From Patescibacteria group bacterium (lineage in GTDB: Bacteria > Patescibacteriota > Patescibacteriia > UBA1558 > GWA2-36-10), in NCBI GenBank assembly GCA_028718865.1, contig JAQUKX010000001.1, positions 67 through 64,066 of the forward strand: DNA of 64,000 nt. The letters run 5' to 3'. Positions within the stretch are counted from its first letter, which is position 1. Every line of letters begins with the position of its first letter. The notes under the pieces are model-generated. The model did not search any database. It was not told the origin of the DNA and saw only the letters and a list, made by a program, of their open reading frames with translations. Made by a program: the position numbers and the translations under genes. Positions 1 through 64,000 of the stretch are shown piece by piece.

Positions 1-455
1 TTGCGATCCTCTTCATCAGTAAACAAACGACGTTGGTCTATTACCGAGCTATCAATATCAATAAAATCTTCAGTAACAGCAAAAATCAAAGGCCGCTTGG
101 TATTGCCTTCCCAAGCCAAAACTTCCTGGGCAGTAATAGCTGAATAAGCCTTGTCTATATAAGGCAAAGCCAAAATATCATGACGGTCTTTTTCCGTCAT
201 TGTAGTAATGACAATGCCCTGCACCTGTCCGACCGCTCCCCCGCTGGAGCTAGGCACTCTTACTTCCGCTTGTATCATATCCGAACCAAAACTGGCCATC
301 TGATCATAGACCAATTTTTCCATGCTTTCACCAGCCGAAATTATAACTGTCACTGAAGAAATACCTATGACCACACCCAAAATAGTAAGCAGAGTTCTTA
401 ACCTGTTTTTCTTCAAAGCCCCAATAGAAATTTTTAAAACATCATTTACTCGCAT
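1..455 (-). CDS. ABC transporter permease, MacB/FtsX family, second paralog; the 3' end is truncated by the window start
   Basis: Manual minus-strand translation from the ATG at 453-455 gives MRVNDVLKISIGALKKNRLRTLLTILGVVIGISSVTVIISAGE... This matches the N-terminal TM and the MacB periplasmic core of the neighbouring permease. No stop codon occurs before position 1. The supplied ORF track does not contain it because it is truncated. Confidence 0.6.
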   Translation of the reverse strand, partial: MRVNDVLKISIGALKKNRLRTLLTILGVVIGISSVTVIISAGESMEKLVYDQMASFGSDMIQAEVRVPSSSGGAVGQVQGIVITTMTEKDRHDILALPYIDKAYSAITAQEVLAWEGNTKRPLIFAVTEDFIDIDSSVIDQRRLFTDEEDR

Positions 456-460
456 TTTAT

Positions 461-1702
461 TTATTCATAACGCAAGGCGTCTATAGGATCTAACTTGGCT
501 GCTTTTTGCGCCGGATACCAGCCAAAAGCCAAAGCTACCAGCAAAGTAAAGGAAGTGGCTAAAATAATAGAAGATAAAGGAATGATAAATTCCCAGTCAT
601 AGCCCAAAGCTTTGGCTATCACGCTAATTAAAAAAGAAATAAAAATACCGCTAAATATGCCTATTATTCCGCCCAAAGCTGTCAATATCAAAGTCTGGAT
701 AAGAAAATGCCGGCTAATATCCCGACGCCTGGCGCCAACAGCTTTGCGCAAACCAATTTCTCTAGTGCTTTCTGAAACCGACACCAGCATGATATTCATA
801 ATACCAATACCGCCCACCAACAAAGAAATAGCCGCCACTGCCCCCAAAAAATAATTAAGAGCATTGGTAATATCAGTCAAAACATCCAGACCCTGTTCAG
901 CCGAACGCACAGAAAAATCATCATCTTTGGGATCATCAATATTGTGCCGGTCTCTCAAAATCGCCTCTACTTCTGCTACCACCACATCTGCATCGGCTCC
1001 TGGCGCTATTTTGGCGCGGGCAAAACTCAAATAATTGATTCCCAGCATTATTCTCTGGGCAGTGGCTATAGGAATAAAAACCTGATCATCCTGATTTTGA
1101 AAACCGACCATACCCCTTTCTTTCATTACTCCTATTATTCGAAAGGTTTCGTCATTTATCCTTATCCGCTCGCCCAGAGGATTGACATTGCCAAAAAGAT
1201 CAGTAGCCACCAAAGAGCCTATGACCGCTACTCTAGCCAAGCTGCGATCATCTTCTTCAGAAAAAAAATAACCACTGGCTACTTCCGCGCCGGTTTCTAC
1301 TCGAAGATAATTCGGTGAAACGCCCAAAAAACTGCTGTCTCGCGATTTATTTTGCCAGTTCAAAATAGCTACGCCTCGGACATAGCCAGTGGCAGCGATT
1401 ATTTCCGGCACTTGGCTCTCTATGGCTCTGATATCATCATTGACCAAAGTAGTGATGTTTATGCCCATCACTGCAGCCGGCGGACCGCTATCATCGCTAG
1501 CTCCAGGCAAAATACCCAAGAGATCCACCCCTATACCCTCTACCTGCTTAAAAACCAAATTCTGCGCGCCAGCACCGCCAGACATGATAATAATCACTGA
1601 GGAAATGCCAATGATAATGCCCAAAGACGTCAAAAAAGAGCGCATCTTGTGAGCTTTTAGGGTTTTAAAGATTTGAGAATAATAAGACAAATCCAGTAGC
1701 AT
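461..1702 (-). CDS. ABC transporter permease (MacB-like periplasmic core domain plus FtsX C-terminal 4-TM domain)
   Basis: 413 aa. An N-terminal TM is followed by a large extracytoplasmic domain and a C-terminal FtsX-like helix bundle (…LRKAVGARRRDI…). It sits directly downstream of the ABC ATPase. Confidence 0.8.
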   Translation of the reverse strand: MLLDLSYYSQIFKTLKAHKMRSFLTSLGIIIGISSVIIIMSGGAGAQNLVFKQVEGIGVDLLGILPGASDDSGPPAAVMGINITTLVNDDIRAIESQVPEIIAATGYVRGVAILNWQNKSRDSSFLGVSPNYLRVETGAEVASGYFFSEEDDRSLARVAVIGSLVATDLFGNVNPLGERIRINDETFRIIGVMKERGMVGFQNQDDQVFIPIATAQRIMLGINYLSFARAKIAPGADADVVVAEVEAILRDRHNIDDPKDDDFSVRSAEQGLDVLTDITNALNYFLGAVAAISLLVGGIGIMNIMLVSVSESTREIGLRKAVGARRRDISRHFLIQTLILTALGGIIGIFSGIFISFLISVIAKALGYDWEFIIPLSSIILATSFTLLVALAFGWYPAQKAAKLDPIDALRYE

Positions 1703-1703
1703 G

Positions 1704-2414
1704 CTATTTTAAATTTCCATTTAGAGTCTGGGCGTCAATAATGTCTTTGTTGACTTCATCGCTGATAATCTGGCCGTCTTTTATTTTTATAATCCGATGC
1801 GAATAGCGGGCTGTGGCGTTTTCGTGGGTGACCAAAATCACTGTTTTGCCCATCTTGTTGAGTGAATCCAAAATCGCCATGATTTGAATGCCTGACTTGG
1901 AATCAAGATTGCCCGTTGGCTCATCAGCAAAAATAATCTCCGGATTATTGACCAAAGCGCGAGCAATAGCTACCCGTTGTTTTTCACCGCCTGATAGCTG
2001 ATTGGAAAGATAATCACGCCTATGTTCCAGATCAACGCTTTTGATAGCTTTGTCTACGTCTTTGAAATTGACCTTGTCTCGACTATAGAGCAAAGGCAGA
2101 CGGACATTTTCCCAAACACTGGTTTTGGGCAGTAGATTGAAGCTCTGAAAAACAAAACCGACTTTTTTGTTGCGATAAGAAGCCAAAGTATCATCGTCAA
2201 ATTGACTGACGTCTTTGTTGTCGAAATAATAATGCCCACTGCTAATATTATCCAAAAATCCCAAGATGTGCATCAAAGTAGACTTGCCTGATCCCGACGG
2301 TCCCATAATAGCCAAAAACTCGCCTCTTTTTATTTTGAGATTTATTTTATGCAGGACTTTGGTTACTACTTCACCGCTGACAAACTCCTTGTAAACATCT
2401 TTTAGCTCTATCAT
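1704..2414 (-). CDS. ABC transporter ATP-binding protein (MacB/LolD-like)
   Basis: Walker [13 protein letters not shown] signature [15 protein letters not shown], Walker [13 protein letters not shown], and H-loop. Confidence 0.9.
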
Positions 2415-2460
2415 ATGGCTAATGGCTTATGGCTTATGGCTTATGGCTAATGGCCTATAG
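2415..2460 (-). promoter_or_regulatory. Tandem heptamer motif (AGCCATA/AGCCATT, six copies on the mRNA strand) immediately 5' of the ABC ATPase start codon
   Basis: Plus strand reads atggctaatggcttatggcttatggcttatggctaatggcc. The same motif recurs upstream of the rplF, rpsH, rplN and rpsS starts. Confidence 0.4.
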
Positions 2461-2465
2461 TAAAT

Positions 2466-4121
2466 TTAATTTCTAATATAAGTAATGACTTCCTCGCCAG
2501 CTTTGACGCCTGAAATTATCTCTACCAAACCGCCATCGCCTCTTAGTCCCACCACCACCTCTTTTTCTGCTAATTGGCCATTTTCCAAAACTTGAATATA
2601 CCTTTTATCTTCTCGGAAAATCACTGAACGGGAAGGAGCCAAAACGACATTTTCTCGGCTGTCAGTCCTGATTCTTAAATCAGCCGTCATGCCTGGCTTG
2701 ATACGCTCGTCTTCTTTGGCAAAGCTAATAGTAGTGCGGAAATAAACTACGCCTTCACTGCGGGTCGAAGCTGGATCAATAAAAGTGACTATACCGGCGA
2801 ATTTTTCCTGACTGGAAAAAGCATCCAAAATGATTTCTACTTCATCGCCAATTTTGAGCTTGACGATGTCCGACTCTGGAACATCTACTCTGATTTCCAT
2901 CTCACTTAGTCCAATGATGGAAATAAAGCTCTGACCAGCCAAAGCTTGCTCACCTCTACTCAAGTCCGCTTTAGTCACTACGCCATCAACCGGTGATCTT
3001 AAAATTGTCTCGTTATAATCGCTGGAAACCCGCGACAGAGATGCTTCGGCTTGCCTGACTCTGGCCTGGGCAGCTTCAATTTGAAAATCCCGTGGCGGCG
3101 ACTTCTTCAGCTCCAAACGCGCCTCAATCAAGTTCATATTCATCAAAGCCAACTCCAGGCTATTTTGCGCATCACTCAAACTATTTTTATAATGCAAATC
3201 CCGACCGCGGATATCGGCGGCAGCAGCGGTGATAGCACTGCTAGCTGCTCCTACAGCCGAACTCTGAACATTGATGCTTGATTTATAATTTTCTATAGCC
3301 GCCGTAGTGTAAACACCATTGACAATAGTTGCCTGCATTACTTCAAAAGTCCTAGACAAAGTAAAAGCCGTACTGTCAGCTGCCTGACCAAGGGCATCCA
3401 AAGCTGTCAAAATATCAAGCTGACTGCGGGTGTTTTGAGCTCGGTCAAAATCTGTCTTGGCTACTTGATACAAGTTGTTGGTATTTTGATAAGCGCTTTT
3501 AGCCTGACTCAGAGCTGTGATATCACTGACATAGAGATCACGCTGGGCATCAGAGCTCAAAATAGCCTGAGAAACCAAATTCAAAGAGTAATTGACTACA
3601 AAAAGCTTATCAGTCAAAACTGCCAAAGCTTTTTGGCGCAAAGTTTCCATTTCCTGATCACGACTTCTCTGTAAATTGCCAATAGAATCTTGGGCAGCCT
3701 GATAAGAAGTCTGCGCACTGGCTAACTCCTGCTCAGTCACCCTTATATCCTCAGCGCTGGCGCCGGCTAAAAGCTCAGCCAAATTAGCCCGAGCCAAAGA
3801 CACATTGGCCTGGGCATCTGCTACTTGAGAAGCAGCTGCTCCGGCTGATAAGCTGGCCAGCACTTGGCCGGCCTCTACTTGATCGCCGACTTTGACATTT
3901 ACTTCCCGCAAAGTGCCGCTACGGCCAAAGCTAAGATTGATTTCTTCAGCTGCTCGGACTGAACCGCTGATTTCCACAGTTTGGGTCAAATCACCGATTA
4001 TTACTTTTTCCGTCACATAATTACTTTCTTCTTTGGCCAGAAAACGAGACAGACCAAAGCCCAAAATAACCAATAAAATCACTGACCAAATCCAAAACTT
4101 TTTCTTTTTGAAAAATTTCAT
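2466..4121 (-). CDS. HlyD-family periplasmic adaptor (membrane fusion protein) of the MacAB-like efflux system
   Basis: 551 aa. An N-terminal TM is followed by a long Ala/Gln-rich coiled-coil hairpin and then a beta-barrel/lipoyl-like C-terminus (…GMTADLRI…). Confidence 0.8.
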   Translation of the reverse strand: MKFFKKKKFWIWSVILLVILGFGLSRFLAKEESNYVTEKVIIGDLTQTVEISGSVRAAEEINLSFGRSGTLREVNVKVGDQVEAGQVLASLSAGAAASQVADAQANVSLARANLAELLAGASAEDIRVTEQELASAQTSYQAAQDSIGNLQRSRDQEMETLRQKALAVLTDKLFVVNYSLNLVSQAILSSDAQRDLYVSDITALSQAKSAYQNTNNLYQVAKTDFDRAQNTRSQLDILTALDALGQAADSTAFTLSRTFEVMQATIVNGVYTTAAIENYKSSINVQSSAVGAASSAITAAAADIRGRDLHYKNSLSDAQNSLELALMNMNLIEARLELKKSPPRDFQIEAAQARVRQAEASLSRVSSDYNETILRSPVDGVVTKADLSRGEQALAGQSFISIIGLSEMEIRVDVPESDIVKLKIGDEVEIILDAFSSQEKFAGIVTFIDPASTRSEGVVYFRTTISFAKEDERIKPGMTADLRIRTDSRENVVLAPSRSVIFREDKRYIQVLENGQLAEKEVVVGLRGDGGLVEIISGVKAGEEVITYIRN

Positions 4122-4199
4122 AATTATACTTAAACACTGCTAAAAAATATCTTCAATATCCTTATATTATAGCGCAAATCAGCAAAAATTGCCAAACAA

Positions 4200-4223
4200 C
4201 CCAGCCCTTCGCGAAGGGCTGGG
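4200..4223 (-). terminator. Intrinsic terminator downstream of the pilin operon: the perfect 24-bp palindrome CCCAGCCCTTCGCGAAGGGCTGGG followed by a U-rich tract on the minus strand
   Basis: The palindrome is visible at 4200-4223. The minus strand continues UUGUUUGGCAAUUUUUGC. The element lies between the pilin 3' end (4255) and the HlyD start (4121). Confidence 0.55.
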
Positions 4224-4254
4224 TTGGGCTAGGTGTTTTCAAAAAAGTTATTTT

Positions 4255-4785
4255 TTAGCGGACAACACTAATAGGATTTGTTGGAGCAGTGCCATAAGTA
4301 GTGCAGGCACCTACTGTTATTACTCCCGTAGAGCTTCTACTAAAATAATAACCTGTGCCTGTGCCTGCTACCAATGTGCCACCACCAGGATCTGTAGGAA
4401 TTTGACCAAGATAACCTTCATCTACCAAATCTTTCAAGTGTACAGAGGCTGTTGTAGTGGCATAACCTGAATTAGCAAAACCGCAATTATTATCAGCAGC
4501 TGCAAAACCATTTGTAATATGATAAATACCGCCATCGGCAACAGCTGCTCCAGTTGTCAGAGTTGTTGTTGGAGCAGAACCGCCATTGTCAGCCACATAC
4601 AGCGCCCAAGCGCTGGCAATAGAGGTCACATCAGCCCATCTCTGGGCATCATTGGCTTCACCAATACGACGAGCCGGGTTAATGGCCACAAAAGTAGCTC
4701 CTGCCAAAAGGGCAATAATAGCTACAACGATGATAAGTTCTATCAAAGTAAAACCTTTTTTATTAAAAGATTTTTTCATAATCAT
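4255..4785 (-). CDS. Type IV major pilin paralog 1 (class III signal peptide, prepilin-type N-terminal cleavage/methylation domain)
   Basis: MIMKKSFNKK-G|FTLIELIIVVAIIALLAGATFVA has Phe+1 and Glu+5. The C-terminal globular domain contains Cys. Confidence 0.85.
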   Translation of the reverse strand: MIMKKSFNKKGFTLIELIIVVAIIALLAGATFVAINPARRIGEANDAQRWADVTSIASAWALYVADNGGSAPTTTLTTGAAVADGGIYHITNGFAAADNNCGFANSGYATTTASVHLKDLVDEGYLGQIPTDPGGGTLVAGTGTGYYFSRSSTGVITVGACTTYGTAPTNPISVVR

Positions 4786-4811
4786 CTTTATTAATAATTT
4801 AGTTTATATTT

Positions 4812-5300
4812 TTAGCGGGTAACCTGAATAACTACGTTTTCATAACTAACACAAGCGCCTACTTTTATAACTCCATTGGCATCAGCGTATAAATAATAAC
4901 CCGTACTATCCGCTGTAAAACCGCCTAATGGATCAGATGGTATTGCTCCTAAATAACCTTCTGACACTAGAGTGCTCAAATCTAAATAAGCGTCGGTGGT
5001 GGTAGCATGTGGGGTGGCAACTGCGCAATGCGTAGAACCGCTTCCTCCACTAGTTATTTGATAAGTAGTGCCAGGATTAGCTACTGCCGGAGCAGTACCT
5101 CCTTCATCAGCCACATAAAGAGCCCAAGCGCTAGCAATAGAAGTCACATCCGCCCATCTTTGGGCATTATTGGCTTCACCGATACGACGAGCCGGGTTGA
5201 TAGCCACAAAAGTAGCACCTGCCAAGAGGGCAATGATAGCTACCACGATGATAAGCTCTATCAAAGTAAAGCCTTTATTTTTTTTCAAAATTTTTTTCAT
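4812..5300 (-). CDS. Type IV major pilin paralog 2
   Basis: The N-terminal ~60 aa are identical to paralog 1 (KGFTLIELIIVVAIIALLAGATFVAINPARRIGEAN…). The C-terminal half diverges. Confidence 0.85.
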   Translation of the reverse strand: MKKILKKNKGFTLIELIIVVAIIALLAGATFVAINPARRIGEANNAQRWADVTSIASAWALYVADEGGTAPAVANPGTTYQITSGGSGSTHCAVATPHATTTDAYLDLSTLVSEGYLGAIPSDPLGGFTADSTGYYLYADANGVIKVGACVSYENVVIQVTR

Positions 5301-5334
5301 TTTTCTATACTTAATAATTTATCTATAATATATT

Positions 5335-5814
5335 TTAACGCATGACTTCTATAGGACCGCCAGCATAAGCGCTGGTATAGCAAGCGCCTATTCTCAATAC
5401 TCCATCATCCATGCGCAGATAATAGGCAGTGCGCGGACTAGTGGTGGCCGGATCACTAGGTATCTGGCCAATATAGCCGCCACTAATCAAGGAGCTAAGG
5501 TCTAAATATTGAACAGTGCTGGTAGCATCAGTGCCGTCAACACAATGACTAACCGGACTGGGAGTAATTGCTCCTCTGATTTGATAAACAACACCCGAGC
5601 TTAGAGAGGCTGGAAGCTCTCCGTAATTATCAGTCACATAAAGAGCCCAGGCATTGGCTACAGCCGTGATGTCAGTCCATCTTTGGGCATCATTGGCTTC
5701 ACCAATACGCTTGGCTGGGTTGAGAGCCACAAAAGTAGCGCCCGCCAAGAGGGCAATAATGGCTACCACGATTATAAGTTCTATCAAAGTAAAACCCTGT
5801 CTTTGTTTAATCAT
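5335..5814 (-). CDS. Type IV major pilin paralog 3
   Basis: QGFTLIELIIVVAIIALLAGATFVALNPAKRIGEANDAQRW… has a conserved N-terminus and a divergent C-terminus. Confidence 0.85.
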   Translation of the reverse strand: MIKQRQGFTLIELIIVVAIIALLAGATFVALNPAKRIGEANDAQRWTDITAVANAWALYVTDNYGELPASLSSGVVYQIRGAITPSPVSHCVDGTDATSTVQYLDLSSLISGGYIGQIPSDPATTSPRTAYYLRMDDGVLRIGACYTSAYAGGPIEVMR

Positions 5815-5905
5815 AAAATATTAACAATTCCAAATTTATCCAAAATATATATAAATATCAAAAAGATTACAGACTGATTATAGCATATTTTACTTTTAGC
5901 GCCAA

Positions 5906-7681
5906 CTAATTGGGCAAAACAAGCTGAAAATTGAACAAAGCACCATCAGCCGAAACACTATAATTGAGCAACTCATAAGGCTGCTCGGTCAAACGATTCA
6001 AATCTCCAGCCAAAACTCTCCAGTCAGAATCTAGAACCAATAAATCGGCTAATTTCTCCCAAGAAAACACCAGAAACTGGTAACGAAAAGTAGCCAAGAC
6101 CGTGCTCTGGCCAATGACAAAATCATCTTCCTGGGGATTGGCTTGGACTATCTCATAATCCAAAACCAAAGGCGCCAGGCCGTATTTGCTTTTATCCACA
6201 TAGGCGTCCAGATTGCCCAGAACCTGGCTTCTAGCTTCCTGCTCCATCAAATCCATCAGCTCATAATAATCCGCTTGCGGGTCGCTTTTATATCTATTGA
6301 TACTCACATGATGATATTCTCCCAAAATAAAATTGCTCCGGCTATTGTCAGGATTGCTACCCACAGTAAAATTGAATTGACCGGACGTTGGCGCTGGCCT
6401 GACTGGCTGCTCTAGAGATGGCGCTGGCAACTGGACCAAAGGAGATTTGCTTTGGAAAATAGAATAAATATGATCGCGAAAAACCAAAAGCAAAATTGCC
6501 AAAAGCAGCAAAAGCAAAAAGGCAAAATTGCGCCTTCTCAGCAGCCGGCTTTTGGCTTTTGACCAAAAAGAATCCGCCTGCTTCTGATCATCTAGCTCTT
6601 CATCATCAGTCAAAGCCGAACTGCCTTTTGGCTGGTCGGGCTTAATAACAACAAAAGATAGCTCTGGTTTTTGGTAAGCCAAAACCGCCAAACCCAAAGC
6701 ATTGATATATTTGACAGCAGAGATATCCGAGGGCAAATCTCGACTGTCAATCAAACTGGAGCCGACATAAGCCGGCAAAGATAAATTTTCACCAAAGTAC
6801 TTATCCAAGCCTTTCATCTGAGCCAATCCTCCTATCAAAACCACCTGCTCTATCGGCGCCTGATTTTGGCTATTGTAGTAGGCAATAAAAATCTTGAGCT
6901 CGTCAGCCAAAGGCTGTAGCTGCCCTTGGATAACCAGCATGGTCTGACCATCATCTACAGCTGTCAAGCCAATATTTCTTTTTTTGTCTTCAGCTGTTGT
7001 ATAAGAAACCCCCAATCTGTTGACCAAGGCCTGATTAATGGCATTACCACCGATATTGATATTGATGCTTTCTCTGATGCCATTTTTATTAAAAATACTG
7101 GCAATAGTGGTGCGAGCTCCCAAATCCAAAAGCAAAGTAACGCTCTTTTTATAATCCCCGGCCAAGCCGACAAAAGAGCTGACTGCCTCCGGTACAATTG
7201 ACTCTATAGCCAAGCCCAGCTCGGCAAAGACAGCGGAAAAATCAGCCAGCACATCAGCCGGACAGGCAAAAAATAAAACTTCTTTATTGCCGTTTTTAGC
7301 TGGCAAAAATTTCAAAGCAATTTTCAGCTGATCAAAAGCATAGGGAACAAAACTCTCCGCTTGATTGTAAACCGCGCTGACAATTTCTTTTTCTTTGAGA
7401 TTTTTGGGCAGAGAAAAAACCTTGGAGAAAATTTTGGATTGAGGAATAGATATTATCACCTTATTGTATTTTTCCATTGAAGATAAGCTGGCATTTTTGA
7501 GTAATGCCGCCAGTGCTTCTTTGAGCCGTGCTCTGTCCAAAATCCTACCGTCCTCCACTATCTCGGGTGACAGCCGGAAGCGGGAATAAGTTTTGAGCTT
7601 AAAACCATTTTTTTTCTTATCCAAAACCACCGCTTCTATGGAAAAATCAGAAATATCAATGCCGATAATTTCTTTGGCCAT
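5906..7681 (-). CDS. pilM: PilM-like actin-fold pilus assembly ATPase fused to a TM segment and a PilN/PilO-like extracytoplasmic domain
   Basis: The N-terminus MAKEIIGIDISDFSIEAVVL… is a typical PilM/FtsA fold covering ~350 aa. It is followed by a basic stretch, a TM helix (FAFLLLLLLAILLLVF) and a ~200-aa C-terminal domain. Confidence 0.7.
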   Translation of the reverse strand: MAKEIIGIDISDFSIEAVVLDKKKNGFKLKTYSRFRLSPEIVEDGRILDRARLKEALAALLKNASLSSMEKYNKVIISIPQSKIFSKVFSLPKNLKEKEIVSAVYNQAESFVPYAFDQLKIALKFLPAKNGNKEVLFFACPADVLADFSAVFAELGLAIESIVPEAVSSFVGLAGDYKKSVTLLLDLGARTTIASIFNKNGIRESININIGGNAINQALVNRLGVSYTTAEDKKRNIGLTAVDDGQTMLVIQGQLQPLADELKIFIAYYNSQNQAPIEQVVLIGGLAQMKGLDKYFGENLSLPAYVGSSLIDSRDLPSDISAVKYINALGLAVLAYQKPELSFVVIKPDQPKGSSALTDDEELDDQKQADSFWSKAKSRLLRRRNFAFLLLLLLAILLLVFRDHIYSIFQSKSPLVQLPAPSLEQPVRPAPTSGQFNFTVGSNPDNSRSNFILGEYHHVSINRYKSDPQADYYELMDLMEQEARSQVLGNLDAYVDKSKYGLAPLVLDYEIVQANPQEDDFVIGQSTVLATFRYQFLVFSWEKLADLLVLDSDWRVLAGDLNRLTEQPYELLNYSVSADGALFNFQLVLPN

Positions 7682-7702
7682 AATAAATAATAATTTATAT
7701 CT

Positions 7703-8797
7703 TTATTCTACTACAGTTATATTCAAATACATAGAGTAGTCGCCAGCGTATTCGTAAGATCTGATAGAAAGCTCTCGGCTATAGCCTGCTCCTGGATCTT
7801 CCACACCTATGAGAAATCTGGTTTTGCCGGTCTTGTTGATATAAGCCAATTGGCCTGATGTCAGTTTATAAAAATACCAGCCGGCTGATAAAAAAGTGCC
7901 ATTGTGGATAATATGCCACTGACTACCGGAAAAAACCTGAATATAAAAAGTCTTGGTCGGTTGAGCGGTCTTGGGCGGAGCACCGGTAGTATAATCATGC
8001 AAATATAAATAAAGATCCGCTTCCAAGATAACTGCATCATCTGACAAAGCACTGGTATTGATATCAGCATAAGAAAAAGAAGTGACCGCTGGCTCAAAAA
8101 CGGCATTATAGGTTGCCAATAGCGTTGTGGCATCATCAACTGTTCCTTGAGTAGTGTGCACATACCAATCATCACTGCCAGCAGCTATCTGATAATCATA
8201 GATTGGACACTCGCCGCAATCCTCTGGACAAGTCTGGCAATTTTCCTCTCCATTACAGCTGGCATCGCCGCAATAAGCCGACGATACATAATCAGGCAAG
8301 GCTGCGCGAGCAGTGAGCTCTAGAGCTGTGCCATAGCTCTGGCAGGCGCCAAAGACAATCTGTCTATCCCCTTGACGGCTGATATAATAGCCCGAGTCTA
8401 GAGCTGATTCTTTGCTTGGATCAACTGGCAAGCTGGAGAGATAATTTGTTAAAAAATCACCACTGACCACTACGCAAGACAAGTTCTGACCGTCACAGCT
8501 CAAAGTCGCAGCACTGGAACATAATACCCGCTTTTCTCCTTGAGCCAAGTCTTCCAAATCAAAAAACTCCGGCAGCTCGTCATTGTCTAATTGATAAAGC
8601 TCTATAGCTCGAGAAATTCTGGCCAAGTCTTCGACTCTTTTGGCATCTTGGGCTTTGCCAATTTTATCTTCAGAATTGACTGATAAAAAGACTACTAGGG
8701 AAACAATAGCCAAAATCGCGACTGCCAATACCACCTCCATCAGTCCAAAGGCCTGGCGATTTTCAATTATTTTATTTTTCTTGCTATATTTTTTCAT
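7703..8797 (-). CDS. Minor pilin-like protein with a Cys-rich C-terminal region
   Basis: The N-terminus …RQA|FGLMEVVLAVAILAIV is prepilin-like with Glu+5 if cleaved after Ala. The C-terminus contains CGDASCNGEENCQTCPEDCGECP. Confidence 0.5.
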   Translation of the reverse strand: MKKYSKKNKIIENRQAFGLMEVVLAVAILAIVSLVVFLSVNSEDKIGKAQDAKRVEDLARISRAIELYQLDNDELPEFFDLEDLAQGEKRVLCSSAATLSCDGQNLSCVVVSGDFLTNYLSSLPVDPSKESALDSGYYISRQGDRQIVFGACQSYGTALELTARAALPDYVSSAYCGDASCNGEENCQTCPEDCGECPIYDYQIAAGSDDWYVHTTQGTVDDATTLLATYNAVFEPAVTSFSYADINTSALSDDAVILEADLYLYLHDYTTGAPPKTAQPTKTFYIQVFSGSQWHIIHNGTFLSAGWYFYKLTSGQLAYINKTGKTRFLIGVEDPGAGYSRELSIRSYEYAGDYSMYLNITVVE

Positions 8798-8806
8798 ATA
8801 TTTTAT

Positions 8807-9655
8807 TTATAAACATAAATTGGTACAGATAGTACAGCCTTGGCAATATGTTTCACGATTACAACCGACCGGAAAAGTATAACATTGATTGCCCGCGTCA
8901 CTTCCAGTATAATCACAAGTTTCATTTCTAGTAACATAGCCTGAGCAAGTGCTGTTGCAAAAATTGCCGTTCTGTACTATACCGTCTCCGCAAGAGCCGG
9001 CATTTTGTGGTGGATCGCAAACCTCTGGGGCTTGTACTGTACTATCACCGCAAGATCCCTCATAAGGCACGCCTGCCGTACAAGCCATCTCACAGGACTC
9101 ATTGCAGGAAAGAGCGCCTCCCAAAGAACAGCTCCATCCGGACAAGCCGCTGGGGTCAGCTGATCCGTCGCATTCCTCTGTTTGCTCATCCCAAACACCA
9201 TCGCCACAATAGCCGGCCGAACTAGCCGAGGCATAAGCTGATTGATCATTTTTGTAGCTATAGACTGAAATAGGCGTAGAAGAGACATTGATTGTGGCAA
9301 TAACCGAGCTTTGCCAAAAGCCAAGCGAAGAAGTACTGCTGGCTGAAAGCAAAACTTCTTTTAAGCCGGACATTATCTCAGTGGCAATTTCATAATCGCA
9401 GTCTATGCCTATCCCCGCCAAAGAAAAATAACCTGCTTCAGCATAATCCGATGATAAGCGCAGCAGAGCTTCATCCAAACAAGCTGCCAGCTTAGCCTCC
9501 ACCATCGCTCTTTCACTGATCTGATAATCTGCTTGGCTGTCGGAAATATTAATCAAAGAAATAGATACTGCTGCCAGAAGAGTAAGCGCTGTGATCATTA
9601 TCACCATTATCAAAGCAATTGCTCCTTGATTTTTTATTTTTATAAACTCAAGCAT
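8807..9655 (-). CDS. Minor pilin-like protein with Myxococcus-type cysteine-rich repeats (CGDGxxxxxEECD)
   Basis: The N-terminal hydrophobic segment QGAIALIMVIMITALTLLAAV lacks Glu+5. The C-terminus has CGDGVWDEQTEECDG … CGDGIVQNGNFCNSTC, matching the TIGR02232-type repeat from memory. Confidence 0.45.
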   Translation of the reverse strand: MLEFIKIKNQGAIALIMVIMITALTLLAAVSISLINISDSQADYQISERAMVEAKLAACLDEALLRLSSDYAEAGYFSLAGIGIDCDYEIATEIMSGLKEVLLSASSTSSLGFWQSSVIATINVSSTPISVYSYKNDQSAYASASSAGYCGDGVWDEQTEECDGSADPSGLSGWSCSLGGALSCNESCEMACTAGVPYEGSCGDSTVQAPEVCDPPQNAGSCGDGIVQNGNFCNSTCSGYVTRNETCDYTGSDAGNQCYTFPVGCNRETYCQGCTICTNLCL

Positions 9656-9679
9656 AAGTATATTTATTTGTTTATTTTA

Positions 9680-10990
9680 TCAATAATCACCCGCCGATTG
9701 TAAAGCCGCCAGCTCGGCGTTGCTCAAAGCGCGATTGTAAAAACGAACTTCATCAACAATACCGTGAAAAGCTGTAAGAAAATTAATATAAGGACCATCG
9801 GTTATAGTATTGACCAGCTTGATAATGGGAGTTGAAGCACTGAAATTAACCACCACTCCTGTTCCTACTCTATAAGCATAAGCTTTTAATAATTCCTGCT
9901 CATAATCATAAATGCAAGCCAAAAAATAAGTTTGAGCGGCACCTATGACACTGACATTTGAATAAACTTGCTGGTAAGCATTATCATCATAAATGCGGCA
10001 ATAAAAACGCCCATCTTCTCCATCAATAAACATATGATATCCTCTTTGATTGCCTGTATCTGCTTTAAAAATAATAGAATGCTCGGGATCTTCCAAAACC
10101 TCAGGTTTCACCCAAGCGGTCAAAGAAAAAGCATCGCCAAAATTCAAATCATCGGGATTAGTCGGACTGTCAGGAGCGCAATTGGAAGTATTGCCATCAG
10201 CATAAGGAAAGTCAAGAGCATAACTACTGCCGTCAATCAAGCCGGCAATATAATCAGGGCTCGTGATGCCACTGCAATCAGCGTCATTATCACCTGCGCT
10301 ATCTAAAGCAGTCGTTCCCGAGCCTTCTTCAAAGCGCCACCAAGTCACTGGCCCGCGAGACTGGGCAGCCAAAACAGCTACAGTGCTGGTAGCCGCTGAA
10401 ATATCCTTGAGCTCTGACTGACCAGCTACTAGAGAGCCTAAAGCCAAATAACTGTCTATAGAAATGTAATCACTACTGATAGATGAGCCCTCGGCCAGAG
10501 AAAAATCAAGCCCATTGTCCAAAACTGCCAAGCTGGGCGAGCTAAGATAATAAACATTTTGCGCTGGATAATAACTATCATCGCAATTTTTATGATAGCC
10601 ATTTCCCGGCATATCAGGATGACAACTGATTGCCAATCGCCTATCTTTAAGATTGATTTTGACGCCGCCGCCTGTCCCAACGCAAGCTCCGGGCAAATGC
10701 TCATCATCGGCAAAATAAAGCGCTAACAGCGAAGGCGAAGAGGAAAACTCCGAACAATAACCCAAAGTATCCTGCAAGAGTCCGTCGGAATTTTTTATCA
10801 AATAATCCAGAGCTGCCAAAGACAGGCGGCGGCTGGCGGAGGCTTCTGTTTTGGCTGACAGCTTAGCGTAATTATTTCCCAAGACCAAATTCAAATTTAT
10901 CACTGAGGTAAGTAAAATCGCCACAATGGCCAGATAGACCACTGTCTCTACTAAGGTAAAGCCTGATTTTTTTAATTTTATTTTCCTCAT
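9680..10990 (-). CDS. Pseudopilin with a C-terminal LamG-like (concanavalin A-like lectin/glucanase) domain
   Basis: N-terminus KKSG|FTLVETVVYLAIVAILL with Glu+5. The C-terminus …DEVRFYNRALSNAELAALQ is the characteristic Laminin_G_3 terminal motif. Confidence 0.65.
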   Translation of the reverse strand: MRKIKLKKSGFTLVETVVYLAIVAILLTSVINLNLVLGNNYAKLSAKTEASASRRLSLAALDYLIKNSDGLLQDTLGYCSEFSSSPSLLALYFADDEHLPGACVGTGGGVKINLKDRRLAISCHPDMPGNGYHKNCDDSYYPAQNVYYLSSPSLAVLDNGLDFSLAEGSSISSDYISIDSYLALGSLVAGQSELKDISAATSTVAVLAAQSRGPVTWWRFEEGSGTTALDSAGDNDADCSGITSPDYIAGLIDGSSYALDFPYADGNTSNCAPDSPTNPDDLNFGDAFSLTAWVKPEVLEDPEHSIIFKADTGNQRGYHMFIDGEDGRFYCRIYDDNAYQQVYSNVSVIGAAQTYFLACIYDYEQELLKAYAYRVGTGVVVNFSASTPIIKLVNTITDGPYINFLTAFHGIVDEVRFYNRALSNAELAALQSAGDY

Positions 10991-12966
10991 CTATAATCTA
11001 TCTTCAAAGAATAAAGCGTCGGCGTATCAGCATTGCCGTTGCAGGCCGTCAAAGTGGCCTTATATCTAAGATAACGATAACCATTTAAAATATCAGGCGT
11101 GCTGCTGGCATAAGAAGAACCGTTATCGCTAAAAGTATGAGCAACCGGACTGGCAAAAGAGCTGCTGTTGTCCGCTTCCAAGTCTACACTCACTGAACAG
11201 CCCGCAGGCACATCTTGGCTCACCGATATGGCTCGCAACTCCTTATCACTGGCGCCCAGATCAAAAATTGAAGAATAAATATAGCCAGGAGAATTGTAAC
11301 CGGACAGACCCATTTCCTCCTCAGCTCCAACCGCAAAAAAAGTGGACGGCGAGCTTTGATTATTATATTCTGTTTTTATCCAATCAACATTTCTAAGTAT
11401 ATTAGAAACTTTTAATTCATCAATTATACCATCAAAAGCCCTATCCGTAGCATTGGAACGATTGCCTATTCTAACACCAGAGGTAGATGTTATTCCCGAC
11501 AAAGCATTAGTAGCCCCAACCGATCCACTTTGCACTCCGTTGATATAAAAAGTAGTAGTGCCATTGGCCGCCACTGTCACTACCACATGATACCAGGTGC
11601 TGCCATTATAATTGATGCTACCGGAAGCCGAAGTTCTAATCAAAGCGCCGGCGGCGGTAAAACTAACATAAGTGCTCTGACAAAAAAGTACCCAACCAGC
11701 TTGAGCTGAAGAGCCGTTGGACTTATCTATTATTCTGCCTGAACTAGCTCCTCCTAAAGTATCCGGCTTCATCCAAACCGATATGGTCATTCCTGAAGTC
11801 AACAATTGGCTAGAATGATGGGGAATATTGACATAATCATTGGAGCCGTCGTAATCTTGAGCCTTACCTATTCTTCCATTTATTTCCACCGGCTCCCCGC
11901 TTGCTTTTTTAGTACCCTGATTATTGGCATTAGCGCTATTTTTTATAGCCGAAGACGATCCATCGGGTTTATGATAAACCATTATATGATAATCATCCCA
12001 AGTATTATAAACATCCTCCTGACTAGTACTAATATCTCCATTTCCATAAAACATATAAATTATCGTATCAGTATTTCCCGGTAAAGCAGGAATTTTTACC
12101 CAAGCAATCAATTCGCCTGTGGCTGGATTATATCTTTCTATTTCATGAGATAATTGATTTGCTCCTTCTTCATCAGAAGTGAAAATAATATCATAGCCGT
12201 TAGCGCTTTCTACTTTACCGCCGTTGGCTGTGCTTTTCAAATAATCCTCAGTCAAAGAAACAAGCATAGGAAAATCAACGTGCGAAAGATCGCCTGACAC
12301 CTTAGTGTTATCTATAGTTATTGTCCGTCTATAATTATAAGATCCAGGAGAAAAAGATAAATCAAGTTGACTGGGAGTAGAAGTGCTCACATTGCTATAA
12401 ACAGTAGAAAACATATCTGCCTCTGACCAAAAAGCTCTGGCGCCATTGCCTGACCAGTCGCTCTGCCGCCAGCTCTGATAAGACCAGTTGCTCAAATAAG
12501 CGCTTAGCACATAATCGCTTATCCCCGGCCCGGAAACTGTCACTATTACTTTGTAAGTATTGAGATCTAAGCTGCCGCCCTCTGAGACGATATTGCCGCT
12601 TTCATCACGATATACATCTTCTATTTCCACTGTCCGGCTCAAAACTCCCAAACTGTCGCTAGTGCCGGCAAACTGCCAGTTTCCCCCGCTGTCTTTGGAC
12701 GCTCCCAGAGCTCCCTGGCCGGCAGCATCTTCTATGGCCTGCCAGCTATTGTCTCTGATGGCTCTGGCTGCTGAGAGTCCTTCCTGAGCAAATTTGGCTA
12801 CCTGCTGCCGGTCGCCGGCGCCAAAAAAATTGCGGTAAGAATTGGTAGCTACATAAAATACTCCCGCGGTTAAAATAGAAAATATTGCCAAGGCAGCTAT
12901 TACTTCCATCAAAGAAAAACCTTTTTGCCCCAGCTGATTTTTATATTTTAATATTTTAAAACTCAT
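10987..12966 (-). CDS. Large pseudopilin (659 aa) with a C-terminal LamG-like domain
   Basis: N-terminus QKG|FSLMEVIAALAIFSIL. The C-terminus …DELKVSNILRNVDWIKTEYNNQ is the LamG-3 terminal motif. The start overlaps the downstream gene by 4 bp (ATGA coupling). Confidence 0.65.
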   Translation of the reverse strand: MSFKILKYKNQLGQKGFSLMEVIAALAIFSILTAGVFYVATNSYRNFFGAGDRQQVAKFAQEGLSAARAIRDNSWQAIEDAAGQGALGASKDSGGNWQFAGTSDSLGVLSRTVEIEDVYRDESGNIVSEGGSLDLNTYKVIVTVSGPGISDYVLSAYLSNWSYQSWRQSDWSGNGARAFWSEADMFSTVYSNVSTSTPSQLDLSFSPGSYNYRRTITIDNTKVSGDLSHVDFPMLVSLTEDYLKSTANGGKVESANGYDIIFTSDEEGANQLSHEIERYNPATGELIAWVKIPALPGNTDTIIYMFYGNGDISTSQEDVYNTWDDYHIMVYHKPDGSSSAIKNSANANNQGTKKASGEPVEINGRIGKAQDYDGSNDYVNIPHHSSQLLTSGMTISVWMKPDTLGGASSGRIIDKSNGSSAQAGWVLFCQSTYVSFTAAGALIRTSASGSINYNGSTWYHVVVTVAANGTTTFYINGVQSGSVGATNALSGITSTSGVRIGNRSNATDRAFDGIIDELKVSNILRNVDWIKTEYNNQSSPSTFFAVGAEEEMGLSGYNSPGYIYSSIFDLGASDKELRAISVSQDVPAGCSVSVDLEADNSSSFASPVAHTFSDNGSSYASSTPDILNGYRYLRYKATLTACNGNADTPTLYSLKIDYR

Positions 12967-12970
12967 AATT

Positions 12971-14029
12971 TTAATAATCTTTTAGACACCTGACCGACAG
13001 GCCGTAGCTCTTGTCCAAGTTGGCGCTGTTGAAATTAGCGTCGTTTTCATTGTAATAATAAACTGCCTGACTGCCGTCATACTGACTGGAAGTCCAAAAA
13101 AAAGCTTTGCTGCCATTATCGGCAAAAGCGCCGCCGCCACTAGTATTTCTCTGTCCGGCCAAAAGCAGATTGAATCCCGACTGGCCGCCTATAGCCAACT
13201 CATTGCCCGGCAAAGCATAAAGCCCGGCTAAGGCTGCCCATTGAGCGCTAGTGGGCAGATGCCAGCCGGCCGGACAAATGCCTCGGGCTCCTTCGCCAGT
13301 ACCATAAGCCATCAATTCATCCCAGCTATACAAACCGCCATAGATATCGCAATTAGCTTCGCTATTACCATAGCACCATTTTTCTAAAATATCATTATCA
13401 CTAGGATTACTTATAGCGCTTTCTAGCATCTGACCGCTATTGAGATTTTCCGCCAGCCAGCAATTGTCAGCTATTTCCACAGTATTATAAGCCTGACCTT
13501 GACTGTCATAGGCTTTGCTCTGGCCGCAGGTAAAAACATAAGCCAAGCCGCTGGGCAAAACCCGGACGCTTTTTTTCAGGCCAAAATTGCTCTCCAGAGC
13601 AATATCTTCCTCCTCACCGCTAGATAGCCAGCCGCTGCCAAAAGTAAAATAAAATTCCCGCTCCTGATTATCAGCCAAGTAAACGCCGGAATTGCGCTCG
13701 CCAAAATTCAATTGGCGATCAAAAGCACTATCCCTATCATCATAAAAATTGCCTTTGAACAAAATCAAACAATCCCCGTCCGACGAGCAATCGTCGCTCT
13801 GCGACAAAACCTTTATACCCCAGACATCGCCCATGTAGCCGCTGCGGGAATAATTCTGAGCGCGGCTGACAATGTCAGCTACTTCTCTGGCTTTGGCGTC
13901 AATATCATCTTCAAAAACTCGCGAATTCAAAACCGTAAAAGCGCCGGCCAAAATAATCAAAAAAACCGCTACTATCAAAAGCACTTCCACCAAAGTAAAG
14001 GCTCTTTGTTGTTTGCAAAAAAATATCAT
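12971..14029 (-). CDS. Pseudopilin with a Fibrobacter-succinogenes-major-paralogous-type domain (FISUMP, CPxGWHLP…W signature)
   Basis: N-terminus QQRA|FTLVEVLLIVAVFLIIL. The C-terminus contains CPAGWHLPTSAQWAAL, the hallmark of TIGR02145. Confidence 0.55.
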   Translation of the reverse strand: MIFFCKQQRAFTLVEVLLIVAVFLIILAGAFTVLNSRVFEDDIDAKAREVADIVSRAQNYSRSGYMGDVWGIKVLSQSDDCSSDGDCLILFKGNFYDDRDSAFDRQLNFGERNSGVYLADNQEREFYFTFGSGWLSSGEEEDIALESNFGLKKSVRVLPSGLAYVFTCGQSKAYDSQGQAYNTVEIADNCWLAENLNSGQMLESAISNPSDNDILEKWCYGNSEANCDIYGGLYSWDELMAYGTGEGARGICPAGWHLPTSAQWAALAGLYALPGNELAIGGQSGFNLLLAGQRNTSGGGAFADNGSKAFFWTSSQYDGSQAVYYYNENDANFNSANLDKSYGLSVRCLKDY

Positions 14030-15231
14030 TACCTTCCTAGTTCTCCGGTTAAATTATAAATTGGATTAATAATAGACATGGCGGCAAAGGCCACAGACAA
14101 GCCAATAATCACCAAAAGCACCGGCTCCAGCATAGTGGAAAGATTTTTGGTAATTACATCCACTTCATTTTCATAAAAATCCGCCAGATAATCCAAGGTC
14201 TCGCTCAGCTGTCCGGAATTCTCCCCTACTCGCGTCATCCGTGAAACCAGCGAGGGAAAATAAGAGCGGCCGGCCAAGGCATCAGCCAAAGACATGCCTT
14301 TGAGTATTTTGTGATAGACCAAAATCACCTCTCTTTTATAAACTTCGTTGCCAAGAGTCTGGGAAACTATCTGCAGAGCCCTGTCTATGCTGATACCGCT
14401 ATCCAGTAAAGATGCAATAGTGCGGCAAAACAAAGCCAAGTTCATCTGTCTGTCTAACTTGCCCAAAATAGGCAATCTTAAAATAAAGCTATGAATAAAA
14501 TAACGGCTATTTTTAAATTTAAGTAATATTTGCCAAGCTACAAATATTCCAAAAATAACCCCCAAAACCGCCAGCCAATTTTCCGCCATAAAACGGGATA
14601 TAACTATCATCATTCTAGTAGTCAAAGGCAAAGTCACATTGAGAGAATCAAAAAAGCCGATTATTTTGGGCAGAACATAAGCGGAAATCAAAGCTCCCAA
14701 GGCAATCACTGCCAGTAGTACCACTGTCGGATACATAGAGGCGGCCTTGAGCTTGCTTCTCAGTTCATAGGATTTTTTTTGCTGGCTAGCCACTATAGCC
14801 AAATTTTTGGCCAAAGTGCCGCCCTCTTCACCGACCGCTACCATGTTGATAAACATTTTATCAAAATCTTTGGGGTGCTTGGCCAGAGCCGCTGACAGCG
14901 AATGGCCCTTTCTGACATCAACCAAAACTTCATTAAGCCTTTTGTTGAGCACTGACGAAGAATTATCAGCCAGAGTTTCCAAAGCCGCGTCTATGGTCAT
15001 ACCTGCTTTTATCATCACTGACAAATGCTGCGCCAGCATTACTTTTTCCACCAGTCTTACTCGGCCTATTATTATACCGCCAGCCTTTTTTTTCTCACCA
15101 GCCATTTTCAGAGAAATCAGAGTACCGGGCTGCAAAGCCAAACGATTTCTAGCTTCTTTGGCGCTAGCTGCTTCTATGGTTCCTTGGCTGATTTTGCCTT
15201 GGCTGTCGCTTATTTGATAATGAAAAATCAT
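14029..15231 (-). CDS. pilC: Type IV pilus inner-membrane platform protein PilC (GspF family)
   Basis: 400 aa with two GspF repeats and three TM segments; GspF-family motifs are visible. Confidence 0.85.
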   Translation of the reverse strand: MIFHYQISDSQGKISQGTIEAASAKEARNRLALQPGTLISLKMAGEKKKAGGIIIGRVRLVEKVMLAQHLSVMIKAGMTIDAALETLADNSSSVLNKRLNEVLVDVRKGHSLSAALAKHPKDFDKMFINMVAVGEEGGTLAKNLAIVASQQKKSYELRSKLKAASMYPTVVLLAVIALGALISAYVLPKIIGFFDSLNVTLPLTTRMMIVISRFMAENWLAVLGVIFGIFVAWQILLKFKNSRYFIHSFILRLPILGKLDRQMNLALFCRTIASLLDSGISIDRALQIVSQTLGNEVYKREVILVYHKILKGMSLADALAGRSYFPSLVSRMTRVGENSGQLSETLDYLADFYENEVDVITKNLSTMLEPVLLVIIGLSVAFAAMSIINPIYNLTGELGR

Positions 15232-15243
15232 ATTTTATAAAAA

Positions 15244-16968
15244 TTATTGCTTAGTGGCTCTAAATATTTCTTCCAAAGTGGTTTTGCCGGAAATCGCCTT
15301 GTTGAAACCGTCTTCAAACATAGTGGTCATGCCATTTGCCATAGCTTTCTTTTTTATCTGATCAGCATCAGCTCTGGCCATGATTAGTTCTTTGATATCA
15401 TCGCTGATTTCCAAAACCTCAAAAATTCCAATACGGCCGCTGTAACCGCTTTGATTACAGCTATCGCAACCCTTGCCTTTATAGAATCTGATTTCTTTGA
15501 CTCTATCTACATCAAAAAACTTACTCAGATCAACTTCCGAGCTCAAATCACGGATTTCTTTTTCCGCCAACGTATAGCTGACTATGCATTTCATGCAGAT
15601 TTTTCTCAACAGTCTTTGGGCAATAATTACATTGACAGTAGACGAGACCAAAAAAGGCTCTACTTTCATGTCCAAAAGCCGCGGTAAGGCAGTAGCCGCA
15701 TCATTGGTATGGAGAGTGGACAAAACCAAGTGCCCAGTCATAGCCGAATTGACGGCAATGCCGGCTGTTTCCTTGTCTCTGATTTCTCCGACCATGATGA
15801 TGTCTGGATCTTGCCGGAGCAAAGACCGCAGTCCTTCGGCAAAAGTAAGGTTGGTCTTGGGATTGACCTGAATCTGATTGACGCCTTCCAGGTCATACTC
15901 CACTGGATCCTCGATTGTGCAAATATTGACATCGCGGCTATTGAGCAGCTTAATCAAAGCATACAAGCTAGTAGTTTTGCCCGAGCCTGTCGGACCAGTA
16001 GCCAATATCATGCCATAAGGCCGCTTGGCTGCCCGCTGGACTATCTTGAGGTCTTTTTCTACCATGCCCAAATCTTCCAAGCTGAATTGCTGGCCTTTGG
16101 AGGACAAAAGTCGCATGACCACTTTTTCGCCATGGGTAGTGGGTACAGCCGAAACACGGACATCTACTTTTTCCCCTTCCACAGTGGTGATGATTTTTCC
16201 ATCTTGAGCTGCCCGGCTTTCATCAGTCCTAAGATGAGCCAATATTTTTATTCTGGTAACAATCAAATCCAAAACTCCTTTGGGCAGAGACAAAACATCG
16301 TATAATATGCCGTCTATTCTGAATCTGATTTTTATTTCTTTTTCTTCGGGGTCAATATGGACATCGGAAGCATGGTTGCTATAAGCATAGCTAAACAGAT
16401 CGTCCACCAGCTTGACCGCTGACAGGCTCTCGGCCTCACCGCCTTGAGCTTTGATGGCTTGCTTCTGGATGCTGGCAGCATACTCCTGCTCAATTGATTT
16501 GCGGTAAAGGGAAAAATTATTTTCAATATCATAGACCGTGGCATAATAAGGCACGACTTTATCCCCGGCCTTTTTCTCCAGCATTTTTATCATCTGATAG
16601 TCAAAAGGATTGGCCATAGCCACCTTGATGCCTTCTTGATCCCTTTTGAAGACTATCATTTTCTGCTTGCGCGCCACTATTTCCGGCAAGAGATTGAGCA
16701 CCTCCGGCGGGATTTTTTCTTTTTTGAGATCGACGAATTTGACATGGAGATTATTGGCTATCAGCTGGCCGATCTCCTCTGATTTGATCAAATCCTGCTT
16801 GATCAAAAAAGTAGTAAAATCCTTTTTCTTTTCCTGAGCGGTTTTTATGGCCTGATCCAAAACCTCGGGCTTAATCAGTCCTATTTTGCTGATGATTTTA
16901 TAAATTTTGACGTCGCTTATAAGTTCCATAAAATTAACTTTCAATATTATTGGCCGGAATATGGCCAT
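15244..16968 (-). CDS. pilB: Type IV pilus assembly ATPase PilB (GspE family) with N-terminal T2SSE_N domain
   Basis: Walker A ATGPTGSGKTTSLYA, Asp box, Walker B and His box. A tetracysteine motif CMKC…CDSC is present. The true start may be M14 (MELISD) near 16929. Confidence 0.9.
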   Translation of the reverse strand: MAIFRPIILKVNFMELISDVKIYKIISKIGLIKPEVLDQAIKTAQEKKKDFTTFLIKQDLIKSEEIGQLIANNLHVKFVDLKKEKIPPEVLNLLPEIVARKQKMIVFKRDQEGIKVAMANPFDYQMIKMLEKKAGDKVVPYYATVYDIENNFSLYRKSIEQEYAASIQKQAIKAQGGEAESLSAVKLVDDLFSYAYSNHASDVHIDPEEKEIKIRFRIDGILYDVLSLPKGVLDLIVTRIKILAHLRTDESRAAQDGKIITTVEGEKVDVRVSAVPTTHGEKVVMRLLSSKGQQFSLEDLGMVEKDLKIVQRAAKRPYGMILATGPTGSGKTTSLYALIKLLNSRDVNICTIEDPVEYDLEGVNQIQVNPKTNLTFAEGLRSLLRQDPDIIMVGEIRDKETAGIAVNSAMTGHLVLSTLHTNDAATALPRLLDMKVEPFLVSSTVNVIIAQRLLRKICMKCIVSYTLAEKEIRDLSSEVDLSKFFDVDRVKEIRFYKGKGCDSCNQSGYSGRIGIFEVLEISDDIKELIMARADADQIKKKAMANGMTTMFEDGFNKAISGKTTLEEIFRATKQ

Positions 16969-17377
16969 TGCCGTTTCTGGCCTGCTTGCTCATAGTAGTG
17001 GAGTTGAGATAGCGGCTTATTTTCTCCACCAAAGTAGCCAAAGTAATATTATCTTTTACTAGATAATCCACTGCTCCCAAGTCTATGCCTTTTTTGACAT
17101 CATCTTCCTGGCCCAGATTGGACAAGATAATCACCGGTACGGCGGCGGTAGCCGGGTCACTGCGCAGCTCAGTCAAAACCTCAAAGCCGTTTTTCTCCGG
17201 CATTATCATATCCAAAATAATCAAATCTGGATCATTTATACGCGCCTGCTCCAAGCCTTCCTGGCCGTTGGCGGCCAAAAACACTTCATAGCCTCTTTCT
17301 GATAACTCGGCCTGATAGACTTTGCGCAAAAAATTGTCGTCATCTACAAAAAGAATTTTTGGTTTGCCTTCTGCCAT
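16934..17377 (-). CDS. Single-domain response regulator (CheY/PilH-like receiver)
   Basis: KILFVDDDNFLRKVY…ILDMIMPEKNGFEVL…KGIDLGAVDYLVK carries the phospho-acceptor Asp and the conserved Lys. Confidence 0.8.
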   Translation of the reverse strand: MAEGKPKILFVDDDNFLRKVYQAELSERGYEVFLAANGQEGLEQARINDPDLIILDMIMPEKNGFEVLTELRSDPATAAVPVIILSNLGQEDDVKKGIDLGAVDYLVKDNITLATLVEKISRYLNSTTMSKQARNGNGHIPANNIES

Positions 17378-17383
17378 AAAAAT

Positions 17384-18934
17384 CTAAAATAAATTATTAA
17401 TATCTAATACCAGCACTGGCCGGCCTTTGGAAGAAATAGCCGCGCCTTTGAAATATTTCTGCCCTAGCATGACGCTGGGAGTTTTTTTCATCACCAATTC
17501 GCTTTCGGAAATATTGCCATAAACCGGCAAGGCCAATTTTAACTTGCCTCTTTTGACCAGCAAAAGATAACGATAAGAGGCCGGCAAATTTTGTTTCAGA
17601 GCCAAACGATCCAATAGCTTGACTGAGAAAACATGATTGTCGTGCCGAAAAGTCTTGGTTTGAGAAAAATCCTTTTCCTGCTCCAGCTTGACTACCTTAT
17701 CCACATAAGCCAAAGGCAAAGCCAGCCGATAATCTTTGATTCTGATTATAAGAGCCCGAAAAACCGACAAAGGCAGAGGAAAATCCACGACGAATTTGGC
17801 GCCTTTGCCTTTTTCGCTCACTATATCAATACTGCCGCTTAGCTCTTCCACTTTGCTTTTGACCAAATTGAGGCCTATGCCCCGGCCCGAGCTGAAGGTG
17901 AGGCCTATGCCTTTGGAAATACCGGCAACAAAAATCAAATTTTTGATTTCCGCTATGGTCATTTTTTTGGCTTTTACCGGACTGACTATTTTGTTTTTGA
18001 CTGCCAAAGATAATATTTCCTGCCAATCTATGCCTTGGCCATTGTCAGACACACTGATTATCATCCTATCGTCTCTAAGAGCAGTTGACAGCACTATCCG
18101 GCCGTTTAGCTGTCCTTTGGCTATGCCGTGGGCTGCCGCATTTTTGAGCAGCTGTATGACTATTTCCATCAACTCATCAAGTATCGCCTTATCCAAAGAA
18201 AAATCATTGTCTTCAATTACCAACTCTATTTTTTTGCCTTCAGCGTTGGCGATTTCTCTGACCAAATAAGGCAAAGAGGAAAAAACCTGCTTCAAGGGTA
18301 CTATTCTGATTTTCTCCAAATCACGCCGCATATCCCCTAGGATCTTCTCTGCTGCCAAATATTTGGCCAAAAATCCCGTATCACCGCTTTTTTCCGCCAA
18401 AAGCTTGGTTTCCAAAATATTTATCAGCAGATCTTCCAAATAATTTTGGATTTTATCCAGCTTGTAAGTAGGCACGGTAATTTCCGCTACTGACGGCAGG
18501 CTGCTCAAGATGTGTTTTTCTTTGACGGTTTTTTTATCGGCCTTGGTTTTTTTGGCTTTGACGCTCAAGAAATCCGCTAGACGCTGGCTTTGCCCCAGCA
18601 GATTGATTTCTCGATTTTTTTTGTCTATGGATTCAATATTTTGTTTGAGAATATCTAGGGTAGAAAAAAACAATTCCAAGCCTTTTTTGTCCAGCTTGAT
18701 ATCGCCGCTATAAGCGCTGTCAATGATATTTTCCAAAAGATGTAGCAGTTTGACGGTTTTTTTGTAGGCCATGGCCGCGGCCGCGCCCTTCATAGAGTGA
18801 ATCAAGCGAAAAATATTTTCTATCAAATTCTGATTTTGAGGCTTTTTTTCCAGATAAAGCAAAAATGTAGAGAGTTTTTTTAACTGCTCCCGACTGGTAG
18901 AGAGATAAAGGTCTTTGTATTTACTGCTGATCAT
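17384..18934 (-). CDS. CheA-like histidine kinase (HPt, HATPase_c and C-terminal CheW-like domain)
   Basis: The HPt motif is IHSMKGAAAAM. The G1/G2 boxes are VSDNGQGID and GRGIGL. The C-terminal ~130 aa are a CheW-like beta-barrel. Confidence 0.75.
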   Translation of the reverse strand: MISSKYKDLYLSTSREQLKKLSTFLLYLEKKPQNQNLIENIFRLIHSMKGAAAAMAYKKTVKLLHLLENIIDSAYSGDIKLDKKGLELFFSTLDILKQNIESIDKKNREINLLGQSQRLADFLSVKAKKTKADKKTVKEKHILSSLPSVAEITVPTYKLDKIQNYLEDLLINILETKLLAEKSGDTGFLAKYLAAEKILGDMRRDLEKIRIVPLKQVFSSLPYLVREIANAEGKKIELVIEDNDFSLDKAILDELMEIVIQLLKNAAAHGIAKGQLNGRIVLSTALRDDRMIISVSDNGQGIDWQEILSLAVKNKIVSPVKAKKMTIAEIKNLIFVAGISKGIGLTFSSGRGIGLNLVKSKVEELSGSIDIVSEKGKGAKFVVDFPLPLSVFRALIIRIKDYRLALPLAYVDKVVKLEQEKDFSQTKTFRHDNHVFSVKLLDRLALKQNLPASYRYLLLVKRGKLKLALPVYGNISESELVMKKTPSVMLGQKYFKGAAISSKGRPVLVLDINNLF

Positions 18935-19365
18935 AAGCCCAATTGCTCAAAAATTTTCTCCGGCTCCAAAATATAAAATTTTTCCTTATTATGCTTGATA
19001 TAATTTTTAAAAATCTTAGCTTTGGCATCTTTGAAAACCTGACGGATTTTTATTATCTGACCGCCTTCATCAACTGCCAGCGCAAACAATTCTTCTTCTT
19101 TTTTGAAAACTAGATAAAGCTCGGACTGGGTTTTGGTTTTGCCCGACAATAGCTGATGACCAGACAAAACAGTGATCAACTGGCCGTTTTGGTAAGCCAA
19201 GCCAAGCACTATAGGCAGCAAAGCTGGCAAAGGCAATACCCTGTCATAGCGGACAAAAGAAAGAGTTGCTGGCAAAGGCATCAGATACCAAGCTCCGGAA
19301 ATAGCAAAGGAAATATATTTTTTATCTGCTGGCGGCATTCTATTTTCTTTCTCCCAATAAATCAT
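18931..19365 (-). CDS. CheW-like coupling protein
   Basis: 144 aa with the CheW pattern YISFAISGAWYLMPLPATLSFVRY … LAVDEGGQIIKI. The real start is probably M10. Confidence 0.6.
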   Translation of the reverse strand: MIYWEKENRMPPADKKYISFAISGAWYLMPLPATLSFVRYDRVLPLPALLPIVLGLAYQNGQLITVLSGHQLLSGKTKTQSELYLVFKKEEELFALAVDEGGQIIKIRQVFKDAKAKIFKNYIKHNKEKFYILEPEKIFEQLGL

Positions 19366-20494
19366 CCAGAGATTTGACCACTTCTGTCAAAGCAAAAGAA
19401 GAGCGATTGAGTGCCCTAGTTACCACTAACTGGCGATGGACTATGGTAGTAACATCATCGGTTTTTTGCACCATAGCCTTGGCTTCTTTGCTGATGTTTT
19501 TGATCATTGCTGAGATATTTTCCGCTCCGGCCTTACTCTGGCTGCTTTCTTTGTCTATTGTCTTGATGTCTTTGGACAGAACAGAAATATCGCCAAGAAT
19601 ATTATTCAAAAACACCAGAGTTTCTCCCAGCACGCGGATGCTTTTTTCCGTTTCCTTCCACTCATAGACTGACGACTGCCGCGCCTGCTTTATCTGCCTT
19701 TGCATATCCGAAGCCAGAAGATCTACGCCGGCGGCGGCCTGCTTGCTGCTAGCATTGAGCTCGCGGATTTGCGCCACCAAAGAAGAAAATTCCTCACTGA
19801 AGTCTGTTTTATTGGCTTCTATAGAGACATTGAGGCTCAAAAAGCGAGCCAAATCCGCCAAAGCTGACATTTTTTCCGCCAATTCCCTGGTTTTGACTGT
19901 ATAGTTATCAAGAGCTTGGTTTAATTTTTGGTTTTCCGTTGCCAGATTTTTTATCAGCACCAGGCCATCTAGCGCTGCCTGGGAACGCTTGGCTCCTTCA
20001 CTGGCCGACTGATCAATATTACTGCTATAGGCAGCCGAGCTCTGAGTTTTTTTGCTGATTTTTTTCAAAGAAGAAGCCAGAGATACCACGGCGCTATTTC
20101 CTTCTTTTATCCCCCTTTCCTGCTCTTGGCTGCTTAGAAGTAAAAATCCTGACAATTGGCTGCTGCTTTGGCTGATGTCAGACAGGCTTTGGATTGATTT
20201 GAAAAGCTCATCAGTCACTTTGAGAAGTTCAGCAGCTGATTTTTGAATAGGCTTGACAATCACCCGCGCCAGGCGCCGAGCTGCAATCAAGGAAAACATA
20301 AAAACCAGAGCTAGAGAAATCAAAACTCCGAAAATTATCGCCTGCCGCAAGCCAACATCAACGATCAGCGAAGAATCTTTTTCAAAAAAATAAACGGCAA
20401 CAAATAGGCCGCAAAGAGGCAACAAAGAAACCAGAATAAACCAGGAAATAAATTTGAAATAAATTTTGGTTTCAAATAGTTTCACAAAAATCAA
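19340..20494 (-). CDS. Methyl-accepting chemotaxis protein-like transducer (two TMs plus a coiled-coil signalling domain)
   Basis: Two N-terminal TM helices are followed by a Ser/Gln/Ala-rich coiled coil with the MCP signalling-domain character (…EGNSAVVSLASSLKKISKKTQSSAAYSSNIDQSASEGAKRSQAALDG…). Confidence 0.6.
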   Translation of the reverse strand: MIFVKLFETKIYFKFISWFILVSLLPLCGLFVAVYFFEKDSSLIVDVGLRQAIIFGVLISLALVFMFSLIAARRLARVIVKPIQKSAAELLKVTDELFKSIQSLSDISQSSSQLSGFLLLSSQEQERGIKEGNSAVVSLASSLKKISKKTQSSAAYSSNIDQSASEGAKRSQAALDGLVLIKNLATENQKLNQALDNYTVKTRELAEKMSALADLARFLSLNVSIEANKTDFSEEFSSLVAQIRELNASSKQAAAGVDLLASDMQRQIKQARQSSVYEWKETEKSIRVLGETLVFLNNILGDISVLSKDIKTIDKESSQSKAGAENISAMIKNISKEAKAMVQKTDDVTTIVHRQLVVTRALNRSSFALTEVVKSLDDLLGERK

Positions 20495-20579
20495 ATTTTA
20501 TTTTTATTTTAGAATTTATCTATTGTAAATTATAACATATTTCACCTCTAGAAACAAACCCGACGGGTTGATTTTCGGT

Positions 20580-20609
20580 TTGACAAAAACTAATATTTCT
20601 TATTATAAT
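20580..20609 (+). promoter_or_regulatory. Sigma-70-like promoter for the sugar-transferase gene: TTGACA, an 18-nt spacer, then TATAAT
   Basis: TTGACA at 20580-20585 and TATAAT at 20604-20609. The start codon is at 20635. The region is a divergent intergenic with the MCP gene. Confidence 0.4.
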
Positions 20610-20634
20610 ATACAATATTATTAATTAAGCATCG

Positions 20635-21999
20635 ATGAAAAAATTTATTCTGCTTCTGGGCGATATTGTTATACTATACTTGAGCTTGGCTCTTACTCTC
20701 TTGGTTCGCTTCAGACGTTTAGATCAAGAGCTATGGTCCAGTCATCTGGGACCTTTTTCAGTTATATTTGCTCTCTGGATCATGGTTTTTTTCATCAATG
20801 GCTTGTACGAAATAAACAAGCTGGCGCGCGGCTTTAGATTTTTCGGACAACTGCTGCAAAATCTAGCCATCAACGCTCTGCTTTCCTTTTCTTTCTTTTA
20901 TTTTATTTTGGACAAATTCACCAACCTCAAGCCCCAGACTGTTCTTTTGCTCCTACTGCTGATATTTGCCTTGCTCTTTTTGGCTTGGCGGCGGCTGTTC
21001 TTCCAGCTTATCTCCAGTGACAAGCTTGGTAGCAATTTGGCCATTATTGGTATCAATGCCGAATCCCTGGCCTTGGCTCAAGAAATCATCACCAAGCCCC
21101 AGCTGGGCTACAAGCTCAAACTGCTGGTCAATCCCGACAATACTCCTATACCGGAAAAATTCCAAATCGCGGAAATCAGCAAAGATCTAGCTGGCCTAAA
21201 AAATCAACTGATAAAATACAAAATAAATGCTGTGGTAGCGCTCAATAACCCTCTCTACGGCGCCGAAGTAGCCCGCTATCTTTTTGAAAGCATAGACCTC
21301 AAAATCAGCTACTACAATCTGACTGACTTCTATGAAAAAGTCAGTGGCAAAATTCCTCTGGCAGCTTTGGAAAGAAATTGGTTTTTGGAAAACGCCACTC
21401 AGAAAAACAAACGCCTCTTGGCTCTAGCCAAAAGACTGATTGATCTTTTCTTTGCTTTATTTTTTGGCTTCTTGTCTTTAGTGCTTTTGCCTTTTTTGGC
21501 TCTGGCTATCAAGCTGGAATCAAAAGGCCCCTTGATTTATAAGCAAAAAAGAGTGGGGTTGGCTGGTAAGATATTTACTGTTTACAAATTCCGCTCCATG
21601 ACTCAAGACGCCGAAAAACACGGCGCTCAGTGGGCTCAAGAAGGCGACCAGCGCATTACCCGCGTCGGACGCTTTATCCGCAAAACCAGAATTGATGAAA
21701 TCCCTCAATTTGTAAACATCATCAAGGGTAATATGAGCTTTGTTGGTCCTCGTCCAGAAAGACCGGAATTTGTGGAAGAATTAAAAAAAGAAATCCCTTT
21801 TTATAACGAAAGACATTTGATCAAGCCAGGCCTCAGTGGCTGGGCGCAGATCAATTACCCTTATGGCGCCAGCATAAGCGATGCCAAAGAAAAATTGCAG
21901 TACGATTTATTTTATATCAAAAACCAATCCATTGCTCTGGACATTTCCATTATCCTCAAAACCATCAATACTGTTTTCAATAAAAGTTTGGGAAGGTAA
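20635..21999 (+). CDS. Polyprenyl-phosphate sugar phosphotransferase (WbaP/bacterial sugar transferase family), priming enzyme
   Basis: Four or five N-terminal TMs. The C-terminal Bac_transf domain reads …KRVGLAGKIFTVYKFRSM…FVGPRPERPEF…. Confidence 0.85.
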   Translation: MKKFILLLGDIVILYLSLALTLLVRFRRLDQELWSSHLGPFSVIFALWIMVFFINGLYEINKLARGFRFFGQLLQNLAINALLSFSFFYFILDKFTNLKPQTVLLLLLLIFALLFLAWRRLFFQLISSDKLGSNLAIIGINAESLALAQEIITKPQLGYKLKLLVNPDNTPIPEKFQIAEISKDLAGLKNQLIKYKINAVVALNNPLYGAEVARYLFESIDLKISYYNLTDFYEKVSGKIPLAALERNWFLENATQKNKRLLALAKRLIDLFFALFFGFLSLVLLPFLALAIKLESKGPLIYKQKRVGLAGKIFTVYKFRSMTQDAEKHGAQWAQEGDQRITRVGRFIRKTRIDEIPQFVNIIKGNMSFVGPRPERPEFVEELKKEIPFYNERHLIKPGLSGWAQINYPYGASISDAKEKLQYDLFYIKNQSIALDISIILKTINTVFNKSLGR

Positions 22000-22004
22000 T
22001 TTAA

Positions 22005-22214
22005 CTGTCATTACGAGGAATCCTGAGTCTGCCATTCTGGAGCGAGCGTAGCGAGCGATAGAATCCACTTGTCATTCTGGAGCGAGCGTAGCGAGCGATA
22101 GAATCTACCATTATTCCTTCCTCAGAGCATCGAGCGATAGAATCTACCATTGCAACCGCCTTCTTAGATTCTATCAGTCGTCGCTAGCTCCTCCTTCCAC
22201 AATGACAAAACAAA
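22005..22214 (+). repeat. Mosaic intergenic repeat cluster: two copies of the TGTCATTCTGGAGCGAGCGTAGCGAGCGATAGAATCYAC module, one CCATT…CCTCAGAGCATCGAGCGATAGAATCTAC module and one inverted GATAGAATC
   Basis: Direct reading. The same modules recur at seven or more other loci in the window. Confidence 0.8.
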
Positions 22215-22248
22215 AAAACCTTACAACCATAATACTAATCACCAACTA

Positions 22249-23226
22249 ATGCCCCAAAGCCAAAACAACAAAACCATCCTAGTCACCGGCAGTGCCGGCT
22301 TTATTGGTTTCCACACCACTCTAGCTCTTCTAAAGCAAGGCCACACTGTCATTGGTCTGGACAACCTCAACCCCTACTACGACCCCAGTCTCAAAAAAGC
22401 CCGCAACAAAATCCTCAAGAAATACCCTAATTACCACTTTTATCAAGGCGACCTGATTGATTTGCCTTTTATCAAAAAAGTCCTAGTCAAACACAAAATA
22501 GACCAAATCTGCCATCTAGCCGCCCAAGCTGGCGTACGCTACAGCCTGACTCATCCTCACAGCTACATCCAAAGCAACCTAGTCGGCTTTACCCATCTGT
22601 TAGATGAAACCAAAAACCACAAGATCAAGGATTTTATTTATGCCTCCTCCAGCTCAGTTTACGGCCAAAATGAAAAACTGCCTTTTGCTGTCAATGATCC
22701 AGTAGATAGACCTGCTTCTCTTTATGCTGCTAGCAAAAAAGCCAATGAGCTCATTGCTTACACCTATCATCACTTGTACGGCCTCAATTGTACTGGTCTG
22801 CGTTTTTTTACAGTTTATGGTCCTTATGGACGACCGGACATGGCTTTATTTTTGTTTACTCAGGCTATTTTGGCTGATCAAACAATCAAAGTATTTAATC
22901 ACGGCAAAATGCAGAGAGATTTTACCTACATAGATGACATAGTAGCCGGCATCCTAGCCAGCCTTGACCGAGCCTATCCTTACGAAATATTCAATCTAGG
23001 CAATCATCAGCCAGTGGAGCTGGAATATTTCATAGAGCTGATAGAAAAAAATCTAGGCAAAAAAGCCAAAAAGGAATTTCTGCCTTTACAAGCTGGTGAT
23101 GTGAGAGCCACTTATGCTGATATAACCAGTAGCCAACAAAAACTCAATTGGCAACCAACTACTGCTATTGAAACCGGTGTTGCCAAGTTTATCAAATGGT
23201 ATAAGGAGTATTATAAAATAAAATGA
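22249..23226 (+). CDS. NAD-dependent epimerase/dehydratase (UDP-glucuronate 4-epimerase-like)
   Basis: GSAGFIGFH Rossmann motif, YAASK catalytic motif, 325 aa. Confidence 0.85.
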   Translation: MPQSQNNKTILVTGSAGFIGFHTTLALLKQGHTVIGLDNLNPYYDPSLKKARNKILKKYPNYHFYQGDLIDLPFIKKVLVKHKIDQICHLAAQAGVRYSLTHPHSYIQSNLVGFTHLLDETKNHKIKDFIYASSSSVYGQNEKLPFAVNDPVDRPASLYAASKKANELIAYTYHHLYGLNCTGLRFFTVYGPYGRPDMALFLFTQAILADQTIKVFNHGKMQRDFTYIDDIVAGILASLDRAYPYEIFNLGNHQPVELEYFIELIEKNLGKKAKKEFLPLQAGDVRATYADITSSQQKLNWQPTTAIETGVAKFIKWYKEYYKIK

Positions 23227-24500
23227 TAAGCAAAATAAAAAATAAAATTTATTCACTTTTACGCCGTAGTGAAAAATATACCAAGACTGATATGGTTTAT
23301 TTGGCTAGCGGTGGATTTTGGTTGACTTCCGGACAGATCGTATCTAGCGCCGCTGCTTTTCTCTTGGCTATTGCTTTTGCCAATCTTTTACCCAAAGAAA
23401 CTTATGGTGTTTACAAATATGTTTTATCTATAGCCGGCATGCTGGCTATTCCCACTTTGTGGGGCATGGGGACAGCCATTTCCCAAGCAGCCGCCCGAGG
23501 ATATGATAATGTTCTTGCTCCGGCAGTAAAAACCCAGATAAAATGGGGGCTATGGGGCGGACTATTAGGAATAGGCACAGGATTTTATTATTATCTAAAT
23601 AATAATCCTTTACTATCATTGAGCTTCTTCGCTATCTCCATCTTTATTCCTTTTATGGATCCGCTCAACTCTTATACTTCTTTGCTCTTAGGTAAAAAAC
23701 TCTTTAAAAAAGCCAATAAATATGAAATCATTGCTCGGATAAGCGCTACCATTTTAATTATCGCCGCACTTTTACTTACTAAAAATATTATTTTGTTATT
23801 GTTAGTTTATTTCGGCTCTCACACTCTATTGAGATTGATATTTTTTTATCTGACTCTTAAACAAGAATCAGGCAAACAGAAAGAAGATAAAGAAGTTATA
23901 AAATATGGCAAACACCTAAGTCTAGTAAAAGGCATCAATCTAGCAGCTGGTAATATTAGCAATATTTTTCTTTTTCATTTTATCGGCAGCGCCAGTCTGG
24001 CTATTTATTCTTTTGCTATTGCCCCGATGGAACAATTGCGGACTCTGATAAAAATCGCTGATCAGATAATTTTCCCCAAAATCGCCAAAGACAACTGGTC
24101 AATTTACTCTTTCAATTTTTTTATAAAAAAAATCAGCCCATTTATAATTATCTTATCACTAATCTCTTTAACTTATATTTTTATTGCCCCTTTATTTTTT
24201 AAATTATTTTTCCCCCAATATATTGAATCCGTTTTTTATTCTCAGTTATACGCTCTGACTATACCACTTACCGGAATCAATTCTATCCAAGATACAATTC
24301 TCAAAGCAAAAAGAGAAACCAAAAAAATATATTTGGTCAATATAATCAACTCAATCAGCGTATTTATTATCTATTTACCAATGATTTATCTGTGGGGAAT
24401 TTTAGGATTAGTCTGGGCAGTGATTATTGGTAAAATTATTGAATTCATAACTTACTCAGTACTTGTTTTTAGAATAAGCTCTGCTGAAAAAACGGAATAA
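23223..24500 (+). CDS. Polysaccharide biosynthesis protein / Wzx-like oligosaccharide flippase (MOP superfamily)
   Basis: 425 aa with ~12 predicted TM helices. It lies in a glycan locus downstream of the epimerase. Confidence 0.7.
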   Translation: MISKIKNKIYSLLRRSEKYTKTDMVYLASGGFWLTSGQIVSSAAAFLLAIAFANLLPKETYGVYKYVLSIAGMLAIPTLWGMGTAISQAAARGYDNVLAPAVKTQIKWGLWGGLLGIGTGFYYYLNNNPLLSLSFFAISIFIPFMDPLNSYTSLLLGKKLFKKANKYEIIARISATILIIAALLLTKNIILLLLVYFGSHTLLRLIFFYLTLKQESGKQKEDKEVIKYGKHLSLVKGINLAAGNISNIFLFHFIGSASLAIYSFAIAPMEQLRTLIKIADQIIFPKIAKDNWSIYSFNFFIKKISPFIIILSLISLTYIFIAPLFFKLFFPQYIESVFYSQLYALTIPLTGINSIQDTILKAKRETKKIYLVNIINSISVFIIYLPMIYLWGILGLVWAVIIGKIIEFITYSVLVFRISSAEKTE

Positions 24501-25379
24501 ATAATGGGAAAATGGTAAAAAAGTAAAGACCCAAAAAAGAAAAAATTTTTTTCTGCCCACACTAGCAAACTTCCAAGACTCCTGAGCATAGTAAATTGCT
24601 CGTTTTTTTTCGCCCAACAAAAGTAAGCCTACAGCCGCGCCATAAGCTGTACCTGCATACCTATTGGGTGAATTTTTTATAAAAAAATCTCTGGTGTTTT
24701 CAAGTAAATACTCCAAACCCTTTGCTCTTTTTATTGATAGATCGGGATGAAAAGATTTTCTTTTTTTTGTTTCTGAAAGATGATCTGAATGCAAATAAAC
24801 CTTTCCCAAAGATTCGTTAAGGTGGTATATTTTTTTATTTTCAGAAAACAAAAAATAAAAAGAAAAATCAATATTGGGACCCAAAAAATCTAAGCCGCTC
24901 CTAACGCTTGATCTTAAAAAAATTACCGCATCATTTTTGGGGATTTTGCCGGAAAAAAGATCGGCTCTATCGGCAAAACCGCTGTCTCTATGCTGAAAAT
25001 CTAATATCTTCTGCCCATCAAAAAAATCCGTAGGAGCATAAAGCATGTCTATCTCCGGATATTTTTTTAAAATATCACTTGCCTTTTCAAGGGCATGATT
25101 GTATAACTCATCGTCACTATCCCAAATAATAAAATAATCACCCCTCATCACTTCCATACCTTTGTTTCGGGCAACAAAAGCGCCGGAATTTTTTTCTAAT
25201 TGAAAATATTGAATTCTTTGATCTTTTACCCCCAACACCATCTGAGTAGTTCCATCACTAGAACCATCATCTACTATTATCAATTCGAAATTAGTAAAAG
25301 ACTGCCTTAAAATACTATTTATAGTCCTTCTCAACAAATCTTTTCTATTGTAAGTTGCAATAATAATACTAAAAAACAT
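24456..25379 (-). CDS. Glycosyltransferase family 2
   Basis: FSIIIATYNRKDLL…VDDGSSDGT…WDSDDEL (DxD). Confidence 0.85.
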   Translation of the reverse strand: MFFSIIIATYNRKDLLRRTINSILRQSFTNFELIIVDDGSSDGTTQMVLGVKDQRIQYFQLEKNSGAFVARNKGMEVMRGDYFIIWDSDDELYNHALEKASDILKKYPEIDMLYAPTDFFDGQKILDFQHRDSGFADRADLFSGKIPKNDAVIFLRSSVRSGLDFLGPNIDFSFYFLFSENKKIYHLNESLGKVYLHSDHLSETKKRKSFHPDLSIKRAKGLEYLLENTRDFFIKNSPNRYAGTAYGAAVGLLLLGEKKRAIYYAQESWKFASVGRKKFFLFWVFTFLPFSHYLFRFFSRAYSKNKY

Positions 25380-25387
25380 AAATCAAT

Positions 25388-26152
25388 TTATTTTATTCTC
25401 ATTATTTTCGCTTTCAAAAACAAAAATATTTTCCAGATTTTCTCCAAAAAAATTACTTTCTTATTTTTATAAACATAAGTATAATCATCGGTGATTCTTC
25501 CGCCAAATCCCAACTTGAATCTATCAATACCTGCTTTAGCCGGATCTTGCAAATTGACATAAGCCAAATCCACTCCTCCAAAGCCATGCTCCGAGGCAAA
25601 AAGACATATTTCCCAAATAATGCGGCGGGAAGCGGCGCTGATTATTTTTATTATTTCTTTATCTGATTTATTTTTGCGCAAAGAGCTGAAATTCTTAATA
25701 CGCAGAACACTTTTAGCCTTGTAAACCGCCGAGCAAGCCAACACTTCGCCTTTAAAAGAGGCTCCAAAAAAAATAAACTCTTTGAAATTCCCTATCCTGT
25801 CTGGCAAACGGCCTTGAGATATTTCATGTTTTTTATAGACAATATAGCAATCCTTAAAAAAATTTTCACCAAACTTAGTTTGAAAAAAAGACAAGTCTTT
25901 ATTTTTATAAGTCCTGTTTACTTCATTTCTGGTCGTATCATTAAAATTTTTAAAAATCCTATCTTTATCTGGAAAAATATCAATTATACTTGTTTTCTTT
26001 TTTCTCAACTCAAAATCTTTTTTATCGCTTATTTCCCTGTCTGTAATAATAGCAATATAATCATACTTGTTTTTTAGCTCCTGCAAATCACCAAAAGGCT
26101 CTAAGATAAAAAAAACTTTTTTGATAAAAAAATTATTTTTTTCCACTATCAT
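25388..26152 (-). CDS. FemAB-like / GNAT-fold acyltransferase (putative peptidyl or aminoacyl transferase acting on the glycan)
   Basis: The C-terminal half resembles the FemAB family (…EHGFGGVDLAYVNLQDP…FKLGFGG). The start is placed at an internal Met (MIVEK) to avoid a 155-bp overlap with the upstream methyltransferase. The ORF could extend to 26287. Confidence 0.4.
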   Translation of the reverse strand: MIVEKNNFFIKKVFFILEPFGDLQELKNKYDYIAIITDREISDKKDFELRKKKTSIIDIFPDKDRIFKNFNDTTRNEVNRTYKNKDLSFFQTKFGENFFKDCYIVYKKHEISQGRLPDRIGNFKEFIFFGASFKGEVLACSAVYKAKSVLRIKNFSSLRKNKSDKEIIKIISAASRRIIWEICLFASEHGFGGVDLAYVNLQDPAKAGIDRFKLGFGGRITDDYTYVYKNKKVIFLEKIWKIFLFLKAKIMRIK

Positions 26153-26831
26153 AATTTTTTCTTGGCTGAGTACAGATAAAATAAATTGATTTACTAAAAA
26201 ATGGTAAAATTTTATATACCATATCTTTCCAATTTGATCCTCGCCATGGCTGTAAAGATATTCTATAAATAATTTTGACTTTTTCAAAATATTTTTTCAG
26301 ACCCAACAAACTATCAAACCAGGCCATCCTATAAAGTTTTATCCCCTGATAATCTGCATATCTTCCAGAAAATAGAAAATTAATCCTTTTTATAAAAAAA
26401 ATATTATGGCTATTAAAAATAAATGCCCCGCCTGGTTTTAATACTCTTCTTGCTTCAGAAACGCACTGATATATATCAGGATAAATACAATCTATGCCAT
26501 GAAAAGGAAAAAAAACATAATCAAAAGAATTATCTTCAAATTTTAAATCAGTGGCGTCCATCTCCAGAATTTTGATATTCATTCCTTTGATCTTGGCCGC
26601 TGATTTTTCCACCATTTCAGGCACTATGTCTATAGCCGTAATATCAAATCCTTTTTTATAAAGAGGTAAAAGCGTACGACCAGCGCCGCAGCCCAAAACT
26701 AAAAGTTTTGCTTTTTTATCTTTAAAATACTTCTCTATTAAAAACTCCTCATCGAATCGCCAATAATCCTGTTTATCATAATCAGCGGCCTGCTGGGCAA
26801 AAATTTTTCTATTCTGCTCAATCATCATCAA
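26133..26831 (-). CDS. Class I SAM-dependent methyltransferase
   Basis: Motif I LVLGCGAGR and methyltransferase-11-like motifs. Confidence 0.75.
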   Translation of the reverse strand: MMMIEQNRKIFAQQAADYDKQDYWRFDEEFLIEKYFKDKKAKLLVLGCGAGRTLLPLYKKGFDITAIDIVPEMVEKSAAKIKGMNIKILEMDATDLKFEDNSFDYVFFPFHGIDCIYPDIYQCVSEARRVLKPGGAFIFNSHNIFFIKRINFLFSGRYADYQGIKLYRMAWFDSLLGLKKYFEKVKIIYRISLQPWRGSNWKDMVYKILPFFSKSIYFICTQPRKNYDSGKK

Positions 26832-26848
26832 AAAAATTAATTATAAAA

Positions 26849-27550
26849 TTATTTTAAATACCCTTTTATTTTCCAAGGAATCTTTTTCAACATCAACCTA
26901 AACTTAAAATTACTGATATTTTTATTTATAATAATCCGCGGCAAATTATATTTATCAATATTTTTATTATCCAATATTACTCCATTACCACCAAAAGCAA
27001 ACTGATAATAACGAGCTGTCATTTTCCTGACTTCTTCATTACTATCTGCTTTGGGATACGCAAAAAAATCTCCTTTTTCTCCAAAAATACCTTGGATTAA
27101 TTCTTTCGACAGTTTAAGATTCTTTTCCAAATCAACTTCGCCCAAAGAGGTCATTTTTTTATGATCCAAGCCATGACTGGCAAAATTTACCAAACCACTG
27201 GCCTGCATTTCTTTTATTTTTTCCAAATCCATTATTTCTAGCTCCCTATCTGGAATGAATATTTTTTTACCTATTAAATTTGGCGGTATAAAAACAGTTA
27301 TTGGCACTTTCAATTCTTTTATAACCGGCAAAACATTAAAATAATTATCTGCCAACCCATCATCGAAAGTAACTATTGCTATTTTATTTTTATTAAAATC
27401 TGGATGACTAAGATAATCTTTTAATTGCTCTAGCCTAATTATTTTAAAACTAGATTTAATCCAAGATAGCTGTTTATAAAAAACGCTTTTACTTACAGAG
27501 TAAAAATAATCCGAATCATCTACTGAATGATAATTAAAAATGGCAATCAT
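26849..27550 (-). CDS. Polysaccharide deacetylase (NodB homology domain)
   Basis: IVTFDDGLADNYFNVLPVIKELKVPITVF is the TFDDG motif. Confidence 0.75.
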   Translation of the reverse strand: MIAIFNYHSVDDSDYFYSVSKSVFYKQLSWIKSSFKIIRLEQLKDYLSHPDFNKNKIAIVTFDDGLADNYFNVLPVIKELKVPITVFIPPNLIGKKIFIPDRELEIMDLEKIKEMQASGLVNFASHGLDHKKMTSLGEVDLEKNLKLSKELIQGIFGEKGDFFAYPKADSNEEVRKMTARYYQFAFGGNGVILDNKNIDKYNLPRIIINKNISNFKFRLMLKKIPWKIKGYLK

Positions 27551-28296
27551 CTTTTTTTACAAACAGCAATTAAGCGTCGGCTTTTATCAGTTGAGCATTG
27601 GTTGAAAAATCGTGGCCAAATTTTATTATTATAATATTTTCTCAAAATTTTCAAATCCCAATATCTATTATCCAAAAATTTATAAAAAACCTTAAATATA
27701 TGAAATCCTGTCTTGTCCTGTCCAAGCATTTTTTCTACTACAAAAAAATTATCAACCGTGGATTTGAGTGATTCAGCCGAAAAATGTTGATAATGCTTGC
27801 TCTCTGGCGTTGGCTCACCATTAAATAAAGACGGAACAGTAATGATCAATTGGCCATCTTTTTTCAAAACCCGATTCAACTCCCCTAAAACATTATCAAT
27901 GTTATCAGGAATGATATGCTCTAGAGTCTCTATCAAATACACAAAATCATAAGTTTCACTTTCAAAGGGTAATTTTACTAAATCGGCTACGACAAAATTT
28001 ACTTCCGGTAAAAGCAACTTGGCAAAAGACACTGCCTTTTGAGAATAATCAACGCCTGTTACTTTACACTTTTTTGTAGCAACAAGCTCTTTGCAAAATC
28101 TTCCATCACCACAACCAGCGTCCATTACATTAAGATCGCTTCTGGAATCGGCATCTAAAAATGATTGGCAAATTGATAAATATCCGAAATATAGACGCCC
28201 ATCATCCGTATCCTTTTCTTTAAACCAATGATAAGGACCTATGTTGTAATCATTTTCTTGCTCCCATTGTTTATCTGTGAGATTCAACATATACAA
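27547..28296 (-). CDS. Class I SAM-dependent methyltransferase
   Basis: VMDAGCGDGRF motif I and LKKDGQLIITVP motif. Confidence 0.75.
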   Translation of the reverse strand: MYMLNLTDKQWEQENDYNIGPYHWFKEKDTDDGRLYFGYLSICQSFLDADSRSDLNVMDAGCGDGRFCKELVATKKCKVTGVDYSQKAVSFAKLLLPEVNFVVADLVKLPFESETYDFVYLIETLEHIIPDNIDNVLGELNRVLKKDGQLIITVPSLFNGEPTPESKHYQHFSAESLKSTVDNFFVVEKMLGQDKTGFHIFKVFYKFLDNRYWDLKILRKYYNNKIWPRFFNQCSTDKSRRLIAVCKKR

Positions 28297-28299
28297 AAA

Positions 28300-29451
28300 T
28301 TATATTTTTACAAAATTAATTATATTGTTTACTCTGCTTCCCCAACTATACTCTTTTACTTTACAATAAGCTCCAGCAGCTAATTTTTCGCTTGAATTCT
28401 GATTATTGTACAAGTATAATATTTTTTCCGCTAAATTACTAGGATTATCCGGCTGGCAAAATAAACAATTTTCTTCATCTAGTATTTCTTTAATTGCCGG
28501 CAAATCAGAAGCTATTATCGGTCTATAGCTAGCCATATACTCAAACATCTTTAGAGGTGACATATAATAAGCATAATGCTGACTATAGGGGAAAGGCATA
28601 AGCAAAATATCAAAAGCTTTTTGATAAATAGGCAAATCAATAATACTCACTTTGGTAAGTAGTTTAATCTGATCAACCACCCCTTCTTCTTTGGCTAAAT
28701 TTTCATAAAAATCAATATCTGCTTGACTACCGCCTACTGCCCAAAAATAAATCTCTTGTTTTTTATCTTGCAAAATTCTTATAGCTTTAATTATGTCAGT
28801 TATTCCCTTATCTTCTCCCATGGTCTTAAAACTTCCAGTATAAGCGACTATTTTCAGATCTTGCCTAATCCCTAGTTTTTTTCTGGCTTCGTCTTTGCTC
28901 ATTTCAATATCAAATATTTTCAAATCTACTCCATCATGGGCTACCAAAATTTTCCCGGACGAAAAACCATTTTTAATAAATATATTTTTTAAATAATTTG
29001 TGGTTGTAACAATATAATCCGATTTTTTAGCCAAAAATTTAAAAAACCAAGTTTTGTTAATAGGCCAAGAATGACACTCATAAACGGTTTTATGCCCTCT
29101 AAGAGAAAATAGAAAAACAATTTCTGCACCTCTGCTAAAAACAAGATTGTCTTTCGGCAATCTAACAAAAAACAACCTGATTAAATAAAATAAATTTTGC
29201 AAATAAACCGCAAATTTACCAAATATGCTGTTATAATTTATAAAATCAAAACTTTTCAGGTATTTTATTTTAAAATTTTTGTCTAAACCATAAAAAGAAA
29301 AAAGGTCTTCTTTTATTTCATTTTTTCTAGTCGGCACTATTAGCTCTACCTCATGTCCGGCTCGGGCAAATTCCTCGCACATTTTAGCTATCTGGTAGCC
29401 ATGAGCTTTTTCCGTGGGAATCCTGATATTTGTTATATAGCTTATTTTCAT
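28300..29451 (-). CDS. Glycosyltransferase family 4 (GT-B)
   Basis: 383 aa with an N-terminal GT4 acceptor domain and a C-terminal Glycos_transf_1-like domain. Confidence 0.7.
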   Translation of the reverse strand: MKISYITNIRIPTEKAHGYQIAKMCEEFARAGHEVELIVPTRKNEIKEDLFSFYGLDKNFKIKYLKSFDFINYNSIFGKFAVYLQNLFYLIRLFFVRLPKDNLVFSRGAEIVFLFSLRGHKTVYECHSWPINKTWFFKFLAKKSDYIVTTTNYLKNIFIKNGFSSGKILVAHDGVDLKIFDIEMSKDEARKKLGIRQDLKIVAYTGSFKTMGEDKGITDIIKAIRILQDKKQEIYFWAVGGSQADIDFYENLAKEEGVVDQIKLLTKVSIIDLPIYQKAFDILLMPFPYSQHYAYYMSPLKMFEYMASYRPIIASDLPAIKEILDEENCLFCQPDNPSNLAEKILYLYNNQNSSEKLAAGAYCKVKEYSWGSRVNNIINFVKI

Positions 29452-29457
29452 GGATTT

Positions 29458-31299
29458 TTATTTAAATAGCTTATACCAAATCTGAAAAGTAATCAATGAC
29501 CAAATAGTATTGAGAGCATATTCTTTTTTCTCCATATGATTATCCAAAATTAGCTTTATTTCATCAAAATCAAAAAAATCTCTAGTGTCGGGATTATAAT
29601 CTGGCGACAATATTTCATAAGCCGTTTCTTTTAATCCTGTTCTAAGCCATTTGGCAGCTGGAGAAAACCAACCGGTCTTAGGCTTATTATATAAATAATC
29701 AGGTAAATATTCCCTTACTGCCTCCTTAAAAATCCTTTTACCTTGCTCTTTAGTGCCCAACTTATACTTAGCGGGAATAGAAAAAGCCAAATCTACCAAC
29801 TCTTTATCCAAAAAAGGTACTCTTTGCTCCAGCGCAAAAGCCATTGACAGTTTATCAGATTTGGCAAAAGATTCATCAGTCAGCCAGGTGCTAAGATCTA
29901 CTCTCATCAAATAGTCAGCATAATTCTTAAAAGGTCGCCCAAAATGCCTCTGGTTTATAATCTCCCTGCTTTTAGACAAATTATTGATATCTGCTTTCAA
30001 AAATCTTTTTACCATTTCCTCTTTTTGAGCACTAAACTGCCAAAACAAATCCAAACCACTTTGAGCATTGAGTTTCTTATACTCCTTTTCCTTATTCAAG
30101 CTTCTAGCCAAAGATTCCGCTAGCTTATTTTCTCTTATTATTTTTGGCAACTTTTGCCAGCTATCCACTAAGTTATAAAAATAATATCTCTGATAACCGC
30201 CGAATAATTCATCGCCGCCATCACCACCTAAAACAACGTCAACCTGCTTTTTAGCCTCTTTGGATAAAAGATAAGTGGCTACTTGCGTATGGTTGGACAC
30301 GAGTTCATCCATTTGATAAACCACTTTTTCTATATTTTCCGCCACATCCTTGGCCGAAACCAATAATTCATAATGCTCTGTCTGATAATATTGGCTATTC
30401 TTCCTAGCCAGCTGGCTATCTGCATTGAATTTTTCCTCTTCTAGATCAATATCAAATTTGACAGTAAAAGTTTTTATTTTATGACTCACTATTTTAGACA
30501 TTGAGCCCAAAATAGCAGTAGAGTCAACTCCACCACTTAGAAACAAGCCCAAAGGCCTGTCAGATATCAATTGTCTTTTGACTGCTGCATCAAATTTCTC
30601 TCTAATTGTTTTTTTGGCTTGATCATAAGAATAATTGGCTATCTCCGGTAATTGATAATAATTTTTGATAAATAATTTTCCTTTTTCCAAAATCAAATAA
30701 TTTCCAGCGGACAATTTCTTTATATGCTTAAACATTGTCAAAGGAGCGCTGATATACAAAAATCTAAAATAAAGATTAAGAGCGTCAAAATCCAAATCCT
30801 TTTCTATTTTATGCTCCAAAATTGCTTTTATTTCTGAAGAGAAAATAAATTTGCCATTTTTAAAATAATAAAAAAACGGCTTTATTCCAAAATGATCACG
30901 AGCGGCAAAAAGCTTATTTCTTTTTTTATCCCAAATAGCCAAAGCAAAAATGCCATTAAATTTTTGCAAACAGCTTTCGCCATAAGCAATATAAGCGTTT
31001 AAAATAACCTCCGTATCTGTATTGGAAAAAAAATTATAACCCTTGTCTAAAAGGTCTTTTTTTATTTCCTGAAAATTATAAAGCTCGCCATTATAGGTAA
31101 TAATATAATTGCCATCTTTACTTATCATAGGTTGATGCCCGGAAGAGGACAAATCTATTATGGATAATCTATTGTGCCCCAAAGATATCCCTTTATCTAT
31201 GAAAACACCCTGGTCATCAGGACCGCGATATTTGATTTTTTCATTCATCCGCTCTATCAATCCTTGGTCGGCAAAATTAAATCCGTTTACTCCGCACAT
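29458..31299 (-). CDS. asnB: Asparagine synthase (glutamine-hydrolysing) family amidotransferase
   Basis: N-terminal nucleophile MCGVNGF, the GATase-2 domain, and SGGVDSS PP-loop synthetase domain. Confidence 0.9.
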   Translation of the reverse strand: MCGVNGFNFADQGLIERMNEKIKYRGPDDQGVFIDKGISLGHNRLSIIDLSSSGHQPMISKDGNYIITYNGELYNFQEIKKDLLDKGYNFFSNTDTEVILNAYIAYGESCLQKFNGIFALAIWDKKRNKLFAARDHFGIKPFFYYFKNGKFIFSSEIKAILEHKIEKDLDFDALNLYFRFLYISAPLTMFKHIKKLSAGNYLILEKGKLFIKNYYQLPEIANYSYDQAKKTIREKFDAAVKRQLISDRPLGLFLSGGVDSTAILGSMSKIVSHKIKTFTVKFDIDLEEEKFNADSQLARKNSQYYQTEHYELLVSAKDVAENIEKVVYQMDELVSNHTQVATYLLSKEAKKQVDVVLGGDGGDELFGGYQRYYFYNLVDSWQKLPKIIRENKLAESLARSLNKEKEYKKLNAQSGLDLFWQFSAQKEEMVKRFLKADINNLSKSREIINQRHFGRPFKNYADYLMRVDLSTWLTDESFAKSDKLSMAFALEQRVPFLDKELVDLAFSIPAKYKLGTKEQGKRIFKEAVREYLPDYLYNKPKTGWFSPAAKWLRTGLKETAYEILSPDYNPDTRDFFDFDEIKLILDNHMEKKEYALNTIWSLITFQIWYKLFK

Positions 31300-31923
31300 T
31301 TATTTTTTCTTTAAAATAAAAAAATGATGGTAAGGGGACTCAAAAGCAATATTGTCTTTTACTAGCTCCAGACCAGCTTTTTGGATATGCTTTTTTATTC
31401 TTTTAAGCGGATAATTTTTTTTTCCTATTTCCCAATAATGCTCCCCTCTGAACTGATGAGCAATGGGTTTTTTATCAAACTTGTATTGCCATTTTTTGTA
31501 GCCAATTTTTGGAAGAAAAATTTTAAAGGAAAAATGACGCCCCCAATGCGGCAAGCTTAACAGTATATATTTTTTACTTACTCTTTTAAGTTCCGCTATA
31601 GCCTGATCAAAATCTTCAAAGGGTAAATGCTCTAGTACTTCAAAAGCACAGACCAAATCAAAACTATTATCAGCCAACGGTAATTTTCTTACATCTCCCA
31701 AAATATCCGGCGATAAATCTTCAGCTATATCTACGTTTTTATAATTTATCGTAGTGTTGTTTTTCAAATAGCTAGCCAAAACTTTATCGCCTACACCTAT
31801 TTCCAAAACTTCAGCCGGCTGCAAAGCTAGAATTTCTTTGATCTGATACCAATAGCTACTCCATCTATCCAAAGTAACATAAGAAGAAAAATTATAATGC
31901 TCTTTATCTACTTGCTTATTCAT
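31300..31923 (-). CDS. Class I SAM-dependent methyltransferase
   Basis: VLEIGVGD motif I and FDLVCAFEVLEHL. Confidence 0.7.
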   Translation of the reverse strand: MNKQVDKEHYNFSSYVTLDRWSSYWYQIKEILALQPAEVLEIGVGDKVLASYLKNNTTINYKNVDIAEDLSPDILGDVRKLPLADNSFDLVCAFEVLEHLPFEDFDQAIAELKRVSKKYILLSLPHWGRHFSFKIFLPKIGYKKWQYKFDKKPIAHQFRGEHYWEIGKKNYPLKRIKKHIQKAGLELVKDNIAFESPYHHFFILKKK

Positions 31924-32996
31924 TTATATTCTTTTAATATTTTTTCCACCAAAATTCCTATTTCATGGTTATTGGCCACTAGCTCCCTCAATTTCTTCCC
32001 CAATAATCTTCTTTCTTTTTTATCTTTGTTGATAAGAAAAATAATTTTGTCAGCCAGTCCCATTATATCATCTTTTTCATAACCCAGATAATCTTTATAA
32101 TCCGACAAAACATCATTTTTAACTGCATCATTATTTGACAAAACCAAGGTGCCACAAGCCATTGCCTCTAAAGACACTTTGTCCAAACCCCCTTCTTGGC
32201 ACATATGGACCAACAAATTTGCTCCTCTGAAATATTTTACCACTTGATCATTACTCACCGGCCCGACAAAAGAAACAATGTCTGACAATCCTTTTTCTCT
32301 GGCCATTGTTTTTATTTGCTCAAAATAATTTTCATCTGCCGTCATAACTGGGCCGCCGACAATATTAACAAAAATTTTCTTATTTATTTTTCTTTGCTTG
32401 ATTATTACCAAAGCTTCTATTAATTGTTCATATTTTTTTATCGGCGATATTCTGCCAACTGTCAAAATATTAAAAACATCATTGTCTTCAACTTGCTTGT
32501 CTTTTGGACTGAATTTTTCCGTATCTATGCCATGACCCATTACTTTTAATTTTTTGCTTTGCAAACGAAAACTACTATCTGAAGCGCTAAAAATAATATC
32601 CGTCAATTTTTCCGCTAGCTTCAAACTATTATTTATATTTTTATGGGTATACCACAAGCCGATTTTTTTGTGCATAATTTTCCAAAACCAAGCTCCCAAA
32701 ATCACATAAACCTGATTCATATGCACAAAAACATTTTCGTATTCTTTTCTGTATTGCCAGATGTATTTATAAAACCTAAAAATATATTTTATCCTTGATA
32801 CTCCGCTTTCTTTGCCCAGAGACAAAACTCGGACATTGTCCGGCAAATCATAATCTCCTTTATAAAGACAAATAACTATCACTTGCGAACAATGCTTGGC
32901 AAATTCTTTGAGCCAATAATGGAAAAATCCCAGTATTGGATCGTCTTTATCAACTTTTTGAGTCAAGATCAAAAGTTTCATAAAATACTTTGCCAA
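31920..32996 (-). CDS. Glycosyltransferase family 4
   Basis: C-terminal GT1/GT4 domain (…EGGLDKVSLEAMACGTLVLS…). Confidence 0.7.
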   Translation of the reverse strand: MAKYFMKLLILTQKVDKDDPILGFFHYWLKEFAKHCSQVIVICLYKGDYDLPDNVRVLSLGKESGVSRIKYIFRFYKYIWQYRKEYENVFVHMNQVYVILGAWFWKIMHKKIGLWYTHKNINNSLKLAEKLTDIIFSASDSSFRLQSKKLKVMGHGIDTEKFSPKDKQVEDNDVFNILTVGRISPIKKYEQLIEALVIIKQRKINKKIFVNIVGGPVMTADENYFEQIKTMAREKGLSDIVSFVGPVSNDQVVKYFRGANLLVHMCQEGGLDKVSLEAMACGTLVLSNNDAVKNDVLSDYKDYLGYEKDDIMGLADKIIFLINKDKKERRLLGKKLRELVANNHEIGILVEKILKEYK

Positions 32997-34057
32997 TTAT
33001 TTATAGTTGCTTCTCTTAGCTCCTCTCGGCTAGCAATCTTTTGGACAAAAAATTGAGTATTAGCCCCTAGCTTAGCAATCAGAACTCTATCTTTGACTAC
33101 TCTTTCCATAGCTTGAGTCAAAAGATCTAGGTTTCCTACTGGCACTATCAAGGCGTTTTTTTCATTTTCCGTTAGATAGCCGGCACAGCCCACATCCGTC
33201 ATTATCACCGGTAAACCAGCTACTACTGCTTCCGCTACAGCCACCCCATAACCCTCACTATCGGAACTAAGCAAAAAACAATCAGCTGTCTGATAAAATC
33301 CGGCCAAATTCTCCTGCCACAGAGCAAATTCAATTCTATCTTTGACTCTCAATTTTACAGCCAATTCCATCAGTTCCTGTCTTTGCGGTCCATCGCCCAC
33401 TATTACTAATTTTACTTTTTCCTCTTTGGGCAATTTAGCCAAAGCTTGAATTTGTAAAGCAATATTTTTGACTGGCACTAGCCGAGAAACAGTTAAAAAA
33501 ATAAAATGACCAGGATATTTTTGTTTTAAATCAATCTCAATTTTTTCTTTAACTATTCTTTCTCTATCCACAAAAACCGGCAAAACATAAATTTTATTTT
33601 TGTCTATTTTATAATCCTCTGTCAATTGGTGGGCTAGACGATGACTGACTGTCCTTATTTTATCCGCCTGCTTGATTGCCCGCTTAAATAAATATCTACG
33701 TAAAAAATTATTTTTTTCAAAGCCGTGTACCTGAATTTCCAATTTCAAGCCAAAACGCTTAGCAATCATGCCTCCCAAACAAGCCAAATAGGCCGTATCC
33801 TGAACTGTTAGTAAATCAAATTTTTCTTTTTTTAATATTTTGTTTAAAAAATTATAGATATTTTTCCAAGCCAAAAACTTATTGGCTCCGCTTATTCCTA
33901 TTGATCTTACTTTGGAGGCCAGTTGAGTTTCATTATTTTTTCCTGGCACTACTATCAAATATTTTTCCAATCTTTCCCCAACAAAAATAGCTCGCTTAGC
34001 TACTGCCGAGCCAGCATCAAGAATTCTATTGTCTAGTCCTAAAGATAAAACTTTCAT
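32978..34057 (-). CDS. Glycosyltransferase family 4
   Basis: …SEGYGVAVAEAVVAGLPVIMTDVGCA… is the E-x7-E GT4 motif. Confidence 0.8.
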   Translation of the reverse strand: MKVLSLGLDNRILDAGSAVAKRAIFVGERLEKYLIVVPGKNNETQLASKVRSIGISGANKFLAWKNIYNFLNKILKKEKFDLLTVQDTAYLACLGGMIAKRFGLKLEIQVHGFEKNNFLRRYLFKRAIKQADKIRTVSHRLAHQLTEDYKIDKNKIYVLPVFVDRERIVKEKIEIDLKQKYPGHFIFLTVSRLVPVKNIALQIQALAKLPKEEKVKLVIVGDGPQRQELMELAVKLRVKDRIEFALWQENLAGFYQTADCFLLSSDSEGYGVAVAEAVVAGLPVIMTDVGCAGYLTENEKNALIVPVGNLDLLTQAMERVVKDRVLIAKLGANTQFFVQKIASREELREATINNWQSIL

Positions 34058-35169
34058 AATTGGGAAAATATTTTTATAGTATCCAGCCCCGCTTTTTGAT
34101 AATCATAATCATAATTAAGGCTGCTAATTGTTTTTTGATAATCATCATAATTATTCTTATCCAAAAGATATTCTATTTTCTCGCTCATTTCTCTGATATT
34201 TTTGGGATCAAAAGTGATGATTTTATCTACCAGCCAATCAAAACCAATTTCTTGAGAGCTGATAAAAGGAATCTGACTGTCTAGACATTCCAACATAGTG
34301 TTGGGACTAATATCCGTCAGACTAGGAAAAACAACCAAATAAGCACTAGCCAGTCTTTGCCTGAGATCTAAGCGCGACAGCTTGCCTTCTAGGCGAATGT
34401 TTTTTATAGCCAGTCGGCTGATTATTTCCTCTATTTTTTCTTGCAAAGGCCCCTCACCTATCAAAACCAGCTGATAATCTTTATCTTTTATATTAGTAAA
34501 TGCTGCTATCAAATTTATAATATTATTTTTATTGATAAAACGACCAGCGAAAATAATTTCTTTGTTGGGCTCTTCTTTTTTGACAATGGCATTAATAATA
34601 GATGGCGGATTGGGTACCACAAAAAGTCTCTTGGAGTCTAGCTGATAGAACTTGGCAAATATTTCTTTTTGAAAATTAGTGGTAAAGATAATACCTTGAG
34701 CTCTACGCAAAACCCATTTGATTATTTTGAGTCTTATTTTTTGTTTTTTATAAATCCCCTTTTCATAAAACTCCCGCAAAGTCAGCATCTCCTGACTCTC
34801 ATCTAGATACTTTTCCCAAAGAAAATCACCACCCGTTCTGATAAATAGCGTCTTTTTGTAAAAACGACAAAATAAAACAGCTGGCAGTCCAGCGCTCAAA
34901 TAATCAAAAGCATATATTATATCCGCGTCTTTGGCTGTTTTAACCAAAGCTTTATAATACCTGAAATAATTCAAAATTTTATTACTCCGCTTGATTCTAA
35001 AAAGCGGATAAGTAAGCCCTTTATCAAAATCATATTTATCTTTATCAGAATAAGTCAAAACACTGACTCGGTGGCCAAGTTTGATAAATTCTTGAGCAAT
35101 GTTGGGAGCATAAGTAGCTGGCCCACCTAGCTCAGGAATAAATATACCTGTAGCAATAATTATTTTCAT
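34054..35169 (-). CDS. Glycosyltransferase (GT-B, GT4-like)
   Basis: 371 aa. Its start overlaps the next gene's end. GT-B-like organisation. Confidence 0.6.
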   Translation of the reverse strand: MKIIIATGIFIPELGGPATYAPNIAQEFIKLGHRVSVLTYSDKDKYDFDKGLTYPLFRIKRSNKILNYFRYYKALVKTAKDADIIYAFDYLSAGLPAVLFCRFYKKTLFIRTGGDFLWEKYLDESQEMLTLREFYEKGIYKKQKIRLKIIKWVLRRAQGIIFTTNFQKEIFAKFYQLDSKRLFVVPNPPSIINAIVKKEEPNKEIIFAGRFINKNNIINLIAAFTNIKDKDYQLVLIGEGPLQEKIEEIISRLAIKNIRLEGKLSRLDLRQRLASAYLVVFPSLTDISPNTMLECLDSQIPFISSQEIGFDWLVDKIITFDPKNIREMSEKIEYLLDKNNYDDYQKTISSLNYDYDYQKAGLDTIKIFSQL

Positions 35170-35184
35170 ATTTTATATAATTTT

Positions 35185-35432
35185 ATCATTCCTTTTGTCA
35201 TTCTGGAGCGAGCGTAGCGAGCGATAGAATCTACCATTGTCCTTACCTCAAAGCATCGAGCGATAGAATCCTTCTGTCATTCCCGATTTTTTATGTCATT
35301 CCCGCGAAAGCGGGAATCTACTTTGAGATGAGTAAGAGCTAGATTCCGGCTCGGGGGCCGGAATGACAAGAAAAAAACCTGTCATTCCCGTCCCCGCCTT
35401 CGCGGGGATAAACTCCAGCGGGAATCTACGCC
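35185..35432 (+). repeat. Mosaic repeat cluster containing perfect hairpins: ATTCCCGC-GAAA-GCGGGAAT, ATTCCGGC-TCGGGG-GCCGGAAT and CCCCGC-CTTC-GCGGGG
   Basis: Direct reading. The cluster lies between two minus-strand glycosyltransferase genes and shares modules with the clusters at 46740-47355. Confidence 0.8.
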
Positions 35433-36529
35433 CTCTCATACAACTCCCTAACTTGATCAATTATTGGCTGCCAATCATATTTCCGAACACTGACACTAGC
35501 TCTGGCTGACAATTGTTTTCTCAACTCCTCATCTTTGAGTAATTTAACTATCGCCTCTGTTATTTGCTCAGAATTCTTTGCTTCCACCAAGAGCCCATTT
35601 TCATTGTCCTGTATTACATCGGGAATACCACCCACTCTGGTGCCTATTACCGGCGCTCCACAAGCTTGAGCTTCTATAAACACTATCCCCAATCCTTCAG
35701 CCAAAGACGGGCAAATAAATACTTCAGCGCTGGCCAACTGTTCTAGAGCTTCTTGATGAGGCAAGGCACCTTTTAACTCTACGCTTCCAGCTATATTCAA
35801 CTCTTTGATCAGATCTTCTATTTCCTTTCTTTTGTCCCCTTCTCCTACCAAAACCAATTTAGCTTCCGGTACTTGTGAAATTACTCCTGGCCAAGCCTTG
35901 ACCAAATAATCCAGTCCTTTTTCCCAAGACAAGCGCGCCAGACAAACCACCTTGTTTTTTTCCTGAATTATGCCTTGAGGCACTTTGGAAAAATCAACAC
36001 CGTTGGGTATCAGCTGAATTTTTTCATCCGCTACTCCCAATCGTCTAGCTCTGTCGGCCAAAAAACTACTAATAGCAGTAATCCTATCCGGGCTTTTGTG
36101 AATACTTTTCCAAAAAAACCGAATAAGAAACTTTTTTTGTTTCTTGGGATCATCTAGATCACCACTTTGCAAAGTCAATATTCGCTTGGCTTTTTTATAA
36201 AAATATTTACTAAAAACCAAAGCAATGCCAGCATAACTTTCCATAATGGCATGAATTATCTTTGGTTTTATTTTTATAATCGGCCGATTAGCCAAAAGCG
36301 GAAACAAGGCCTTGTCTATCTGTTTATGGCCTATGCCTACGCGGATTATTTTAAAATTTTTCCGCTCTTCTTCTTTGGGCAAATTTTTATCTAATCTGGC
36401 TGTCACCAAGCTAATCTCATAAACATCTCCTAATCTTTCTACTAGCTCCTTGACCATTTGTTCGGCGCCAGAAATAAAAGGATCATAGAAAGCCGACAAA
36501 ACAACGATTTTAGTTTTGCTTACTGGCAT
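35426..36529 (-). CDS. Glycosyltransferase family 4
   Basis: …AEGLGIVFIEAQACGAPVIGTRVGGIPDVI…. Confidence 0.8.
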   Translation of the reverse strand: MPVSKTKIVVLSAFYDPFISGAEQMVKELVERLGDVYEISLVTARLDKNLPKEEERKNFKIIRVGIGHKQIDKALFPLLANRPIIKIKPKIIHAIMESYAGIALVFSKYFYKKAKRILTLQSGDLDDPKKQKKFLIRFFWKSIHKSPDRITAISSFLADRARRLGVADEKIQLIPNGVDFSKVPQGIIQEKNKVVCLARLSWEKGLDYLVKAWPGVISQVPEAKLVLVGEGDKRKEIEDLIKELNIAGSVELKGALPHQEALEQLASAEVFICPSLAEGLGIVFIEAQACGAPVIGTRVGGIPDVIQDNENGLLVEAKNSEQITEAIVKLLKDEELRKQLSARASVSVRKYDWQPIIDQVRELYERA

Positions 36530-37496
36530 AATATTGATAGACTTTTTTTAGATTCTCATCTAGATTATCTTCTATTTTTTCACCCAGTAGTTTTTCCATT
36601 TTACTGACATCTGGACTGCGATATTTGATTTCATAGCCGCGCTCAGGCAAAAACTCCGGCTTGAGATCTTTTCCCCCTATTTTGATAATTTTTTGCGCCA
36701 GTTCCAAGATAGTAGTCTGCCGACCCAAGCCTATATTTATCACCTGGCCGTTGGCCTGATCGCTTAGTAGCGCTTTGACAGCCAAACGGACATTGTCTTT
36801 GACATAGATAAAGTCCCTAGTTTGATACCCTGTGCCAAAAATTATCGGTGGCTGGTTCTGTAAAACTTTTTGGATAAAAATGCCAATGACAAAGCCATAG
36901 TCGGAAGATTCTTGTCTTTCTCCAAAGACATTAAAAAATCGCAAGGAGCAAGTCGGTATGCCATATTGATCATTGTAAACTTTCATCATCTTCTCGCCCA
37001 TCAGTTTGACCAAGGCGTACAAGCTGGTGCTATGGGTCTGATAAGCCAGCTCTTTGCCGTTGTCTTCAGTTAGCGGCATTTCATTGAGAGTGCCGTAGGC
37101 TTCTGAGGAAGAAGCAAAAACCACTTTTTTGATAGCGAACTCTTTGGCCAGAGACAAAATATTTTTAATGCCGACTATGTCATCTAAGACCAAAAGCGGT
37201 TGTTCCATCACCCGTTTTACTCCCAAAACTGCCGCATAGTGAAAAATATAATCAAATTTGTATTTGGCAAAAATCTGATGCAATTCCTCAAAATTATTAA
37301 CATCGCCTTTGATAAATTCAAAGTTGCCAGTAGCTTTGGCTTGCGCCAAATTTTCTTCTTTACCAGTAGAGAGATTGTCTAGAGCCACCACCCTGGCGCC
37401 TTCAGCCAAAAGCTCATCGCAAAGGTGCGAACCGATAAACCCTGCTCCGCCTGTGACCAAAATACTAGCATTTTTCAATTTGTCCATTTTTTCCAT
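36510..37496 (-). CDS. NAD-dependent epimerase/dehydratase (UDP-sugar 4-epimerase/4,6-dehydratase family)
   Basis: VTGGAGFIGSHLCDELL and YALVK (YxxxK). The start is placed at the internal Met MEKMDKL. The ORF continues upstream to 37559. Confidence 0.85.
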   Translation of the reverse strand: MEKMDKLKNASILVTGGAGFIGSHLCDELLAEGARVVALDNLSTGKEENLAQAKATGNFEFIKGDVNNFEELHQIFAKYKFDYIFHYAAVLGVKRVMEQPLLVLDDIVGIKNILSLAKEFAIKKVVFASSSEAYGTLNEMPLTEDNGKELAYQTHSTSLYALVKLMGEKMMKVYNDQYGIPTCSLRFFNVFGERQESSDYGFVIGIFIQKVLQNQPPIIFGTGYQTRDFIYVKDNVRLAVKALLSDQANGQVINIGLGRQTTILELAQKIIKIGGKDLKPEFLPERGYEIKYRSPDVSKMEKLLGEKIEDNLDENLKKVYQYYASKQN

Positions 37497-37694
37497 ATTT
37501 TTATGTATTTTATAGCTATAAAACATAATAACAATACAATAAAAAGGCAGAAAAATCAACTAAACAAACATTGAATCCGCCTAGGGAAAAATAAGCAAAA
37601 TATCTTGCTTTTAATTGTTTTATTCTATAAAATTATAACAACAATAAAATAATAAATCAATTATTAAATAAGCCAAAATTAGCTAAAAAATAAA

Positions 37695-38882
37695 ATGAAA
37701 AAAGAGTTAAAAGGCAAAAAAATCCTCTATCTTATTACCCAGAGCAAATGGGGCGGCGCCCAGAAATATGTCATTGACCTGGCTCGTCATTTTAGCCAAA
37801 AAAATGAAGTCCATATTGCCTATGGTGAAAGCCGCCAGCTTGACCCTTATTTTGCCCAAGAATGCCAAAAGCTAAAAGTCAAAACTATCCCCCTGCCTTA
37901 CCTTTGCCGCAACATAGATCTGGGCAAGGATTATCTAGCAATGATTGATTTGAGCAAGCTCTTTGGCAAAGAAAGTTATGATTTGATTCATCTCAACAGC
38001 TCCAAAGCCGGCCTGCTGGGCAGTCTGGCCGCCAAATACTATGGTCTCAATTTGCTAAACGCCAAACTGCGCCTGATCTATACTGCTCACGGCTTTGTCT
38101 TCAATGAACCGCTTTCCAAATTCAGAAAAAAAATCTACAAGCTATCGGAAACTTTTTCTACAACTATTCAGCATTTGATTATCGCCGTCTCCGATGCTGA
38201 CCGCCAAAGCGCCATTGAAAATAAAATAACTCATCCCGCCAAAATTTTTACTGTCCACAATGGCTTGGATTTTTCCCAATATGATTTTTATCCAACTGAC
38301 CAAGCCCGACAAAAACTTGGTCTGGAAAAAGATCAAATATACTTCGGTACTATCGCCAGCTTCTACCTTACCAAAGGCCATACTTATCTGCTAGATGCTG
38401 TCAAAGAGCTACGCACTACAAACTGGCCGCTGTTTGACAAATCCGCCTGGGTATTTATCGGCGACGGGCCGGAAAAAGAAAATATCAGCCAAAAAATAAA
38501 AGCCGCGGATTTGCAAGACAAGATAAAAGTTTTTGACCCTTCGCCGGAAGGTGACCACAAATACCTCAAAGCTTTTGATTATTTTATCCTGCCTTCAGTC
38601 AAAGAAGGTTTGCCTTATACTATTTTGGAAGCCGGACTGGCTCAAGTGCCTGTTGTTGCTACCCGAGTCGGTGGCCTGCCAGAGATAATCACTGACAAAA
38701 AAAACGGCCTACTGGCCACTGCTGCCAATCCCCTTTCTCTGGCTGACAAGATAAAAAAAATCAGCGCTGATCAAAAAATGTCGTCAGCTCTGGCTCAGGC
38801 AAATTATCAAAACATCAAAAGCAACTTTTCTCTAGACAAAACCCTATCTCAGACCGAAGAGCTTTATCTGAAGCTGTTTTAA
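37695..38882 (+). CDS. Glycosyltransferase family 4
   Basis: …KEGLPYTILEAGLAQVPVVATRVGGLPEII…. Confidence 0.8.
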   Translation: MKKELKGKKILYLITQSKWGGAQKYVIDLARHFSQKNEVHIAYGESRQLDPYFAQECQKLKVKTIPLPYLCRNIDLGKDYLAMIDLSKLFGKESYDLIHLNSSKAGLLGSLAAKYYGLNLLNAKLRLIYTAHGFVFNEPLSKFRKKIYKLSETFSTTIQHLIIAVSDADRQSAIENKITHPAKIFTVHNGLDFSQYDFYPTDQARQKLGLEKDQIYFGTIASFYLTKGHTYLLDAVKELRTTNWPLFDKSAWVFIGDGPEKENISQKIKAADLQDKIKVFDPSPEGDHKYLKAFDYFILPSVKEGLPYTILEAGLAQVPVVATRVGGLPEIITDKKNGLLATAANPLSLADKIKKISADQKMSSALAQANYQNIKSNFSLDKTLSQTEELYLKLF

Positions 38883-38959
38883 TTAAGCAAGGTCACAACC
38901 AACGACCAAAAATAAGTAAAATTAAGAAGAAAAACCGCCCAGAGGGCGACAAAAAAGCG

Positions 38960-39250
38960 ATGAACAAACAATACTTTGTTTATATTTTAGCTAGCTATAA
39001 ACACGGAACCTTGTATACAGGAATAATAAGTGATTTAAGTAAACGAATATTACAGCATAAAGAAAAATTCTATCCTCAATCTTTTACTGCTAAATACAAT
39101 ATAAATAAACTGGTTTATTATGAAATACATGAAGATCCTTATGAGGCAATATCCAGAGAAAAACAAATTAAAAACTTATTACGGATTAAAAAAATAAAAT
39201 TAATTGAAGAAAAAAATCCTAACTGGCAAGATCTACATAATGAGCTATAA
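38960..39250 (+). CDS. GIY-YIG nuclease family protein (stand-alone 96-aa domain)
   Basis: YFVYILASYKHGTLYTGIISDLSKRILQHKE matches the GIY-YIG catalytic motifs (GIY…YTG…R…QH…E). Confidence 0.75.
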   Translation: MNKQYFVYILASYKHGTLYTGIISDLSKRILQHKEKFYPQSFTAKYNINKLVYYEIHEDPYEAISREKQIKNLLRIKKIKLIEEKNPNWQDLHNEL

Positions 39251-39306
39251 GCCTGTCCTTCTGGAGCGAGCGTAGCGAGCGATAGAACCTACCATTATTC
39301 CTTATT
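39251..39306 (+). repeat. Single copy of the TGTCCTTCTGGAGCGAGCGTAGCGAGCGATAGAACCTACCATT repeat module
   Basis: Direct reading. It abuts the GIY-YIG stop codon. Confidence 0.7.
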
Positions 39307-39344
39307 AAATCAAAAACCAGCCCATATCGGCCGGTTTTTTTAGT

Positions 39345-41528
39345 TTAACTCCCTTCTTTCAACTCCTCCAAATGCCTGACATAATCCCCTAAAGTATCAA
39401 TCCAATCCGGATGTTCTATAAGCAAATCACTTACATAATCAATCGCTCTTTGATAATCGCCCCGAAACTCATAAATAGAAGCCAGGGAAATATGCGCCCG
39501 GATATTCAAAGGATCCAAGGGTATAGCTCTGTTTAGTAAAATCGCTTCTGCCGACTCTTCCTGATCAGCCATAAAATAATACTGCCCCAAACGCCGATAA
39601 TCCTCGGAACTAAGCGGCCCGAGCCTGGCCTCCATCTCGGCAATATAATAATTCATCTTGTCTATGTTCTTTATTCGCGCGCTGATATTGATGACATTAA
39701 AATAATCTTCCTGCCTGTTTTGAGTCAGAGACAAAATCTTTTCCAAATACTCCAAACTTTTGCCAAAATCATTTTTCAAAAAATAACTCTGTCCTAGAAG
39801 ATTATAAATTTCCACTCGCATTGGATAAAGATCAGCCACTTCTTCTAGGATGTCTATGGACTCCTGGATATAAAAGGTATTAAACCTGGCATAGGCCTGA
39901 TAGGTCTGTACCAAAAAGAAACGAGTCCTAAGCTCTCTGGGATCTTTGGCTAGTATATCTTTGAGCCGTTTTTCAGTTTCTTCAAAAATCTCATTTTGAA
40001 ACTGCAAGTCAAAATCCGGATGCTCCAATACCTGCAGAGTGTATCTGGCCAGCTGATGGGCAATTTCTACATTGCCGTAAGTATTCATATCCAAAGATTG
40101 GCGATAATAACCCAAGGTTTTGACTGGATCCACATTGTAATTTTTTATAGCCTCAATTCCCAAAATACTGGCTCGAGCCGGCCGGATAATAACGCTATAA
40201 GTGGTCAAAACCGCCAAAACCATCATCAAGCTCAAAACAATATAATAATTTTTGGCCAAAAAATTTGGCCAGCGGCAATTGTCGCTGTTGGCTGACGGCC
40301 AGAGAAAATAAGCAAAAGCCAAAAAGGGTATTAGCAAAACCCAACTGTTTAAAGTATCAAAAGCAAACAAATTGCTAACCAAATAAGCTGTCAGTAATCC
40401 TAAGCTCAAGGCCGCCAAGCCGTATTCTTCTTTGCGCCTTTTCCAAATCAAAACTCCGGCTGTCAAAAATACTCCCAAATAAGCTGCTAGCCCCAAAAAT
40501 CCCGACGACCCCAAATAGTCAAAAATAAAGCTATGTGCCCTATCAAACCACTGCTCAGTAATATCAGGGTTAAAATGCTTGTTTATGCCATAACTGATAT
40601 TTTCCGGGCCATAGCCCAAAATCGGTCTATCTTGAGCTGCCTGCCAAGTCACTTCCCAAGTAAGCAGACGATTGTTGGCACTGGAATCTTCTCGAGAAAT
40701 TGTAGTCAAGCGATTTAAAAAGAAAATATTGGAAACCAGCGGACTGTCTTTTTGCCAAAAAGCCAAACCACCCAGTACCAAAATTAAAACACTGGCTGTA
40801 TAAAAAATCTGTTTGAATTTTTTGCTGGCCTGAAAGCTATAAACCAAGGCTGCCAAAAATCCCCCTGCCAGTAGCCCCAAAATACTGCCGCGGGAAGCAT
40901 TGGCCAAAAGCACTATCAAAAATAAAGCAGCCGAGGCCAGATAAAACATCTGCCATTTTCTCTGTCTATCCCAATAGTACAAAATCAAAGCCAGAAAAAT
41001 ATTGATCATCAAATAAGAACCCAGAAAAACCGTATTGCCTACGGTGCTGGCATTGTTGAAAAAATCCGCTCTCACCCCCCAGCGATAAAATAAAGTAAAC
41101 AAAGCTATCAAATTAGCTGCTATCAAGCCCGCTCGCCAAAACCAAAGCCAAGCGCTCTTTTCTTTCAGGATCATCAACAGCGTCCAAAAATACAAAGTCA
41201 AAAACAAAAAATGGGACAAGCCGTCCATGCGCTCATAGTTGCCCCAAAAGCTATTGTAAAAATTGACGCCAAATATTGAGGCCAAGGCCTGCACTAGGAC
41301 AAAAACCAGCCAAGCTCCAAATATATAATTCTTTTTTCTTATTCCTTCTTGTGCTCGCAAACCCCAAGCCAGTGCCAGCAAAAAAACTATCAAGACCAAG
41401 GCTCTAAAAACAAAATTCTTAAAACCAATGTAGGGAAAAATAAAACTGGAACTCACCAGTAACGGCGTAAACAAAATCAAACACAACCCCACCTTAGCCA
41501 ACCACTGTTCTTTATTTACTATTTTCAT
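39345..41528 (-). CDS. Polytopic membrane protein, O-antigen ligase/polymerase-like (Wzy_C-type) with C-terminal TPR repeats
   Basis: About 12 TM helices cover the N-terminal 430 aa, including a large loop. The C-terminal 300 aa are TPR (…ISLASIYEFRGDYQRAIDY…). Confidence 0.5.
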   Translation of the reverse strand: MKIVNKEQWLAKVGLCLILFTPLLVSSSFIFPYIGFKNFVFRALVLIVFLLALAWGLRAQEGIRKKNYIFGAWLVFVLVQALASIFGVNFYNSFWGNYERMDGLSHFLFLTLYFWTLLMILKEKSAWLWFWRAGLIAANLIALFTLFYRWGVRADFFNNASTVGNTVFLGSYLMINIFLALILYYWDRQRKWQMFYLASAALFLIVLLANASRGSILGLLAGGFLAALVYSFQASKKFKQIFYTASVLILVLGGLAFWQKDSPLVSNIFFLNRLTTISREDSSANNRLLTWEVTWQAAQDRPILGYGPENISYGINKHFNPDITEQWFDRAHSFIFDYLGSSGFLGLAAYLGVFLTAGVLIWKRRKEEYGLAALSLGLLTAYLVSNLFAFDTLNSWVLLIPFLAFAYFLWPSANSDNCRWPNFLAKNYYIVLSLMMVLAVLTTYSVIIRPARASILGIEAIKNYNVDPVKTLGYYRQSLDMNTYGNVEIAHQLARYTLQVLEHPDFDLQFQNEIFEETEKRLKDILAKDPRELRTRFFLVQTYQAYARFNTFYIQESIDILEEVADLYPMRVEIYNLLGQSYFLKNDFGKSLEYLEKILSLTQNRQEDYFNVINISARIKNIDKMNYYIAEMEARLGPLSSEDYRRLGQYYFMADQEESAEAILLNRAIPLDPLNIRAHISLASIYEFRGDYQRAIDYVSDLLIEHPDWIDTLGDYVRHLEELKEGS

Positions 41529-41584
41529 AACTTAATTTATTTTACTTGTCATTGCCGAGCGAGGCGGGCGTATGCTCATCCACT

Positions 41585-41710
41585 TGTCATTCTGGAGCGA
41601 GCGTAGCGAGCGATAGAATCCACCATTGTCATTCTGGAGCGAGCGTAGCGAGCGATAGAATCCACCATTGTCATTCTGGAGCGAGCGTAGCGAGCGATAG
41701 AACCTACCAT
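41585..41710 (+). repeat. Three contiguous copies of the 42-bp unit TGTCATTCTGGAGCGAGCGTAGCGAGCGATAGAATCCACCAT, preceded by a related degenerate copy at 41546-41584
   Basis: Direct reading. There are no spacers, so it is not CRISPR. It produces the spurious ORF 41546..41791. Confidence 0.9.
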
Positions 41711-41740
41711 TGCCCTTACCTCAAAGCACAAACAAAACCC

Positions 41741-42511
41741 CTACTCCAAATCCAAAAGCATCTGCAAACGATCTATTTCCTGTTGCTCTAGACTGCCCAC
41801 TACCTTTTCATACTCCCGCCACATTTCCACTGCCCTTGAATAATCCTGCTTAGTTCTTTCCAGATAATAAGCATATTCTTTATAAATATTCCTTCTGGTA
41901 GCCGAATTTTTGATGCCTGTCTGATAAATATCATCAGCCTTGAGCGGATCATTGGAATAACTGACATACAGACTAGCCAGTCGTGTATAAGTCTGCTCCT
42001 CATTAGGATAAAGCTCCAGCGCTCTATAGAGATGTTTAGCTGACTCCTGATATTGCCCCATCATTACATAAAGCGTGGATAAACTAATTATAGTTTTATA
42101 ATCTTCCGGCCATTTTTCCAGCAAGCGGAAATAATGCTCCTCAGCCAGAGCATTTTGCCCCAGCAAATAATAATTATAAGCGATCATATAATAATCCTCT
42201 TTGAGATCAGTAAACTGGGGCTGGGAAGGCTCATTGCTCTCTATTGCTGCCTCTGACTTGGCGATTTCCGCCATGACCATAGCCTTGAAATCTTCCGGCG
42301 GCTCTACTGCCCCTACCTCTATTCTCTCTGGATTATTTTCGAAATATTTTTGAGCATCAGCTGAGTCAAAAAACGCCTCTTGTTGGCTGTCTTGAGCTCT
42401 CTGATAGCTGTTATAAGCCCAAATTATGCCAATAGCGAGTATAATGGCCAAAACCAACAACCAAATGCCTTTTGGTCTGTTTTTTGCCTGATTTATTTCA
42501 TTACTTTCCAT
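41741..42511 (-). CDS. TPR-repeat protein with N-terminal membrane anchor
   Basis: N-terminal TM (IWLLVLAIILAIGIIWA) and multiple TPR-like helices. Confidence 0.6.
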   Translation of the reverse strand: MESNEINQAKNRPKGIWLLVLAIILAIGIIWAYNSYQRAQDSQQEAFFDSADAQKYFENNPERIEVGAVEPPEDFKAMVMAEIAKSEAAIESNEPSQPQFTDLKEDYYMIAYNYYLLGQNALAEEHYFRLLEKWPEDYKTIISLSTLYVMMGQYQESAKHLYRALELYPNEEQTYTRLASLYVSYSNDPLKADDIYQTGIKNSATRRNIYKEYAYYLERTKQDYSRAVEMWREYEKVVGSLEQQEIDRLQMLLDLE

Positions 42512-42572
42512 ATTTTTTACTTCAATAATTTCTTAATTTCACTGCTACAATATATCAAAAATAACACCATTA

Positions 42573-42775
42573 GGCAATGTCATTAAGCCTGTCATTCTGG
42601 AGGGAGTCGGGCGTATGCCCGACGACCGATAGAATCCACCATCTGTCATTCTGGAGCGAACGCAGTGAGCGATAGAATCTACTTGTCATTCTGGAGCGAA
42701 CGCAGTGAGCGATAGAATCCACCATTGTCTCTGCCTCAAAGTATCGAGTAATAAAACCCGTCTGTCATCCCGCCC
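42573..42775 (+). repeat. Mosaic repeat cluster: B-type module with the GTCGGGC-GTAT-GCCCGAC hairpin plus two TGTCATTCTGGAGCGAACGCAGTGAGCGATAGAATC modules and a CCATTGTCTCTGCCTCAAAG module
   Basis: Direct reading. Confidence 0.8.
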
Positions 42776-42786
42776 CAAAAACAAAG

Positions 42787-42810
42787 CCCAGCCTCTCGCG
42801 AGAGGCTGGG
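42787..42810 (-). terminator. Intrinsic terminator of the surface-protein gene: the palindrome CCCAGCCTCTCGCGAGAGGCTGGG followed by a U-rich tract on the minus strand
   Basis: Near-identical to the terminator at 4200-4223. The minus strand continues CUUUGUUUUUGG. Confidence 0.55.
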
Positions 42811-42860
42811 TACTTTGTCTTCCTTAACTAAGTCAGGAAATACCTTACTAGCTCAAACTA

Positions 42861-45800
42861 TTACAGAGTAACTGCAATTGTTTGGGTGTCGGTTGGTAAG
42901 TTCTTGACATAAGTGGAATCTAGCCAGTCTGAAGATGTTCCGTCTGCCAAGTGAGGCACAGCAGAACGATCAGACCAGATAAAGCCAGTTTCGTAAAGGC
43001 TGATTAGAGTATAAGTAGTAGAAGTACCAGCTGTAGCTGCGGCTGCTGAAGCATTGATATAAGTACTCAATTGCTTATAACCTGATCCATCTAAGCCAAT
43101 ACCTGCCTTCAATTCATAGGTCTGGCTAGCGCCAGCAGCAATAGTCTGCTCCTGGGTAGTAGTGACAGTAATCAAGCTACCGCTTGGTGTCCAGCTGACA
43201 TTTGACTCGTTCAAAGCTGAGGAGTCTCCCTGTTTGTACAACTTGACGCTATTGGCATCAATAGTCACGCCAATTGAGGAAGCTGTAGTAAAGGAAATTT
43301 GTCTCCAGCTTAGAGGAGCTACGGCATCAGCCGTGACGGTAAAGCGGGAAATAGTCTGAGTGCCTCCAGCCAAAATAGTGGTAGGCAAAGCGGCCAAGGT
43401 AATAGTTGGCTTAGTAGCTCTCACTATCATGGAATTACCATTAACGGGACCTCCCGTGTAAGTATATCCTGTCACACCAGATGACTCGCCCTGGGCACTA
43501 AAGACAGTGGCACTGCCAGTAGAAGCCACTAGGTCTAATCTAGCTGAATTACCTGATACTCCGCCTTGGTTGGCAATAGTGGTCAAGTCAGCTTTGACGG
43601 TTAATACCGCTGTGCTGTCTTTAGCCACATACATACCTAGATTGTAGAACTGAGCTACTCCACTTCCGTCCAAGTATCCATAAGCAGTGGCCGTACCGGT
43701 CTTAGTTGGGTATTCTAGTACTACTCTAGAAATTGTGGCTGCTACACCACTAGCACCGGTAATCTGCAAAGTGTTGATGAAATGCGCTTCGTTTGTAGCG
43801 CTAAATTCAACAGCATTGAGAGTAACGGCTGGCAATCCAGCTACCACAATAGTAGCATCTGGTCGGCTGCCAGCAGCATTAGCTGTAACAGCTCCAGCAG
43901 CAATTGCCATGGTCTGCAAAGTATCTCCGGCGGCAACCTGATTAGTGTTGGTCACTTTAGAAGTACCCTCACCAGCTACTACCAAAGTAATAACAGCTGA
44001 TGGTAGTCCTGATTTGACATCTGCATAGACATCCACCACTTTACTCTGACCAGCATTGAGCGACAGCTTATTGCCGACATTGAAGGTAGTAGTGCCTGAA
44101 GTAGGCATAGTCACGCGGGTAGCCAATTCAGTAGTACCCTGCATCAATTTGACATTGGATACTTCGCCAGAAGTAGCTCCGCTTAGGTAAATGACATTGA
44201 CGTCAATACCTTCAGTAGCACCAGCGCTCACAGTAAATGCGCCAATTCTGGCATTGAGAGCTGGCGAAGTTACATTTTGGTTACCATAAGCAGCAAACTT
44301 AGCCATAGACAATGCTGATTCAGTAACAGTCAAGGTATTACCTTCTGCTCCAGGCACAGTGACTGTCTGCAAGGAAACTTGTCCTTGAGCGTCATTGCCA
44401 GCACTGATTTCTACTTTTACCAATCCACTGGTAATGTCTACACCAGTAGCTGTCTTGATATCCGCATAGATATCCAGCATTTTGGCTGTACCAGCTGGCA
44501 CAATCAAGCTAGAGCCAAAAGTAAAGTTGACATCGGTATCTTCAGTCAAGTTCCTAGTAGAACCAACTTGTACACCATCAAAATAAACTTTACCGTTTTG
44601 TAAACCGCCATTAAGAGCAATAGAAGTAGTGGCTTTTACATTCAAGCTCCTAACTCTTACATCCTCACCAGAAGCCTCTACCTTAAAGGTAGCCAATTTT
44701 ACATTGGTGGCCTTAGCTGCTACTTGTCCGCTAGGAGAAGTATTGTCTCTGACTATGGACAAAGTACCAGCTTGGATTTCAAATTGTCCAGAAGCAGTCA
44801 AAGCTGACCATGAAGTGCTGCCAGAAGTAAATGACTGGGTAAACACTCCATAACCCATGTCTTTGACTATGATGTCAGAAGCATCTCGGACATCAAATTT
44901 AAATGTTCGAGTAGATCCTTTGACAATGTCAATTACCATGGACAAGGTGCGAGTATTGCCTTTGGCAATAGCATAAGGAGAATTGGACAAGTCAAAGAAA
45001 ACCTCTCCGTCCGCATTCATAGTAGCTGTGCCAATAGTAACACCGGCTACTTGCAAGCGGAAATTATCCACATCACCTACGCCAATACTGCCGATTTTGG
45101 TCAAACGCAATCCATGTAAGTGAAGATCCTGATCAGTAGCAGTTAAGCTGATTTTGAAAGCTTCAAAATCTTTTTCATCGGAATTAACCTCAACTGTTCC
45201 AGTTGGGATCATAGTACCGGTGATAACTGCATAGCCAAGATCAGTTGCTTGAGCAGTGCTCATCACATTACCGACCAAAGGATAAGAGCCGGATAGTGAA
45301 GAAGCATTGCTTACTACTTCAGTCAAGTTAAAACCAATGGTCTTACTGGCTGAAGTTGGAACTTCCAAATCAGCTTTTAGCCAGACAGTTCTGGTAGCTC
45401 CAGCTGGAATGGTGATAATACCACTAGCTGAAGTGTCATTGAAGGTCAAAATCTTGGAAGATAGCGAACCTCCTTCTACCAATCTTTCACTGCCATAATA
45501 CAAATAGGCATTGCGAATGTCGCTGTCAGCGGAAATGCCTGTTCTCTCAAATTTCATTTGAGTGACCCTGACACTGCCAGCTGAAGAAGCAGTCAAGTTC
45601 ACTGCCAAAAATGGCACTAAAGCTTGAGCAGTGTTACTATCATCAGAAATGATAGTGGCTGACACTGGGTTGTTGGCTGACATAGATAGAGTCAAGCCAC
45701 CAGCTGGTGTAACCGGAGTAGAGCCTTCGGCCGGCATAAATCCGGACAAAGCTACTTCCTCACCAGTGATGGATGATCCCATGCTCCAGCCGGAAACATT

Positions 45801-46418
45801 GGGCACGCTGATGACATTGCTGTATTTGAAGCCATTGACTTCAAAAGCATCGGCATCGGCAAATGGCCTTACCTGGCTGCTGCTGGAGACATAGTAAATG
45901 TCTGAACCAACCTGCAACAAGGTTCCGATTGGGTGGGTGCTTCCCAAATCAGATCCAGCTACATAGCTGGATGAGAAATAGCCCGGAATTACATCCATTA
46001 CTCTGGAAGCCCAGTTGGCTCCATAGAGATTTGAGGCTACTTCAGCTGTAGGAATCCAGCGGATGACTCCGCCCGGCTCCACAGCGTAAACGCGAGCTGT
46101 ATTCTCGTGGGTAATCAATTTGGTACCAGCACGATAGGTGACAGCTCCGCCGTCTGGATACATATCCAGCTCGGCTACGCTTACTCTGACTACGTCATTG
46201 AAGTTCTCATACCAAGTGAAATAAGTCTTGGCATCAGGAAAGACATATTTCCTTCCATCAGAACCAATGTAGTAGACAGCTGCATCCTTAGCGCCTTGTA
46301 GAGCAAGCAAAGATCCTGCTCCATAGCTACCAGCTGCATCTACTTTTAGTCCTCCAAGGGACCATAGGACAGTGGTAAGCATCAAAGCGAAAACAAGAAA
46401 TCTTTTTGTTAAATTCAT
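42861..46418 (-). CDS. Large secreted surface protein (1185 aa), a putative S-layer or adhesin with Thr/Ser/Ala/Gly-rich beta-repeat architecture
   Basis: Signal peptide MNLTKRFLVFALMLTTVLWSLGGLKVDAAG. There is no C-terminal TM or sorting motif. Low-complexity beta-rich repeats occur throughout. Confidence 0.65.
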   Translation of the reverse strand: MNLTKRFLVFALMLTTVLWSLGGLKVDAAGSYGAGSLLALQGAKDAAVYYIGSDGRKYVFPDAKTYFTWYENFNDVVRVSVAELDMYPDGGAVTYRAGTKLITHENTARVYAVEPGGVIRWIPTAEVASNLYGANWASRVMDVIPGYFSSSYVAGSDLGSTHPIGTLLQVGSDIYYVSSSSQVRPFADADAFEVNGFKYSNVISVPNVSGWSMGSSITGEEVALSGFMPAEGSTPVTPAGGLTLSMSANNPVSATIISDDSNTAQALVPFLAVNLTASSAGSVRVTQMKFERTGISADSDIRNAYLYYGSERLVEGGSLSSKILTFNDTSASGIITIPAGATRTVWLKADLEVPTSASKTIGFNLTEVVSNASSLSGSYPLVGNVMSTAQATDLGYAVITGTMIPTGTVEVNSDEKDFEAFKISLTATDQDLHLHGLRLTKIGSIGVGDVDNFRLQVAGVTIGTATMNADGEVFFDLSNSPYAIAKGNTRTLSMVIDIVKGSTRTFKFDVRDASDIIVKDMGYGVFTQSFTSGSTSWSALTASGQFEIQAGTLSIVRDNTSPSGQVAAKATNVKLATFKVEASGEDVRVRSLNVKATTSIALNGGLQNGKVYFDGVQVGSTRNLTEDTDVNFTFGSSLIVPAGTAKMLDIYADIKTATGVDITSGLVKVEISAGNDAQGQVSLQTVTVPGAEGNTLTVTESALSMAKFAAYGNQNVTSPALNARIGAFTVSAGATEGIDVNVIYLSGATSGEVSNVKLMQGTTELATRVTMPTSGTTTFNVGNKLSLNAGQSKVVDVYADVKSGLPSAVITLVVAGEGTSKVTNTNQVAAGDTLQTMAIAAGAVTANAAGSRPDATIVVAGLPAVTLNAVEFSATNEAHFINTLQITGASGVAATISRVVLEYPTKTGTATAYGYLDGSGVAQFYNLGMYVAKDSTAVLTVKADLTTIANQGGVSGNSARLDLVASTGSATVFSAQGESSGVTGYTYTGGPVNGNSMIVRATKPTITLAALPTTILAGGTQTISRFTVTADAVAPLSWRQISFTTASSIGVTIDANSVKLYKQGDSSALNESNVSWTPSGSLITVTTTQEQTIAAGASQTYELKAGIGLDGSGYKQLSTYINASAAAATAGTSTTYTLISLYETGFIWSDRSAVPHLADGTSSDWLDSTYVKNLPTDTQTIAVTL

Positions 46419-46739
46419 TTTGTCTTCTTTTGTTAACTTGTTCGCTAAACCATGTTTTTCCTTCTATTTTATGGACATCTGCTTGCCTCGGGCAAGCTGA
46501 CTAAAACCATCGCGCCAGGTCCCTCGGAAAAATCCGAGCCGACCTTTCAGGCCCCTGGACCGACAGGCCCAAAAAACGAGGGGGAAAAGCAAAATGTTTA
46601 GGAACATTAATTAGATCCCGCAAGCAAAGCACCGCTTTCTGCCTTCTTAAGTAAAGCTTTGGCGGCGACCTTGTCCTTTTTGGACAAAATCTTACGGGGA
46701 TAACCCCTAAATCGCGCGCGATTAAGCGATAAGTTAGGG
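46419..46739 (-). promoter_or_regulatory. Long GC-rich structured 5' leader/promoter region of the surface-protein gene, with several hairpins and the 14-bp perfect palindrome AATCGCGCGCGATT (46710-46723)
   Basis: Visible hairpins are GCTTGCC-TCG-GGCAAGC, GGTCCCTCGG-AAAAAT-CCGAGCCGACC and GGGG-ATAA-CCCC. The region is markedly more GC-rich than its surroundings and contains no credible ORF. Confidence 0.4.
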
Positions 46740-46960
46740 ATATTAGCTTTTGTCATTCTGGAGCGAGCGTAGCGACCATCTGTCATTCTGGAGCGAGCGT
46801 AGCGAGCGATAGAATCTACCATTGTCTCTGCCTCAAAGCACCGAGCGATAGAATCTACAGACCGTTCCTTTCAGTCATTCCCGTCCCCGCCTTCGCGGGG
46901 ATAAACTCCAGCGGGAATCTACTTTGAGATAAAGAGAATCGATAGAATCCACTTGTCATC
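46740..46960 (+). repeat. Mosaic repeat cluster (A, E, C and D modules)
   Basis: Direct reading. It produces the spurious ORF 46607..46822. Confidence 0.8.
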
Positions 46961-47084
46961 AGACAAATCCAGACAAAAACTCATACCCTCAACCTAACGC
47001 TTCTGGCGTGACTAGCGCCAATCGCGTCTGTTAAGAGGTTTGTATTATAAATTATTAAATAACTATTATCATTGCGATGCCAAT

Positions 47085-47355
47085 CGTAGCGACCACCTGT
47101 CATTCTGGAGCGAGCGTAGCGAGCGATAGAATCTACCATTGTCTCTGCCTCAAAGCACCGAGCGATAGAATCTACCATTGTCTCTGCCTCAAAGCACCGA
47201 GCGATAGAATCTACAGACCATTCCTTTCAGTCATTCCCGTCCCCGCCTTCGCGGGGATAAACTCCAGCGACCTTCTTTTCAGTCATTCCCGCGAAAGCGG
47301 GAATCTACTTTGAGATAAAGAGAATCGATAGAATCTACCATTGTCTCTGCCTCAA
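47085..47355 (+). repeat. Mosaic repeat cluster: an A module, two copies of a 45-bp E-type unit (CGAGCGATAGAATCTACCATTGTCTCTGCCTCAAAGCAC...), then C and D modules and a terminal E module
   Basis: Direct reading. It produces the spurious ORFs 46981..47178 and 47077..47313. Confidence 0.85.
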
Positions 47356-47370
47356 ATATAACCCACTCTC

Positions 47371-48708
47371 TTATTCCGGCAATTTAGCCGGCACACTAGA
47401 AGCCGACACTTGCCCTACCTCCGCGCTCAAATCATCAATAATATTAGGATCTATAGTATCGTGGCTTTGAATGGCTTTTCTTAACTCTTCCAAAATTGCA
47501 TCTGCCTTGTCATAACTTTCTTTGATCTGATAAATCTTTTCAAAAGCATCTCGCAAAAATCCTTCTTCCATCAGCTCTTTTGCTTCTTGCAAAATCCGAA
47601 CTTCTTCCGCTGATTCTTTGATGCCTTGGACATCCTTGATTCTCTCGCCGATATTATTGAGCTGTATTGGCTCTTTTTCCAAAACAACTGGCTGAGTGCT
47701 GGAAGCAGCTTCACTGGATACTACTTCAGCTCTTTGCTTCATCTCGTCTATCTTAGAGCCAGCATCAGCGATTTCCGATTCTACTATTTCCCTGACCAAT
47801 TTGTTCAATTTCTCCAAATCACTATTGCCCAAGCCCATTTTCTTTATCATTTCTGCCGTACTGGTCTCATTGATTATCTGCCTAGCGATCTCATTGGTGT
47901 CAGGCTGATTATCGGCTGATTGTCCGGCAACCAGAGCTGCCAGAAGCGCTTCTTCTTGTATTTTTATAGCCAGACCGACTGCCGAACGCTTGACTCCCTC
48001 ACTCACTTCTCTAGCTCCAGATAAAGTCAGTTGTATTTCCGGATTATTGACTGCCTGAATCGCCTTGGCTTTGGCATCTAAAGAAGATGACACTTGTTTG
48101 CTGGATTGAGCTATTTTTTTGATAAGCTCTACCGCTTCTACGGGAGATTTTTGCTCTTTGACAATCTGTAGCGAACTATCTACCGCTGTGACATCTCTTT
48201 CTAAGTGCCTAACCGCTTCTCTGATGGCTTTTTCTTTTCTTTCGCTTTTCTGCTCGCTGTTGTTTTCTGTCTGTAGAATTTTGTCTATCTCACTCAATCT
48301 TTCATTGACATGTTTGAAATAAATTTCTGCTTCCTGACTGGAGCTGCGAGCCAGAGAAAGCTCTACCTTTTCCATAGAGCGCTTGACCGGCCAAAGCGGC
48401 TGTCCGGGCACTGATGCCTGCGCTCCCAGTCGCAATCCAAAGCCCAAGCTCAAAACCAAAAATACTGCCACCACCCGAGTAAAGGAAAATGACAGTCTGC
48501 TCAAAAATGACGTAAAAAATAAATCAGCCTTTTGGGAAAAAGGAGTTTCTGCTTGGCGCATCAGCTTGCTTTGGGAAGCAATCTCTGACAGCAGCTCATA
48601 TTTTGTTTTGGCTGCCCAGTTTTTATCCGGCTGAAGCTCCGGCATATTTTTCAACTGGGAAATTTTTCTAGTCAAACTCATTTTGAGTTGTTTATTGCTT
48701 TTGATCAA
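47371..48708 (-). CDS. Putative anti-sigma factor / membrane protein with an extracytoplasmic coiled-coil domain (DUF5667-like)
   Basis: It overlaps the ECF sigma gene by 17 bp. A single TM (VVAVFLVLSLGFGL) sits ~90 aa from the N-terminus, followed by a long Glu/Lys-rich coiled coil. Confidence 0.5.
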   Translation of the reverse strand: MIKSNKQLKMSLTRKISQLKNMPELQPDKNWAAKTKYELLSEIASQSKLMRQAETPFSQKADLFFTSFLSRLSFSFTRVVAVFLVLSLGFGLRLGAQASVPGQPLWPVKRSMEKVELSLARSSSQEAEIYFKHVNERLSEIDKILQTENNSEQKSERKEKAIREAVRHLERDVTAVDSSLQIVKEQKSPVEAVELIKKIAQSSKQVSSSLDAKAKAIQAVNNPEIQLTLSGAREVSEGVKRSAVGLAIKIQEEALLAALVAGQSADNQPDTNEIARQIINETSTAEMIKKMGLGNSDLEKLNKLVREIVESEIADAGSKIDEMKQRAEVVSSEAASSTQPVVLEKEPIQLNNIGERIKDVQGIKESAEEVRILQEAKELMEEGFLRDAFEKIYQIKESYDKADAILEELRKAIQSHDTIDPNIIDDLSAEVGQVSASSVPAKLPE

Positions 48709-49249
48709 TTAAGCTCTTGAGTTTATTAAGGGCTCTATGGAGAGTAACGCTGATATTATTTTTTTCTTTTTGCATAATATCGGCTATCTCCTCTATACTC
48801 AATCCTTCCAAATAGCGCAGGAGCAACACTTCTTGATAGTCCGGATTGAGTTGTTTTATTTTTTCCAAAAGAACCTGACTGTCTATTTTTTTATCCAGAG
48901 CCGCGCCCTGGTCAGTGGCAGTAGCATCTTCTTTTTCCTCTATATATTCTAGCGGCAATTCCTGATTATTGTTTTGGCGGTAGTGATCAACTACGGAGTT
49001 ATAAGCTATTCTGAAGATAAAGGCCTGAAAGCTTTTGATTTCCTTTTTGTCTACCAAATGCTGCCAGGTTTTTAGAAAAATCTCCTGCGTCAAATCCTCA
49101 GCTACTTGCTTATCCGATACTTTTATTAAGACAAAACGGTAAATGTTATCTACATATTTATCATAAAAAAATGCAAAGGCATCAGAGTCGCCGGCTTTGA
49201 GCTTTAGAAAAGCTATTTTTTCTTTTAAACTACTTTTTACACTCTTCAT
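48692..49249 (-). CDS. RNA polymerase sigma-70 factor, ECF subfamily
   Basis: Region 2 is …FYDKYVDNIYRFVLIKV…EDLTQEIFLKTW…. Region 4 HTH is LLLRYLEGLSIEEIADIM. Confidence 0.85.
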   Translation of the reverse strand: MKSVKSSLKEKIAFLKLKAGDSDAFAFFYDKYVDNIYRFVLIKVSDKQVAEDLTQEIFLKTWQHLVDKKEIKSFQAFIFRIAYNSVVDHYRQNNNQELPLEYIEEKEDATATDQGAALDKKIDSQVLLEKIKQLNPDYQEVLLLRYLEGLSIEEIADIMQKEKNNISVTLHRALNKLKSLIDQKQ

Positions 49250-49429
49250 AAATACAGACGGGAAATTGCCTAAAATATTACACTTTTACGAGCTAAATTA
49301 CAATTGACTATTTATTGGCTAACCTTAAATAAATAAAAAAACGTGATTACGCTTTTGTTTTAACCCCTGATTACAAAGTCAGCAAATTATAACATTTTCA
49401 TTCATGAATGTAAAGAAAAAGCTTATTGT

Positions 49430-49575
49430 TTTCTGTCATTCTGGAGGGAGTCGGGCACGTGCCCGACGACCGATAGAATCTACTTGTCATTCTGGAGCGA
49501 ACGCAGTGAGCGATAGAATCCACCATTGTCCCTACCTCAAAGCATCAAGCGATAGAATCCCTTTGTAATTCCCTC
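49430..49575 (+). repeat. Mosaic repeat cluster (B-type module with the GTCGGGC-ACGT-GCCCGAC hairpin, an A-variant and an E module)
   Basis: Direct reading. Confidence 0.8.
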
Positions 49576-49640
49576 TTTATTTGCTTAAAGGTGTAGAATA
49601 GTCTATACTTAAATCTTATTTTATAAATAAAAAACAAAAA

Positions 49641-49931
49641 ATGGAAAATATAATCAGAGTATCAGTATCAGAAGCCGCTCGGCTTTTTGGCGTATCTAGC
49701 AAAACCATCCGTCAAGCCATCAAAGACCAAAAGCTAAAATATATAGTGGTATCTGGCCGCTATAAAATAAACTTTTCTTCTTTGCTAAGCTGGTCGCAAA
49801 ACTCAAGCCGCCGCCGTAATCTCCTAAAAAATCAAGGCCTAGGGCAATATGTAGATAAGTGGGAGATAAAAAATAAAAAATATAGTCCTGATATCCGGCT
49901 AGCTGCTAAAAATAAGCAGCTGCCAAAATAG
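49641..49931 (+). CDS. Small helix-turn-helix DNA-binding protein (excisionase/MerR-like HTH_17)
   Basis: VSEAARLFGVSSKTIRQAIKDQKL is the HTH. 96 aa. Confidence 0.5.
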   Translation: MENIIRVSVSEAARLFGVSSKTIRQAIKDQKLKYIVVSGRYKINFSSLLSWSQNSSRRRNLLKNQGLGQYVDKWEIKNKKYSPDIRLAAKNKQLPK

Positions 49932-49935
49932 AAAA

Positions 49936-51039
49936 TTACAAAGCTACTTCCAAATCCATTTCCGTATTATTGCGCAAAATCTTGATAATCACTTTGTCGC
50001 CCGGACGATAATTTTGCAGTAATGCGGTCAGAGACCGGCTAGGCGCAATCAAATCATTATTGACTGCCAAGACCACGTCCCCTGCTCTTATTCCAGCTCG
50101 AGCCCCCGGCAAATTGGCTTCCACTGATCTAAGCTGGGGACGGAAAATCAAATTGCCTTTTCTGTCATCAAAACTACTGTTGTTTTCCATGTCCACGTAA
50201 CGCAAGCCTAATTTCGGCCTATCAATATCATTGAGCAAATTGCGCACTGCTTGGCGCAAATAAGGCGCCGGAATCAAGGCTGTTTTTTGATTGGGCAGAC
50301 GATAAACTACGCCCACAAGATAGCCATCAAGGTTGAAATAAGGAGCTGCCAAAGCATCAGCTGACTGGCCGCTAAAATAAGCTATCTGCAAATAATAATC
50401 TAATTTGTCCGAGTACAAATATCTATCCGGATAATAATTCTTGTTTTGCAGAAAAGCCAAATCCAATGAATGTTCCAAACTGTTAGCCAAATCTCGCCAG
50501 CCAAAAATCTTTTCTCCAGCATAAACATTATCGCTAAGCTGAAAATTGAGAGGCAACAAAGAATCAGCACCTATTTTGGCAAAAACCGCCCCGCTAAAAT
50601 CATCTTTTTTTATCTGTTCTATGGCATGAATCTTGCCATTTAAGGCTATTCTTTCTGTGCCGTCTTTGATGACCTGATCACTGCTCAATAGCCAGCCATC
50701 GGAAGTAATCACTGAAGCTGACCCTAAAAAATCGTCAGCTGACAAGAGCTCCTGCCCCAATCCGGCCACTGGAGAACTTATTTTGTAGACACCGGCAATG
50801 CTTTTTTGGTTTTTATTGACCAAATGAACCAAGGGCTGATCTACAACTATGCGCACGCTCTCCGGAGCATTGATAAAATTAAAAGAGCCGGACTGATCTG
50901 GAGATAGCAATAATTTGCCCAAAAAAGCACCGCTCAGACCAGCGATAATCGCCACCGCCACTATCAATAAATACATATTCAATGAAAAAGGCGGCTGCTC
51001 ATTGGTCGGTCTCTCAAAATGTGATTTTCTCTCTTCCAT
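49936..51039 (-). CDS. HtrA/DegP-like trypsin-fold protein with C-terminal PDZ domain and N-terminal TM, possibly catalytically inactive
   Basis: PDZ domain: …GARAGIRAGDVVLAVNNDLIAPSRSLTALL…GDKVIIKI…. At the position where HtrA proteases carry TNNHVV and GNSGGP, this protein has SSDQVI and GQSADA. The alignment is by eye. Confidence 0.55.
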   Translation of the reverse strand: MEERKSHFERPTNEQPPFSLNMYLLIVAVAIIAGLSGAFLGKLLLSPDQSGSFNFINAPESVRIVVDQPLVHLVNKNQKSIAGVYKISSPVAGLGQELLSADDFLGSASVITSDGWLLSSDQVIKDGTERIALNGKIHAIEQIKKDDFSGAVFAKIGADSLLPLNFQLSDNVYAGEKIFGWRDLANSLEHSLDLAFLQNKNYYPDRYLYSDKLDYYLQIAYFSGQSADALAAPYFNLDGYLVGVVYRLPNQKTALIPAPYLRQAVRNLLNDIDRPKLGLRYVDMENNSSFDDRKGNLIFRPQLRSVEANLPGARAGIRAGDVVLAVNNDLIAPSRSLTALLQNYRPGDKVIIKILRNNTEMDLEVAL

Positions 51040-51049
51040 AATATTTTAT

Positions 51050-51772
51050 TTAAAAAATAGAGCTAACTAATAATACTATAAAGCTAAGCAAAAATAAACC
51101 CAAATACCAGCGAAATAAAGACAAGCGCCCCAAAAGGCTCTCTAGGATAAAAAACATAAAAATTGTCAAAGTCGTACCCAGAACATAGAAGCTAAGTGGC
51201 AGCAAATAAATAGCACTAGCTGCCTGCAAGAGCAAAAAAGACGTAAACAAGGCCGGCAACAAGACCCCGCCTTCCCTCAATTTTATTATTTCTCTAGCCC
51301 AGAAAAAAGCCGCTAAAGAAAAAATCAACAAAGCATTGAAAATGGAAAAATTGAGAAAGAAAACAAAAGAATAAAAAGCAACCGACAAAAACCAAAACGA
51401 TAAATAATAAAAAAACTTGTTGAAAGAAAGATATTCGCGGTTTTCCATCACTCGCCGGCTGTCAAAATGCTTTTTTAAAAACCACCAAAGTACCAGCCAT
51501 AAAAAAGCAAAAATCAAAGCTAGCCAATAACGCAAAGCAACCGAGCTCAAAAGCAGTAGAAATAAAAGCTGGGATAAATAAGCTAAAGACAAGTTTAACC
51601 AAAGATTTTTGAAGCTAAAAAAATAATGCCTGGCAATTATTTGGCCGCTTAGCAAAATTACTATTAAAGAAAAACCTAAAACCCACCAAAAACCGGTCCG
51701 GCTATAGAAAAAAAACCAAAAAGCGGACAAAAGTAATAAGGGATTAATAAAAATTACCAAATATCTAGTCAT
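51050..51772 (-). CDS. Hypothetical polytopic membrane protein
   Basis: 240 aa with six or seven hydrophobic helices, rich in Phe/Leu/Trp. Confidence 0.4.
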   Translation of the reverse strand: MTRYLVIFINPLLLLSAFWFFFYSRTGFWWVLGFSLIVILLSGQIIARHYFFSFKNLWLNLSLAYLSQLLFLLLLSSVALRYWLALIFAFLWLVLWWFLKKHFDSRRVMENREYLSFNKFFYYLSFWFLSVAFYSFVFFLNFSIFNALLIFSLAAFFWAREIIKLREGGVLLPALFTSFLLLQAASAIYLLPLSFYVLGTTLTIFMFFILESLLGRLSLFRWYLGLFLLSFIVLLVSSIF

Positions 51773-51776
51773 TTTT

Positions 51777-52097
51777 TTATTGAAACAAAGATTCGCCTTC
51801 TAGCTTGTGCCAGTCATCAGCACTATCTGACCATTGCCAAAGCTCCAAATAACTGACTGTCTCATCAGGCGAATAAACATAATCCACCTTGACGCCCGAA
51901 CCGGCCCGATTGGAATACATGGTTTTTTTATCCAGTAGCTTGGGCTTGGTGATGAATTTGAGCTTGATCTTGCCCTGCGGACCGACAAACTCCAGAACCT
52001 CAGCTGCGCCTGGATCAAGCTCTTCTTGATACTGGTCAATAATTTTAAAATTATTTTTGACCTGTATTTTTATTTCCTGCCAACGCTCTTTGGTCAT
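51777..52097 (-). CDS. Hypothetical protein
   Basis: A 106-aa ORF in operon context with no recognisable motif. Confidence 0.35.
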   Translation of the reverse strand: MTKERWQEIKIQVKNNFKIIDQYQEELDPGAAEVLEFVGPQGKIKLKFITKPKLLDKKTMYSNRAGSGVKVDYVYSPDETVSYLELWQWSDSADDWHKLEGESLFQ

Positions 52098-52114
52098 GGC
52101 TTTATAATTAATAA

Positions 52115-52594
52115 TTATTTTATCATACGATAATCTAAACCCTTTAAATTTATTATATCACCTTTTTCAATATTGAGCCTGTCAATTGTTCCAGCCACTA
52201 CTTCCAAAACCAGATTAACTGGCACTGGCGAAACATATCTCTCCAGGTCATCTTCGTTTGTACCTTGAGCCGGTGGCTGGATATTTTTGGCAAAGCCTAC
52301 TACCTGATTATCTGCCAGCCATAAAATATCAATAGCAAAATTCATATCTTTCATCCAAAAACTCCTCACTTGATAATCAGGAAAAACAAAGAGCATGGCC
52401 TGATCAGGCGCCAAAGCCGGCCGACCGGATAAGCCTATAGACCATTGCCCAGGATCACTGGCAATGACCAAATCAAAGATCTGACCCTTTATTTCCGCTC
52501 TGGCCTCCGATGGCGACTGCCACTGCAAGCCAAGCCAAAAAAACAATAAAAACAGCAATAAAGCCAGTATTAATATTTTAAGGAATTTTTTCAT
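52115..52594 (-). CDS. DUF192 domain protein (secreted)
   Basis: …GLSGRPALAPDQAMLFVFPDYQVRSFWMKDMNFAIDILWLADNQVV… matches the DUF192 pattern. The start is placed at the internal Met (MKKFLKILILALLL signal-like). Confidence 0.6.
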   Translation of the reverse strand: MKKFLKILILALLLFLLFFWLGLQWQSPSEARAEIKGQIFDLVIASDPGQWSIGLSGRPALAPDQAMLFVFPDYQVRSFWMKDMNFAIDILWLADNQVVGFAKNIQPPAQGTNEDDLERYVSPVPVNLVLEVVAGTIDRLNIEKGDIINLKGLDYRMIK

Positions 52595-53660
52595 GTGGTT
52601 TTCGTAGCTTCCGATTAAGCCAGATATTGAGACCAAGCATAAAAATCAGCAACAATGCCAAGGCGCTGATTTTGGTCTTGGTGGTAAGCAAAAGTGCTGT
52701 CAGGCCAAAGCACAAGCTAATAGCACTCATAAAAAGCACTGAGCGGCGCTGGCCTAGACCAGCTCGCAACAGGCGAAAATGCAGATGCTCGTTGTCCCCT
52801 TGCCAAATCGGCCGGCCCTGCTGCCAGCGCCGCACCATTACCCAGACAATATCCAAAACCGGCAAGCCCATCACCAGCAAAGCAGTAGCGATTTTTGAGC
52901 CAGAAACTATGGCCAATACTGCCAAGGAAAAACCAATAAAAGTACTACCCCCTTCTCCTAAAAAAATATTGGCTGGGTGCCAATTGAGAAGTAAAAATCC
53001 CAAAATAGCCCCCGCCAAAGCCAGAGACAAAACAGAAGTGGTAGAACCAACCACATCCCAGGATAAACTGACAAAAAATATAACCAAAGCAGCAATAGTG
53101 CCTATACTGCCTACTAAGCCGTCTAAGCCGTCTAAAAGCTTGGTGGTATAAGTCATGCCCAAAAGCCAAAAAAAGGTCAAAAACAAAGGAATAAGAGCCG
53201 ATAAAAAGCTACCAGAGGCAAAGATCTTGTCCAAATAAAGCACGCCTCCGTCCGGGTGGGTAATGTAACTGATTTTCAAACCAGAAGCCATGACTATCCC
53301 TACTGCTGATAAGGGTCCCAAAATACTCCACTTAGGGGTCAATTTATATTTGTCGTCCAAAAAACCGCTAAAAATCAAAACTGCTCCCGCCACAAAAAAC
53401 CAAAATATCAACCAAGGGTCAATGCGAGAATCCAGCAAAAAACCTCTTTGCCACATGAAAACAGCAGCCAAAAGTAAAGTCGAATAAATCGCCAAACCGC
53501 CCAGCAAAGGCACGGGCTTTTTGTGTATTTTGATGTTAAAATCCGGCTGGTCAAAAATCTTCAATTTGGCCGCCAGATAAATAACCAACTTGGTAAGTAA
53601 AAATGACAAAACAACACTAAGCAGAAAAATCAAAATCAAATTGGGATAATTGCTAATCAT
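52578..53660 (-). CDS. MraY/WecA-family polyprenyl-phosphate N-acetylhexosamine-1-phosphate transferase
   Basis: 360 aa with 10-11 TMs. …KPVPLLGGLAIY… and …FLDDKYKLTPKWSILGPL… are family motifs. Confidence 0.75.
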   Translation of the reverse strand: MISNYPNLILIFLLSVVLSFLLTKLVIYLAAKLKIFDQPDFNIKIHKKPVPLLGGLAIYSTLLLAAVFMWQRGFLLDSRIDPWLIFWFFVAGAVLIFSGFLDDKYKLTPKWSILGPLSAVGIVMASGLKISYITHPDGGVLYLDKIFASGSFLSALIPLFLTFFWLLGMTYTTKLLDGLDGLVGSIGTIAALVIFFVSLSWDVVGSTTSVLSLALAGAILGFLLLNWHPANIFLGEGGSTFIGFSLAVLAIVSGSKIATALLVMGLPVLDIVWVMVRRWQQGRPIWQGDNEHLHFRLLRAGLGQRRSVLFMSAISLCFGLTALLLTTKTKISALALLLIFMLGLNIWLNRKLRKPHEKIP

Positions 53661-54039
53661 TTTTACTCAAAAAAGAATCCAAAATAGCTGCGGCCGCATG
53701 CTTATCAATGTCTTTTTTTACATTTTGCCGCTGATAAAGGCGGGAACTAAACTGCTCATTGACAGTTTCCACTGGCAAGTCAAAATTGTCTTTGAGCCAA
53801 GCCAAAAAATCAACTGTAATACGATAACGCTCATTTTCCTTGCCAGACAAAGACAAGGGCAGACCCAAAACCAAACGGCTGATGTTATTTTCTTTGATTA
53901 TTTCTTTGATTTGTTTGAGTAAATCTTGACGGCCGCGATTGCCAATCACCTTGTAAGGCAAAGCTAAACTGCCTACCTCGGCCAAAGCCAGACCAATACG
54001 CTTGTCGCCATAATCAATTCCTAAAATATTTTCTCTCAT
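53653..54039 (-). CDS. ruvX: Holliday junction resolvase-like RuvX/YqgF
   Basis: ILGIDYGDKRIGLALAE…RLVLGLPLSLSGKE…. Confidence 0.85.
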   Translation of the reverse strand: MRENILGIDYGDKRIGLALAEVGSLALPYKVIGNRGRQDLLKQIKEIIKENNISRLVLGLPLSLSGKENERYRITVDFLAWLKDNFDLPVETVNEQFSSRLYQRQNVKKDIDKHAAAAILDSFLSKND

Positions 54040-54042
54040 AAG

Positions 54043-54792
54043 TTACTTTTGAGTCAATATCAGACAGCCATTTTCGGTCACTGCTACTGAATGCTCAAAG
54101 TGAGCTGTCAGGCTGCCGTCTCTGGCTTTGATATCCCAATTATTTTCTGCTGTAAGCACTCGATAATCGCCGCCCAAGGTTATCATTGGCTCAATTGCCA
54201 AAACCATTCCGGCAAACATTTTTGCCGTCTTAGAGCGAGTATCATAATTGGGCACAGTTGGATTTTCATGTATAGCTCGACCCACGCCATGCCCGGCTAA
54301 ATCCCTTACTATACCATAGCCAAGCGGCTGGATAAATTTCTCTATAGCTCGGCCTATGTCGCCGATTTCCTTACCTGGTTTTATTTGGGATAGGCCTATA
54401 CTCAAAGCTTTTTTGGCTGCCAGCAAAAGATCCTGAGCAGCTTGGCTGATGTTTCCCACTCCCACAGTCAAAGCCATATCAGTATAAAGACCTTTGTACT
54501 CCAAGCCCAAATCTAGACCAACCAAATCCCCCTCTTGAAAAGGTTTATCACTAGGTATGCCATGCACCACTGTATCATTGACCGAAACGCAAAGGGTACT
54601 GGGAAAGCCCTTATAATTTTTAAAAGCTGGTCGGCCGCCGGCCTGCTTGATACAGCTTTCGGCCAGCTCATCTAACTCTTGGCCGCTGATACCCGGCTCA
54701 ACTCTAGCGGCCAATTTATGCAAAATGGAAGCCAGAATCGCTCCGCCCTCCTGCAAAATCTCTATTTCTTTGGCTGATTTTTTATCCAGCAT
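54043..54792 (-). CDS. map: Type I methionine aminopeptidase
   Basis: Metal-ligand residues in context: …GLYTDMALTVGVG… and HGVGRAIHE. Confidence 0.9.
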   Translation of the reverse strand: MLDKKSAKEIEILQEGGAILASILHKLAARVEPGISGQELDELAESCIKQAGGRPAFKNYKGFPSTLCVSVNDTVVHGIPSDKPFQEGDLVGLDLGLEYKGLYTDMALTVGVGNISQAAQDLLLAAKKALSIGLSQIKPGKEIGDIGRAIEKFIQPLGYGIVRDLAGHGVGRAIHENPTVPNYDTRSKTAKMFAGMVLAIEPMITLGGDYRVLTAENNWDIKARDGSLTAHFEHSVAVTENGCLILTQK

Positions 54793-55429
54793 TTTCTTGC
54801 AAATAACTTACTATATCATGGTTGATAGCGGCTATGCTCTTTTCTCCGTTGAAAAAAACCAATTTGCCTTGCCGGCTGTAGTGTTCTATCAATTGACTGC
54901 TCTGCTCTCTGTATATAGCTAGACGCTTTTTTATAACTTCTTCTTTATCGTCTTCTCGCTGAAATAATTTTGCGCCGCAGACATCACAAAGCTCTCCTTT
55001 GCTTGAAGGCTGATAAACCTGATGAAAGACGTGCCCACTGTCACAAATACGCCGACCGCTAATGCGCCGGACTGCTTCCTGATCGGAAATCTCAATGTTG
55101 AAAACTTTGTCTACCCCACAAGCCAAATCCAAGGCTTCGGCTTGAGCCAAGCTGCGAGGAAAACCATCCAGTAAAAACCCTTTGGAAAAACGCGAGGTTT
55201 TGAGCTCTTCTAAAACCAAAGCAATCACTTGCGGGTCGGGAATAAGCTGGCCTTTGGCCATTTGTTCTTTTATCTGTTGACCCAGAGTGCTGCCTTGTTT
55301 GATAAAATCTTTGAGCACTTGGCTGGCGCTGATAAACTCAATGCCCAAAAAATCAATAATGACTTTGGCTTGAGTGCTTTTGCCCGATCCCTGCGGTCCA
55401 AATAAAACGATTTTTCTGATTTTTTCCAT
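54782..55429 (-). CDS. adk: Adenylate kinase with zinc-binding lid
   Basis: P-loop LFGPQGSGKSTQAK and lid CDSGHVFH…CDVCG. The start is at the internal Met MEKIRKI. Confidence 0.9.
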   Translation of the reverse strand: MEKIRKIVLFGPQGSGKSTQAKVIIDFLGIEFISASQVLKDFIKQGSTLGQQIKEQMAKGQLIPDPQVIALVLEELKTSRFSKGFLLDGFPRSLAQAEALDLACGVDKVFNIEISDQEAVRRISGRRICDSGHVFHQVYQPSSKGELCDVCGAKLFQREDDKEEVIKKRLAIYREQSSQLIEHYSRQGKLVFFNGEKSIAAINHDIVSYLQENAG

Positions 55430-55534
55430 AATTTTTACCAATAAATTATAGCAAATCACCCTCTTAAAATCAAAAGCCCCTTGACATATATATATCTTGG
55501 GGGTTTTGAAAAAAATAAAAATAAAATAACAGCC

Positions 55535-56812
55535 TTAAAATCCTTCGTAATCGCGCATTACCAGCTGGGCGTCTATTTGCTTGACTGTTTCTATAGCTAC
55601 CGAGACTGTAATCAACAAGCTGGTACCGCCTATGCTCATAGTAACTATACCGGTAGCCGGTCCGATGATAAAAGGCAAAACCGCTATCAAGCCTAAGAAG
55701 ATAGCGCCGGCGAAAATAATCCTATTCATGACAAAATTGAGATAGCCGGAAGTGTGGCTGCCCGGCCTGATGCCGGGTACAAAGCCTCCCTGTTTTTGCA
55801 GATTTTCGGCAATCTGATCGGGCTTGAAAATAACCGAAGTGTAAAAATAAGTAAAAAATACCACCATTAAAAAATAAATCGCTCCGTAAAAAATCTGATT
55901 TTGAAAAATATCAATTATCCATTGGGAAGAGCTGGCTATCCAATAAGTGTCGGAGCGTAAGAAAAATTGAGCGACCATGGGCGGGAAAATAATCACGGAA
56001 ATAGCAAAGATAATAGGAATAACTCCCGCTTGATTAACCCGCAAAGGCAAATGAGTACTAACTCCACCAACGCTCTTTTGCCCGACCACATGACGAGCAT
56101 AAGAAACCGGAATATTTCTGGTGCCTTCAGTCATTATCACAATAGCGGCAATGGTTATCAAAGCAATGATGCCAAAAATAAGCAAATTAAGAACCATGGT
56201 ATTATCAAAAGCAATCAAGGTATTTCTAATTGACTGGGGTAGTCCGGAAACAATACCGGCAAAAATGATCAAGGAAACACCGTTGCCTATTTTTTTCTCA
56301 CTGATAAGCTCTCCCAGCCACATCAAAAATATTGTACCAGCCGTGATAATCACTAAGGTAGCGGCCAACTGAAAAGAAGTCATGTCGCCCAAAAGGCGTC
56401 CTTGAGTCTGGCTAGATAATATTCGCAAAAAACCGTAGCCGTTGACAAGAGCCAAAGGCACGGTCAATAATCTGGTATATTGATTTATTTTCTGGCGTCC
56501 ATACTCGCCTTCCTTAGACAAAGCCTCCAGCTTGGGCACTATCATTACCAAAAGCTGAAAAATAATGGAAGCAGTGATGTAAGGACCGACTCCAAGCATT
56601 ACTACTGAAAAATTCTGCATTGCGCCGCCGGAAAAAAGATTGAGCAGTCCCAAAACCTGATTACTCTGAAAATATTCTCTCAAATCCCCGACATTGATGC
56701 CCGGGATAGGGATATGAGCAGCTATTCTAAAAATAATCAAAAGAGCCAAAACATATAAAATGCTGTTTCGGACATCTTTGGCCTTCCAAACTTGCTGTAA
56801 TTTGGCTAACAT
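55535..56812 (-). CDS. secY: Preprotein translocase subunit SecY
   Basis: 425 aa with 10 TMs. It follows L15 in the conserved spc-operon order. Confidence 0.9.
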   Translation of the reverse strand: MLAKLQQVWKAKDVRNSILYVLALLIIFRIAAHIPIPGINVGDLREYFQSNQVLGLLNLFSGGAMQNFSVVMLGVGPYITASIIFQLLVMIVPKLEALSKEGEYGRQKINQYTRLLTVPLALVNGYGFLRILSSQTQGRLLGDMTSFQLAATLVIITAGTIFLMWLGELISEKKIGNGVSLIIFAGIVSGLPQSIRNTLIAFDNTMVLNLLIFGIIALITIAAIVIMTEGTRNIPVSYARHVVGQKSVGGVSTHLPLRVNQAGVIPIIFAISVIIFPPMVAQFFLRSDTYWIASSSQWIIDIFQNQIFYGAIYFLMVVFFTYFYTSVIFKPDQIAENLQKQGGFVPGIRPGSHTSGYLNFVMNRIIFAGAIFLGLIAVLPFIIGPATGIVTMSIGGTSLLITVSVAIETVKQIDAQLVMRDYEGF

Positions 56813-56815
56813 AAT

Positions 56816-57328
56816 TTATTTTTTATTGACAATTTTTTCTTTTTTGTCTTTGGCGTCTTGGCCTTTGGGCTGGCTCTTTTTAAAATTTTTCAATACTGCT
56901 TGGCCGCCGCTGGCTTCTATTTTTTTAACTGCTTCTTTGGAAAAAGCATTGGCTTCTATTATCAAGCCTTTTTTGGCCAACTGACCGGCTGATAACACTT
57001 TTAGTCCGTTTTCAGTTGTTTTTATAAGACCAGCCTTGACTAGCTCTCTGGCATTTATAGTAGCGCCGTCGGCAAATATATTCAAGTTGCCGATATTAAC
57101 CACGGCCATTTGCGAATGCAAAGACTGAAAACCCCTTACTTTGGGAATGCGCAACAAATAACCCTTGATGCTGCGACCAGCTAAACCAGATCGACCGCCA
57201 GAACGAGCTCTTTGCCCCTTCATGCCTCGAGTGGAATAATTACCGCGGCCCGAAGCATTACCTCTACCTCTTCTTTTGGCTTTCTTGATTTTGCCTTTGG
57301 GTTTTGTCAAATTATTCAATGCCAACAT
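56816..57328 (-). CDS. rplO: 50S ribosomal protein L15 with Lys-rich C-terminal extension
   Basis: …RRGRGNASGRGNYSTRGMKGQRARSGG…. Confidence 0.9.
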   Translation of the reverse strand: MLALNNLTKPKGKIKKAKRRGRGNASGRGNYSTRGMKGQRARSGGRSGLAGRSIKGYLLRIPKVRGFQSLHSQMAVVNIGNLNIFADGATINARELVKAGLIKTTENGLKVLSAGQLAKKGLIIEANAFSKEAVKKIEASGGQAVLKNFKKSQPKGQDAKDKKEKIVNKK

Positions 57329-57346
57329 AATTGTAAATATTAAGCT

Positions 57347-57997
57347 TTATTTTTTAGTTGCCGCAAGCGCTTCAGCTGGCTTGTTCTTAATCACTGGCGA
57401 CAAAGGTCGTGATTTGGGTAAAAATGAATTCAAAGCCAATACTGCTGCTTTGGCATTGTTGACTTTGTTGTTGGTACCCAAAATCTTGGCCACTACATCT
57501 CTGATACCAGCCAATTCCAAAACTATACGCAATACTCCGCCGGCTTTGATACCGCTACCTTGTCTGGCAGGCTTGATCATTATTTTGGCCGACTTCAGCT
57601 TGACCGTCACTGCATGGGGAATAGTACCATCAATCACCGGCACTTCAATCAATTCTTTCTTGGCTTTGGATACAGCTTTGGCAATGGCTGCTGATACATC
57701 AGCTCCTTTGGCAATGCCTACTCCCACGCGGCTTTTTTTATCACCGATAATCATACAAGCTCTGAATTTCATACGCTTGCCGCCAGCCATTACTCTGGTG
57801 ACGCGAGCCAAGTCCACTATTTTTTGTTCAAATTCCTCGGCCGGCTTATCTGATCTTTTACGACTAGACTTCCTAAACCCGCCGCGTCCCTTGCGATTTT
57901 CCCGATTATCGGAAGAAAAGCTTCTTGTTCTTGCTTTGGGAACAAATTTTCCCTCCGTGGAACTGGTCTGGTCTTTTGCTGTTTTTTTATCTTCCAT
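57347..57997 (-). CDS. rpsE: 30S ribosomal protein S5 with N-terminal basic extension
   Basis: …IVDLARVTRVMAGGKRMKFRACMIIGDKKSRVGVGIAKGADV…. Confidence 0.9.
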   Translation of the reverse strand: MEDKKTAKDQTSSTEGKFVPKARTRSFSSDNRENRKGRGGFRKSSRKRSDKPAEEFEQKIVDLARVTRVMAGGKRMKFRACMIIGDKKSRVGVGIAKGADVSAAIAKAVSKAKKELIEVPVIDGTIPHAVTVKLKSAKIMIKPARQGSGIKAGGVLRIVLELAGIRDVVAKILGTNNKVNNAKAAVLALNSFLPKSRPLSPVIKNKPAEALAATKK

Positions 57998-58000
57998 ATA

Positions 58001-58357
58001 TTAAAAAATTACTCCTGCTTTTCTCATGCCCTCGGCCAAGGCTTTTACCCGGCCATGGTATTTATAAGCACCGCGATCAAAAAATATACTGCTGATTTTT
58101 TTATCCAGCAATTTTCTGCCCATTGCTTCGCCGACCAAAGCTGCTTTATCTGTCTTATTGCCCTTGGTTTTTATTTCTTTATCAGAAGCAGCAACAATAG
58201 TGGTCCGCTTATTGTCATCTATGGCTTGCACATAAATATGAGACAAGCTCCTAAATACGGACACACGAGGCTTGCCGGCAATGCCAAACATTTTACTTCT
58301 GGTTCTGACTGCCCGGCGCTGGGCTTTTACCCGTTTAAATTTTTTCTTATCTTTCAT
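58001..58357 (-). CDS. rplR: 50S ribosomal protein L18
   Basis: …PRVSVFRSLSHIYVQAIDD… in conserved position. Confidence 0.85.
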   Translation of the reverse strand: MKDKKKFKRVKAQRRAVRTRSKMFGIAGKPRVSVFRSLSHIYVQAIDDNKRTTIVAASDKEIKTKGNKTDKAALVGEAMGRKLLDKKISSIFFDRGAYKYHGRVKALAEGMRKAGVIF

Positions 58358-58373
58358 ATTTTTGCTTTGCTAA

Positions 58374-58934
58374 TTAAGCCGATTTGACGACTTTGCCGGC
58401 TTTTCTACGGATTTGTTCGTCAATATACTTGATGCCTTTGCCTTTGTAAGGCTCGGGCTTTTTGATGCTTCTTATTTCTGCAGCGGTCTGACCGACTAAT
58501 TGCTTGTCAATACCAAAAATCTTAATATTATTTTTATCCACTTCGGCATTGATGCCCTCGGGCAAGGCATATTCTACTGGATGAGAAAAACCAACATTGA
58601 GAACCAGTTTTTTGCCTTGTAAAGCTGCTTTGAAACCGACACCGTTAATTTCCAGTTCTTTGCTAAAGCCTTGACTAACGCCAACAATAGCATTGTTGAC
58701 CAAAGTGCGCGCCAATCCCCAAAAAGCTCTTTCTTTGACATTTTGCTCATCGGCTACGGCAAAAACCAACTTGCCATCCTCCTGTTTGAGGCTAACACCG
58801 GCCGGCAAAGACAAAGACAACTGGCCTTTGCTGCCTTTAACCCCTACTTTCTGAATTTGACTAGTAGCATCAGTCTCCAATTTGACTTCAATGCCTTGGG
58901 GTACAATTATCGGTTTTTTTCCAACTCTGGACAT
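58374..58934 (-). CDS. rplF: 50S ribosomal protein L6
   Basis: MSRVGKKPIIVPQGIEVKL…. Confidence 0.9.
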   Translation of the reverse strand: MSRVGKKPIIVPQGIEVKLETDATSQIQKVGVKGSKGQLSLSLPAGVSLKQEDGKLVFAVADEQNVKERAFWGLARTLVNNAIVGVSQGFSKELEINGVGFKAALQGKKLVLNVGFSHPVEYALPEGINAEVDKNNIKIFGIDKQLVGQTAAEIRSIKKPEPYKGKGIKYIDEQIRRKAGKVVKSA

Positions 58935-59004
58935 ATGTTTGTTTATGGCTTATGACCGCTTTGCTGTATAAGCACTTATAACTTAATTTATCAATTAATC
59001 TAAT

Positions 59005-59394
59005 TTACCAAATTTCACAGACCAATTCGCCGCCGACTTTTTTCTGCCAAGCCTGCTTGTTGCTAAGCATGCCGGAAGAAGTGGAAATAATAGCCAAACC
59101 ATAGCCATCCAAGACTTTTGGCAATTCTTTTTTAGATACATAAATCCTTTGCCCTGGCTTGGAAATACGCTTAATATGCCTGATGGCCGGACCTTTATCT
59201 GTATATTTCAAGCTGATTTTCAGCTCGGAAAAAACACCGTTATTCACTTTTTCCACCTTATCAACATAAGCCTCTTCTTCCAGAATTTTGGCAATATTAT
59301 ACTTGGCCTTGGAAAAAGGCATCAGTACCTCTGGCTTTTTGACGGCCACGGCGTTTCTAATTCTTGTTAGCATGTCCGCAATAGGATCTGTCAT
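59005..59394 (-). CDS. rpsH: 30S ribosomal protein S8
   Basis: MTDPIADMLTRIRNA…. Confidence 0.9.
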   Translation of the reverse strand: MTDPIADMLTRIRNAVAVKKPEVLMPFSKAKYNIAKILEEEAYVDKVEKVNNGVFSELKISLKYTDKGPAIRHIKRISKPGQRIYVSKKELPKVLDGYGLAIISTSSGMLSNKQAWQKKVGGELVCEIW

Positions 59395-59493
59395 AATTTT
59401 GCTAATGGCTTATAACCTGCTAGCCCTGTCTATTTGGCTCTTAGCTATATAGCCGCTTATAATTTATAAATTTATTATATACTAATTTATCAT

Positions 59494-59679
59494 CTACCAG
59501 CTGGATTTTTTGACTCCGGGAATCTCCCCCTTGTCAGCCAACTCTCGAAAACAAATACGGCACAAATCAAACTTCCGCATATAAGAGCGCTGTTTGCCGC
59601 AACGCCAGCAGCGGCGTACTATCCTGGTAGAATATTTCGGCTTCTTTTTTGATTTTGCTATTTTGGCTTCTGTTGCCAT
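59494..59679 (-). CDS. rpsZ: 30S ribosomal protein S14, zinc-binding type Z (61 aa)
   Basis: [20 protein letters not shown] is the C4 zinc ribbon. Confidence 0.9.
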
Positions 59680-59715
59680 ACTTTTAATCCTTTATAGAAA
59701 ATAATTATTATATGC

Positions 59716-60270
59716 TTATTTTTTGGCTTCTTTTTTGAAAGGAAATCCCAAGGCAGTCAAAAGAGCTAGAGCTTGAGCCTTGTCCTTGGCCGTACTGACT
59801 ACAGTCACTTCCAAGCCATGCGTCTTTTCCACATCAGCCAATCCGATTTCTGGAAAAACAATATGCTCTTTAAAACCAATGGTATAGTTTCCTAATTTAT
59901 CAAAACCTTTCTTGGGATCCAATCCATAAAAATCGCGTAAGCGGGGCAAAGTGATATTTACCAATTTCTCCAAAAAATCATACATCCTTTGGCCGCGCAA
60001 AGTCACTTTACTGCCGACTACCATGCCTTCTCTGATTTTAAAATTGGAAATAGCTTTTCTAGCTTTGGTATTTACCGGCTTCTGACCGCTTATTCTCTCC
60101 AAAATTGAATTGGCCAAATCAACCCACTGCTTGTCTGTCAGTGATTTGCCCAAGCCAATATTTAAGACAACCTTTTCCACTTGGGGGACAGCCATGATAT
60201 TTGACAAACCCAATTCCTCTTTGAGCTTGGCTCGCAATTCCTTTTTGTATTTCTGCGCTAATTTGTTCAT
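59716..60270 (-). CDS. rplE: 50S ribosomal protein L5
   Basis: Conserved spc-operon position. …NIMAVPQVEKVVLNIGLG…. Confidence 0.9.
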   Translation of the reverse strand: MNKLAQKYKKELRAKLKEELGLSNIMAVPQVEKVVLNIGLGKSLTDKQWVDLANSILERISGQKPVNTKARKAISNFKIREGMVVGSKVTLRGQRMYDFLEKLVNITLPRLRDFYGLDPKKGFDKLGNYTIGFKEHIVFPEIGLADVEKTHGLEVTVVSTAKDKAQALALLTALGFPFKKEAKK

Positions 60271-60293
60271 ATTCTTAAAATTATAGTGAAAAA

Positions 60294-60620
60294 CTAATCA
60301 ATCGCCTCTTTACACTTCTTACAAATTCTAGACTTGGCGGTTTTTTTGCCTTCAATCCCTGCTTTAGCTTTGATGCCAATCTTGACTGGCTGAGAGCACT
60401 TGGGACAAAGCAAAAGAACATTGCTAGCAGAAATCGGTCCATTGAATTGCACTCGCTGACCTTTTTCACCGCTTTTTCTGGGACGAATATGCTTATACAT
60501 GATATTTATCCCCTCCACCACCAGCTGATTGCTAGTTGGCAAAATCTGCACTACTTTGCCTGACTTGCCTTTATCTTTACCGACGGCGATTTTTACTTTG
60601 TCGTTAACTTTGATTTTCAT
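60294..60620 (-). CDS. rplX: 50S ribosomal protein L24 carrying a C-terminal CxxC…CxxC zinc-ribbon-like extension
   Basis: The KOW domain is MKIKVNDKVKIAVGKDKGKSGKV. The C-terminus reads …LLCPKCSQPV…RICKKCKEAID. Confidence 0.85.
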   Translation of the reverse strand: MKIKVNDKVKIAVGKDKGKSGKVVQILPTSNQLVVEGINIMYKHIRPRKSGEKGQRVQFNGPISASNVLLLCPKCSQPVKIGIKAKAGIEGKKTAKSRICKKCKEAID

Positions 60621-60627
60621 AATATTA

Positions 60628-60999
60628 TTATAAAACTTCCGGCGCTAAAGAAACTAATTTATTATAACCTTTAGCTCTCAATTCTCTGGCCACTGGACCA
60701 AAAATGCGGGTGGCTTTGATTTCTTTATTATTTTTATCAACAATCACCACGGCATTTTCATCAAAACGAATATAAATACCGTTTGGTCGTCTGATTTCTT
60801 TTCTCTGCCTGACTATCACAGCATGAACCACTTGGCCTTTTTTGATAGCTGTATGAGGCTGAGCTGATTTGACAGCCACAGTGATAATATCGCCCACTCT
60901 GGCGTATCTTTTTTTGTAGCCGCCCAAAACCCTGATGCACTGCACTAGCTTGGCACCAGAATTATCCGCGACTCTTAACATTGACCTGTGTTGTATCAT
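60628..60999 (-). CDS. rplN: 50S ribosomal protein L14
   Basis: [17 protein letters not shown]…. Confidence 0.9.
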
Positions 61000-61032
61000 A
61001 TATTTGCTTATGGCTTATGGCTGGACTGATTT

Positions 61033-61287
61033 TTATTTGTTATTAACCACCTTGATTACCCGCCAGCGCTTGTCTTTGGACAAAGGGCGGCATTCTTGTA
61101 TTACCACAAAATCACCGACTTTGTACTGATTTTTTTCATCGTGGGCTTTGTACTTTTTGGAAGACTTATATCTCTTTTTATACTTAGAGTGAACTTTTAA
61201 GGCAGTCACTTCGACAACGACTGTTTTGTCCATCTTGTCGCTGACCACGGTTCCTTCCAATTTTCTTTTACTTACTTGTTTTTCCAT
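61033..61287 (-). CDS. rpsQ: 30S ribosomal protein S17
   Basis: …[18 protein letters not shown]…VHSKYKKRY…. Confidence 0.85.
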
Positions 61288-61299
61288 TTTATCTATTGA

Positions 61300-61542
61300 T
61301 TATTTTTCTTGTTTGGCGATAGCTTCTTTTTTATCAGAGCCAGCGTTCTCTCTGCCTAGTCTCTGCTGGTTCAAAATAGTGATAATCTTGGCGATGGTTT
61401 TTTTCACCTCTCTCAGCTCGCGGACATCTTTGAGCTGATTATTGGCAATAGAAAACCTAAGCTCGCGGCTTTTGTTTCTCAATTCCGTCAGTTTATCTGT
61501 CAGTTTATCTGCTGATAATTTTCGCAATTCTTTTATCTTCAT
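61300..61542 (-). CDS. rpmC: 50S ribosomal protein L29
   Basis: MKIKELRKLSADKLTDKLTELRNKSRELRF…. Confidence 0.8.
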   Translation of the reverse strand: MKIKELRKLSADKLTDKLTELRNKSRELRFSIANNQLKDVRELREVKKTIAKIITILNQQRLGRENAGSDKKEAIAKQEK

Positions 61543-61565
61543 TGCCTTAAATTAATTTATCATTA

Positions 61566-61982
61566 TTAAACCAAATCTCTGCTTACAAATTTTGTTTTCA
61601 CAGACAATTTATGTCCGGCTAGCTTCAAAGCTTTTTGCGCCATTTCTCGGCTAATGCCTTTCATTTCAAAAAGTACTGTACCCGGTTTGACCACCGCCAC
61701 ATAATGATCGACTGCGCCTTTACCCTTACCCATGGGCATTTCACTGCCTTTGGCGGTAATGGGCTTATCGGGAAAAATACGGATAAAAATGTCGCCGCCT
61801 CTTTCCACATGACCGACTATAGCCCGACGAGCAGACTCAATCTGGCGAGCGCTGATCCAACCGGCCTGCAAACTTTTAAGACCATATTCGCCAAAAGCGA
61901 CTTGGTTCATTCTGCCGGCTTTGCCTTTGATTTGATCGCCGCGCTGCCACTTTCTATGTTTTTCTTTTTTTTGTGCCAACAT
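61566..61982 (-). CDS. rplP: 50S ribosomal protein L16
   Basis: …GWISARQIESARRAIVGHVERGGDIFIRIFPDKPITAK…. Confidence 0.9.
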   Translation of the reverse strand: MLAQKKEKHRKWQRGDQIKGKAGRMNQVAFGEYGLKSLQAGWISARQIESARRAIVGHVERGGDIFIRIFPDKPITAKGSEMPMGKGKGAVDHYVAVVKPGTVLFEMKGISREMAQKALKLAGHKLSVKTKFVSRDLV

Positions 61983-61986
61983 AATA

Positions 61987-62769
61987 TTAACTCTTAGCTT
62001 TTACTTTGCTGGTTTTTACTTCTTTGGCAGGAGCTGTTTGACTGCCTACTGTCTGTTTAGCCAGTCCTTCAGCGGAAAAAAGCTTAGCGGTCTTAGCTGC
62101 CGGAGCTTGTTTTTTCTCTTTATTTTCCTTTTTATCAAAATACTCTCCTTTATAAATCCAGACCTTGATGCCAATAACCCCATAGATAGTCTGGGCATGG
62201 CCGCGACTGTAGTTTATATTTGAGCGCAAAGTCTGTAAGGGGATTTTTCCGTCCACTAGCTTCTCCTCACGAGCAATGTCCGCTCCGTTTAGGCGGCCAG
62301 AAACAATGATTTTGACCCCTTTGGCGCCGGCTTTCATGGTACGATCAATATTCTGCTTCATTACTCGGCGAAAAGGAATACGCTTTTCCAAATCGTTTTT
62401 GATACTTTCTAAAACCACACTAGCTGACAAGAAAGGTACGGAAACTTCGGAAATATTTATTTTTAACTTGGTATCTTTATCCAAAAACTTCTTTTGCAAC
62501 TTGCCTTTTAACTCCTCAATGCCACTGCCTCCTCGGCCGATGATAATACCCGGCTTAGCGGCAACCACGTTGATAGTTATTTCTCCTCTATTTCTTTCTA
62601 TTTCTATCCTATCAACACTGGCATCCTTCAAAGCGCCGGCCAGATATTTGCGTATAGAAATATCCTGCTGCAAAAACTTGGCAAAATCACGAGGACCGGC
62701 ATACCAGCGCGATCTCCATTTTTCGCTCAATCCCAGACGGAATACTATCGGATTTATTTTTTTACCCAT
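61987..62769 (-). CDS. rpsC: 30S ribosomal protein S3 with C-terminal Ala/Lys-rich extension
   Basis: MGKKINPIVFRLG… covers the KH and S3-C domains. Confidence 0.9.
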   Translation of the reverse strand: MGKKINPIVFRLGLSEKWRSRWYAGPRDFAKFLQQDISIRKYLAGALKDASVDRIEIERNRGEITINVVAAKPGIIIGRGGSGIEELKGKLQKKFLDKDTKLKINISEVSVPFLSASVVLESIKNDLEKRIPFRRVMKQNIDRTMKAGAKGVKIIVSGRLNGADIAREEKLVDGKIPLQTLRSNINYSRGHAQTIYGVIGIKVWIYKGEYFDKKENKEKKQAPAAKTAKLFSAEGLAKQTVGSQTAPAKEVKTSKVKAKS

Positions 62770-62774
62770 ATAAT

Positions 62775-63290
62775 TTACTGCTTATTTTTATCAGCGTTTT
62801 TTTTACCAGCTGACTGTTTTGGCTCATCTTTGACTTTGTCTTTTTTGACAGACTTAGATTTGATAGGCTCTTCCTTTTTTTCTTTTGTTATTTTGGTCAA
62901 ATCAACTGTCTCTATCTCTGGAGTCGCTTTTTCTTTTACTGTCGGCTTGACGCCTTCTTTAGCTACCAAAACTATCTCAATATGAGAAGCATGCTTATAG
63001 TAGGGGTGAGCGCGACCAAAAGCAGCTGGACTAAAACGCTTTAAATCTTTGCCCTTATTGACCAAAATGCTTTTGATTTTCAAATCTTGCGCCCCCAATT
63101 CATATTTGTCAGTCATATTGGCTACAGCGCTTTTCAACAACTTCTCAATAATCGGCGATGATTTTTTAAAAATAATCGGCAAGCGGTCCAAAGCATCAAC
63201 AACATCCAGACCACGAATGGCATCAGCTACCAAACGAGCTTTTTTGGGAGAAATTCTCACGTGTTTCAATTTTGCTCTTGATTCAATCAT
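62775..63290 (-). CDS. rplV: 50S ribosomal protein L22 with Lys-rich C-terminal extension
   Basis: …AKLKHVRISPKKARLVADAIRG…. Confidence 0.85.
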   Translation of the reverse strand: MIESRAKLKHVRISPKKARLVADAIRGLDVVDALDRLPIIFKKSSPIIEKLLKSAVANMTDKYELGAQDLKIKSILVNKGKDLKRFSPAAFGRAHPYYKHASHIEIVLVAKEGVKPTVKEKATPEIETVDLTKITKEKKEEPIKSKSVKKDKVKDEPKQSAGKKNADKNKQ

Positions 63291-63310
63291 ATTGATAAAT
63301 TAACTGACAA

Positions 63311-63598
63311 TTATTTGCCGCCTTTGGCCTGATCTTTGGCCATCTTACCGCCATGGGAAATAAACTTCTTGGTAGGAGAGAATTCCCCCAGACGATGCCC
63401 AACCATGTTTTCTACCACATAGACATTGAGATGCTCTTTGCCATTGTGGACACCAAAAGTAAAACCAACCATCTCTGGACTAATAACCGAGGAGCGAGAC
63501 CAGGTTTTTATCACTTTGGCATTTTCTGGTTTTAACCCAGCTATTTTCTTGAGTAGCTTAGGGTCAGTATAAGGGCCTTTTTTTAAACTTCTTGACAT
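63311..63598 (-). CDS. rpsS: 30S ribosomal protein S19
   Basis: [19 protein letters not shown]…[25 protein letters not shown]…. Confidence 0.9.
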
Positions 63599-63642
63599 AA
63601 TTATTGCTTATGGCTTGTTGCTTATGGCTTATTGTTTATAAT

Positions 63643-64000
63643 TTATACTTTTCTTCTAGTCTTTGACGGGCGGCGCTGGATAATAAGACGATTGGAAAAT
63701 TTCTTGTTTTTTCTGGTTTTGATACCGTAGGCCTTTTTACCCTTGAAAGTCTTGGGCTGTTTCATACCAATAGGATTGGAACCTTCGCCACCGCCGTGCG
63801 GGTGATCCACTGGATTCATGGCTTTACCGCGAACTGTCGGCTTGATACCCATGTGACGCTTGCGGCCAGCTTTGCCGATACGAATATTTCTGTGTTCAGA
63901 ATTGGATGGAATGCCGACAGTAGCCAAACAATCTTCTGGTACTAGCCGAATCTCACCACTAGGCATCTTAAGCTGAGCAAAACCATTGGCCAAAGAAGAC
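63643..64000 (-). CDS. rplB: 50S ribosomal protein L2, C-terminal part; the N-terminus lies beyond the window end
   Basis: …[16 protein letters not shown]… is the L2 signature. The open frame continues to position 64000. The Met at 63993 is internal. Confidence 0.85.

What the first reader, a model, noticed from the sequence alone, without database searches (positions are those of the whole stretch)
4255..20494. Contiguous ~16 kb type IV pilus super-operon with an embedded chemosensory (Pil-Chp-like) signalling module in a likely CPR-type genome
Fifteen co-oriented, tightly packed minus-strand genes run in this order: MCP-like transducer, CheW, CheA (HPt plus kinase plus CheW domain), CheY-like receiver, PilB, PilC, five minor pilin-like genes, a PilM-PilN fusion and three major pilins. 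Spacing is tight (several overlapping stop/start pairs), so the chemosensory genes look co-transcribed with the pilus machinery. In model proteobacteria the Pil-Chp system is encoded apart from the pilus structural genes. Here a complete chemosensory pathway is physically fused to the pilus operon. That suggests sensory control of pilus extension, which would matter for host attachment or DNA uptake. No secretin gene is present, which fits a monoderm envelope. PilT and PilD are not in the window.
Basis: partly seen in the sequence, partly recalled or inferred. Interest (0 to 1): 0.75.

Follow-up and report, generated by a model that had tools for sequence, protein, structure and literature searches.

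The report
Pilus operon with built-in chemosensory relay
In one group of ultra-small, host-dependent "CPR" bacteria, a stripped-down chemotaxis-type signalling relay always sits in the same tightly packed gene cluster as the type IV pilus machinery, which suggests these flagellum-less cells steer or gate their pili with a sensory circuit that public annotation has mostly missed.

Summary
Fifteen co-oriented minus-strand genes (20485 to 4255) encode MCP, CheW, CheA, CheY, PilB, PilC, five minor pilin-like proteins, a long PilM and three major pilins. From MCP to PilM the gaps run from -26 to +24 nt. A strong hairpin closes the cluster and a promoter-like site opens it. The source is an NCBI Patescibacteria MAG in which only CheW carries a chemotaxis name.

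The module is not a Pil-Chp (Tfp-class) homologue. CheA is P2-less with a single Hpt and no fused receiver. The MCP has no sensor domain, no HAMP and no methylation consensus. CheR, CheB, CheC and CheD are absent from the window. The module scores most like F1-type systems.

Twenty-seven non-redundant related loci (CheA 39-61% identical) keep the same order wherever the flank allows: PilB 21/21, PilC 20/20, MCP+CheW 18/18, CheY 23/23.

These CheAs form a small long-branch clade next to a larger CPR-wide CheA family with CheB/CheC/CheD. That family is also sometimes placed directly upstream of PilB-PilC. A still more reduced variant (kinase + CheY + PilB only) exists.

Best reading: a minimal phosphorelay dedicated to the pilus motor. 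The coupling is inferred from synteny, not shown. I rate it a new variant of a known kind, interest about 0.6.

The parts
20495..20634 (-). Divergent intergenic region holding the likely operon promoter: extended -10 TGTTATAAT at 20537-20529, about 44 nt upstream of the GTG start. The + strand carries a perfect TTGACA-18-TATAAT (20580-20609) for the sugar-transferase gene.
   Evidence: Sequence read; + strand site. The minus-strand -10 is my reading of the sequence and was not found by the tool.
19340..20485 (-). Sensor-less MCP (381 aa from GTG 20485). It has two TM helices joined by a loop of about 14 aa, no HAMP, and a hairpin coiled coil of about 310 aa (44H-like length). Tip residues N222, E226, K229, F236 and R244 are invariant.
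18931..19365 (-). CheW adaptor (144 aa). It overlaps the MCP stop by 26 nt and the CheA start by 4 nt.
   Evidence: NCBI name: chemotaxis protein CheW
17384..18934 (-). CheA kinase with layout P1(Hpt, H46 in HSMKG)-linker-P3-P4-P5. It has no P2 domain and no fused receiver.
16934..17377 (-). Stand-alone CheY-type receiver (147 aa). D12, D13, D56, S86, Y105 and K108 are invariant across orthologues.
15244..16929 (-). PilB/GspE-family assembly ATPase (561 aa) with an MshEN N-terminal domain. Its start lies 4 nt after the CheY stop.
14029..15231 (-). PilC/GspF platform protein (400 aa).
12971..14029 (-). Modular minor pilin 1: prepilin motif AFTLVE plus a Fib_succ_major domain.
10987..12966 (-). 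Modular minor pilin 2: GFSLME plus DUF2341 plus a Laminin_G_3 (ConA-like lectin) domain.
9680..10990 (-). Modular minor pilin 3: GFTLVE plus Laminin_G_3.
8807..9655 (-). Pilin-like protein 4. It has a hydrophobic N-terminal helix but no E5 or cleavage motif, 20 Cys and no Pfam hit. Its position is conserved in related loci.
7703..8797 (-). Minor pilin 5: AFGLME, weak N_methyl, 10 Cys.
5906..7681 (-). Long PilM (591 aa). It has a PilM actin-like fold (1-340), a disordered linker, a TM helix (about 372-410) and a confident external alpha/beta domain (430-591) of unknown family.
5877..5905 (-). Promoter-like site (TTGGCG-17-TATAAT preceded by TG) in the 91-nt gap before the first pilin gene.
5335..5814 (-). 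Major pilin paralogue 1 (159 aa, GFTLIE).
4812..5300 (-). Major pilin paralogue 2 (162 aa).
4255..4785 (-). Major pilin paralogue 3 (176 aa).
4198..4225 (-). 13-bp perfect GC-rich hairpin (dG -28.6 kcal/mol, z -4.2) 30 nt after the last pilin stop: the likely operon terminator. It is followed by a TTGGCA-18-TATAAT site (4195-4166) for the HlyD/ABC/MacB operon.

Best explanation
This is a single operon of about 16 kb from a Parcubacteria-type CPR bacterium. A minimal chemotaxis-type phosphorelay is transcribed together with, and dedicated to, a monoderm type IV pilus machine.

Proposed mechanism:
1. The sensor-less transmembrane MCP forms a complex with CheW and the P5 domain of CheA and controls CheA autophosphorylation on His46.
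2. The phosphoryl group passes to Asp56 of the stand-alone CheY.
3. CheY~P acts by protein-protein contact on the cytoplasmic face of the pilus motor (PilB, PilC or the PilM domain). This gates when, or where, pili carrying lectin-like tip pilins are extended.

The MCP has only a variable external loop of about 14 residues and no methylation sites. The input is therefore more likely a membrane- or pilus-borne cue (pilin pool, pilus load, contact) than a soluble ligand, and adaptation by CheR/CheB is absent.

In evolutionary terms the module is a streamlined offshoot of an F1-like chemosensory system that is widespread in CPR.

Shown here: gene identities, intact catalytic residues, operon-like packing, strict conservation of the arrangement, and the relationship to the larger CPR CheA family.

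Inferred: co-transcription, the direction of signal flow, the CheY target and the nature of the stimulus.
For: Domain assignments.

CheA:
- It aligns to T. maritima CheA P3-P5 from residue 156 (3.7e-41).
- The AlphaFold model shows P1, a disordered linker at 130-153 with no P2, then P3, P4 and P5. Its top Foldseek hit is 1b3q at 9.5e-29.
- H46, the N-box N265 and H269, G1 (D297, G299, G301) and G2 (G350, R351, G352, G354) are invariant in 20 homologues.

CheY: D12, D13, D56, S86, Y105 and K108 are invariant.

Operon structure:
- Gaps from MCP to PilM run from -26 to +24 nt.
- A terminator hairpin follows the last pilin.
- Related loci have similar spacing, with the CheW/CheA overlap conserved at 8-11 nt.

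Synteny in 27 non-redundant loci with CheA 39-61% identical: PilB 21/21, PilC 20/20, MCP+CheW 18/18, CheY 23/23.

Family relationships:
- Group-1 CheA is monophyletic (100/100) and joins the CPR-wide CheA family (97/100) in an NJ tree.
- That larger family also sits directly upstream of PilB-PilC in about 5 of 11 loci. One example is L062: MCP-CheY-CheW-...-CheB-CheA-CheC/X-CheD-PilB-PilC-pilins.
- A reduced variant keeps only kinase-CheY-PilB-PilC, which points to kinase to CheY to pilus motor as the conserved core.

Precedent: phosphorylated PixG binds PilB1 and PilC in Synechocystis (PMC11181946).

No flagellar genes occur in the window or in any of the loci. CPR papers report no flagella (PMC7143001, PMC11809585).
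Against: - There are no transcript, protein-interaction or phenotype data. Everything about function rests on gene order.
- Conserved order within one clade can partly reflect shared descent.
- In cyanobacteria the single-domain CheY (PixH) does not bind the pilus motor. Binding needs a PATAN domain (PMC11181946), which this CheY lacks.
- PilT and PilD are not in the window, so pilus dynamics cannot be assessed.
- About half of the related group-2 CPR Che clusters are not next to pilus genes.
- In Myxococcus the pilus and PilB act upstream of a Che-like system (PMC5544727), so signal flow could run the other way.
- The window MCP itself scores below the Pfam gathering cut-off.
Confidence: 0.6

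Rival explanations
1. Dif-like logic. The pilus is the input rather than the output. The sensor-less MCP reads pilus or PilB state, and CheY~P (or CheA) controls something else. The most plausible target is the surface-glycan machinery encoded divergently next door (Bac_transf, flippase, Wzy_C proteins).
For: - The MCP has no ligand-binding domain, and its external loop is variable while its N-terminal juxtamembrane motif is invariant.
- Bac_transf lies divergently upstream of the MCP in the window and in nearly all group-1 loci with enough flank.
- In M. xanthus the T4P and PilB act upstream of the DifA/DifC/DifE complex to regulate exopolysaccharide (PMC5544727).
Against: - The glycan genes are on the opposite strand and in a separate transcription unit. 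The Che genes share tight or overlapping junctions with pilB.
- Locus L010 keeps Che-T4P without Bac_transf.
- The reduced L065 variant has lost the MCP and CheW but keeps kinase-CheY-PilB. That is hard to reconcile with the MCP being the pilus sensor.
Confidence: 0.15
2. The filament is not a motility or adhesion pilus. It is a non-retractile competence or secretion-type pseudopilus (DNA or substrate uptake), and the relay gates uptake rather than attachment or taxis.
For: - No PilT paralogue is present in 64 kb or within 10 kb of any related locus.
- PilB scores equally for GspE (534.9) and PilB (526.8) models, and PilC scores best for GspF.
- CPR pili have been proposed to take up DNA (PMC7143001).
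- The TM7x T4P-2 locus also lacks PilT and does not drive motility (PMC12206443).
Against: - There are three major pilin paralogues and large lectin-like or adhesin-like minor pilins: Laminin_G_3, DUF2341 and Fib_succ_major.
- A PilM-type protein is present.
- No ComEA or ComEC genes lie in the cluster.
- PilT could lie elsewhere, as pilus genes are often scattered.
- This rival changes the role of the filament, not the coupling to the relay.
Confidence: 0.15
3. Inherited neighbourhood without a functional link. The Che-like genes are a relic or serve an unrelated target, and they sit next to pilB only because gene order is frozen in this clade.
For: - Group 1 is a narrow family, with only 6 clusters at 50% identity.
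- Flanking genes such as Bac_transf are also conserved, which shows general synteny.
- Several group-2 Che clusters stand alone.
Against: - All catalytic and phospho-acceptor residues are invariant across proteins only 40-60% identical, so the relay is under selection.
- Stop/start overlaps with neighbouring genes are conserved.
- The same Che-PilB junction occurs in a second, distantly related CPR family (CheA 25-31% identical) with different flanks.
- Reduced genomes rarely keep four useless genes.
- No alternative CheY target is evident.
Confidence: 0.1

Closest known systems
Pil-Chp system of Pseudomonas aeruginosa (Tfp class of chemosensory systems; PilJ, PilI, ChpA, PilG, PilH, PilK, ChpB)
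   Same: It is a chemotaxis-type MCP/CheW/CheA/CheY relay whose presumed job is to control type IV pilus extension, and it works through stand-alone receivers.
   Different: - ChpA is a giant hybrid kinase with multiple Hpt-type domains and a C-terminal receiver. Here CheA is 516 aa with one Hpt and no receiver.
- Pil-Chp has two receivers (PilG, PilH) plus CheR and CheB homologues. Here there is one CheY and no CheR or CheB.
- PilJ has a large periplasmic domain. Here the external loop is about 14 aa.
- Pil-Chp genes are encoded apart from pilB/pilC and pilMNOPQ (own knowledge). Here they share one operon.
- By sequence this system is closer to F1-type CheA.
Cyanobacterial Tax systems (e.g. 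Synechocystis Tax1: PixJ, PixI, PixL, PixG, PixH)
   Same: A Che-like relay controls T4P-based movement in a cell without flagella. The phosphorylated regulator binds PilB1 and PilC directly (PMC11181946), which is the mechanism proposed here.
   Different: - The motor-binding regulator is a PATAN-REC protein. The single-domain REC (PixH) does not bind the motor (PMC11181946).
- PixL is a hybrid kinase with a C-terminal receiver.
- The receptors carry photosensory domains.
- The genes are not fused to the pilus assembly operon.
F1-class chemotaxis systems (Firmicutes, Thermotogae, Archaea), including archaeal che clusters next to archaellum operons
   Same: - The best profile match of this CheA is haloarchaeal CheA.
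- The best solved matches are T. maritima CheA and the 44H receptor Tm1143.
- The sister CPR family carries CheB, CheC/X and CheD, as F1 systems do.
- In archaea, F1 che genes also sit beside genes of a type IV filament, the archaellum (own knowledge).
   Different: - F1 systems normally include a P2 domain in CheA, CheR/CheB, CheC/CheD and receptors with methylation sites. They drive a rotary flagellum or archaellum through FliM or CheF.
- All of these are missing here, and the neighbour is an assembly-type T4P.
- Class membership could not be tested with the published class HMMs.
Dif chemosensory system of Myxococcus xanthus (DifA, DifC, DifE, DifD)
   Same: It has a minimal MCP/CheW/CheA/CheY core that is genetically tied to the T4P and to PilB and linked to surface polysaccharide (PMC5544727). 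DifA also lacks a sizeable periplasmic domain (own knowledge).
   Different: Dif is encoded away from the pil genes, its output is exopolysaccharide and DifD is a phosphate sink. It also has DifG (CheC) and DifB. No sequence-level relationship was tested here.
Type IV pili of Saccharibacteria (TM7x T4P-1 and T4P-2) and modular minor pilins of Streptococcus sanguinis
   Same: - They are monoderm-type T4P without a secretin in a CPR cell.
- They have large, poorly conserved pilins.
- One TM7x locus also lacks PilT and serves host binding (PMC12206443).
- Lectin-type modules grafted on minor pilins resemble the S. sanguinis modular pilins (own knowledge).
   Different: No chemosensory genes are reported in the TM7x loci, and that paper lists regulation of extension and retraction as an open question (PMC12206443). 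PilM, PilN and PilO are separate genes there. Here a single long PilM carries the TM segment and the external domain.

Membership tests
Chemotaxis-type signalling core (MCP-CheW-CheA-CheY) | CheA with an Hpt (P1) phospho-acceptor His, dimerisation domain (P3), HATPase (P4) with N/G1/F/G2 boxes, and a CheW-like P5 | tested here: met
   Pfam finds Hpt, HATPase_c and CheW. P3-P5 align to T. maritima CheA at 3.7e-41. The model shows a P3 helical hairpin at 156-210, with a Foldseek hit to 1b3q at 9.5e-29. H46 and the box residues are invariant. Pfam H-kinase_dim itself gave no hit.
Chemotaxis-type signalling core (MCP-CheW-CheA-CheY) | Receptor with the MCP signalling hairpin and conserved tip | tested here: met
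   The window protein scores 28.9 bits against a cut-off of 34.6. However, 8/8 orthologues hit MCPsignal, best 1.4e-11, and the profile hits PcaY and Tm1143 at about 1e-11. The tip residues equivalent to Tsr N381, E385, F396 and R404 are invariant (the mapping to Tsr is my own).
Chemotaxis-type signalling core (MCP-CheW-CheA-CheY) | Stand-alone receiver with the D-D-D-T/S-K quintet and an aromatic switch residue | tested here: met
   D12, D13, D56, S86, Y105 and K108 are invariant in 10 sequences. Response_reg scores 89 bits. No subfamily-specific signature was found.
Chemotaxis-type signalling core (MCP-CheW-CheA-CheY) | Methylation-based adaptation (CheR, CheB, methylation consensus in the receptor) | tested here: not met
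   No CheR or CheB was found in the 64-kb window or in the related group-1 loci. No strict methylation consensus was found in 8/8 MCPs. Whole genomes could not be scanned.
Pil-Chp / Tfp class | Hybrid ChpA-type kinase (several Hpt-like domains and a C-terminal receiver) | tested here: not met
   One Hpt and no receiver in 516 aa. All 66 full-length group-1 homologues found (P0001-P0066, 472-523 aa, most 509-523) have the same domain content.
Pil-Chp / Tfp class | Two CheY-like regulators (PilG and PilH) plus PilK (CheR) and ChpB (CheB) | tested here: not met
   There is a single receiver gene between cheA and pilB, and no CheR or CheB.
Pil-Chp / Tfp class | Assignment by the class-specific HMMs of Wuichet and Zhulin / MiST | not testable with these tools
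   The class models are not in any available library. Indirect evidence points to F1-like affinity.
F1 class chemosensory system | CheA with a P2 domain; CheC, CheD, CheB and CheR accessory genes; 44H receptors | tested here: inconclusive
   The receptor length fits 44H: a C-arm of 154 aa equals 22 heptads (my count). The best matches are F1-type proteins. However, P2 and all accessory genes are absent here. The sister CPR family has CheB, CheC/X and CheD but also lacks P2.
Type IV pilus (type IV filament) assembly system | PilB/GspE ATPase, PilC/GspF platform, and class III signal-peptide pilins with G/A-F-x-x-x-E | tested here: met
   T2SSE scores 443.9 bits and T2SSF 204.3 bits. Seven of eight pilin-like proteins carry the motif, and N_methyl hits are found.
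Type IV pilus (type IV filament) assembly system | Prepilin peptidase PilD and retraction ATPase PilT | tested here: not met
   Neither is in the window or within 10 kb in related loci. They may be encoded elsewhere; this was not testable genome-wide.
PilM-PilN fusion | PilM actin-like domain followed by a PilN-type TM segment and a periplasmic ferredoxin-like domain | tested here: inconclusive
   The PilM fold is confirmed: PilM_2 at 118.5 bits and Foldseek 5eou at 1.3e-25. The TM helix at 372-410 and a confident external domain at 430-591 were modelled. The C-terminal part matches no Pfam or NCBIfam model, and its fold could not be searched separately.
Candidate Phyla Radiation / Patescibacteria genome | Source assignment and the CPR ribosomal-protein signature (no L30) | tested here: met
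   The exact proteins are NCBI 'Patescibacteria group bacterium' MDD5749169-173 and MDD5749206 on a 137,949-bp contig. S5 and L15 are adjacent with an 18-nt gap and no L30. That CPR lack L30 is from my own knowledge.

The most novel reading that the evidence does not exclude
Some ultra-small CPR bacteria carry a self-contained pilus 'reflex arc'. A receptor with no ligand-binding domain, built into the pilus operon, senses the state of the pilus or membrane (load, contact, pilin pool). Through CheA and CheY it feeds back directly on PilB. This would give flagellum-less epibionts a way to perform directed, contact- or gradient-guided twitching toward hosts.

The three forms found here would then be a reduction series that shows which parts of a chemosensory array are dispensable:
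1. The full F1-like system with T4P.
2. The four-gene core with T4P.
3. The kinase-CheY pair with T4P.
Probability: 0.25. Interest if true: 0.8.

Novelty: new variant of a known kind. Interest (0 to 1): 0.6.

Why it matters
Patescibacteria make up a large share of bacterial diversity, and all cultivated members live attached to host cells. Type IV pili are essential for motility and host binding in the few strains studied.

How extension and retraction are regulated is explicitly listed as an open question (PMC12206443). Genome papers commonly state that CPR lack chemotaxis (PMC11974145, PMC11809585, PMC7143001).

This locus, and the roughly 27 non-redundant relatives found here, show that one CPR clade hard-wires a minimal chemosensory relay to its pilus genes. 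A broader CPR-wide Che family is often placed the same way.

If the coupling is real, three things follow:
- It gives a concrete, testable candidate for how epibionts decide when and where to deploy pili.
- It offers a very small natural chemosensory core (sensor-less 44H-length receptor, P2-less CheA, no adaptation) for structural work.
- It shows that annotation pipelines miss these genes. In the source record the MCP is named 'hypothetical protein' and CheA 'ATP-binding protein'.

Tried and rejected
- **Exact look-up of the window CheA.** The contig index found nothing. The source was identified instead through cluster look-ups.
- **tRNA and Rfam scans.** Both were empty across the window, so there is no RNA element or integration site to explain the cluster.
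- **Genome-contig scan.** A single CheA query gave only two useful loci. The alignment-based metagenome scan was needed.
- **Pil-Chp membership.** Considered and rejected on domain architecture and gene content.
- **Mobile island or phage-borne cluster.** GC content (0.41-0.45) matches the flanks, no integrase or repeats were seen in the ORFs scanned, and the r-protein operon lies on the same contig. This was not pursued further.
- **C-terminal half of PilM.** I tried to classify it by structure search. Foldseek hits were dominated by the PilM/FtsA/MreB fold of the N-terminal half, so the PilN question stays open.
- **CheY subfamily.** PDB and NCBIfam searches gave only generic receiver hits, with no subfamily signal.
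- **Terminator and promoter scan.** It returned many weak intragenic hits (57 promoter-like against 34 expected; 34 terminator-like against 17 expected). I used only the intergenic ones. The tool missed the strong hairpin at 4198-4225 because its U-tract is interrupted.
- **Literature.** Eight full-text searches found no paper describing a Che-T4P cluster in CPR. The only passing mention of chemotaxis and twitching genes is in Peribacteria (PMC4736985). Subscription-only papers were not searched.
- **Antisense ORFs.** Those inside pilB and cheA (for example 15709-16305 and 17736-18269) were treated as chance.

Full report
**1. What is there**

The minus strand between 20485 and 4255 carries 15 consecutive genes. 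Profile searches give the following:

| Coordinates | Assignment |
|---|---|
| 19340-20485 | MCP |
| 18931-19365 | CheW |
| 17384-18934 | CheA-type kinase (Hpt, HATPase_c, CheW-like) |
| 16934-17377 | Stand-alone receiver |
| 15244-16929 | PilB/GspE ATPase with an MshEN domain |
| 14029-15231 | PilC/GspF platform |
| 12971-14029, 10987-12966, 9680-10990, 8807-9655, 7703-8797 | Five pilin-like proteins |
| 5906-7681 | 591-aa PilM |
| 5335-5814, 4812-5300, 4255-4785 | Three paralogous pilins of 159-176 aa |

Seven of the eight pilin-like proteins carry the G/A-F-x-x-x-E prepilin motif. The 8807-9655 product has only a hydrophobic N-terminal helix and 20 cysteines. Three minor pilins carry large grafted modules: Fib_succ_major, DUF2341 plus Laminin_G_3, and Laminin_G_3.

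The weakest assignment is the MCP, at 28.9 bits against a Pfam cut-off of 34.6. It is secured in three ways:
- All eight orthologues hit MCPsignal, best 1.4e-11.
- A family profile hits the solved receptors PcaY and Tm1143 at about 1e-11.
- The hairpin-tip residues are invariant.

**2. Operon structure**

Gaps from MCP to PilM are -26, -4, 6, 4, 12, -1, 4, -4, 24, 9 and 21 nt.

- The 140-nt region upstream of the MCP is AT-rich. It holds an extended -10 (TGTTATAAT, 20537-20529; my reading), back to back with a perfect sigma-70 consensus for the divergent sugar-transferase gene.
- A 91-nt gap before the first pilin gene holds a promoter-like site with an extended -10 (5905-5877). The pilins may therefore be transcribed both by read-through and on their own.
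- Thirty nucleotides after the last pilin stop lies a perfect 13-bp GC-rich hairpin (-28.6 kcal/mol, z -4.2).
- Next comes a near-consensus promoter for the HlyD/ABC/MacB genes.

Co-transcription of the chemosensory and pilus genes is therefore well supported by sequence, but it has not been demonstrated.

**3. Source**

The exact proteins are NCBI entries MDD5749169-173 and MDD5749206, from a 137,949-bp contig of a 'Patescibacteria group bacterium' MAG.

The ribosomal-protein operon at the far end of the window runs L22-S3-L16-L14-L5-S8-L6-L18-S5-L15-SecY-Adk-Map. There is no room for L30 between S5 and L15, which is a CPR hallmark (own knowledge).

In that record only CheW carries a chemotaxis name. 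The MCP is 'hypothetical protein', CheA is 'ATP-binding protein' and PilB is 'GspE/PulE family protein'.

**4. Anatomy of the signalling module**

*CheA (516 aa).*
- P1 is a four-helix bundle with His46 in HSMKG.
- A disordered Lys-rich linker spans 130-153, and there is no P2 domain.
- P3 is a helical hairpin at 156-210.
- P4 has N, G1, F and G2 boxes, and P5 follows.
- Supporting evidence: the sequence alignment to T. maritima CheA (3.7e-41), the AlphaFold model (pLDDT 77.9), the Foldseek top hit 1b3q (9.5e-29) and the invariant residues.

*MCP.*
- It has two TM helices joined by a variable loop of about 14 residues and no HAMP hit.
- Its cytoplasmic hairpin has a C-arm of 154 residues, which equals 22 heptads. 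The overall length therefore matches the 44H class, whose solved example Tm1143 is the best single-sequence PDB hit.
- None of eight orthologues has the strict methylation consensus.
- The most conserved part outside the tip is an N-terminal juxtamembrane motif (K10, Y12, F15, I16, W18, F19, numbered on the 384-aa TTG-start ORF used; subtract 3 for the 381-aa GTG-start protein).

*CheY.* The acidic pocket, D56, S86, the aromatic switch Y105 and K108 are all invariant.

*Missing genes.* No CheR, CheB, CheC/X, CheD, CheZ or CheV gene is in the window.

**5. It is not Pil-Chp**

Four features argue against the Tfp class: the single-Hpt, receiver-less CheA; the single CheY; the absence of CheR and CheB; and the sensor-less receptor.

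The best NCBIfam model for CheA is the haloarchaeal (F1-type) CheA at 249.7 bits. The E. coli type scores 151.9. The class-specific HMMs were not available, so 'F1-derived' remains an inference.

**6. Conservation**

CheA searches found a compact family of about 66 clusters at 90% identity, all close to 516 aa and named Patescibacteria, Parcubacteria or Komeilibacteria (lineage). In the 50% library only six representatives score 610-752 bits, and the next hit scores 476 or less.

An alignment-based metagenome scan, combined with phmmer annotation of all fetched loci, gave 27 non-redundant loci with CheA 39-61% identical to the window. Wherever the flank suffices:

| Gene | Loci that keep it / loci with enough flank |
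|---|---|
| PilB | 21/21 |
| PilC | 20/20 |
| MCP + CheW | 18/18 |
| CheY | 23/23 |

The minor pilins, the long PilM and the pilins follow in the same order. Precomputed gene calls show the same tight spacing, including a conserved 8-11-nt CheW/CheA overlap.

**7. A wider pattern**

The same scan pulled in a second set of loci, with CheA 25-31% identical.

- One of them, L062, reads MCP(dCache_1)-CheY-CheW-x-REC-CheY-CheB-CheA-CheC/X-CheD-PilB-PilC-pilins.
- This 'group 2' CheA is also P2-less. Its family is large and CPR-wide: Uhrbacteria, Magasanikbacteria, Wolfebacteria, Pacebacteria and Parcubacteria.
- It is directly followed by PilB-PilC in about 5 of 11 loci with enough flank. Elsewhere it stands alone.
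- In an NJ tree, group 1 is monophyletic (100/100) on a long branch. Groups 1 and 2 together separate from the sampled non-CPR CheAs (97/100). Caveats: simple distances and a biased outgroup sample.
- A third form (L065, and likewise L064, L066 and L084) has lost the MCP, CheW and the P5 domain. It keeps a roughly 300-aa Hpt-kinase, a CheY with a zinc ribbon, PilB and PilC.

The series suggests progressive streamlining around a conserved axis of kinase to CheY to pilus motor.

**8. Mechanism**

The most economical reading is a phosphorelay whose output, CheY~P, acts on PilB, PilC or PilM to gate pilus extension. The receptor would read a membrane- or pilus-borne cue, not a soluble ligand.

- Precedent for direct regulator-motor contact exists in Synechocystis, where phosphorylated PixG binds PilB1 and PilC. 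There, however, the contact runs through a PATAN domain that is absent here (PMC11181946).
- The opposite flow, from pilus or PilB to the Che system to surface glycan as in the Myxococcus Dif pathway (PMC5544727), is a serious rival. The receptor is sensor-less, and glycan genes (Bac_transf, flippase, Wzy_C) are conserved next door.
- The lack of PilT in the window and the related loci leaves open whether the filament retracts. The TM7x T4P-2 locus, which also lacks PilT, serves host binding and not motility (PMC12206443).

**9. PilM**

The model (pLDDT 86.1) shows four parts:
- a PilM fold (Foldseek 5eou, 1.3e-25);
- a disordered acidic linker;
- a long TM helix;
- a confident 160-aa external alpha/beta domain.

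The architecture is conserved in about 60 homologues. It resembles a covalent PilM-PilN (or GspL-like) arrangement, but homology of the external part was not shown.

**10. Novelty**

Eight full-text searches found no description of a chemosensory-pilus cluster in CPR.

- Papers either state that CPR lack chemotaxis (PMC11974145, PMC11809585, PMC7143001) or list 'chemotaxis' and 'twitching' genes in passing (PMC4736985).
- Regulation of CPR pili is named as an open question (PMC12206443).
- The search covers only open-access papers and preprints, so an existing description elsewhere cannot be excluded.

The principle that chemosensory systems control T4P is well known. Four things are new here: the fused operon, the minimal composition, the lineage and the reduction series. 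I rate it a new variant of a known kind, with interest 0.6.

Noticed in passing
L041-L063, L068, L092, L093 (e.g. L062:122-16658): A second, much larger CPR-wide CheA family (Uhrbacteria, Magasanikbacteria, Wolfebacteria, Pacebacteria and others) carries CheB, CheC/X, CheD and dCache-type MCPs. In about 5 of 11 loci it is directly followed by PilB-PilC-pilins. This contradicts the common statement that CPR lack chemotaxis genes.
   Followed up: partly
L065:9881-14551 (also L064, L066, L084): A further-reduced variant. CheA is shortened to about 300 aa (Hpt plus kinase, no P5), and there is no MCP and no CheW. It is still followed by CheY-PilB-PilC.
   Followed up: partly
L002:11569-12240, L006:11569-12243, L065:10890-11549: In some lineages the CheY upstream of PilB carries a C-terminal extension of about 90 aa that ends in a zinc ribbon (CPSCG...CPSCG; Pfam Zn_Ribbon_1). 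This could be an output or docking module.
   Followed up: partly
window 20635-24500 (+), 39345-41528 (-); L006:3644-7582, L008:6204-8318, L009:3948-8304: Bac_transf, an epimerase, a Polysacc_synt flippase and Wzy_C (+TPR) O-antigen-ligase-like genes are conserved next to the MCP gene in nearly all related loci. Known pilin O-glycosyltransferases (PilO/TfpO, PglL) are Wzy_C proteins (own knowledge) and the pilins are Ser/Thr-rich, so this may be a pilin-glycosylation or surface-glycan partner locus.
   Followed up: no
window 24000-36000: GC content drops to 0.30-0.35, against 0.40-0.46 elsewhere. The stretch holds glycosyltransferases, SAM methyltransferases, a polysaccharide deacetylase and an AsnB-like amidotransferase. 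It may be a laterally acquired surface-glycan island.
   Followed up: no
window 56816-57997: Ribosomal protein genes S5 and L15 are separated by 18 nt with no L30 gene, which is the CPR signature. The operon order from L22 to Map is otherwise standard.
   Followed up: yes
window 42861-46418 and 47371-49249: A 1185-aa ORF has no Pfam match. Next to it lies an ECF sigma factor (48692-49249) followed by a DUF5667 protein (47371-48708), which could be a sigma/anti-sigma pair.
   Followed up: no
window 19340-20485 (residues 10-19 of the TTG-start ORF): The most conserved part of the MCP outside the hairpin tip is an N-terminal juxtamembrane motif (K-x-Y-x-x-F-I-x-W-F), whereas the external loop is variable. 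This hints that the input is sensed at the membrane face and not outside the cell.
   Followed up: no
window 461-4121: Directly downstream of the pilus operon lies a HlyD-type adaptor, an ABC ATPase and a MacB/FtsX permease, with their own near-consensus promoter (4195-4166). A tripartite-efflux-type adaptor is unexpected in a cell thought to lack an outer membrane.
   Followed up: no
window 8807-9655 and 7703-8797: The two small 'minor pilin' genes next to PilM encode very Cys-rich proteins (20 and 10 Cys) with repeated C-x-x-C-like spacing. The first lacks the prepilin cleavage motif, like GspK/PilX-type or TM7x PilX proteins.
   Followed up: no

Follow-up and report, generated by a model that had tools for sequence, protein, structure and literature searches.

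We have analyzed here three tandem pilin genes of an uncultured ultrasmall Patescibacteria (CPR) bacterium and conclude that they form a fairly ordinary multi-pilin array with past exchange of stalk-coding DNA rather than a programmed device for antigen switching. The genes, A, B, and C, are intact prepilin genes that lie head-to-tail, all on the minus strand of the window (the whole 64,000-nucleotide stretch that was analyzed), and they appear to close a type IVa-like pilus operon at its distal end.

The pilin array and its operon

The operon comprises che genes, pilB, pilC, five large pilin genes, and pilM, with A, B, and C last. The features of the array and its surroundings are as follows.

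14029..16968, minus strand: pilB (T2SSE ATPase, Pfam 4.5e-133) and pilC (T2SSF, Pfam 6e-61), the assembly machinery
7703..14029, minus strand: five large pilin or pilin-like genes (Pfam), with extra domains including Laminin_G_3, DUF2341, and Fib_succ_major
5906..7681, minus strand: pilM, directly upstream of the array, with a PilM_2 domain (Pfam 3.9e-34) and a long C-terminal extension
5877..5905, minus strand: sigma-70-like promoter just after the pilM stop, TTGGCG, 17 nt, TGCTATAAT with an extended -10 (promoter scan, 10/12 matches plus TG)
5335..5814, minus strand: pilin A, slot 1, an ORF for a 159-aa prepilin with leader MIKQRQ/G-FTLIE (Pfam N_methyl 1.3e-8)
5301..5334, minus strand: A-B spacer, 34 nt, 9% GC, no hairpin and no SD-like motif, nearly identical in the relative L166
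4812..5300, minus strand: pilin B, slot 2, an ORF of 162 aa (Pfam N_methyl 2e-9)
4786..4811, minus strand: B-C spacer, 26 nt, 8% GC, no hairpin
4255..4785, minus strand: pilin C, slot 3, an ORF of 176 aa, or 174 aa from a second ATG at 4779 (Pfam N_methyl 8e-9)
4197..4226, minus strand: intrinsic terminator, a perfect GC-rich palindrome of 15+15 nt (arms 100% complementary), then UUGUUUGG

The proposal of three tandem pilin paralogs, made in a sequence-only reading of this DNA, is borne out by these three complete ORFs, each of which carries an N_methyl motif (..KGFTLIELIIVVAIIALLA..) that scores 34.5 to 37.1 bits against a Pfam gathering cutoff of 21.2; the database copy of pilin C, P0014, has 174 aa. 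Each protein begins with a class III signal peptide, in which a short basic leader precedes G-1/F+1, an E+5, and a hydrophobic stretch at the N terminus. The three proteins are built alike: the basic leader, cut before F+1, is followed by an alpha1 stalk helix of about 55 residues, the predicted core of the filament, and then by a small head with two conserved cysteines, which is predicted to contain a disulfide. In agreement with a lollipop fold, the AF2 model of pilin B (pLDDT 88.0 at full length, 88.9 for the head alone) has a helix at precursor residues 13 to 65 and then a beta-sheet head of four to five strands. Foldseek found no significant match of the head to a solved pilin in the PDB; the best was Thermus PilA4 (E=0.16, TM 0.34 to 0.42).

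The domains of an assembly machine (T2SSE, T2SSF, and PilM_2) occur in one same-strand run with the pilins, as expected of type IV pilins. Among the approximately 50 ORFs scanned in the window, there was no prepilin peptidase (PilD, peptidase A24) and no PilT. The five large pilins are presumed to be minor or tip subunits; one of them, of 364 aa, contains a pilin module of the A/B/C family (HMM 72 bits; tblastn E=8e-7). Indirect hints suggest that A, B, and C are major-type pilins, namely, their mature size (152 to 165 aa), their own conserved promoter, the five much larger pilins upstream, and a GAST content of 38% in A, 43% in B, and 47% in C, compared with 23 to 25% in PilB and PilM. A high GAST content has been reported for major pilins (PMC11623550).

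Comparators came from scans of genomes and of metagenomes and from a further protein search that used pilin A; the close ones are two short contigs only, L166 (1.8 kb) and L081 (1.9 kb), from samples ERZ17914141 and ERZ27315056, respectively, and the orthology of slots is uncertain beyond the stretch that they cover. The -35 element TTGGC and the motif TGyTATAAT do not vary between the window, L166, and L081, even though the L081 spacer is otherwise divergent, and the promoter at 5877..5905 is predicted to drive the array. The terminator RNA folds into a 13-bp stem (z -3.25; none of 200 shuffled sequences was equally stable). It had been suggested that an AT-rich spacer precedes each copy and that each copy could be expressed separately. 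Spacers of 8 to 9% GC do exist; however, with lengths of just 34 and 26 nt they leave no room for a promoter, and separate expression of B and C is unsupported. The minus-strand scan found no promoter upstream of B or C; with one promoter before A and one terminator after C, the three genes are predicted to be a single cotranscribed unit. The spacers were also considered as regulatory elements, and this was rejected, since AT-rich upstream regions that have no SD are found genome-wide, with an SD-like motif at 3 of 41 genes.

The shared stalk block and the diverged heads

A repeat search of the window identified one direct-repeat family, of 194 nt, with three copies at a spacing of about 520 nt.

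5612..5805, minus strand: repeat copy 1, the alpha1-coding part of A, 78% identical to the reference copy, breakpoint at ...ALYVTD/N
5089..5282, minus strand: repeat copy 2, the alpha1-coding part of B, 88% identical to the reference copy
4571..4764, minus strand: repeat copy 3, the alpha1-coding part of C, the reference copy of the family

This block codes for exactly the alpha1 stalk helix of the AlphaFold model. The regions that had been described as near identical (4620-4760 and 5110-5270) both fall inside the repeat, and the description holds for the protein, where identity over mature residues 1 to 56 is 98% for B-C, 86% for A-C, and 84% for A-B, but less so for the DNA, where the 5' halves are just 82 to 90% identical (78 to 88% over the 194-nt repeat). 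By blastn, B and C are 86.8% identical across 212 nt, and the longest perfectly identical runs between the 5' halves are 15 to 26 nt. Past the alpha1 block, nucleotide identity falls sharply, to about 50 to 56%. The sharp breakpoint that had been proposed is thus present; maximum chi-square values place it at mature residues 55 to 62, approximately, where the predicted alpha1 helix ends.

BLASTN gave no match between the three 3' halves. The C-terminal domains have nevertheless not diverged completely, as had been claimed: the head proteins align at 32 to 44% amino acid identity (tblastn E 1e-8 to 1e-15), and all of them keep the motifs GY(L/I)GxIPxDP, GYY, and VGAC plus the two conserved cysteines. 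The head of pilin C has a 7-residue insertion relative to A and B. These alignments point to heads that are old, homologous, highly diverged alleles.

Past gene conversion and variation among relatives

The likeness of the 5' halves might have arisen with no recombination, through purifying selection on alpha1 combined with codon bias or selection on the mRNA, and alpha1 is conserved family-wide (the mean between-locus amino acid identity of the 5' halves is 67%, with many invariant columns). Evidence from synonymous sites, however, already disfavors this reading and makes it very improbable. Where amino acids are identical, the 5' halves of A, B, and C share the codon as well, far more often than expected from codon usage (z +4.1 to +5.6), and the excess persists with the pilins' own codon usage (z 2.9 to 4.1), whereas same-codon use in the 3' halves matches expectation (z about 0 to 1.3). 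Likewise, dS between paralogs is 0.52 to 0.75 in the 5' halves (0.52 for B-C) versus about 1.0 to saturated in the heads. Nucleotide identity in the 5' halves is therefore higher than amino acid conservation implies, as the proposal of exchange between copies had anticipated. The asymmetry in dS is specific to paralog pairs, because B and X1, its ortholog in L081, have similar dS in both halves (1.2 in the 5' half and 1.1 in the head); in the 5' half, these orthologs thus differ more than the paralogs B and C do. Furthermore, triplet tests of the two halves are incongruent (Fisher p=5e-5): in the 5' half, B groups with its paralog C (17 informative sites versus 4), and in the head, it groups with X1 (72 sites versus 34). 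These results indicate that gene conversion between neighboring copies reset the synonymous divergence of the 5' halves only.

The same pattern was seen in the wider family, in which 26 of 67 loci have two to three full-length tandem pilin copies. For pairs within a locus, the same-codon share was 0.63 in the 5' half versus 0.52 in the head half (Wilcoxon p=0.003); pairs from different loci had no such excess (0.40 versus 0.42), and selection on the mRNA is disfavored as the cause of synonymous conservation in alpha1 because the between-locus value is just 0.40. Some genomes of the family carry perfectly identical 5' tracts of 69 to 108 nt beside heads that are about 40% identical in amino acids. 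Tandem arrays with the same stalk/head mosaic are thus common in the family. The alpha1 halves are kept alike by two forces, strong family-wide purifying selection and episodic gene conversion. In A, B, and C themselves, the conversion signal is old, since the paralog dS of at least 0.5 exceeds the 0.3 that separates the array from its closest relative; that no identical run exceeds 26 nt also speaks against recent conversion.

Comparison with the relatives suggests how the heads have changed. The window and L166 are about 92% identical across pilM, the promoter, A, and the A-B spacer; in slot 2, identity is 80 to 90% in the 5' half and 43 to 62% in the 3' half, and in slot 3, it returns to 79 to 92% in the 5' half. 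Y1, the ortholog of A in L166, has 93% nucleotide identity in both halves (dN 0.005 to 0.008; dS about 0.3). The head of the L166 slot 2 gene, Y2, is unrelated to that of B (54% nucleotide identity); moreover, the 5'-half dS between B and Y2, 0.86, exceeds the background of 0.3, and the gene in slot 2 may thus have been replaced as a whole and not by a head swap. In L081, the order is swapped, with a B-type head in slot 1 (X1, whose head is 70% identical to that of B in nucleotides), followed in slot 2 by one of A type. Among related genomes, whole slot genes or heads have been exchanged for others and their order altered, whereas A, in slot 1, is retained in the closest relative. The L081 slot 2 gene, X2, has a leader (MKKSFSKK) like that of C (MKKSFNKK) despite its A-type head and was considered as a possible mosaic; this candidate was rejected, since its 5'-half identities, 80% versus 77%, are not significantly different.

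Tandem copies with a common 5' block and variable 3' parts, together with the evidence of past recombination, might suggest programmed high-frequency antigenic variation, either by cassette recombination of the Neisseria pilE/pilS type or by inversion of the Moraxella Piv type. We regard this as extremely unlikely. The 64 kb hold no promoterless or 5'-truncated copies: tblastn and blastn searches of the whole window with the heads and 5' halves matched nothing apart from the complete A, B, and C and the modular pilin of 364 aa. A G-quadruplex motif, (G3+N1-7)x3G3+, was absent from both strands throughout the window. All copies lie on the same strand, the terminator palindrome is accompanied by a single other inverted repeat, with 15-nt arms separated by 91 nt, and no invertase or other recombinase domain was found near the locus among the ORFs scanned. 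The 5' identity of only 78 to 90%, the short identical runs, and the paralog dS likewise argue against frequent exchange. In addition, the sole other contig with exactly these proteins, from an independent assembly (Logan SRR22315506), is identical over 4.6 kb. The view of the array as a cassette-like substrate for gene conversion or antigenic variation can thus be retained for past conversion, given the triplet incongruence and the replaced heads in relatives, but not for a switching device, since every copy is full length with its leader and silent copies, G-quadruplex, and recombinase are lacking.

Possible roles of the three pilins and comparison with known systems

With moderate confidence, we postulate that A, B, and C are full-length, cotranscribed pilins whose alpha1 is kept alike by selection and conversion and which are most likely interchangeable substrates of one assembly machine, because they have a near-identical polymerization helix, one transcription unit, and one machine. 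The product could be a mixed (heteropolymeric) fiber or condition-dependent fibers with different surfaces, which would vary adhesion or host recognition and the exposed epitopes. Variation would then arise on an evolutionary timescale, through recombination that uses the conserved 5' block as its anchor, with no programmed switch. As in the heteropolymeric pilus of Streptococcus sanguinis, at least two full-length tandem copies with matching alpha1 are present; counting against a mixed fiber, the heads here are far more diverged than those of S. sanguinis PilE1/PilE2, the one pair known to be heteropolymeric.

There is some, lesser chance that A is the principal major pilin and that B and C are low-abundance, conditional, or nonassembled paralogs, as with Legionella PilA1 beside PilA2. 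A would build the fiber because it is the first gene behind the promoter and has been retained in the close relative; purifying selection on A and Y1 is strong, whereas slots 2 and 3 differ between the window and L166. There is precedent in Legionella pneumophila, in whose pili only PilA2 of the pilA1/pilA2 pair has been detected; Legionella species have one to four homologs (PMC13170364). On the other hand, B and C retain leaders, E+5, both cysteines, and an alpha1 almost identical to that of A, they have the highest GAST contents and no frameshifts or other signs of decay, and a B-type gene occupies slot 1 in L081. It is quite unlikely that each paralog forms its own homopolymeric fiber (for DNA uptake, adhesion, or motility) through one machine, as Thermus PilA4/PilA5 do. 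The strongly different heads and the insertions in C would fit such alternative filaments, and a profile search matches Thermus PilA4 (6xxd) and PilA5 (6xxe and 8qqj), only through alpha1. The saccharibacterium TM7x does make two distinct pili, but it does so with two loci and two PilB ATPases (PMC11623550), whereas the present locus is a single operon with a single pilB and a single promoter, and an alpha1 that is nearly the same in all three proteins offers no means of directing subunits to different fibers.

Cultivated Saccharibacteria require type IV pili for episymbiosis (PMC11623550), and these pili are the best-supported host attachment organelle in Patescibacteria. Many environmental CPR lineages have two to three tandem major-type pilins in which the stalk-coding half evolves in concert while heads diverge and are replaced and reordered between close relatives. 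The array therefore offers a concrete, testable way to study how Patescibacteria vary the surface with which they make contact, and it calls for caution with pilin-based phylogenies; it extends known pilin biology (conserved alpha1, variable head, and multi-pilin loci) and adds no new mechanism. It can be envisioned, speculatively and with rather low probability, that the alpha1-coding block of Patescibacteria serves as a portable recombination anchor, with heads swapped among paralogs or imported from other strains, possibly via DNA uptake by the same pilus. Conversion of alpha1 would keep new heads compatible with the fiber core, and the array would be an evolvable host recognition or adhesion repertoire of obligate episymbionts.

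The recombination between pilin copies is reminiscent of Neisseria pilE/pilS, where it alters the exposed part of the subunit. The Neisseria donors are silent, 5'-truncated copies that do not have the alpha1-coding part, and conversion there is G-quadruplex dependent and alters the variable 3' region; here, in contrast, every copy is complete, it is the conserved 5' half that was converted, and there is no G-quadruplex motif. Several major pilins are also served by one machinery in Thermus thermophilus (PilA4/PilA5; 6xxd and 6xxe), although the fold match is weak and not significant. The wide PilA4 and narrow PilA5 pili of that organism are distinct fibers, and their pilins are not tandem paralogs with near-identical alpha1.

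As in Legionella, where many species of the clade have one locus with two to four related major-type pilin genes, the paralogs here are neighbors; however, L. pneumophila pilA1 and pilA2 are 72% identical, with differences along their whole length and no sharp alpha1/head boundary (PMC13170364). The TM7x pili T4P-1 and T4P-2 resemble the present system as type IVa-like pili of Patescibacteria with a small major pilin and large minor pilins that bear accessory domains; their major pilin is highly expressed, and they have a role in host binding and motility (PMC11623550). Unlike here, TM7x has two loci with one PilA each, and a tandem multiparalog array is not described in that report (PMC11623550).

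In the monoderm S. sanguinis, PilE1 and PilE2 have "extensive sequence identity" (PMC10628169), and the PilE subunits polymerize stochastically, which gives a mosaic surface (PMC10628169, PMC6497953). The present array differs in having three copies, not two, and heads of 32 to 44% identity, whereas PilE1 and PilE2 are similar throughout; the sequence relationship to the S. sanguinis pilin is confined to alpha1 (8pfb, E=1.3e-5, profile search), and in the present case the mixed fiber is putative. Both systems nevertheless have tandem full-length major-pilin paralogs with a common alpha1 in a secretin-less pilus operon, and both have modular minor pilins with lectin-type modules, represented here by Laminin_G_3 domains.

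Pilin genes and their operon

The sequence-only reading had claimed three tandem pilin genes at 4255-5814, and three complete ORFs are indeed present there:

5814..5335, minus strand: pilin A, complete ORF, 159 aa
5300..4812, minus strand: pilin B, complete ORF, 162 aa
4785..4255, minus strand: pilin C, complete ORF, 176 aa (174 aa if the second ATG is used)

At each N terminus, a short basic leader precedes GFTLIELIIVVAIIALLAGATFVA, and the prepilin N-methylation motif exceeds the Pfam gathering score in all three. A, B, and C are the final genes of a long minus-strand run, preceded in order by MCP-CheW-CheA-CheY, PilB (T2SSE match, 4.5e-133), PilC (T2SSF match), five large pilin or pilin-like proteins (Laminin_G_3, DUF2341, and Fib_succ_major among their extra domains), and a 591-aa PilM-domain protein; they are type IV prepilins that adjoin a complete assembly core. 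Neither pilD nor pilT was found in the 64-kb window. The exact proteins are recorded from a 137,949-bp Patescibacteria (CPR) MAG contig. The genes downstream of the array belong to an HlyD/MacB ABC efflux operon unrelated to it. This operon (HlyD, ABC ATPase, and MacB/FtsX) also follows the final pilin gene of a more distant relative (L082/L083, 154-627 and downstream), so the array/efflux junction is syntenic across lineages.

A sigma-70-like promoter (TTGGCG, 17 nt, TGCTATAAT) lies directly 3' of the pilM stop codon, no promoter-like site was found upstream of B or C, and C is followed by a perfect 30-nt GC-rich palindrome with a U-rich tail. Read from these signals, the array would most simply be one tricistronic unit, and the proposal that each copy could be expressed separately is not sustained. 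That proposal had rested on AT-rich spacers; the A-B and B-C spacers are indeed unstructured and 8 to 9% GC, but they are only 34 and 26 nt long, and AT-rich upstream regions are the norm in this genome, since only 3 of the 41 genes examined in the window have an SD-like motif, the starts instead being preceded by AT-rich unstructured sequence.

Several neighboring genes are also relevant to the pilus. Directly upstream of pilB is a chemosensory set (16934-20494, minus strand) with an MCP whose weak signal-domain match misses the Pfam cutoff, CheW, a CheA-like kinase (Hpt/HATPase/CheW domains), and a CheY-like receiver, which suggests Pil-Chp-like pilus control in a CPR genome. In the pilM product (5906-7681, minus strand; 591 aa), PilM_2 is limited to residues 7 to 307, and the remaining ~280 residues, which include a hydrophobic segment, may be a fused PilN/PilO-like part. 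Just upstream, a 364-aa pilin (7703-8797, minus strand) combines an N-terminal pilin module of the A/B/C family (HMM, 72 bits; tblastn E=8e-7 to the C head), a Cys-rich linker (CGDASCNGEENCQTCPEDCGEC), and a ~190-aa C-terminal domain without a Pfam match; it is a modular pilin on the major-pilin scaffold. Between it and pilC (8807-14029, minus strand) are four more large ORFs, candidate adhesive tip subunits, three of which have the prepilin N-terminal motif together with Laminin_G_3 (ConA-like lectin), DUF2341, and Fib_succ_major domains; the 282-aa ORF among the four is Cys-rich and has no Pfam match.

Farther away, a low-GC island (24400-35200; 30 to 35% versus ~42% elsewhere) encodes GT2, several GT4/GT1 enzymes, three methyltransferases, a polysaccharide deacetylase, and an AsnB-like amidotransferase. 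On its flanks are a Bac_transf priming transferase, epimerases, and a Wzx-like flippase; the island is probably a surface-glycan cluster subject to horizontal exchange. Pilin O-oligosaccharyltransferases (PglL/PilO) are members of the Wzy_C Pfam family; by analogy, a 727-aa protein with a Wzy_C (O-antigen ligase family) domain and TPR repeats (39345-41528, minus strand) could glycosylate the Ser/Thr-rich pilins. A 1185-aa ORF (42861-46418, minus strand) had no Pfam match at an E value of 1e-4 or better, and the 64 kb contains no tRNA genes.

Stalks near-identical in protein, heads homologous but divergent

The 5' parts of the genes form a single 194-nt direct-repeat family (4571-4764, 5089-5282, and 5612-5805; 88% and 78% identity; spacing of ~520 nt). 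In an AlphaFold2 model of B (pLDDT, 88), an unbroken helix spans precursor residues 13 to 65, with a kink at N-P-A, and leads into a beta-sheet head; the repeated block is thus predicted to be exactly the alpha1 stalk. Halves (below) and 10-codon windows were compared.

Pairwise identity (amino acid/nucleotide); the 5' half is mature residues 1 to 56
B-C: 5' half, 98%/90%; 3' half, 43%/54%
A-B: 5' half, 84%/83%; 3' half, 44%/51%
A-C: 5' half, 86%/82%; 3' half, 34%/52%

The expected sharp breakpoint was located by maximum chi-square between ...ALYV(T/A)D and the following N in A-B and A-C and a few residues further on in B-C. The description of the 5' halves as almost identical holds for protein but not for DNA, in which unbroken identity extends for at most 15 to 26 nt. 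Likewise, the heads diverge completely only by BLASTN; they are clearly homologous (tblastn E values of 1e-8 to 1e-15) and share GY(L/I)GxIPxDP, GYY, and VGAC motifs and two Cys residues.

One rival reading of the 5' similarity involves no recombination whatever, and the sequence-only reading would have failed had nucleotide identity been no higher than amino acid conservation gives. At same-amino-acid positions in the 5' halves, the codon was identical 32 to 43 times versus 18 to 23 expected from window codon usage (z, 4.1 to 5.6; 2.9 to 4.1 with the pilins' own usage), whereas the 3' halves were at expectation. Nei-Gojobori dS was 0.52 (B-C), 0.63 (A-B), and 0.75 (A-C) in the 5' halves and 1.0 (B-C), undefined through saturation (A-B), and 1.6 (A-C) in the heads. 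By these measures, the 5' similarity exceeds protein constraint.

Exchange among relatives and across the family

Two short contigs, L081 (1.9 kb) and L166 (1.8 kb), were the only close comparators. The window and both contigs have the same promoter -35 and extended -10, with the L081 spacer otherwise ~55% identical. In L081, pilM (~65 to 75% identical to that of the window) is followed by X1, with a B-type head (70% nucleotide identity), and X2, whose partial head is A-type (25/32 aa); compared with the window, the two types thus come in the opposite order. Between the orthologs B and X1, dS is similar in both halves (1.2 and 1.1), so the paralog 5' halves are younger than this speciation and both head types predate it. 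At informative sites among B, C, and X1, the 5' half favored B=C by 17 to 4 (binomial P = 0.007), while the head favored B=X1 by 72 to 34 (5' versus head, Fisher P = 5e-5). Such incongruence is classically the mark of gene conversion limited to the 5' block; the conversion proposed earlier is upheld as past events restricted to the stalk-coding block.

L166 is a much closer relative, ~92% identical to the window across the pilM tail, the promoter, the whole of A (dN, 0.005 to 0.008; dS, ~0.3), and the A-B spacer. In slot 2, identity falls from 80 to 90% in the 5' half to 43 to 62% across the 3' half, and it returns to 79 to 92% in the slot 3 5' half. Slot 1 is thus conserved, with an unrelated allele in slot 2, a difference that must reflect replacement, because point mutation cannot yield it at 8% background divergence. 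The 5'-half dS of 0.86 between B and its L166 counterpart, Y2, indicates that the whole gene, not the head alone, may have been exchanged. Genes have been replaced and reordered between relatives. The last homogenization in the window lineage was not recent, since paralog 5' dS (at least 0.5) exceeds the window-L166 distance (0.3).

A family profile search of 1.84 billion representatives recovered 192 clusters (50% identity) at E values of 1e-30 or better. MAGs of Komeili-, Parcu-, Nomura-, Gracili-, Peregrini-, and Peribacteria supplied the named members. Two tandem copies were present at 22, and three at 4, of the 67 loci that had full-length members. Within loci, the same-codon share was 0.63 in the 5' half versus 0.52 in the head (26/34 pairs; Wilcoxon P = 0.003); between-locus pairs had no 5' excess (0.40 versus 0.42). 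Thirteen genes had their closest 5' half in a paralog and their closest head in another genome; the reverse held for 5.

Tandem pairs with long identical 5' runs (Komeilibacteria, Parcubacteria)
L009, 5512/6028: 108 nt; heads 40% aa
L002, 2860/3398: 84 nt; heads 59% aa
L088, 3417/4013: 83 nt; heads 55 to 58% nt (with L091)
L091, 4006/4545: 69 nt

These runs, next to much more diverged heads, are conversion tracts far fresher than those of the window. The window is thus one instance, by now moderately decayed, of a process that recurs in the family and would be better studied in these pairs. Separately, an uncultured Peribacteria locus (L044, 666-8148) has an unusually large array of seven successive pilin-like ORFs with weak family-profile matches (49 to 78 bits), including an apparent duplicated pair of ~390- and 450-aa genes.

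Pilus composition and known systems

We postulate that A, B, and C are major-type subunits, given their small size, their dedicated promoter, the five larger pilins that would fit tip or minor roles, and a GAST content of 38 to 47% (PilB and PilM, 23 to 25%), a criterion for major pilins (PMC11623550). Since alpha1 is the polymerization interface, all three could enter the same filament core; mixed or condition-dependent fibers with differing surfaces would result, and alpha1 homogenization would hold every copy compatible with one core. Stochastic polymerization of PilE1 and PilE2 produces a mosaic pilus in S. sanguinis (PMC10628169), a parallel for such a mixed fiber. By analogy, A may instead be the one true major pilin and B and C accessory paralogs, as modeled by Legionella PilA2/PilA1 (PMC13170364), or each paralog may form a separate fiber in the style of Thermus PilA4/PilA5.

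Programmed variation, the cassette-type antigenic switching envisioned earlier, fares poorly. No truncated or silent pilin copies and no G4 motif were found in the 64 kb, nor was a recombinase found near the array; 5' identity is only 78 to 90%, and over 4.6 kb the window does not differ from Logan SRR22315506, the only independent assembly. A pilE/pilS-like switch was accordingly rejected: the genes are whole copies in a single orientation, with moderate 5' identity and an identical independent assembly.

The multi-pilin array is real but ordinary, and it records concerted evolution restricted to the stalk, along with turnover of the heads, in CPR pili. In Neisseria, the variable 3' part is converted, from donors that lack alpha1; in contrast, the window array homogenizes the conserved 5' part.

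Follow-up and report, generated by a model that had tools for sequence, protein, structure and literature searches.

Short repeats of a modular family occupy eight intergenic sites, all within 22-50 kb, in the window, that is, in the whole stretch of 64,000 nucleotides analysed here from a Patescibacteria metagenome-assembled genome (MAG). The units follow the scheme GTCATTCY-(variable core)-RGAATCYAC, and genes for surface polysaccharide and for the envelope are bracketed by their arrays; the same window also encodes a set of type IV pilus genes. About 24 units are on the + strand and 2 on the - strand, for a chance expectation of about zero. The general frame GTCATTCY-N10-40-RGAATCYAC has 16 matches, all on the + strand (0 expected), each with both the GTC and the C that follows the palindrome. 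The motif GAATCYAC occurs 22 times on the + strand and never on the - strand (2.5 expected), and the 35-nt core GTCATTCTGGAGCGAGCGTAGCGAGCGATAGAATC, with up to 3 mismatches, is found 12 times, again always on the + strand (0 expected, 100 shuffles). Beyond 22-50 kb no unit was found in the window, which there consists of closely packed operons. The initial annotation had listed seven sites besides its exemplar, all of which contain the family, together with four sub-modules that are present as written, and its estimate of roughly 1.5 kb of repeats agrees with the sum of the eight sites (about 1.55 kb). It had placed every copy in intergenic DNA, and this stands with a single exception: the unit at 35381-35429 overlaps the gene at 35426-36529, taking in its stop codon. 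Two - strand units and a 96-aa GIY-YIG gene had escaped that first reading.

The exemplar, site D (41546-41740, + strand), begins with a degenerate hairpin-type unit (41548-41583), continues with 3.1 head-to-tail copies of a 42-nt unit (41584-41712; Tandem Repeats Finder, period 42, 97% matches) and ends with a partial linker module. This array had been reported as three perfect 42-bp units: the tandem arrangement is there and copies 1 and 2 are identical, while copy 3 differs, its terminus being GAACCTAC in place of GAATCCAC. The other sites, also assigned to the + strand, mix the same kinds of modules. Site A (22005-22214) comprises one short unit, a pair of 42-nt-type units and a unit of the linker type, plus, on the - strand, the unit at 22160-22206. 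Site B (35185-35432) starts with one unit each of the 42-nt, linker and truncated kinds and a minimal NTS-like unit (35294-35321), and goes on with the second - strand unit (35340-35367) and a nested-hairpin unit (35381-35429). Site C (39253-39296) is a lone, slightly degenerate 42-nt-type unit, GTCcTTC...GAAcCTACC. At site E (42573-42775) a long-hairpin unit (42591-42639) is accompanied by two variant units with an ACGCAGT core, a linker unit and fragments, and at site F (46740-46960) one truncated and one 42-nt unit occur together with a linker, a nested-hairpin unit and a 3' half-unit. Site G (47085-47355) holds a 42-nt unit, two linker units (a 39-bp tandem at 47120-47214) and a truncated nested-hairpin unit, as well as the minimal NTS-like unit at 47281-47308, one 3' half-unit and part of a linker. 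Finally, site H (49430-49575) joins the long-hairpin unit at 49435-49483 and the variant-core unit at 49486-49523 to a linker unit. Each of the two - strand units forms a head-to-head dimer with a + strand unit, so that the window counts two such dimers alongside numerous head-to-tail runs. At sites B, D, E, F, G and H, which have - strand genes on both sides or on the transcribed side, the units run antisense to these neighbours; those of site A read in the same sense as the + strand genes that they separate, and that of site C is sense to the + strand gene before it. Orientation of the units therefore does not track transcription.

In an alignment of 19 distinct units, drawn from the window and from 12 other loci, G1, T2, C3 and the final C are invariant, and the units read as YGTC...GAATC-CAC or YGTC...GAATC-TAC. 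The stems of all units start AT. Minimal units have an 8-bp stem and a 4-nt loop (ATTCCCGC-GAAA-GCGGGAAT), and the minimal module TGTCATTCCCGCGAAAGCGGGAATCTAC contains ATTCCC-N8-GGGAAT, the 20-bp palindrome of neisserial dRS3, which appears as ATTCCCGCGAAAGCGGGAAT at 35298-35317 and 47285-47304. The resemblance to REP/BIME and dRS3 elements proposed at the outset was thus well seen, dRS3 itself being filed in the CGTC-1 family of CGTC-tagged REPs (Di Nocera 2013, PMC3733652). The remaining units have ATTCT...AGAAT or interrupted stems, and the 42-nt and long-hairpin units combine closing stems of 5-6 bp with large structured cores. Known RNA families gave no match (Rfam, searched with gathering thresholds over the whole window and at E<=1 over 41.4-47.5 kb), a tRNA/tmRNA scan found none, and viral contigs contained no match. 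A 31-mer scan of a genome collection made of representatives, without the source genome, returned 8 matches only, spread over four Patescibacteria-type MAGs and a fifth MAG that bears the label Gammaproteobacteria.

The gene preceding site C (38960-39250, + strand) codes for a 96-aa single-domain GIY-YIG nuclease (Pfam PF01541, E=1.5e-11), which we propose as the protein partner of the repeats and call ssn-like. The site C unit begins four bases past its stop codon. There is no unit upstream of the gene, and the downstream unit, slightly degenerate, is on the same strand, a layout that differs from the inverted SRM-ssn-SRM bracket. The gene is the sole copy within the window. Its product has 7822 homologs at E<=1e-5, and seven residues are invariant over 35 of them (Y8, Y19, G21, R29, H33, E67 and N86), among them the catalytic Tyr, Arg, Glu and Asn of GIY-YIG enzymes; going by spacing only, Y8, Y19 and E67 would be the equivalents of Y6, Y17 and E64 of SsnA, positions that were mutated in that nuclease. 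Kinship with the characterised SsnA of Neisseria meningitidis is suggested by relatives flanked by NTS-consensus repeats. As a case in point, the L064 protein is 50% identical to the ssn-like protein (E=7e-35), and the flanks of its gene fit the Neisseria NTS consensus exactly. In the PDB only a distant UPF0213 relative was found (1ZG2, a weak match at E=1e-3), and no NCBIfam model matched the protein.

The association of gene and repeat extends well beyond the window. We examined 150-nt flanks in 80 metagenomic relatives of the gene. A + unit lies within 150 nt upstream in 50 of the 80, a - unit within 150 nt downstream in 42 of the 78, and units stand on both sides in 35 of the 78; shuffled flanks gave 15 hits in 1600. 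The stems vary by lineage and the GTCAT...ATC frame is retained. The closest relatives (72-78% identity, in three independent contexts) have a unit of the class ATTCTGGAG...CGATAGAAT located 2-6 nt past the stop codon. The downstream-only layout is also seen in L089, L090 and L092-L094, and the inverted bracket is common in more distant relatives. Units are 92-98% identical between the syntenic contig L089 and the window, and the flanking genes 80-81%, which argues for constraint on the units, with the proviso that recent spread would look alike. Unit number differs between these related genomes, as the position orthologous to site C holds 4-5 units in L089. Other MAGs typically have units of this same class arranged as head-to-head dimers.

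How the long units fold is less immediate. Standard nearest-neighbour DNA folding gives the 42-nt unit -2.8 kcal/mol (z=+0.48), no better than shuffles, and it is because this computation yields no signal that the proposed structure relies on covariation, together with what is known of the chemistry of G·A and GNA motifs. The unit is probably a rod-like hairpin in which tandem G·A pairs lead to a terminal GCGNAGC mini-hairpin. Mini-hairpins of this type are extraordinarily stable for every N, far more so as DNA than as RNA, and they are missed by standard energy models. In an alignment of the 42-nt class chosen with a pattern that fixes TCTG...TAGA, pairing holds for 94% of the cells in the proposed Watson-Crick helices, and six of the 12 pairs tested show changes on both sides. 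Pair 13-26, for example, is CG in 12 sequences, GC in 5 and UA in 1, while pair 17-22 is CG in 9, GC in 4, UA in 2 and AU in 1. None of 500 shuffles reaches the observed values, and sliding the partner columns leaves 25-38% pairing. The GA/GA positions are invariant. Within the window, the GCGTAGC and ACGCAGT subfamilies differ by an exchange of G-C for A-T and by the free N of the GNA loop, and a G·T intermediate between the two types occurs in L003. We also considered the 42-nt unit as a decayed element devoid of hairpin, and rejected this view in the light of the compensatory changes and of the GCGNAGC/tandem G·A architecture. Several other modules form stable hairpins by the same computation (z -2.9 to -4.9).

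Repeats of this kind have been described under two names. Ssn proteins are single-domain GIY-YIG nucleases specific for single-stranded DNA and accompanied by Ssn-related motifs, or SRM (PMC11893778); the CGTC-tagged REPs form a superfamily of four families, CGTC-1 to CGTC-4, which includes the Rickettsia elements RPE-4 and RPE-6 (Di Nocera 2013, PMC3733652). The initial annotation had thought a match to a described family very unlikely in such a genome, and here it went astray, since the repeats fit both descriptions. With the Neisseria NTS/dRS3-SsnA pair they share a directional hairpin, the (C/T)GTC tag, the ATTC...GAAT stem and the C past the palindrome; the minimal unit TGTCATTCCCGCGAAAGCGGGAATCTAC departs from the NTS consensus CGTCATTCCCGCGMAVGCGGGAATCYRG at its first and last bases only. 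As in other Ssn/SRM systems, units cluster near envelope and surface genes in the style of families with hundreds of copies, a single-domain GIY-YIG gene of about 100 codons is adjacent, and the loop position accepts extensions. Likewise, the CGTC-tagged REPs have a CGTC or TGTC tag, a stem opening with complementary A-T and a CCA-like tail, they are intergenic with no associated transposase, and they build mosaic clusters in Neisseria and Wolbachia. There are differences, too. The published SRM search pattern, HGTCWYN(0-2)YYVSBRHN(0-5)WNVSBRGN(0-2)RNCYNB (Chenal 2025, PMC11893778), retrieves 2 of the approximately 26 units of the window (35294-35321 and 47281-47308; 0.03 expected, 100 dinucleotide shuffles), the other 24 or so being missed because their cores are too long, with 21-35 nt in most units. 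Similarly, CGTC-tagged REPs are published with stems of 8-9 bp and loops of 4-5 nt, which minimal units alone fit here, and with a predominance of head-to-head dimers and negligible head-to-tail arrangements, whereas one-strand, head-to-tail arrays dominate in the window. The ssn-like gene has its single unit downstream and on its own strand, unlike the NTS-ssnA-NTS bracket. As for hosts, candidate phyla are absent from the main text of the SRM study (PMC11893778), and the five phyla reported for CGTC-tagged REPs do not include Patescibacteria (PMC3733652).

These repeats are a variant form of a described system in a new host. That they are Ssn-related motifs, alias CGTC-tagged REPs, working as set out below, we regard as likely. 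What goes beyond published descriptions is the Patescibacteria host, the small share of units that the SRM pattern recognises, and the covariation-backed rod hairpin of G·A pairs and GNA loop. A family of candidate-phyla repeats that looked like an orphan can hence be filed in a known and widespread class, with its proposed partner nuclease gene in the same window, and the system is extended to Patescibacteria, where its neighbours are surface-polysaccharide genes and, close by, a type IV pilus locus. Such a placement parallels the clustering near surface genes in Neisseria. In that genus, intergenic mosaic elements are dRS3-bounded arrays of different repeat modules beside genes for variable surface components. 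The arrays of the window would resemble them in being delimited by dRS3-type units near such genes, and would differ in that the interleaved modules are diverged or truncated units of their own family rather than unrelated RS elements. A practical consequence is that genome surveys based on the SRM pattern will undercount families of this kind, since it recognises under a tenth of the units here. The long units provide a natural hairpin of G·A pairs and a GNA loop that may help define recognition by Ssn nucleases, enzymes under development as tools for cutting single-stranded DNA. Our understanding of how the system works is left unchanged.

The mechanism that we envisage is modelled on Neisseria, where SsnA nicks a single strand at NTS/dRS3 repeats (PMC11893778). 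The recognition module would consist of the unpaired (Y)GTC tag, the ATTC...GAAT stem, then the C and a CYA-type tail, with the core between the stem halves free to vary. In SsnA, the C that follows the palindrome is the most crucial position for binding and the three bases upstream of this palindrome matter most for cleavage (Chenal 2025, PMC11893778), while any loop is tolerated, even extensions at the loop position (PMC11893778). This tolerance would explain why constant termini surround interchangeable cores, be they a GAAA tetraloop, long or nested hairpins, or the tandem-G·A rod ending in the GCGNAGC mini-hairpin of the 42-nt unit. Whenever the + strand becomes single-stranded, each unit would fold, and the 96-aa nuclease would bind the base of the stem and nick that strand a few nucleotides 5' of the GTC tag. 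The arrays would mark single-stranded DNA of the surface-polysaccharide and envelope regions for cutting, and so modulate recombination; they may also serve as direct repeats for gain or loss of units and for cassette exchange. A candidate substrate is DNA imported via the type IV pilus system encoded in the window, and such a role in transformation is an extrapolation from Neisseria. The data establish the anatomy of the units, the linkage between gene and repeats, the structural covariation, the conservation of units beyond background divergence and the variation in unit number among related genomes, whereas binding, cleavage and biological role are inferred. The Ssn model leaves the near-exclusive + orientation of the units and their head-to-tail arrays unexplained.

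The same identification leads to another view of the role of the repeats, as selfish miniature elements, in which units and head-to-head dimers would be non-autonomous and similar to MITEs or REPINs, derived from an IS-like SRM-ssn-SRM element and deprived of host function. The nuclease would be their spreader, and arrays would arise by local recombination. The IS-like architecture of SRM-ssn-SRM has been remarked upon (Chenal 2025, PMC11893778), and in many relatives the gene does sit between inverted units as an insertion sequence sits between its terminal repeats. Dimers without a gene, arranged head-to-head with spacers of about 18-25 nt, are present at 22135-22206 and 35295-35367 as well as in other MAGs, many homologs are on very short contigs, as expected of multi-copy elements, and the variation in unit number at an orthologous site points the same way. 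Against this, the window has a single copy of the ssn-like gene, in synteny with a relative in which the flanking genes show about 80% identity, which speaks for vertical inheritance and not for recent transposition. Target-site duplications or transposition intermediates are not evident, and strand-transfer activity is not known for a GIY-YIG single-strand nickase. The units are, moreover, conserved far above neighbouring genes, although recent spread would yield that pattern as well. On balance we hold a purely selfish nature to be possible but rather unlikely.

If the units acted as RNA, they would be transcript-end stabilisers, terminators or processing sites, as the initial annotation had considered. 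Many REPs have been suggested to be RNA elements (Di Nocera 2013, PMC3733652), the position of the units between genes would have them transcribed along with operons, and those modules that fold stably lend the idea some substance. It is at odds with what surrounds the units: no T-tract follows any of them, a terminator and promoter scan of 35-50 kb called none terminator-like and gave counts not above shuffles, separate canonical terminators are found at 39316-39343 and 42786-42811, and most units are antisense. Furthermore, the conserved but unpaired tag and tail fit recognition by a protein, SsnA does not bind RNA (PMC11893778), and the GCGNAGC mini-hairpins favour DNA. We therefore see a function in RNA as very improbable. 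The initial annotation had also imagined a dedicated enzyme targeting the repeats, and this idea was sound in its principle, the GIY-YIG gene at 38960-39250 being the candidate, though not in the form suggested, a RAYT encoded elsewhere. Classical REP/BIME or REPIN elements mobilised by RAYT (Bertels and Rainey 2011, PMC3116915) are, to be sure, short intergenic palindromic repeats that carry an unpaired tag and form mosaic clusters as well as some inverted dimers, and there, too, a dedicated enzyme acts on single-stranded hairpins while its gene is flanked by repeats. However, their tag is GTAG and not (Y)GTC, their enzyme is of the HUH/Y1 type and not GIY-YIG, no species was reported with a CGTC-flanked RAYT (Di Nocera 2013, PMC3733652), the 68 ORFs of the window include no RAYT/IS200-like gene and no Y1_Tnp or other transposase domain, and an enzyme of a different family is tied directly to the repeats in the window and in relatives; mobilisation by RAYT is thus extremely unlikely. 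Lastly, tandem units collapsed or spuriously expanded by assembly would be barely credible, with eight sites of differing module orders, identical unit types recurring in independent assemblies of different samples, sequence variants that carry compensatory changes, and an independent Logan assembly of the same organism that is 100% identical over 35689-39288 and stops within a unit; yet short-read assemblies do break at units (L095 and L089 end within one), so that the copy number of the 3.1-copy array is not guaranteed.

Returning to the Ssn reading, a bolder form of it would make the family a lineage-specific SRM whose stem is specific for single-stranded DNA, owing to invariant tandem G·A pairs and a GNA-triloop mini-hairpin, and which is arranged head-to-tail, in one-strand arrays, on the C-rich strand, presumably the leading-strand template. 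We find this speculative and, as it stands, unlikely. If it were true, the strand asymmetry would mean that the arrays are shaped by the strand exposed as single-stranded DNA in vivo; the nuclease might then spare its own lagging-strand template and cut incoming DNA, and nuclease and arrays together would amount to a self-sparing single-strand restriction in organisms that depend on DNA uptake. A general rule relating the units to replication strands was tried and fails in eight other loci, which show no consistent skew or coding strand and have their units in head-to-head dimers. Because these loci disagree, the rule was dropped as a general one and kept as an unexplained local observation: at all eight sites of the window, the strand that would be cleaved is the C-rich or non-coding one.

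The repeats scattered between 22 and 50 kb of the window are, as judged from their sequence, a new Patescibacteria member of the class formed by CGTC-tagged REPs and Ssn-related motifs (SRM), and the window also carries the gene for their putative partner nuclease. The initial annotation held it very unlikely that they would match a described family, yet two papers describe the class. CGTC-tagged REPs, which include neisserial dRS3 and Rickettsia RPE-4/6, were defined by an unpaired CGTC or TGTC tag and a CCA-like tail, with 8-9-bp stems that nearly always start with an A-T pair, 4-5-nt loops, head-to-head dimers as the main arrangement and, in the authors' words, 'no dedicated transposase' (Di Nocera et al., 2013; PMC3733652). 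Ssn proteins are single-domain GIY-YIG proteins (CDD cd10448) acting as site-specific nucleases for single-stranded DNA, and their genes are bordered by hairpins, termed NTS in Neisseria and SRM generally (Chenal et al., 2025; PMC11893778). SsnA of N. meningitidis binds its hairpin in single-stranded DNA alone, on one strand only, with cleavage a few nucleotides upstream; binding depends most on the C that follows the palindrome and cleavage on the three nucleotides that precede it, loop identity being dispensable and extensions at the loop position tolerated (PMC11893778). In that organism the Ssn system modulates natural transformation, and NTS cluster beside membrane-protein genes (PMC11893778). 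The main text of the same paper mentions neither candidate phyla, tandem arrays nor replication strands, and we found no further paper on the Ssn/SRM system published after it.

All eight intergenic sites and the four sub-modules listed in the initial annotation were recovered, for a total of about 1.55 kb. The frame GTCATTCY-N10-40-RGAATCYAC has 16 matches in the window against 0 expected, 12 copies of the 35-nt core GTCATTCTGGAGCGAGCGTAGCGAGCGATAGAATC are present at up to 3 mismatches (0 expected), and GAATCYAC has 22 copies, all of them on the + strand (2.5 expected). Tag, AT-initiated stem, C after the palindrome and CCA/CTA tail, all as in the CGTC-REP/SRM class, are invariant in 19 distinct units, and even the 'linker' module is a diverged unit of the family, with its TGTC tag kept and its 3' half CGAGCGATAGAATCTAC intact. 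Constant termini thus enclose interchangeable cores, the modular appearance noted at the outset, which is explained by the loop tolerance of SsnA. The shortest units (35294-35321 and 47281-47308) match the published SRM pattern, for which 0.03 matches are expected, and agree with the Neisseria NTS consensus at every position but the first and the last. The early comparison with dRS3 was correct. That pattern, however, fits just 2 of the approximately 26 units in the window. The family is not novel in kind; what sets it apart is its extended core and its atypical array arrangement, dominated by head-to-tail runs in contrast to the mostly head-to-head CGTC-REPs. The exemplar array (41584-41712) has a period of 42, 3.1 copies and 97% matches according to Tandem Repeats Finder; described as three perfect tandem units, it is real, but only copies 1 and 2 are identical, the third ending in GAACCTAC rather than GAATCCAC.

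Units lie on the + strand at all eight sites, about 24 in number with truncated copies included, and the only two on the - strand (22160-22206 and 35340-35367) are each paired head-to-head with a + unit. The whole 64-kb window has none outside 22-50 kb, and Rfam, tRNA and terminator scans returned nothing at the units. Their neighbours code for glycosyltransferases, a Wzy_C/TPR protein, a TPR protein, an 1185-aa protein without Pfam domain, and an ECF sigma factor with a DUF5667 protein; towards both ends the window is filled with dense operons, which comprise genes for a type IV pilus and Che-like genes to the left of the repeats, and those for ribosomal proteins along with secY to the right. 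ORFs of 71-81 aa running through the arrays (46607-46822, -; 41546-41791, +; 47077-47313, +) have no Pfam match and are probably spurious, though the C-terminal part of the first, which falls beyond the repeats, could correspond to a genuine small gene initiated at a start codon further downstream.

Standard DNA energy parameters give the 42-nt unit no advantage over its shuffles (-2.8 kcal/mol, z=+0.48) but predict stable folds for the other modules (z from -2.9 to -4.9). A comparison of distinct units of the 42-nt class nevertheless suggests a rod-like hairpin. The base would be formed by ATTCTG against TAGAAT, with one G·T in addition to five pairs, and would be prolonged by GA opposite GA, GC opposite GC, and GA opposite GA again, with the heptamer GCGNAGC last; the seeming direct repeat GAGCGA...GAGCGA is indeed self-complementary if tandem G·A pairs count. 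Tandem sheared G·A pairs are stable in DNA. In an alignment of 19-22 distinct units from the window and other loci, 94% of the cells at Watson-Crick positions are paired, and changes on both sides are seen in 6 of 12 tested pairs, for example 13-26 (CG 12, GC 5, UA 1) and 17-22 (CG 9, GC 4, UA 2, AU 1); since the units were picked by a pattern fixing TCTG...TAGA, the inner columns only are informative. None of 500 shuffles reaches these values, shifted partner columns bring pairing down to 25-38%, and the outer GA/GA step is invariant. The window subfamilies GCGTAGC and ACGCAGT differ by a G-C to A-T exchange and by the free N of the GNA loop, and the G·T intermediate GCGCAGT exists in a metagenome-assembled genome (MAG) labelled 'uncultured Gammaproteobacteria' (CAYHSW010000036.1, 4664-4698), in a unit of Patescibacteria type that may reflect a mis-binned contig or horizontal transfer. 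GCGNAGC mini-hairpins melt at 70-76 °C whatever the N, a stability that conventional thermodynamic models fail to explain (PMC13037366).

At 38960-39250 (+), an ORF of 96 aa encodes the candidate partner: a GIY-YIG domain is recognised (E=1.5e-11), its catalytic residues are retained, and the stop codon of the ORF lies four bases 5' of a repeat unit; a transposase, integrase or Y1 domain was found in none of the 68 ORFs of the window. Homologs number in the thousands, many on contigs shorter than 2 kb. In a set of 80 metagenomic loci whose proteins share 46-63% identity with that of the window, the majority of genes have an upstream GTCATT-[stem-loop]-AATC unit that stops a few tens of nucleotides short of the start codon, and a reverse-complement unit, GATT-[stem-loop]-AATGAC, 0-20 nt downstream of the stop codon. 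Under a strict criterion, which required perfect arms of 5 bp or more, upstream units were retrieved in 50/80 cases, downstream units in 42/78 and both in 35/78, as compared with 15/1600 in shuffled flanks. Stems vary by lineage (ATTCCCGC, ATTGCGAG, ATTCTGGAG, ATCCTGAG) in a constant GTCAT...ATC frame, and one protein 50% identical to ours is encoded between two flanks that exactly fit the NTS consensus. Unlike these bracketed genes, the window gene has no two-sided bracket. Its closest relatives (72-78% identity, three independent contexts) likewise lack the upstream unit, and all have a unit of the same ATTCTGGAG...CGATAGAAT class as in the window 2-6 nt past the stop codon, on the strand of the gene. 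A 76%-identical homolog (JAIOSE010000057.1, 1360-1647) sits between RmlD-like epimerase and NTP-transferase genes in a sugar-nucleotide/polysaccharide cluster, so that association with surface-polysaccharide loci may recur in the clade.

The initial annotation had proposed looking for polymorphism between genomes, and it exists. The locus of one of these closest relatives, syntenic with the window (glycosyltransferase gene, ssn, convergent Wzy_C/TPR gene), is 80-81% identical to it at the DNA level in the flanking genes, yet 92-98% in the units; four to five units follow ssn there against one in the window, with boundaries at the direct repeat GATAGAAYCTACC|ATTAT. A 31-mer of the unit recurs in four further MAGs of Patescibacteria type as well as in the MAG labelled Gammaproteobacteria, usually as head-to-head dimers, and has no match in viral contigs. 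The contig of the syntenic locus stops inside a unit upstream of the Wzy_C gene, and a contig from Logan (SRR22315506), 100% identical to window positions 35689-39288, stops at the unit after ssn. As independent short-read contigs end within units, and many ssn homologs are on contigs below 2 kb, these repeats fragment metagenome assemblies.

To the sequence anatomy, gene-repeat linkage, covariation and conservation observed here can be added a tentative mechanism, in which binding, cleavage and biological role of the putative Ssn-type nuclease are borrowed from the Neisseria work. Each unit would fold when the + strand is single-stranded; the nuclease would bind the stem base, flanked by the GTC tag and the C, and introduce a nick a few nucleotides to the 5' side of the tag. 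Through the arrays beside them, polysaccharide and envelope genes would become cleavable when copied or present as single strands, for instance in DNA imported by the type IV pilus machinery (genes at 4-17 kb). As direct repeats, the arrays would also allow units to be gained or lost and cassettes to be exchanged. Each 2-kb segment of the window is C-rich on the + strand, which carries only 6.6 of the 60 kb of coding sequence, so that the predicted cleavable strand would be the leading-strand template. The orientation of the units could then reflect avoidance of self-cleavage on an exposed lagging-strand template. However, the same unit follows no strand rule in eight loci of other MAGs, and the eight window sites may not be independent.

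The pilus gene set, which bears on DNA uptake in this lineage, looks complete (4255-20494: PilM, PilC of the T2SSF family, PilB of the T2SSE family), with three tandem pilin-like paralogs (4255-5814), which account for the 194-nt repeats there, and large pseudopilins bearing Laminin_G_3 or Fib_succ_major domains; CheY-, CheA-, CheW- and MCP-like genes come after it. Between the repeat sites at 22.0 and 35.2 kb, a low-GC island (24000-34000; 30-33% against about 42%) codes for glycosyltransferase, methyltransferase, asparagine-synthase-like and polysaccharide-deacetylase proteins, which suggests an exchanged surface-polysaccharide cassette. Immediately 5' of the gene for the 1185-aa protein (42861-46418), a GC-rich stretch of 192 nt (46419-46610, -), predicted to fold at -68.6 kcal/mol (z=-4.3 against shuffles) and devoid of Rfam match, is a possible structured leader or small RNA. 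Finally, heptamer arrays, (TATGGCT)n at 2414-2458 and (TTATTGC/TTATGGC)n at 63601-63639, 82% alike as 38-mers, each occupy the short interval that separates two - strand genes, immediately 5' of the start codon of an ABC ATPase gene and of rpsS, respectively.
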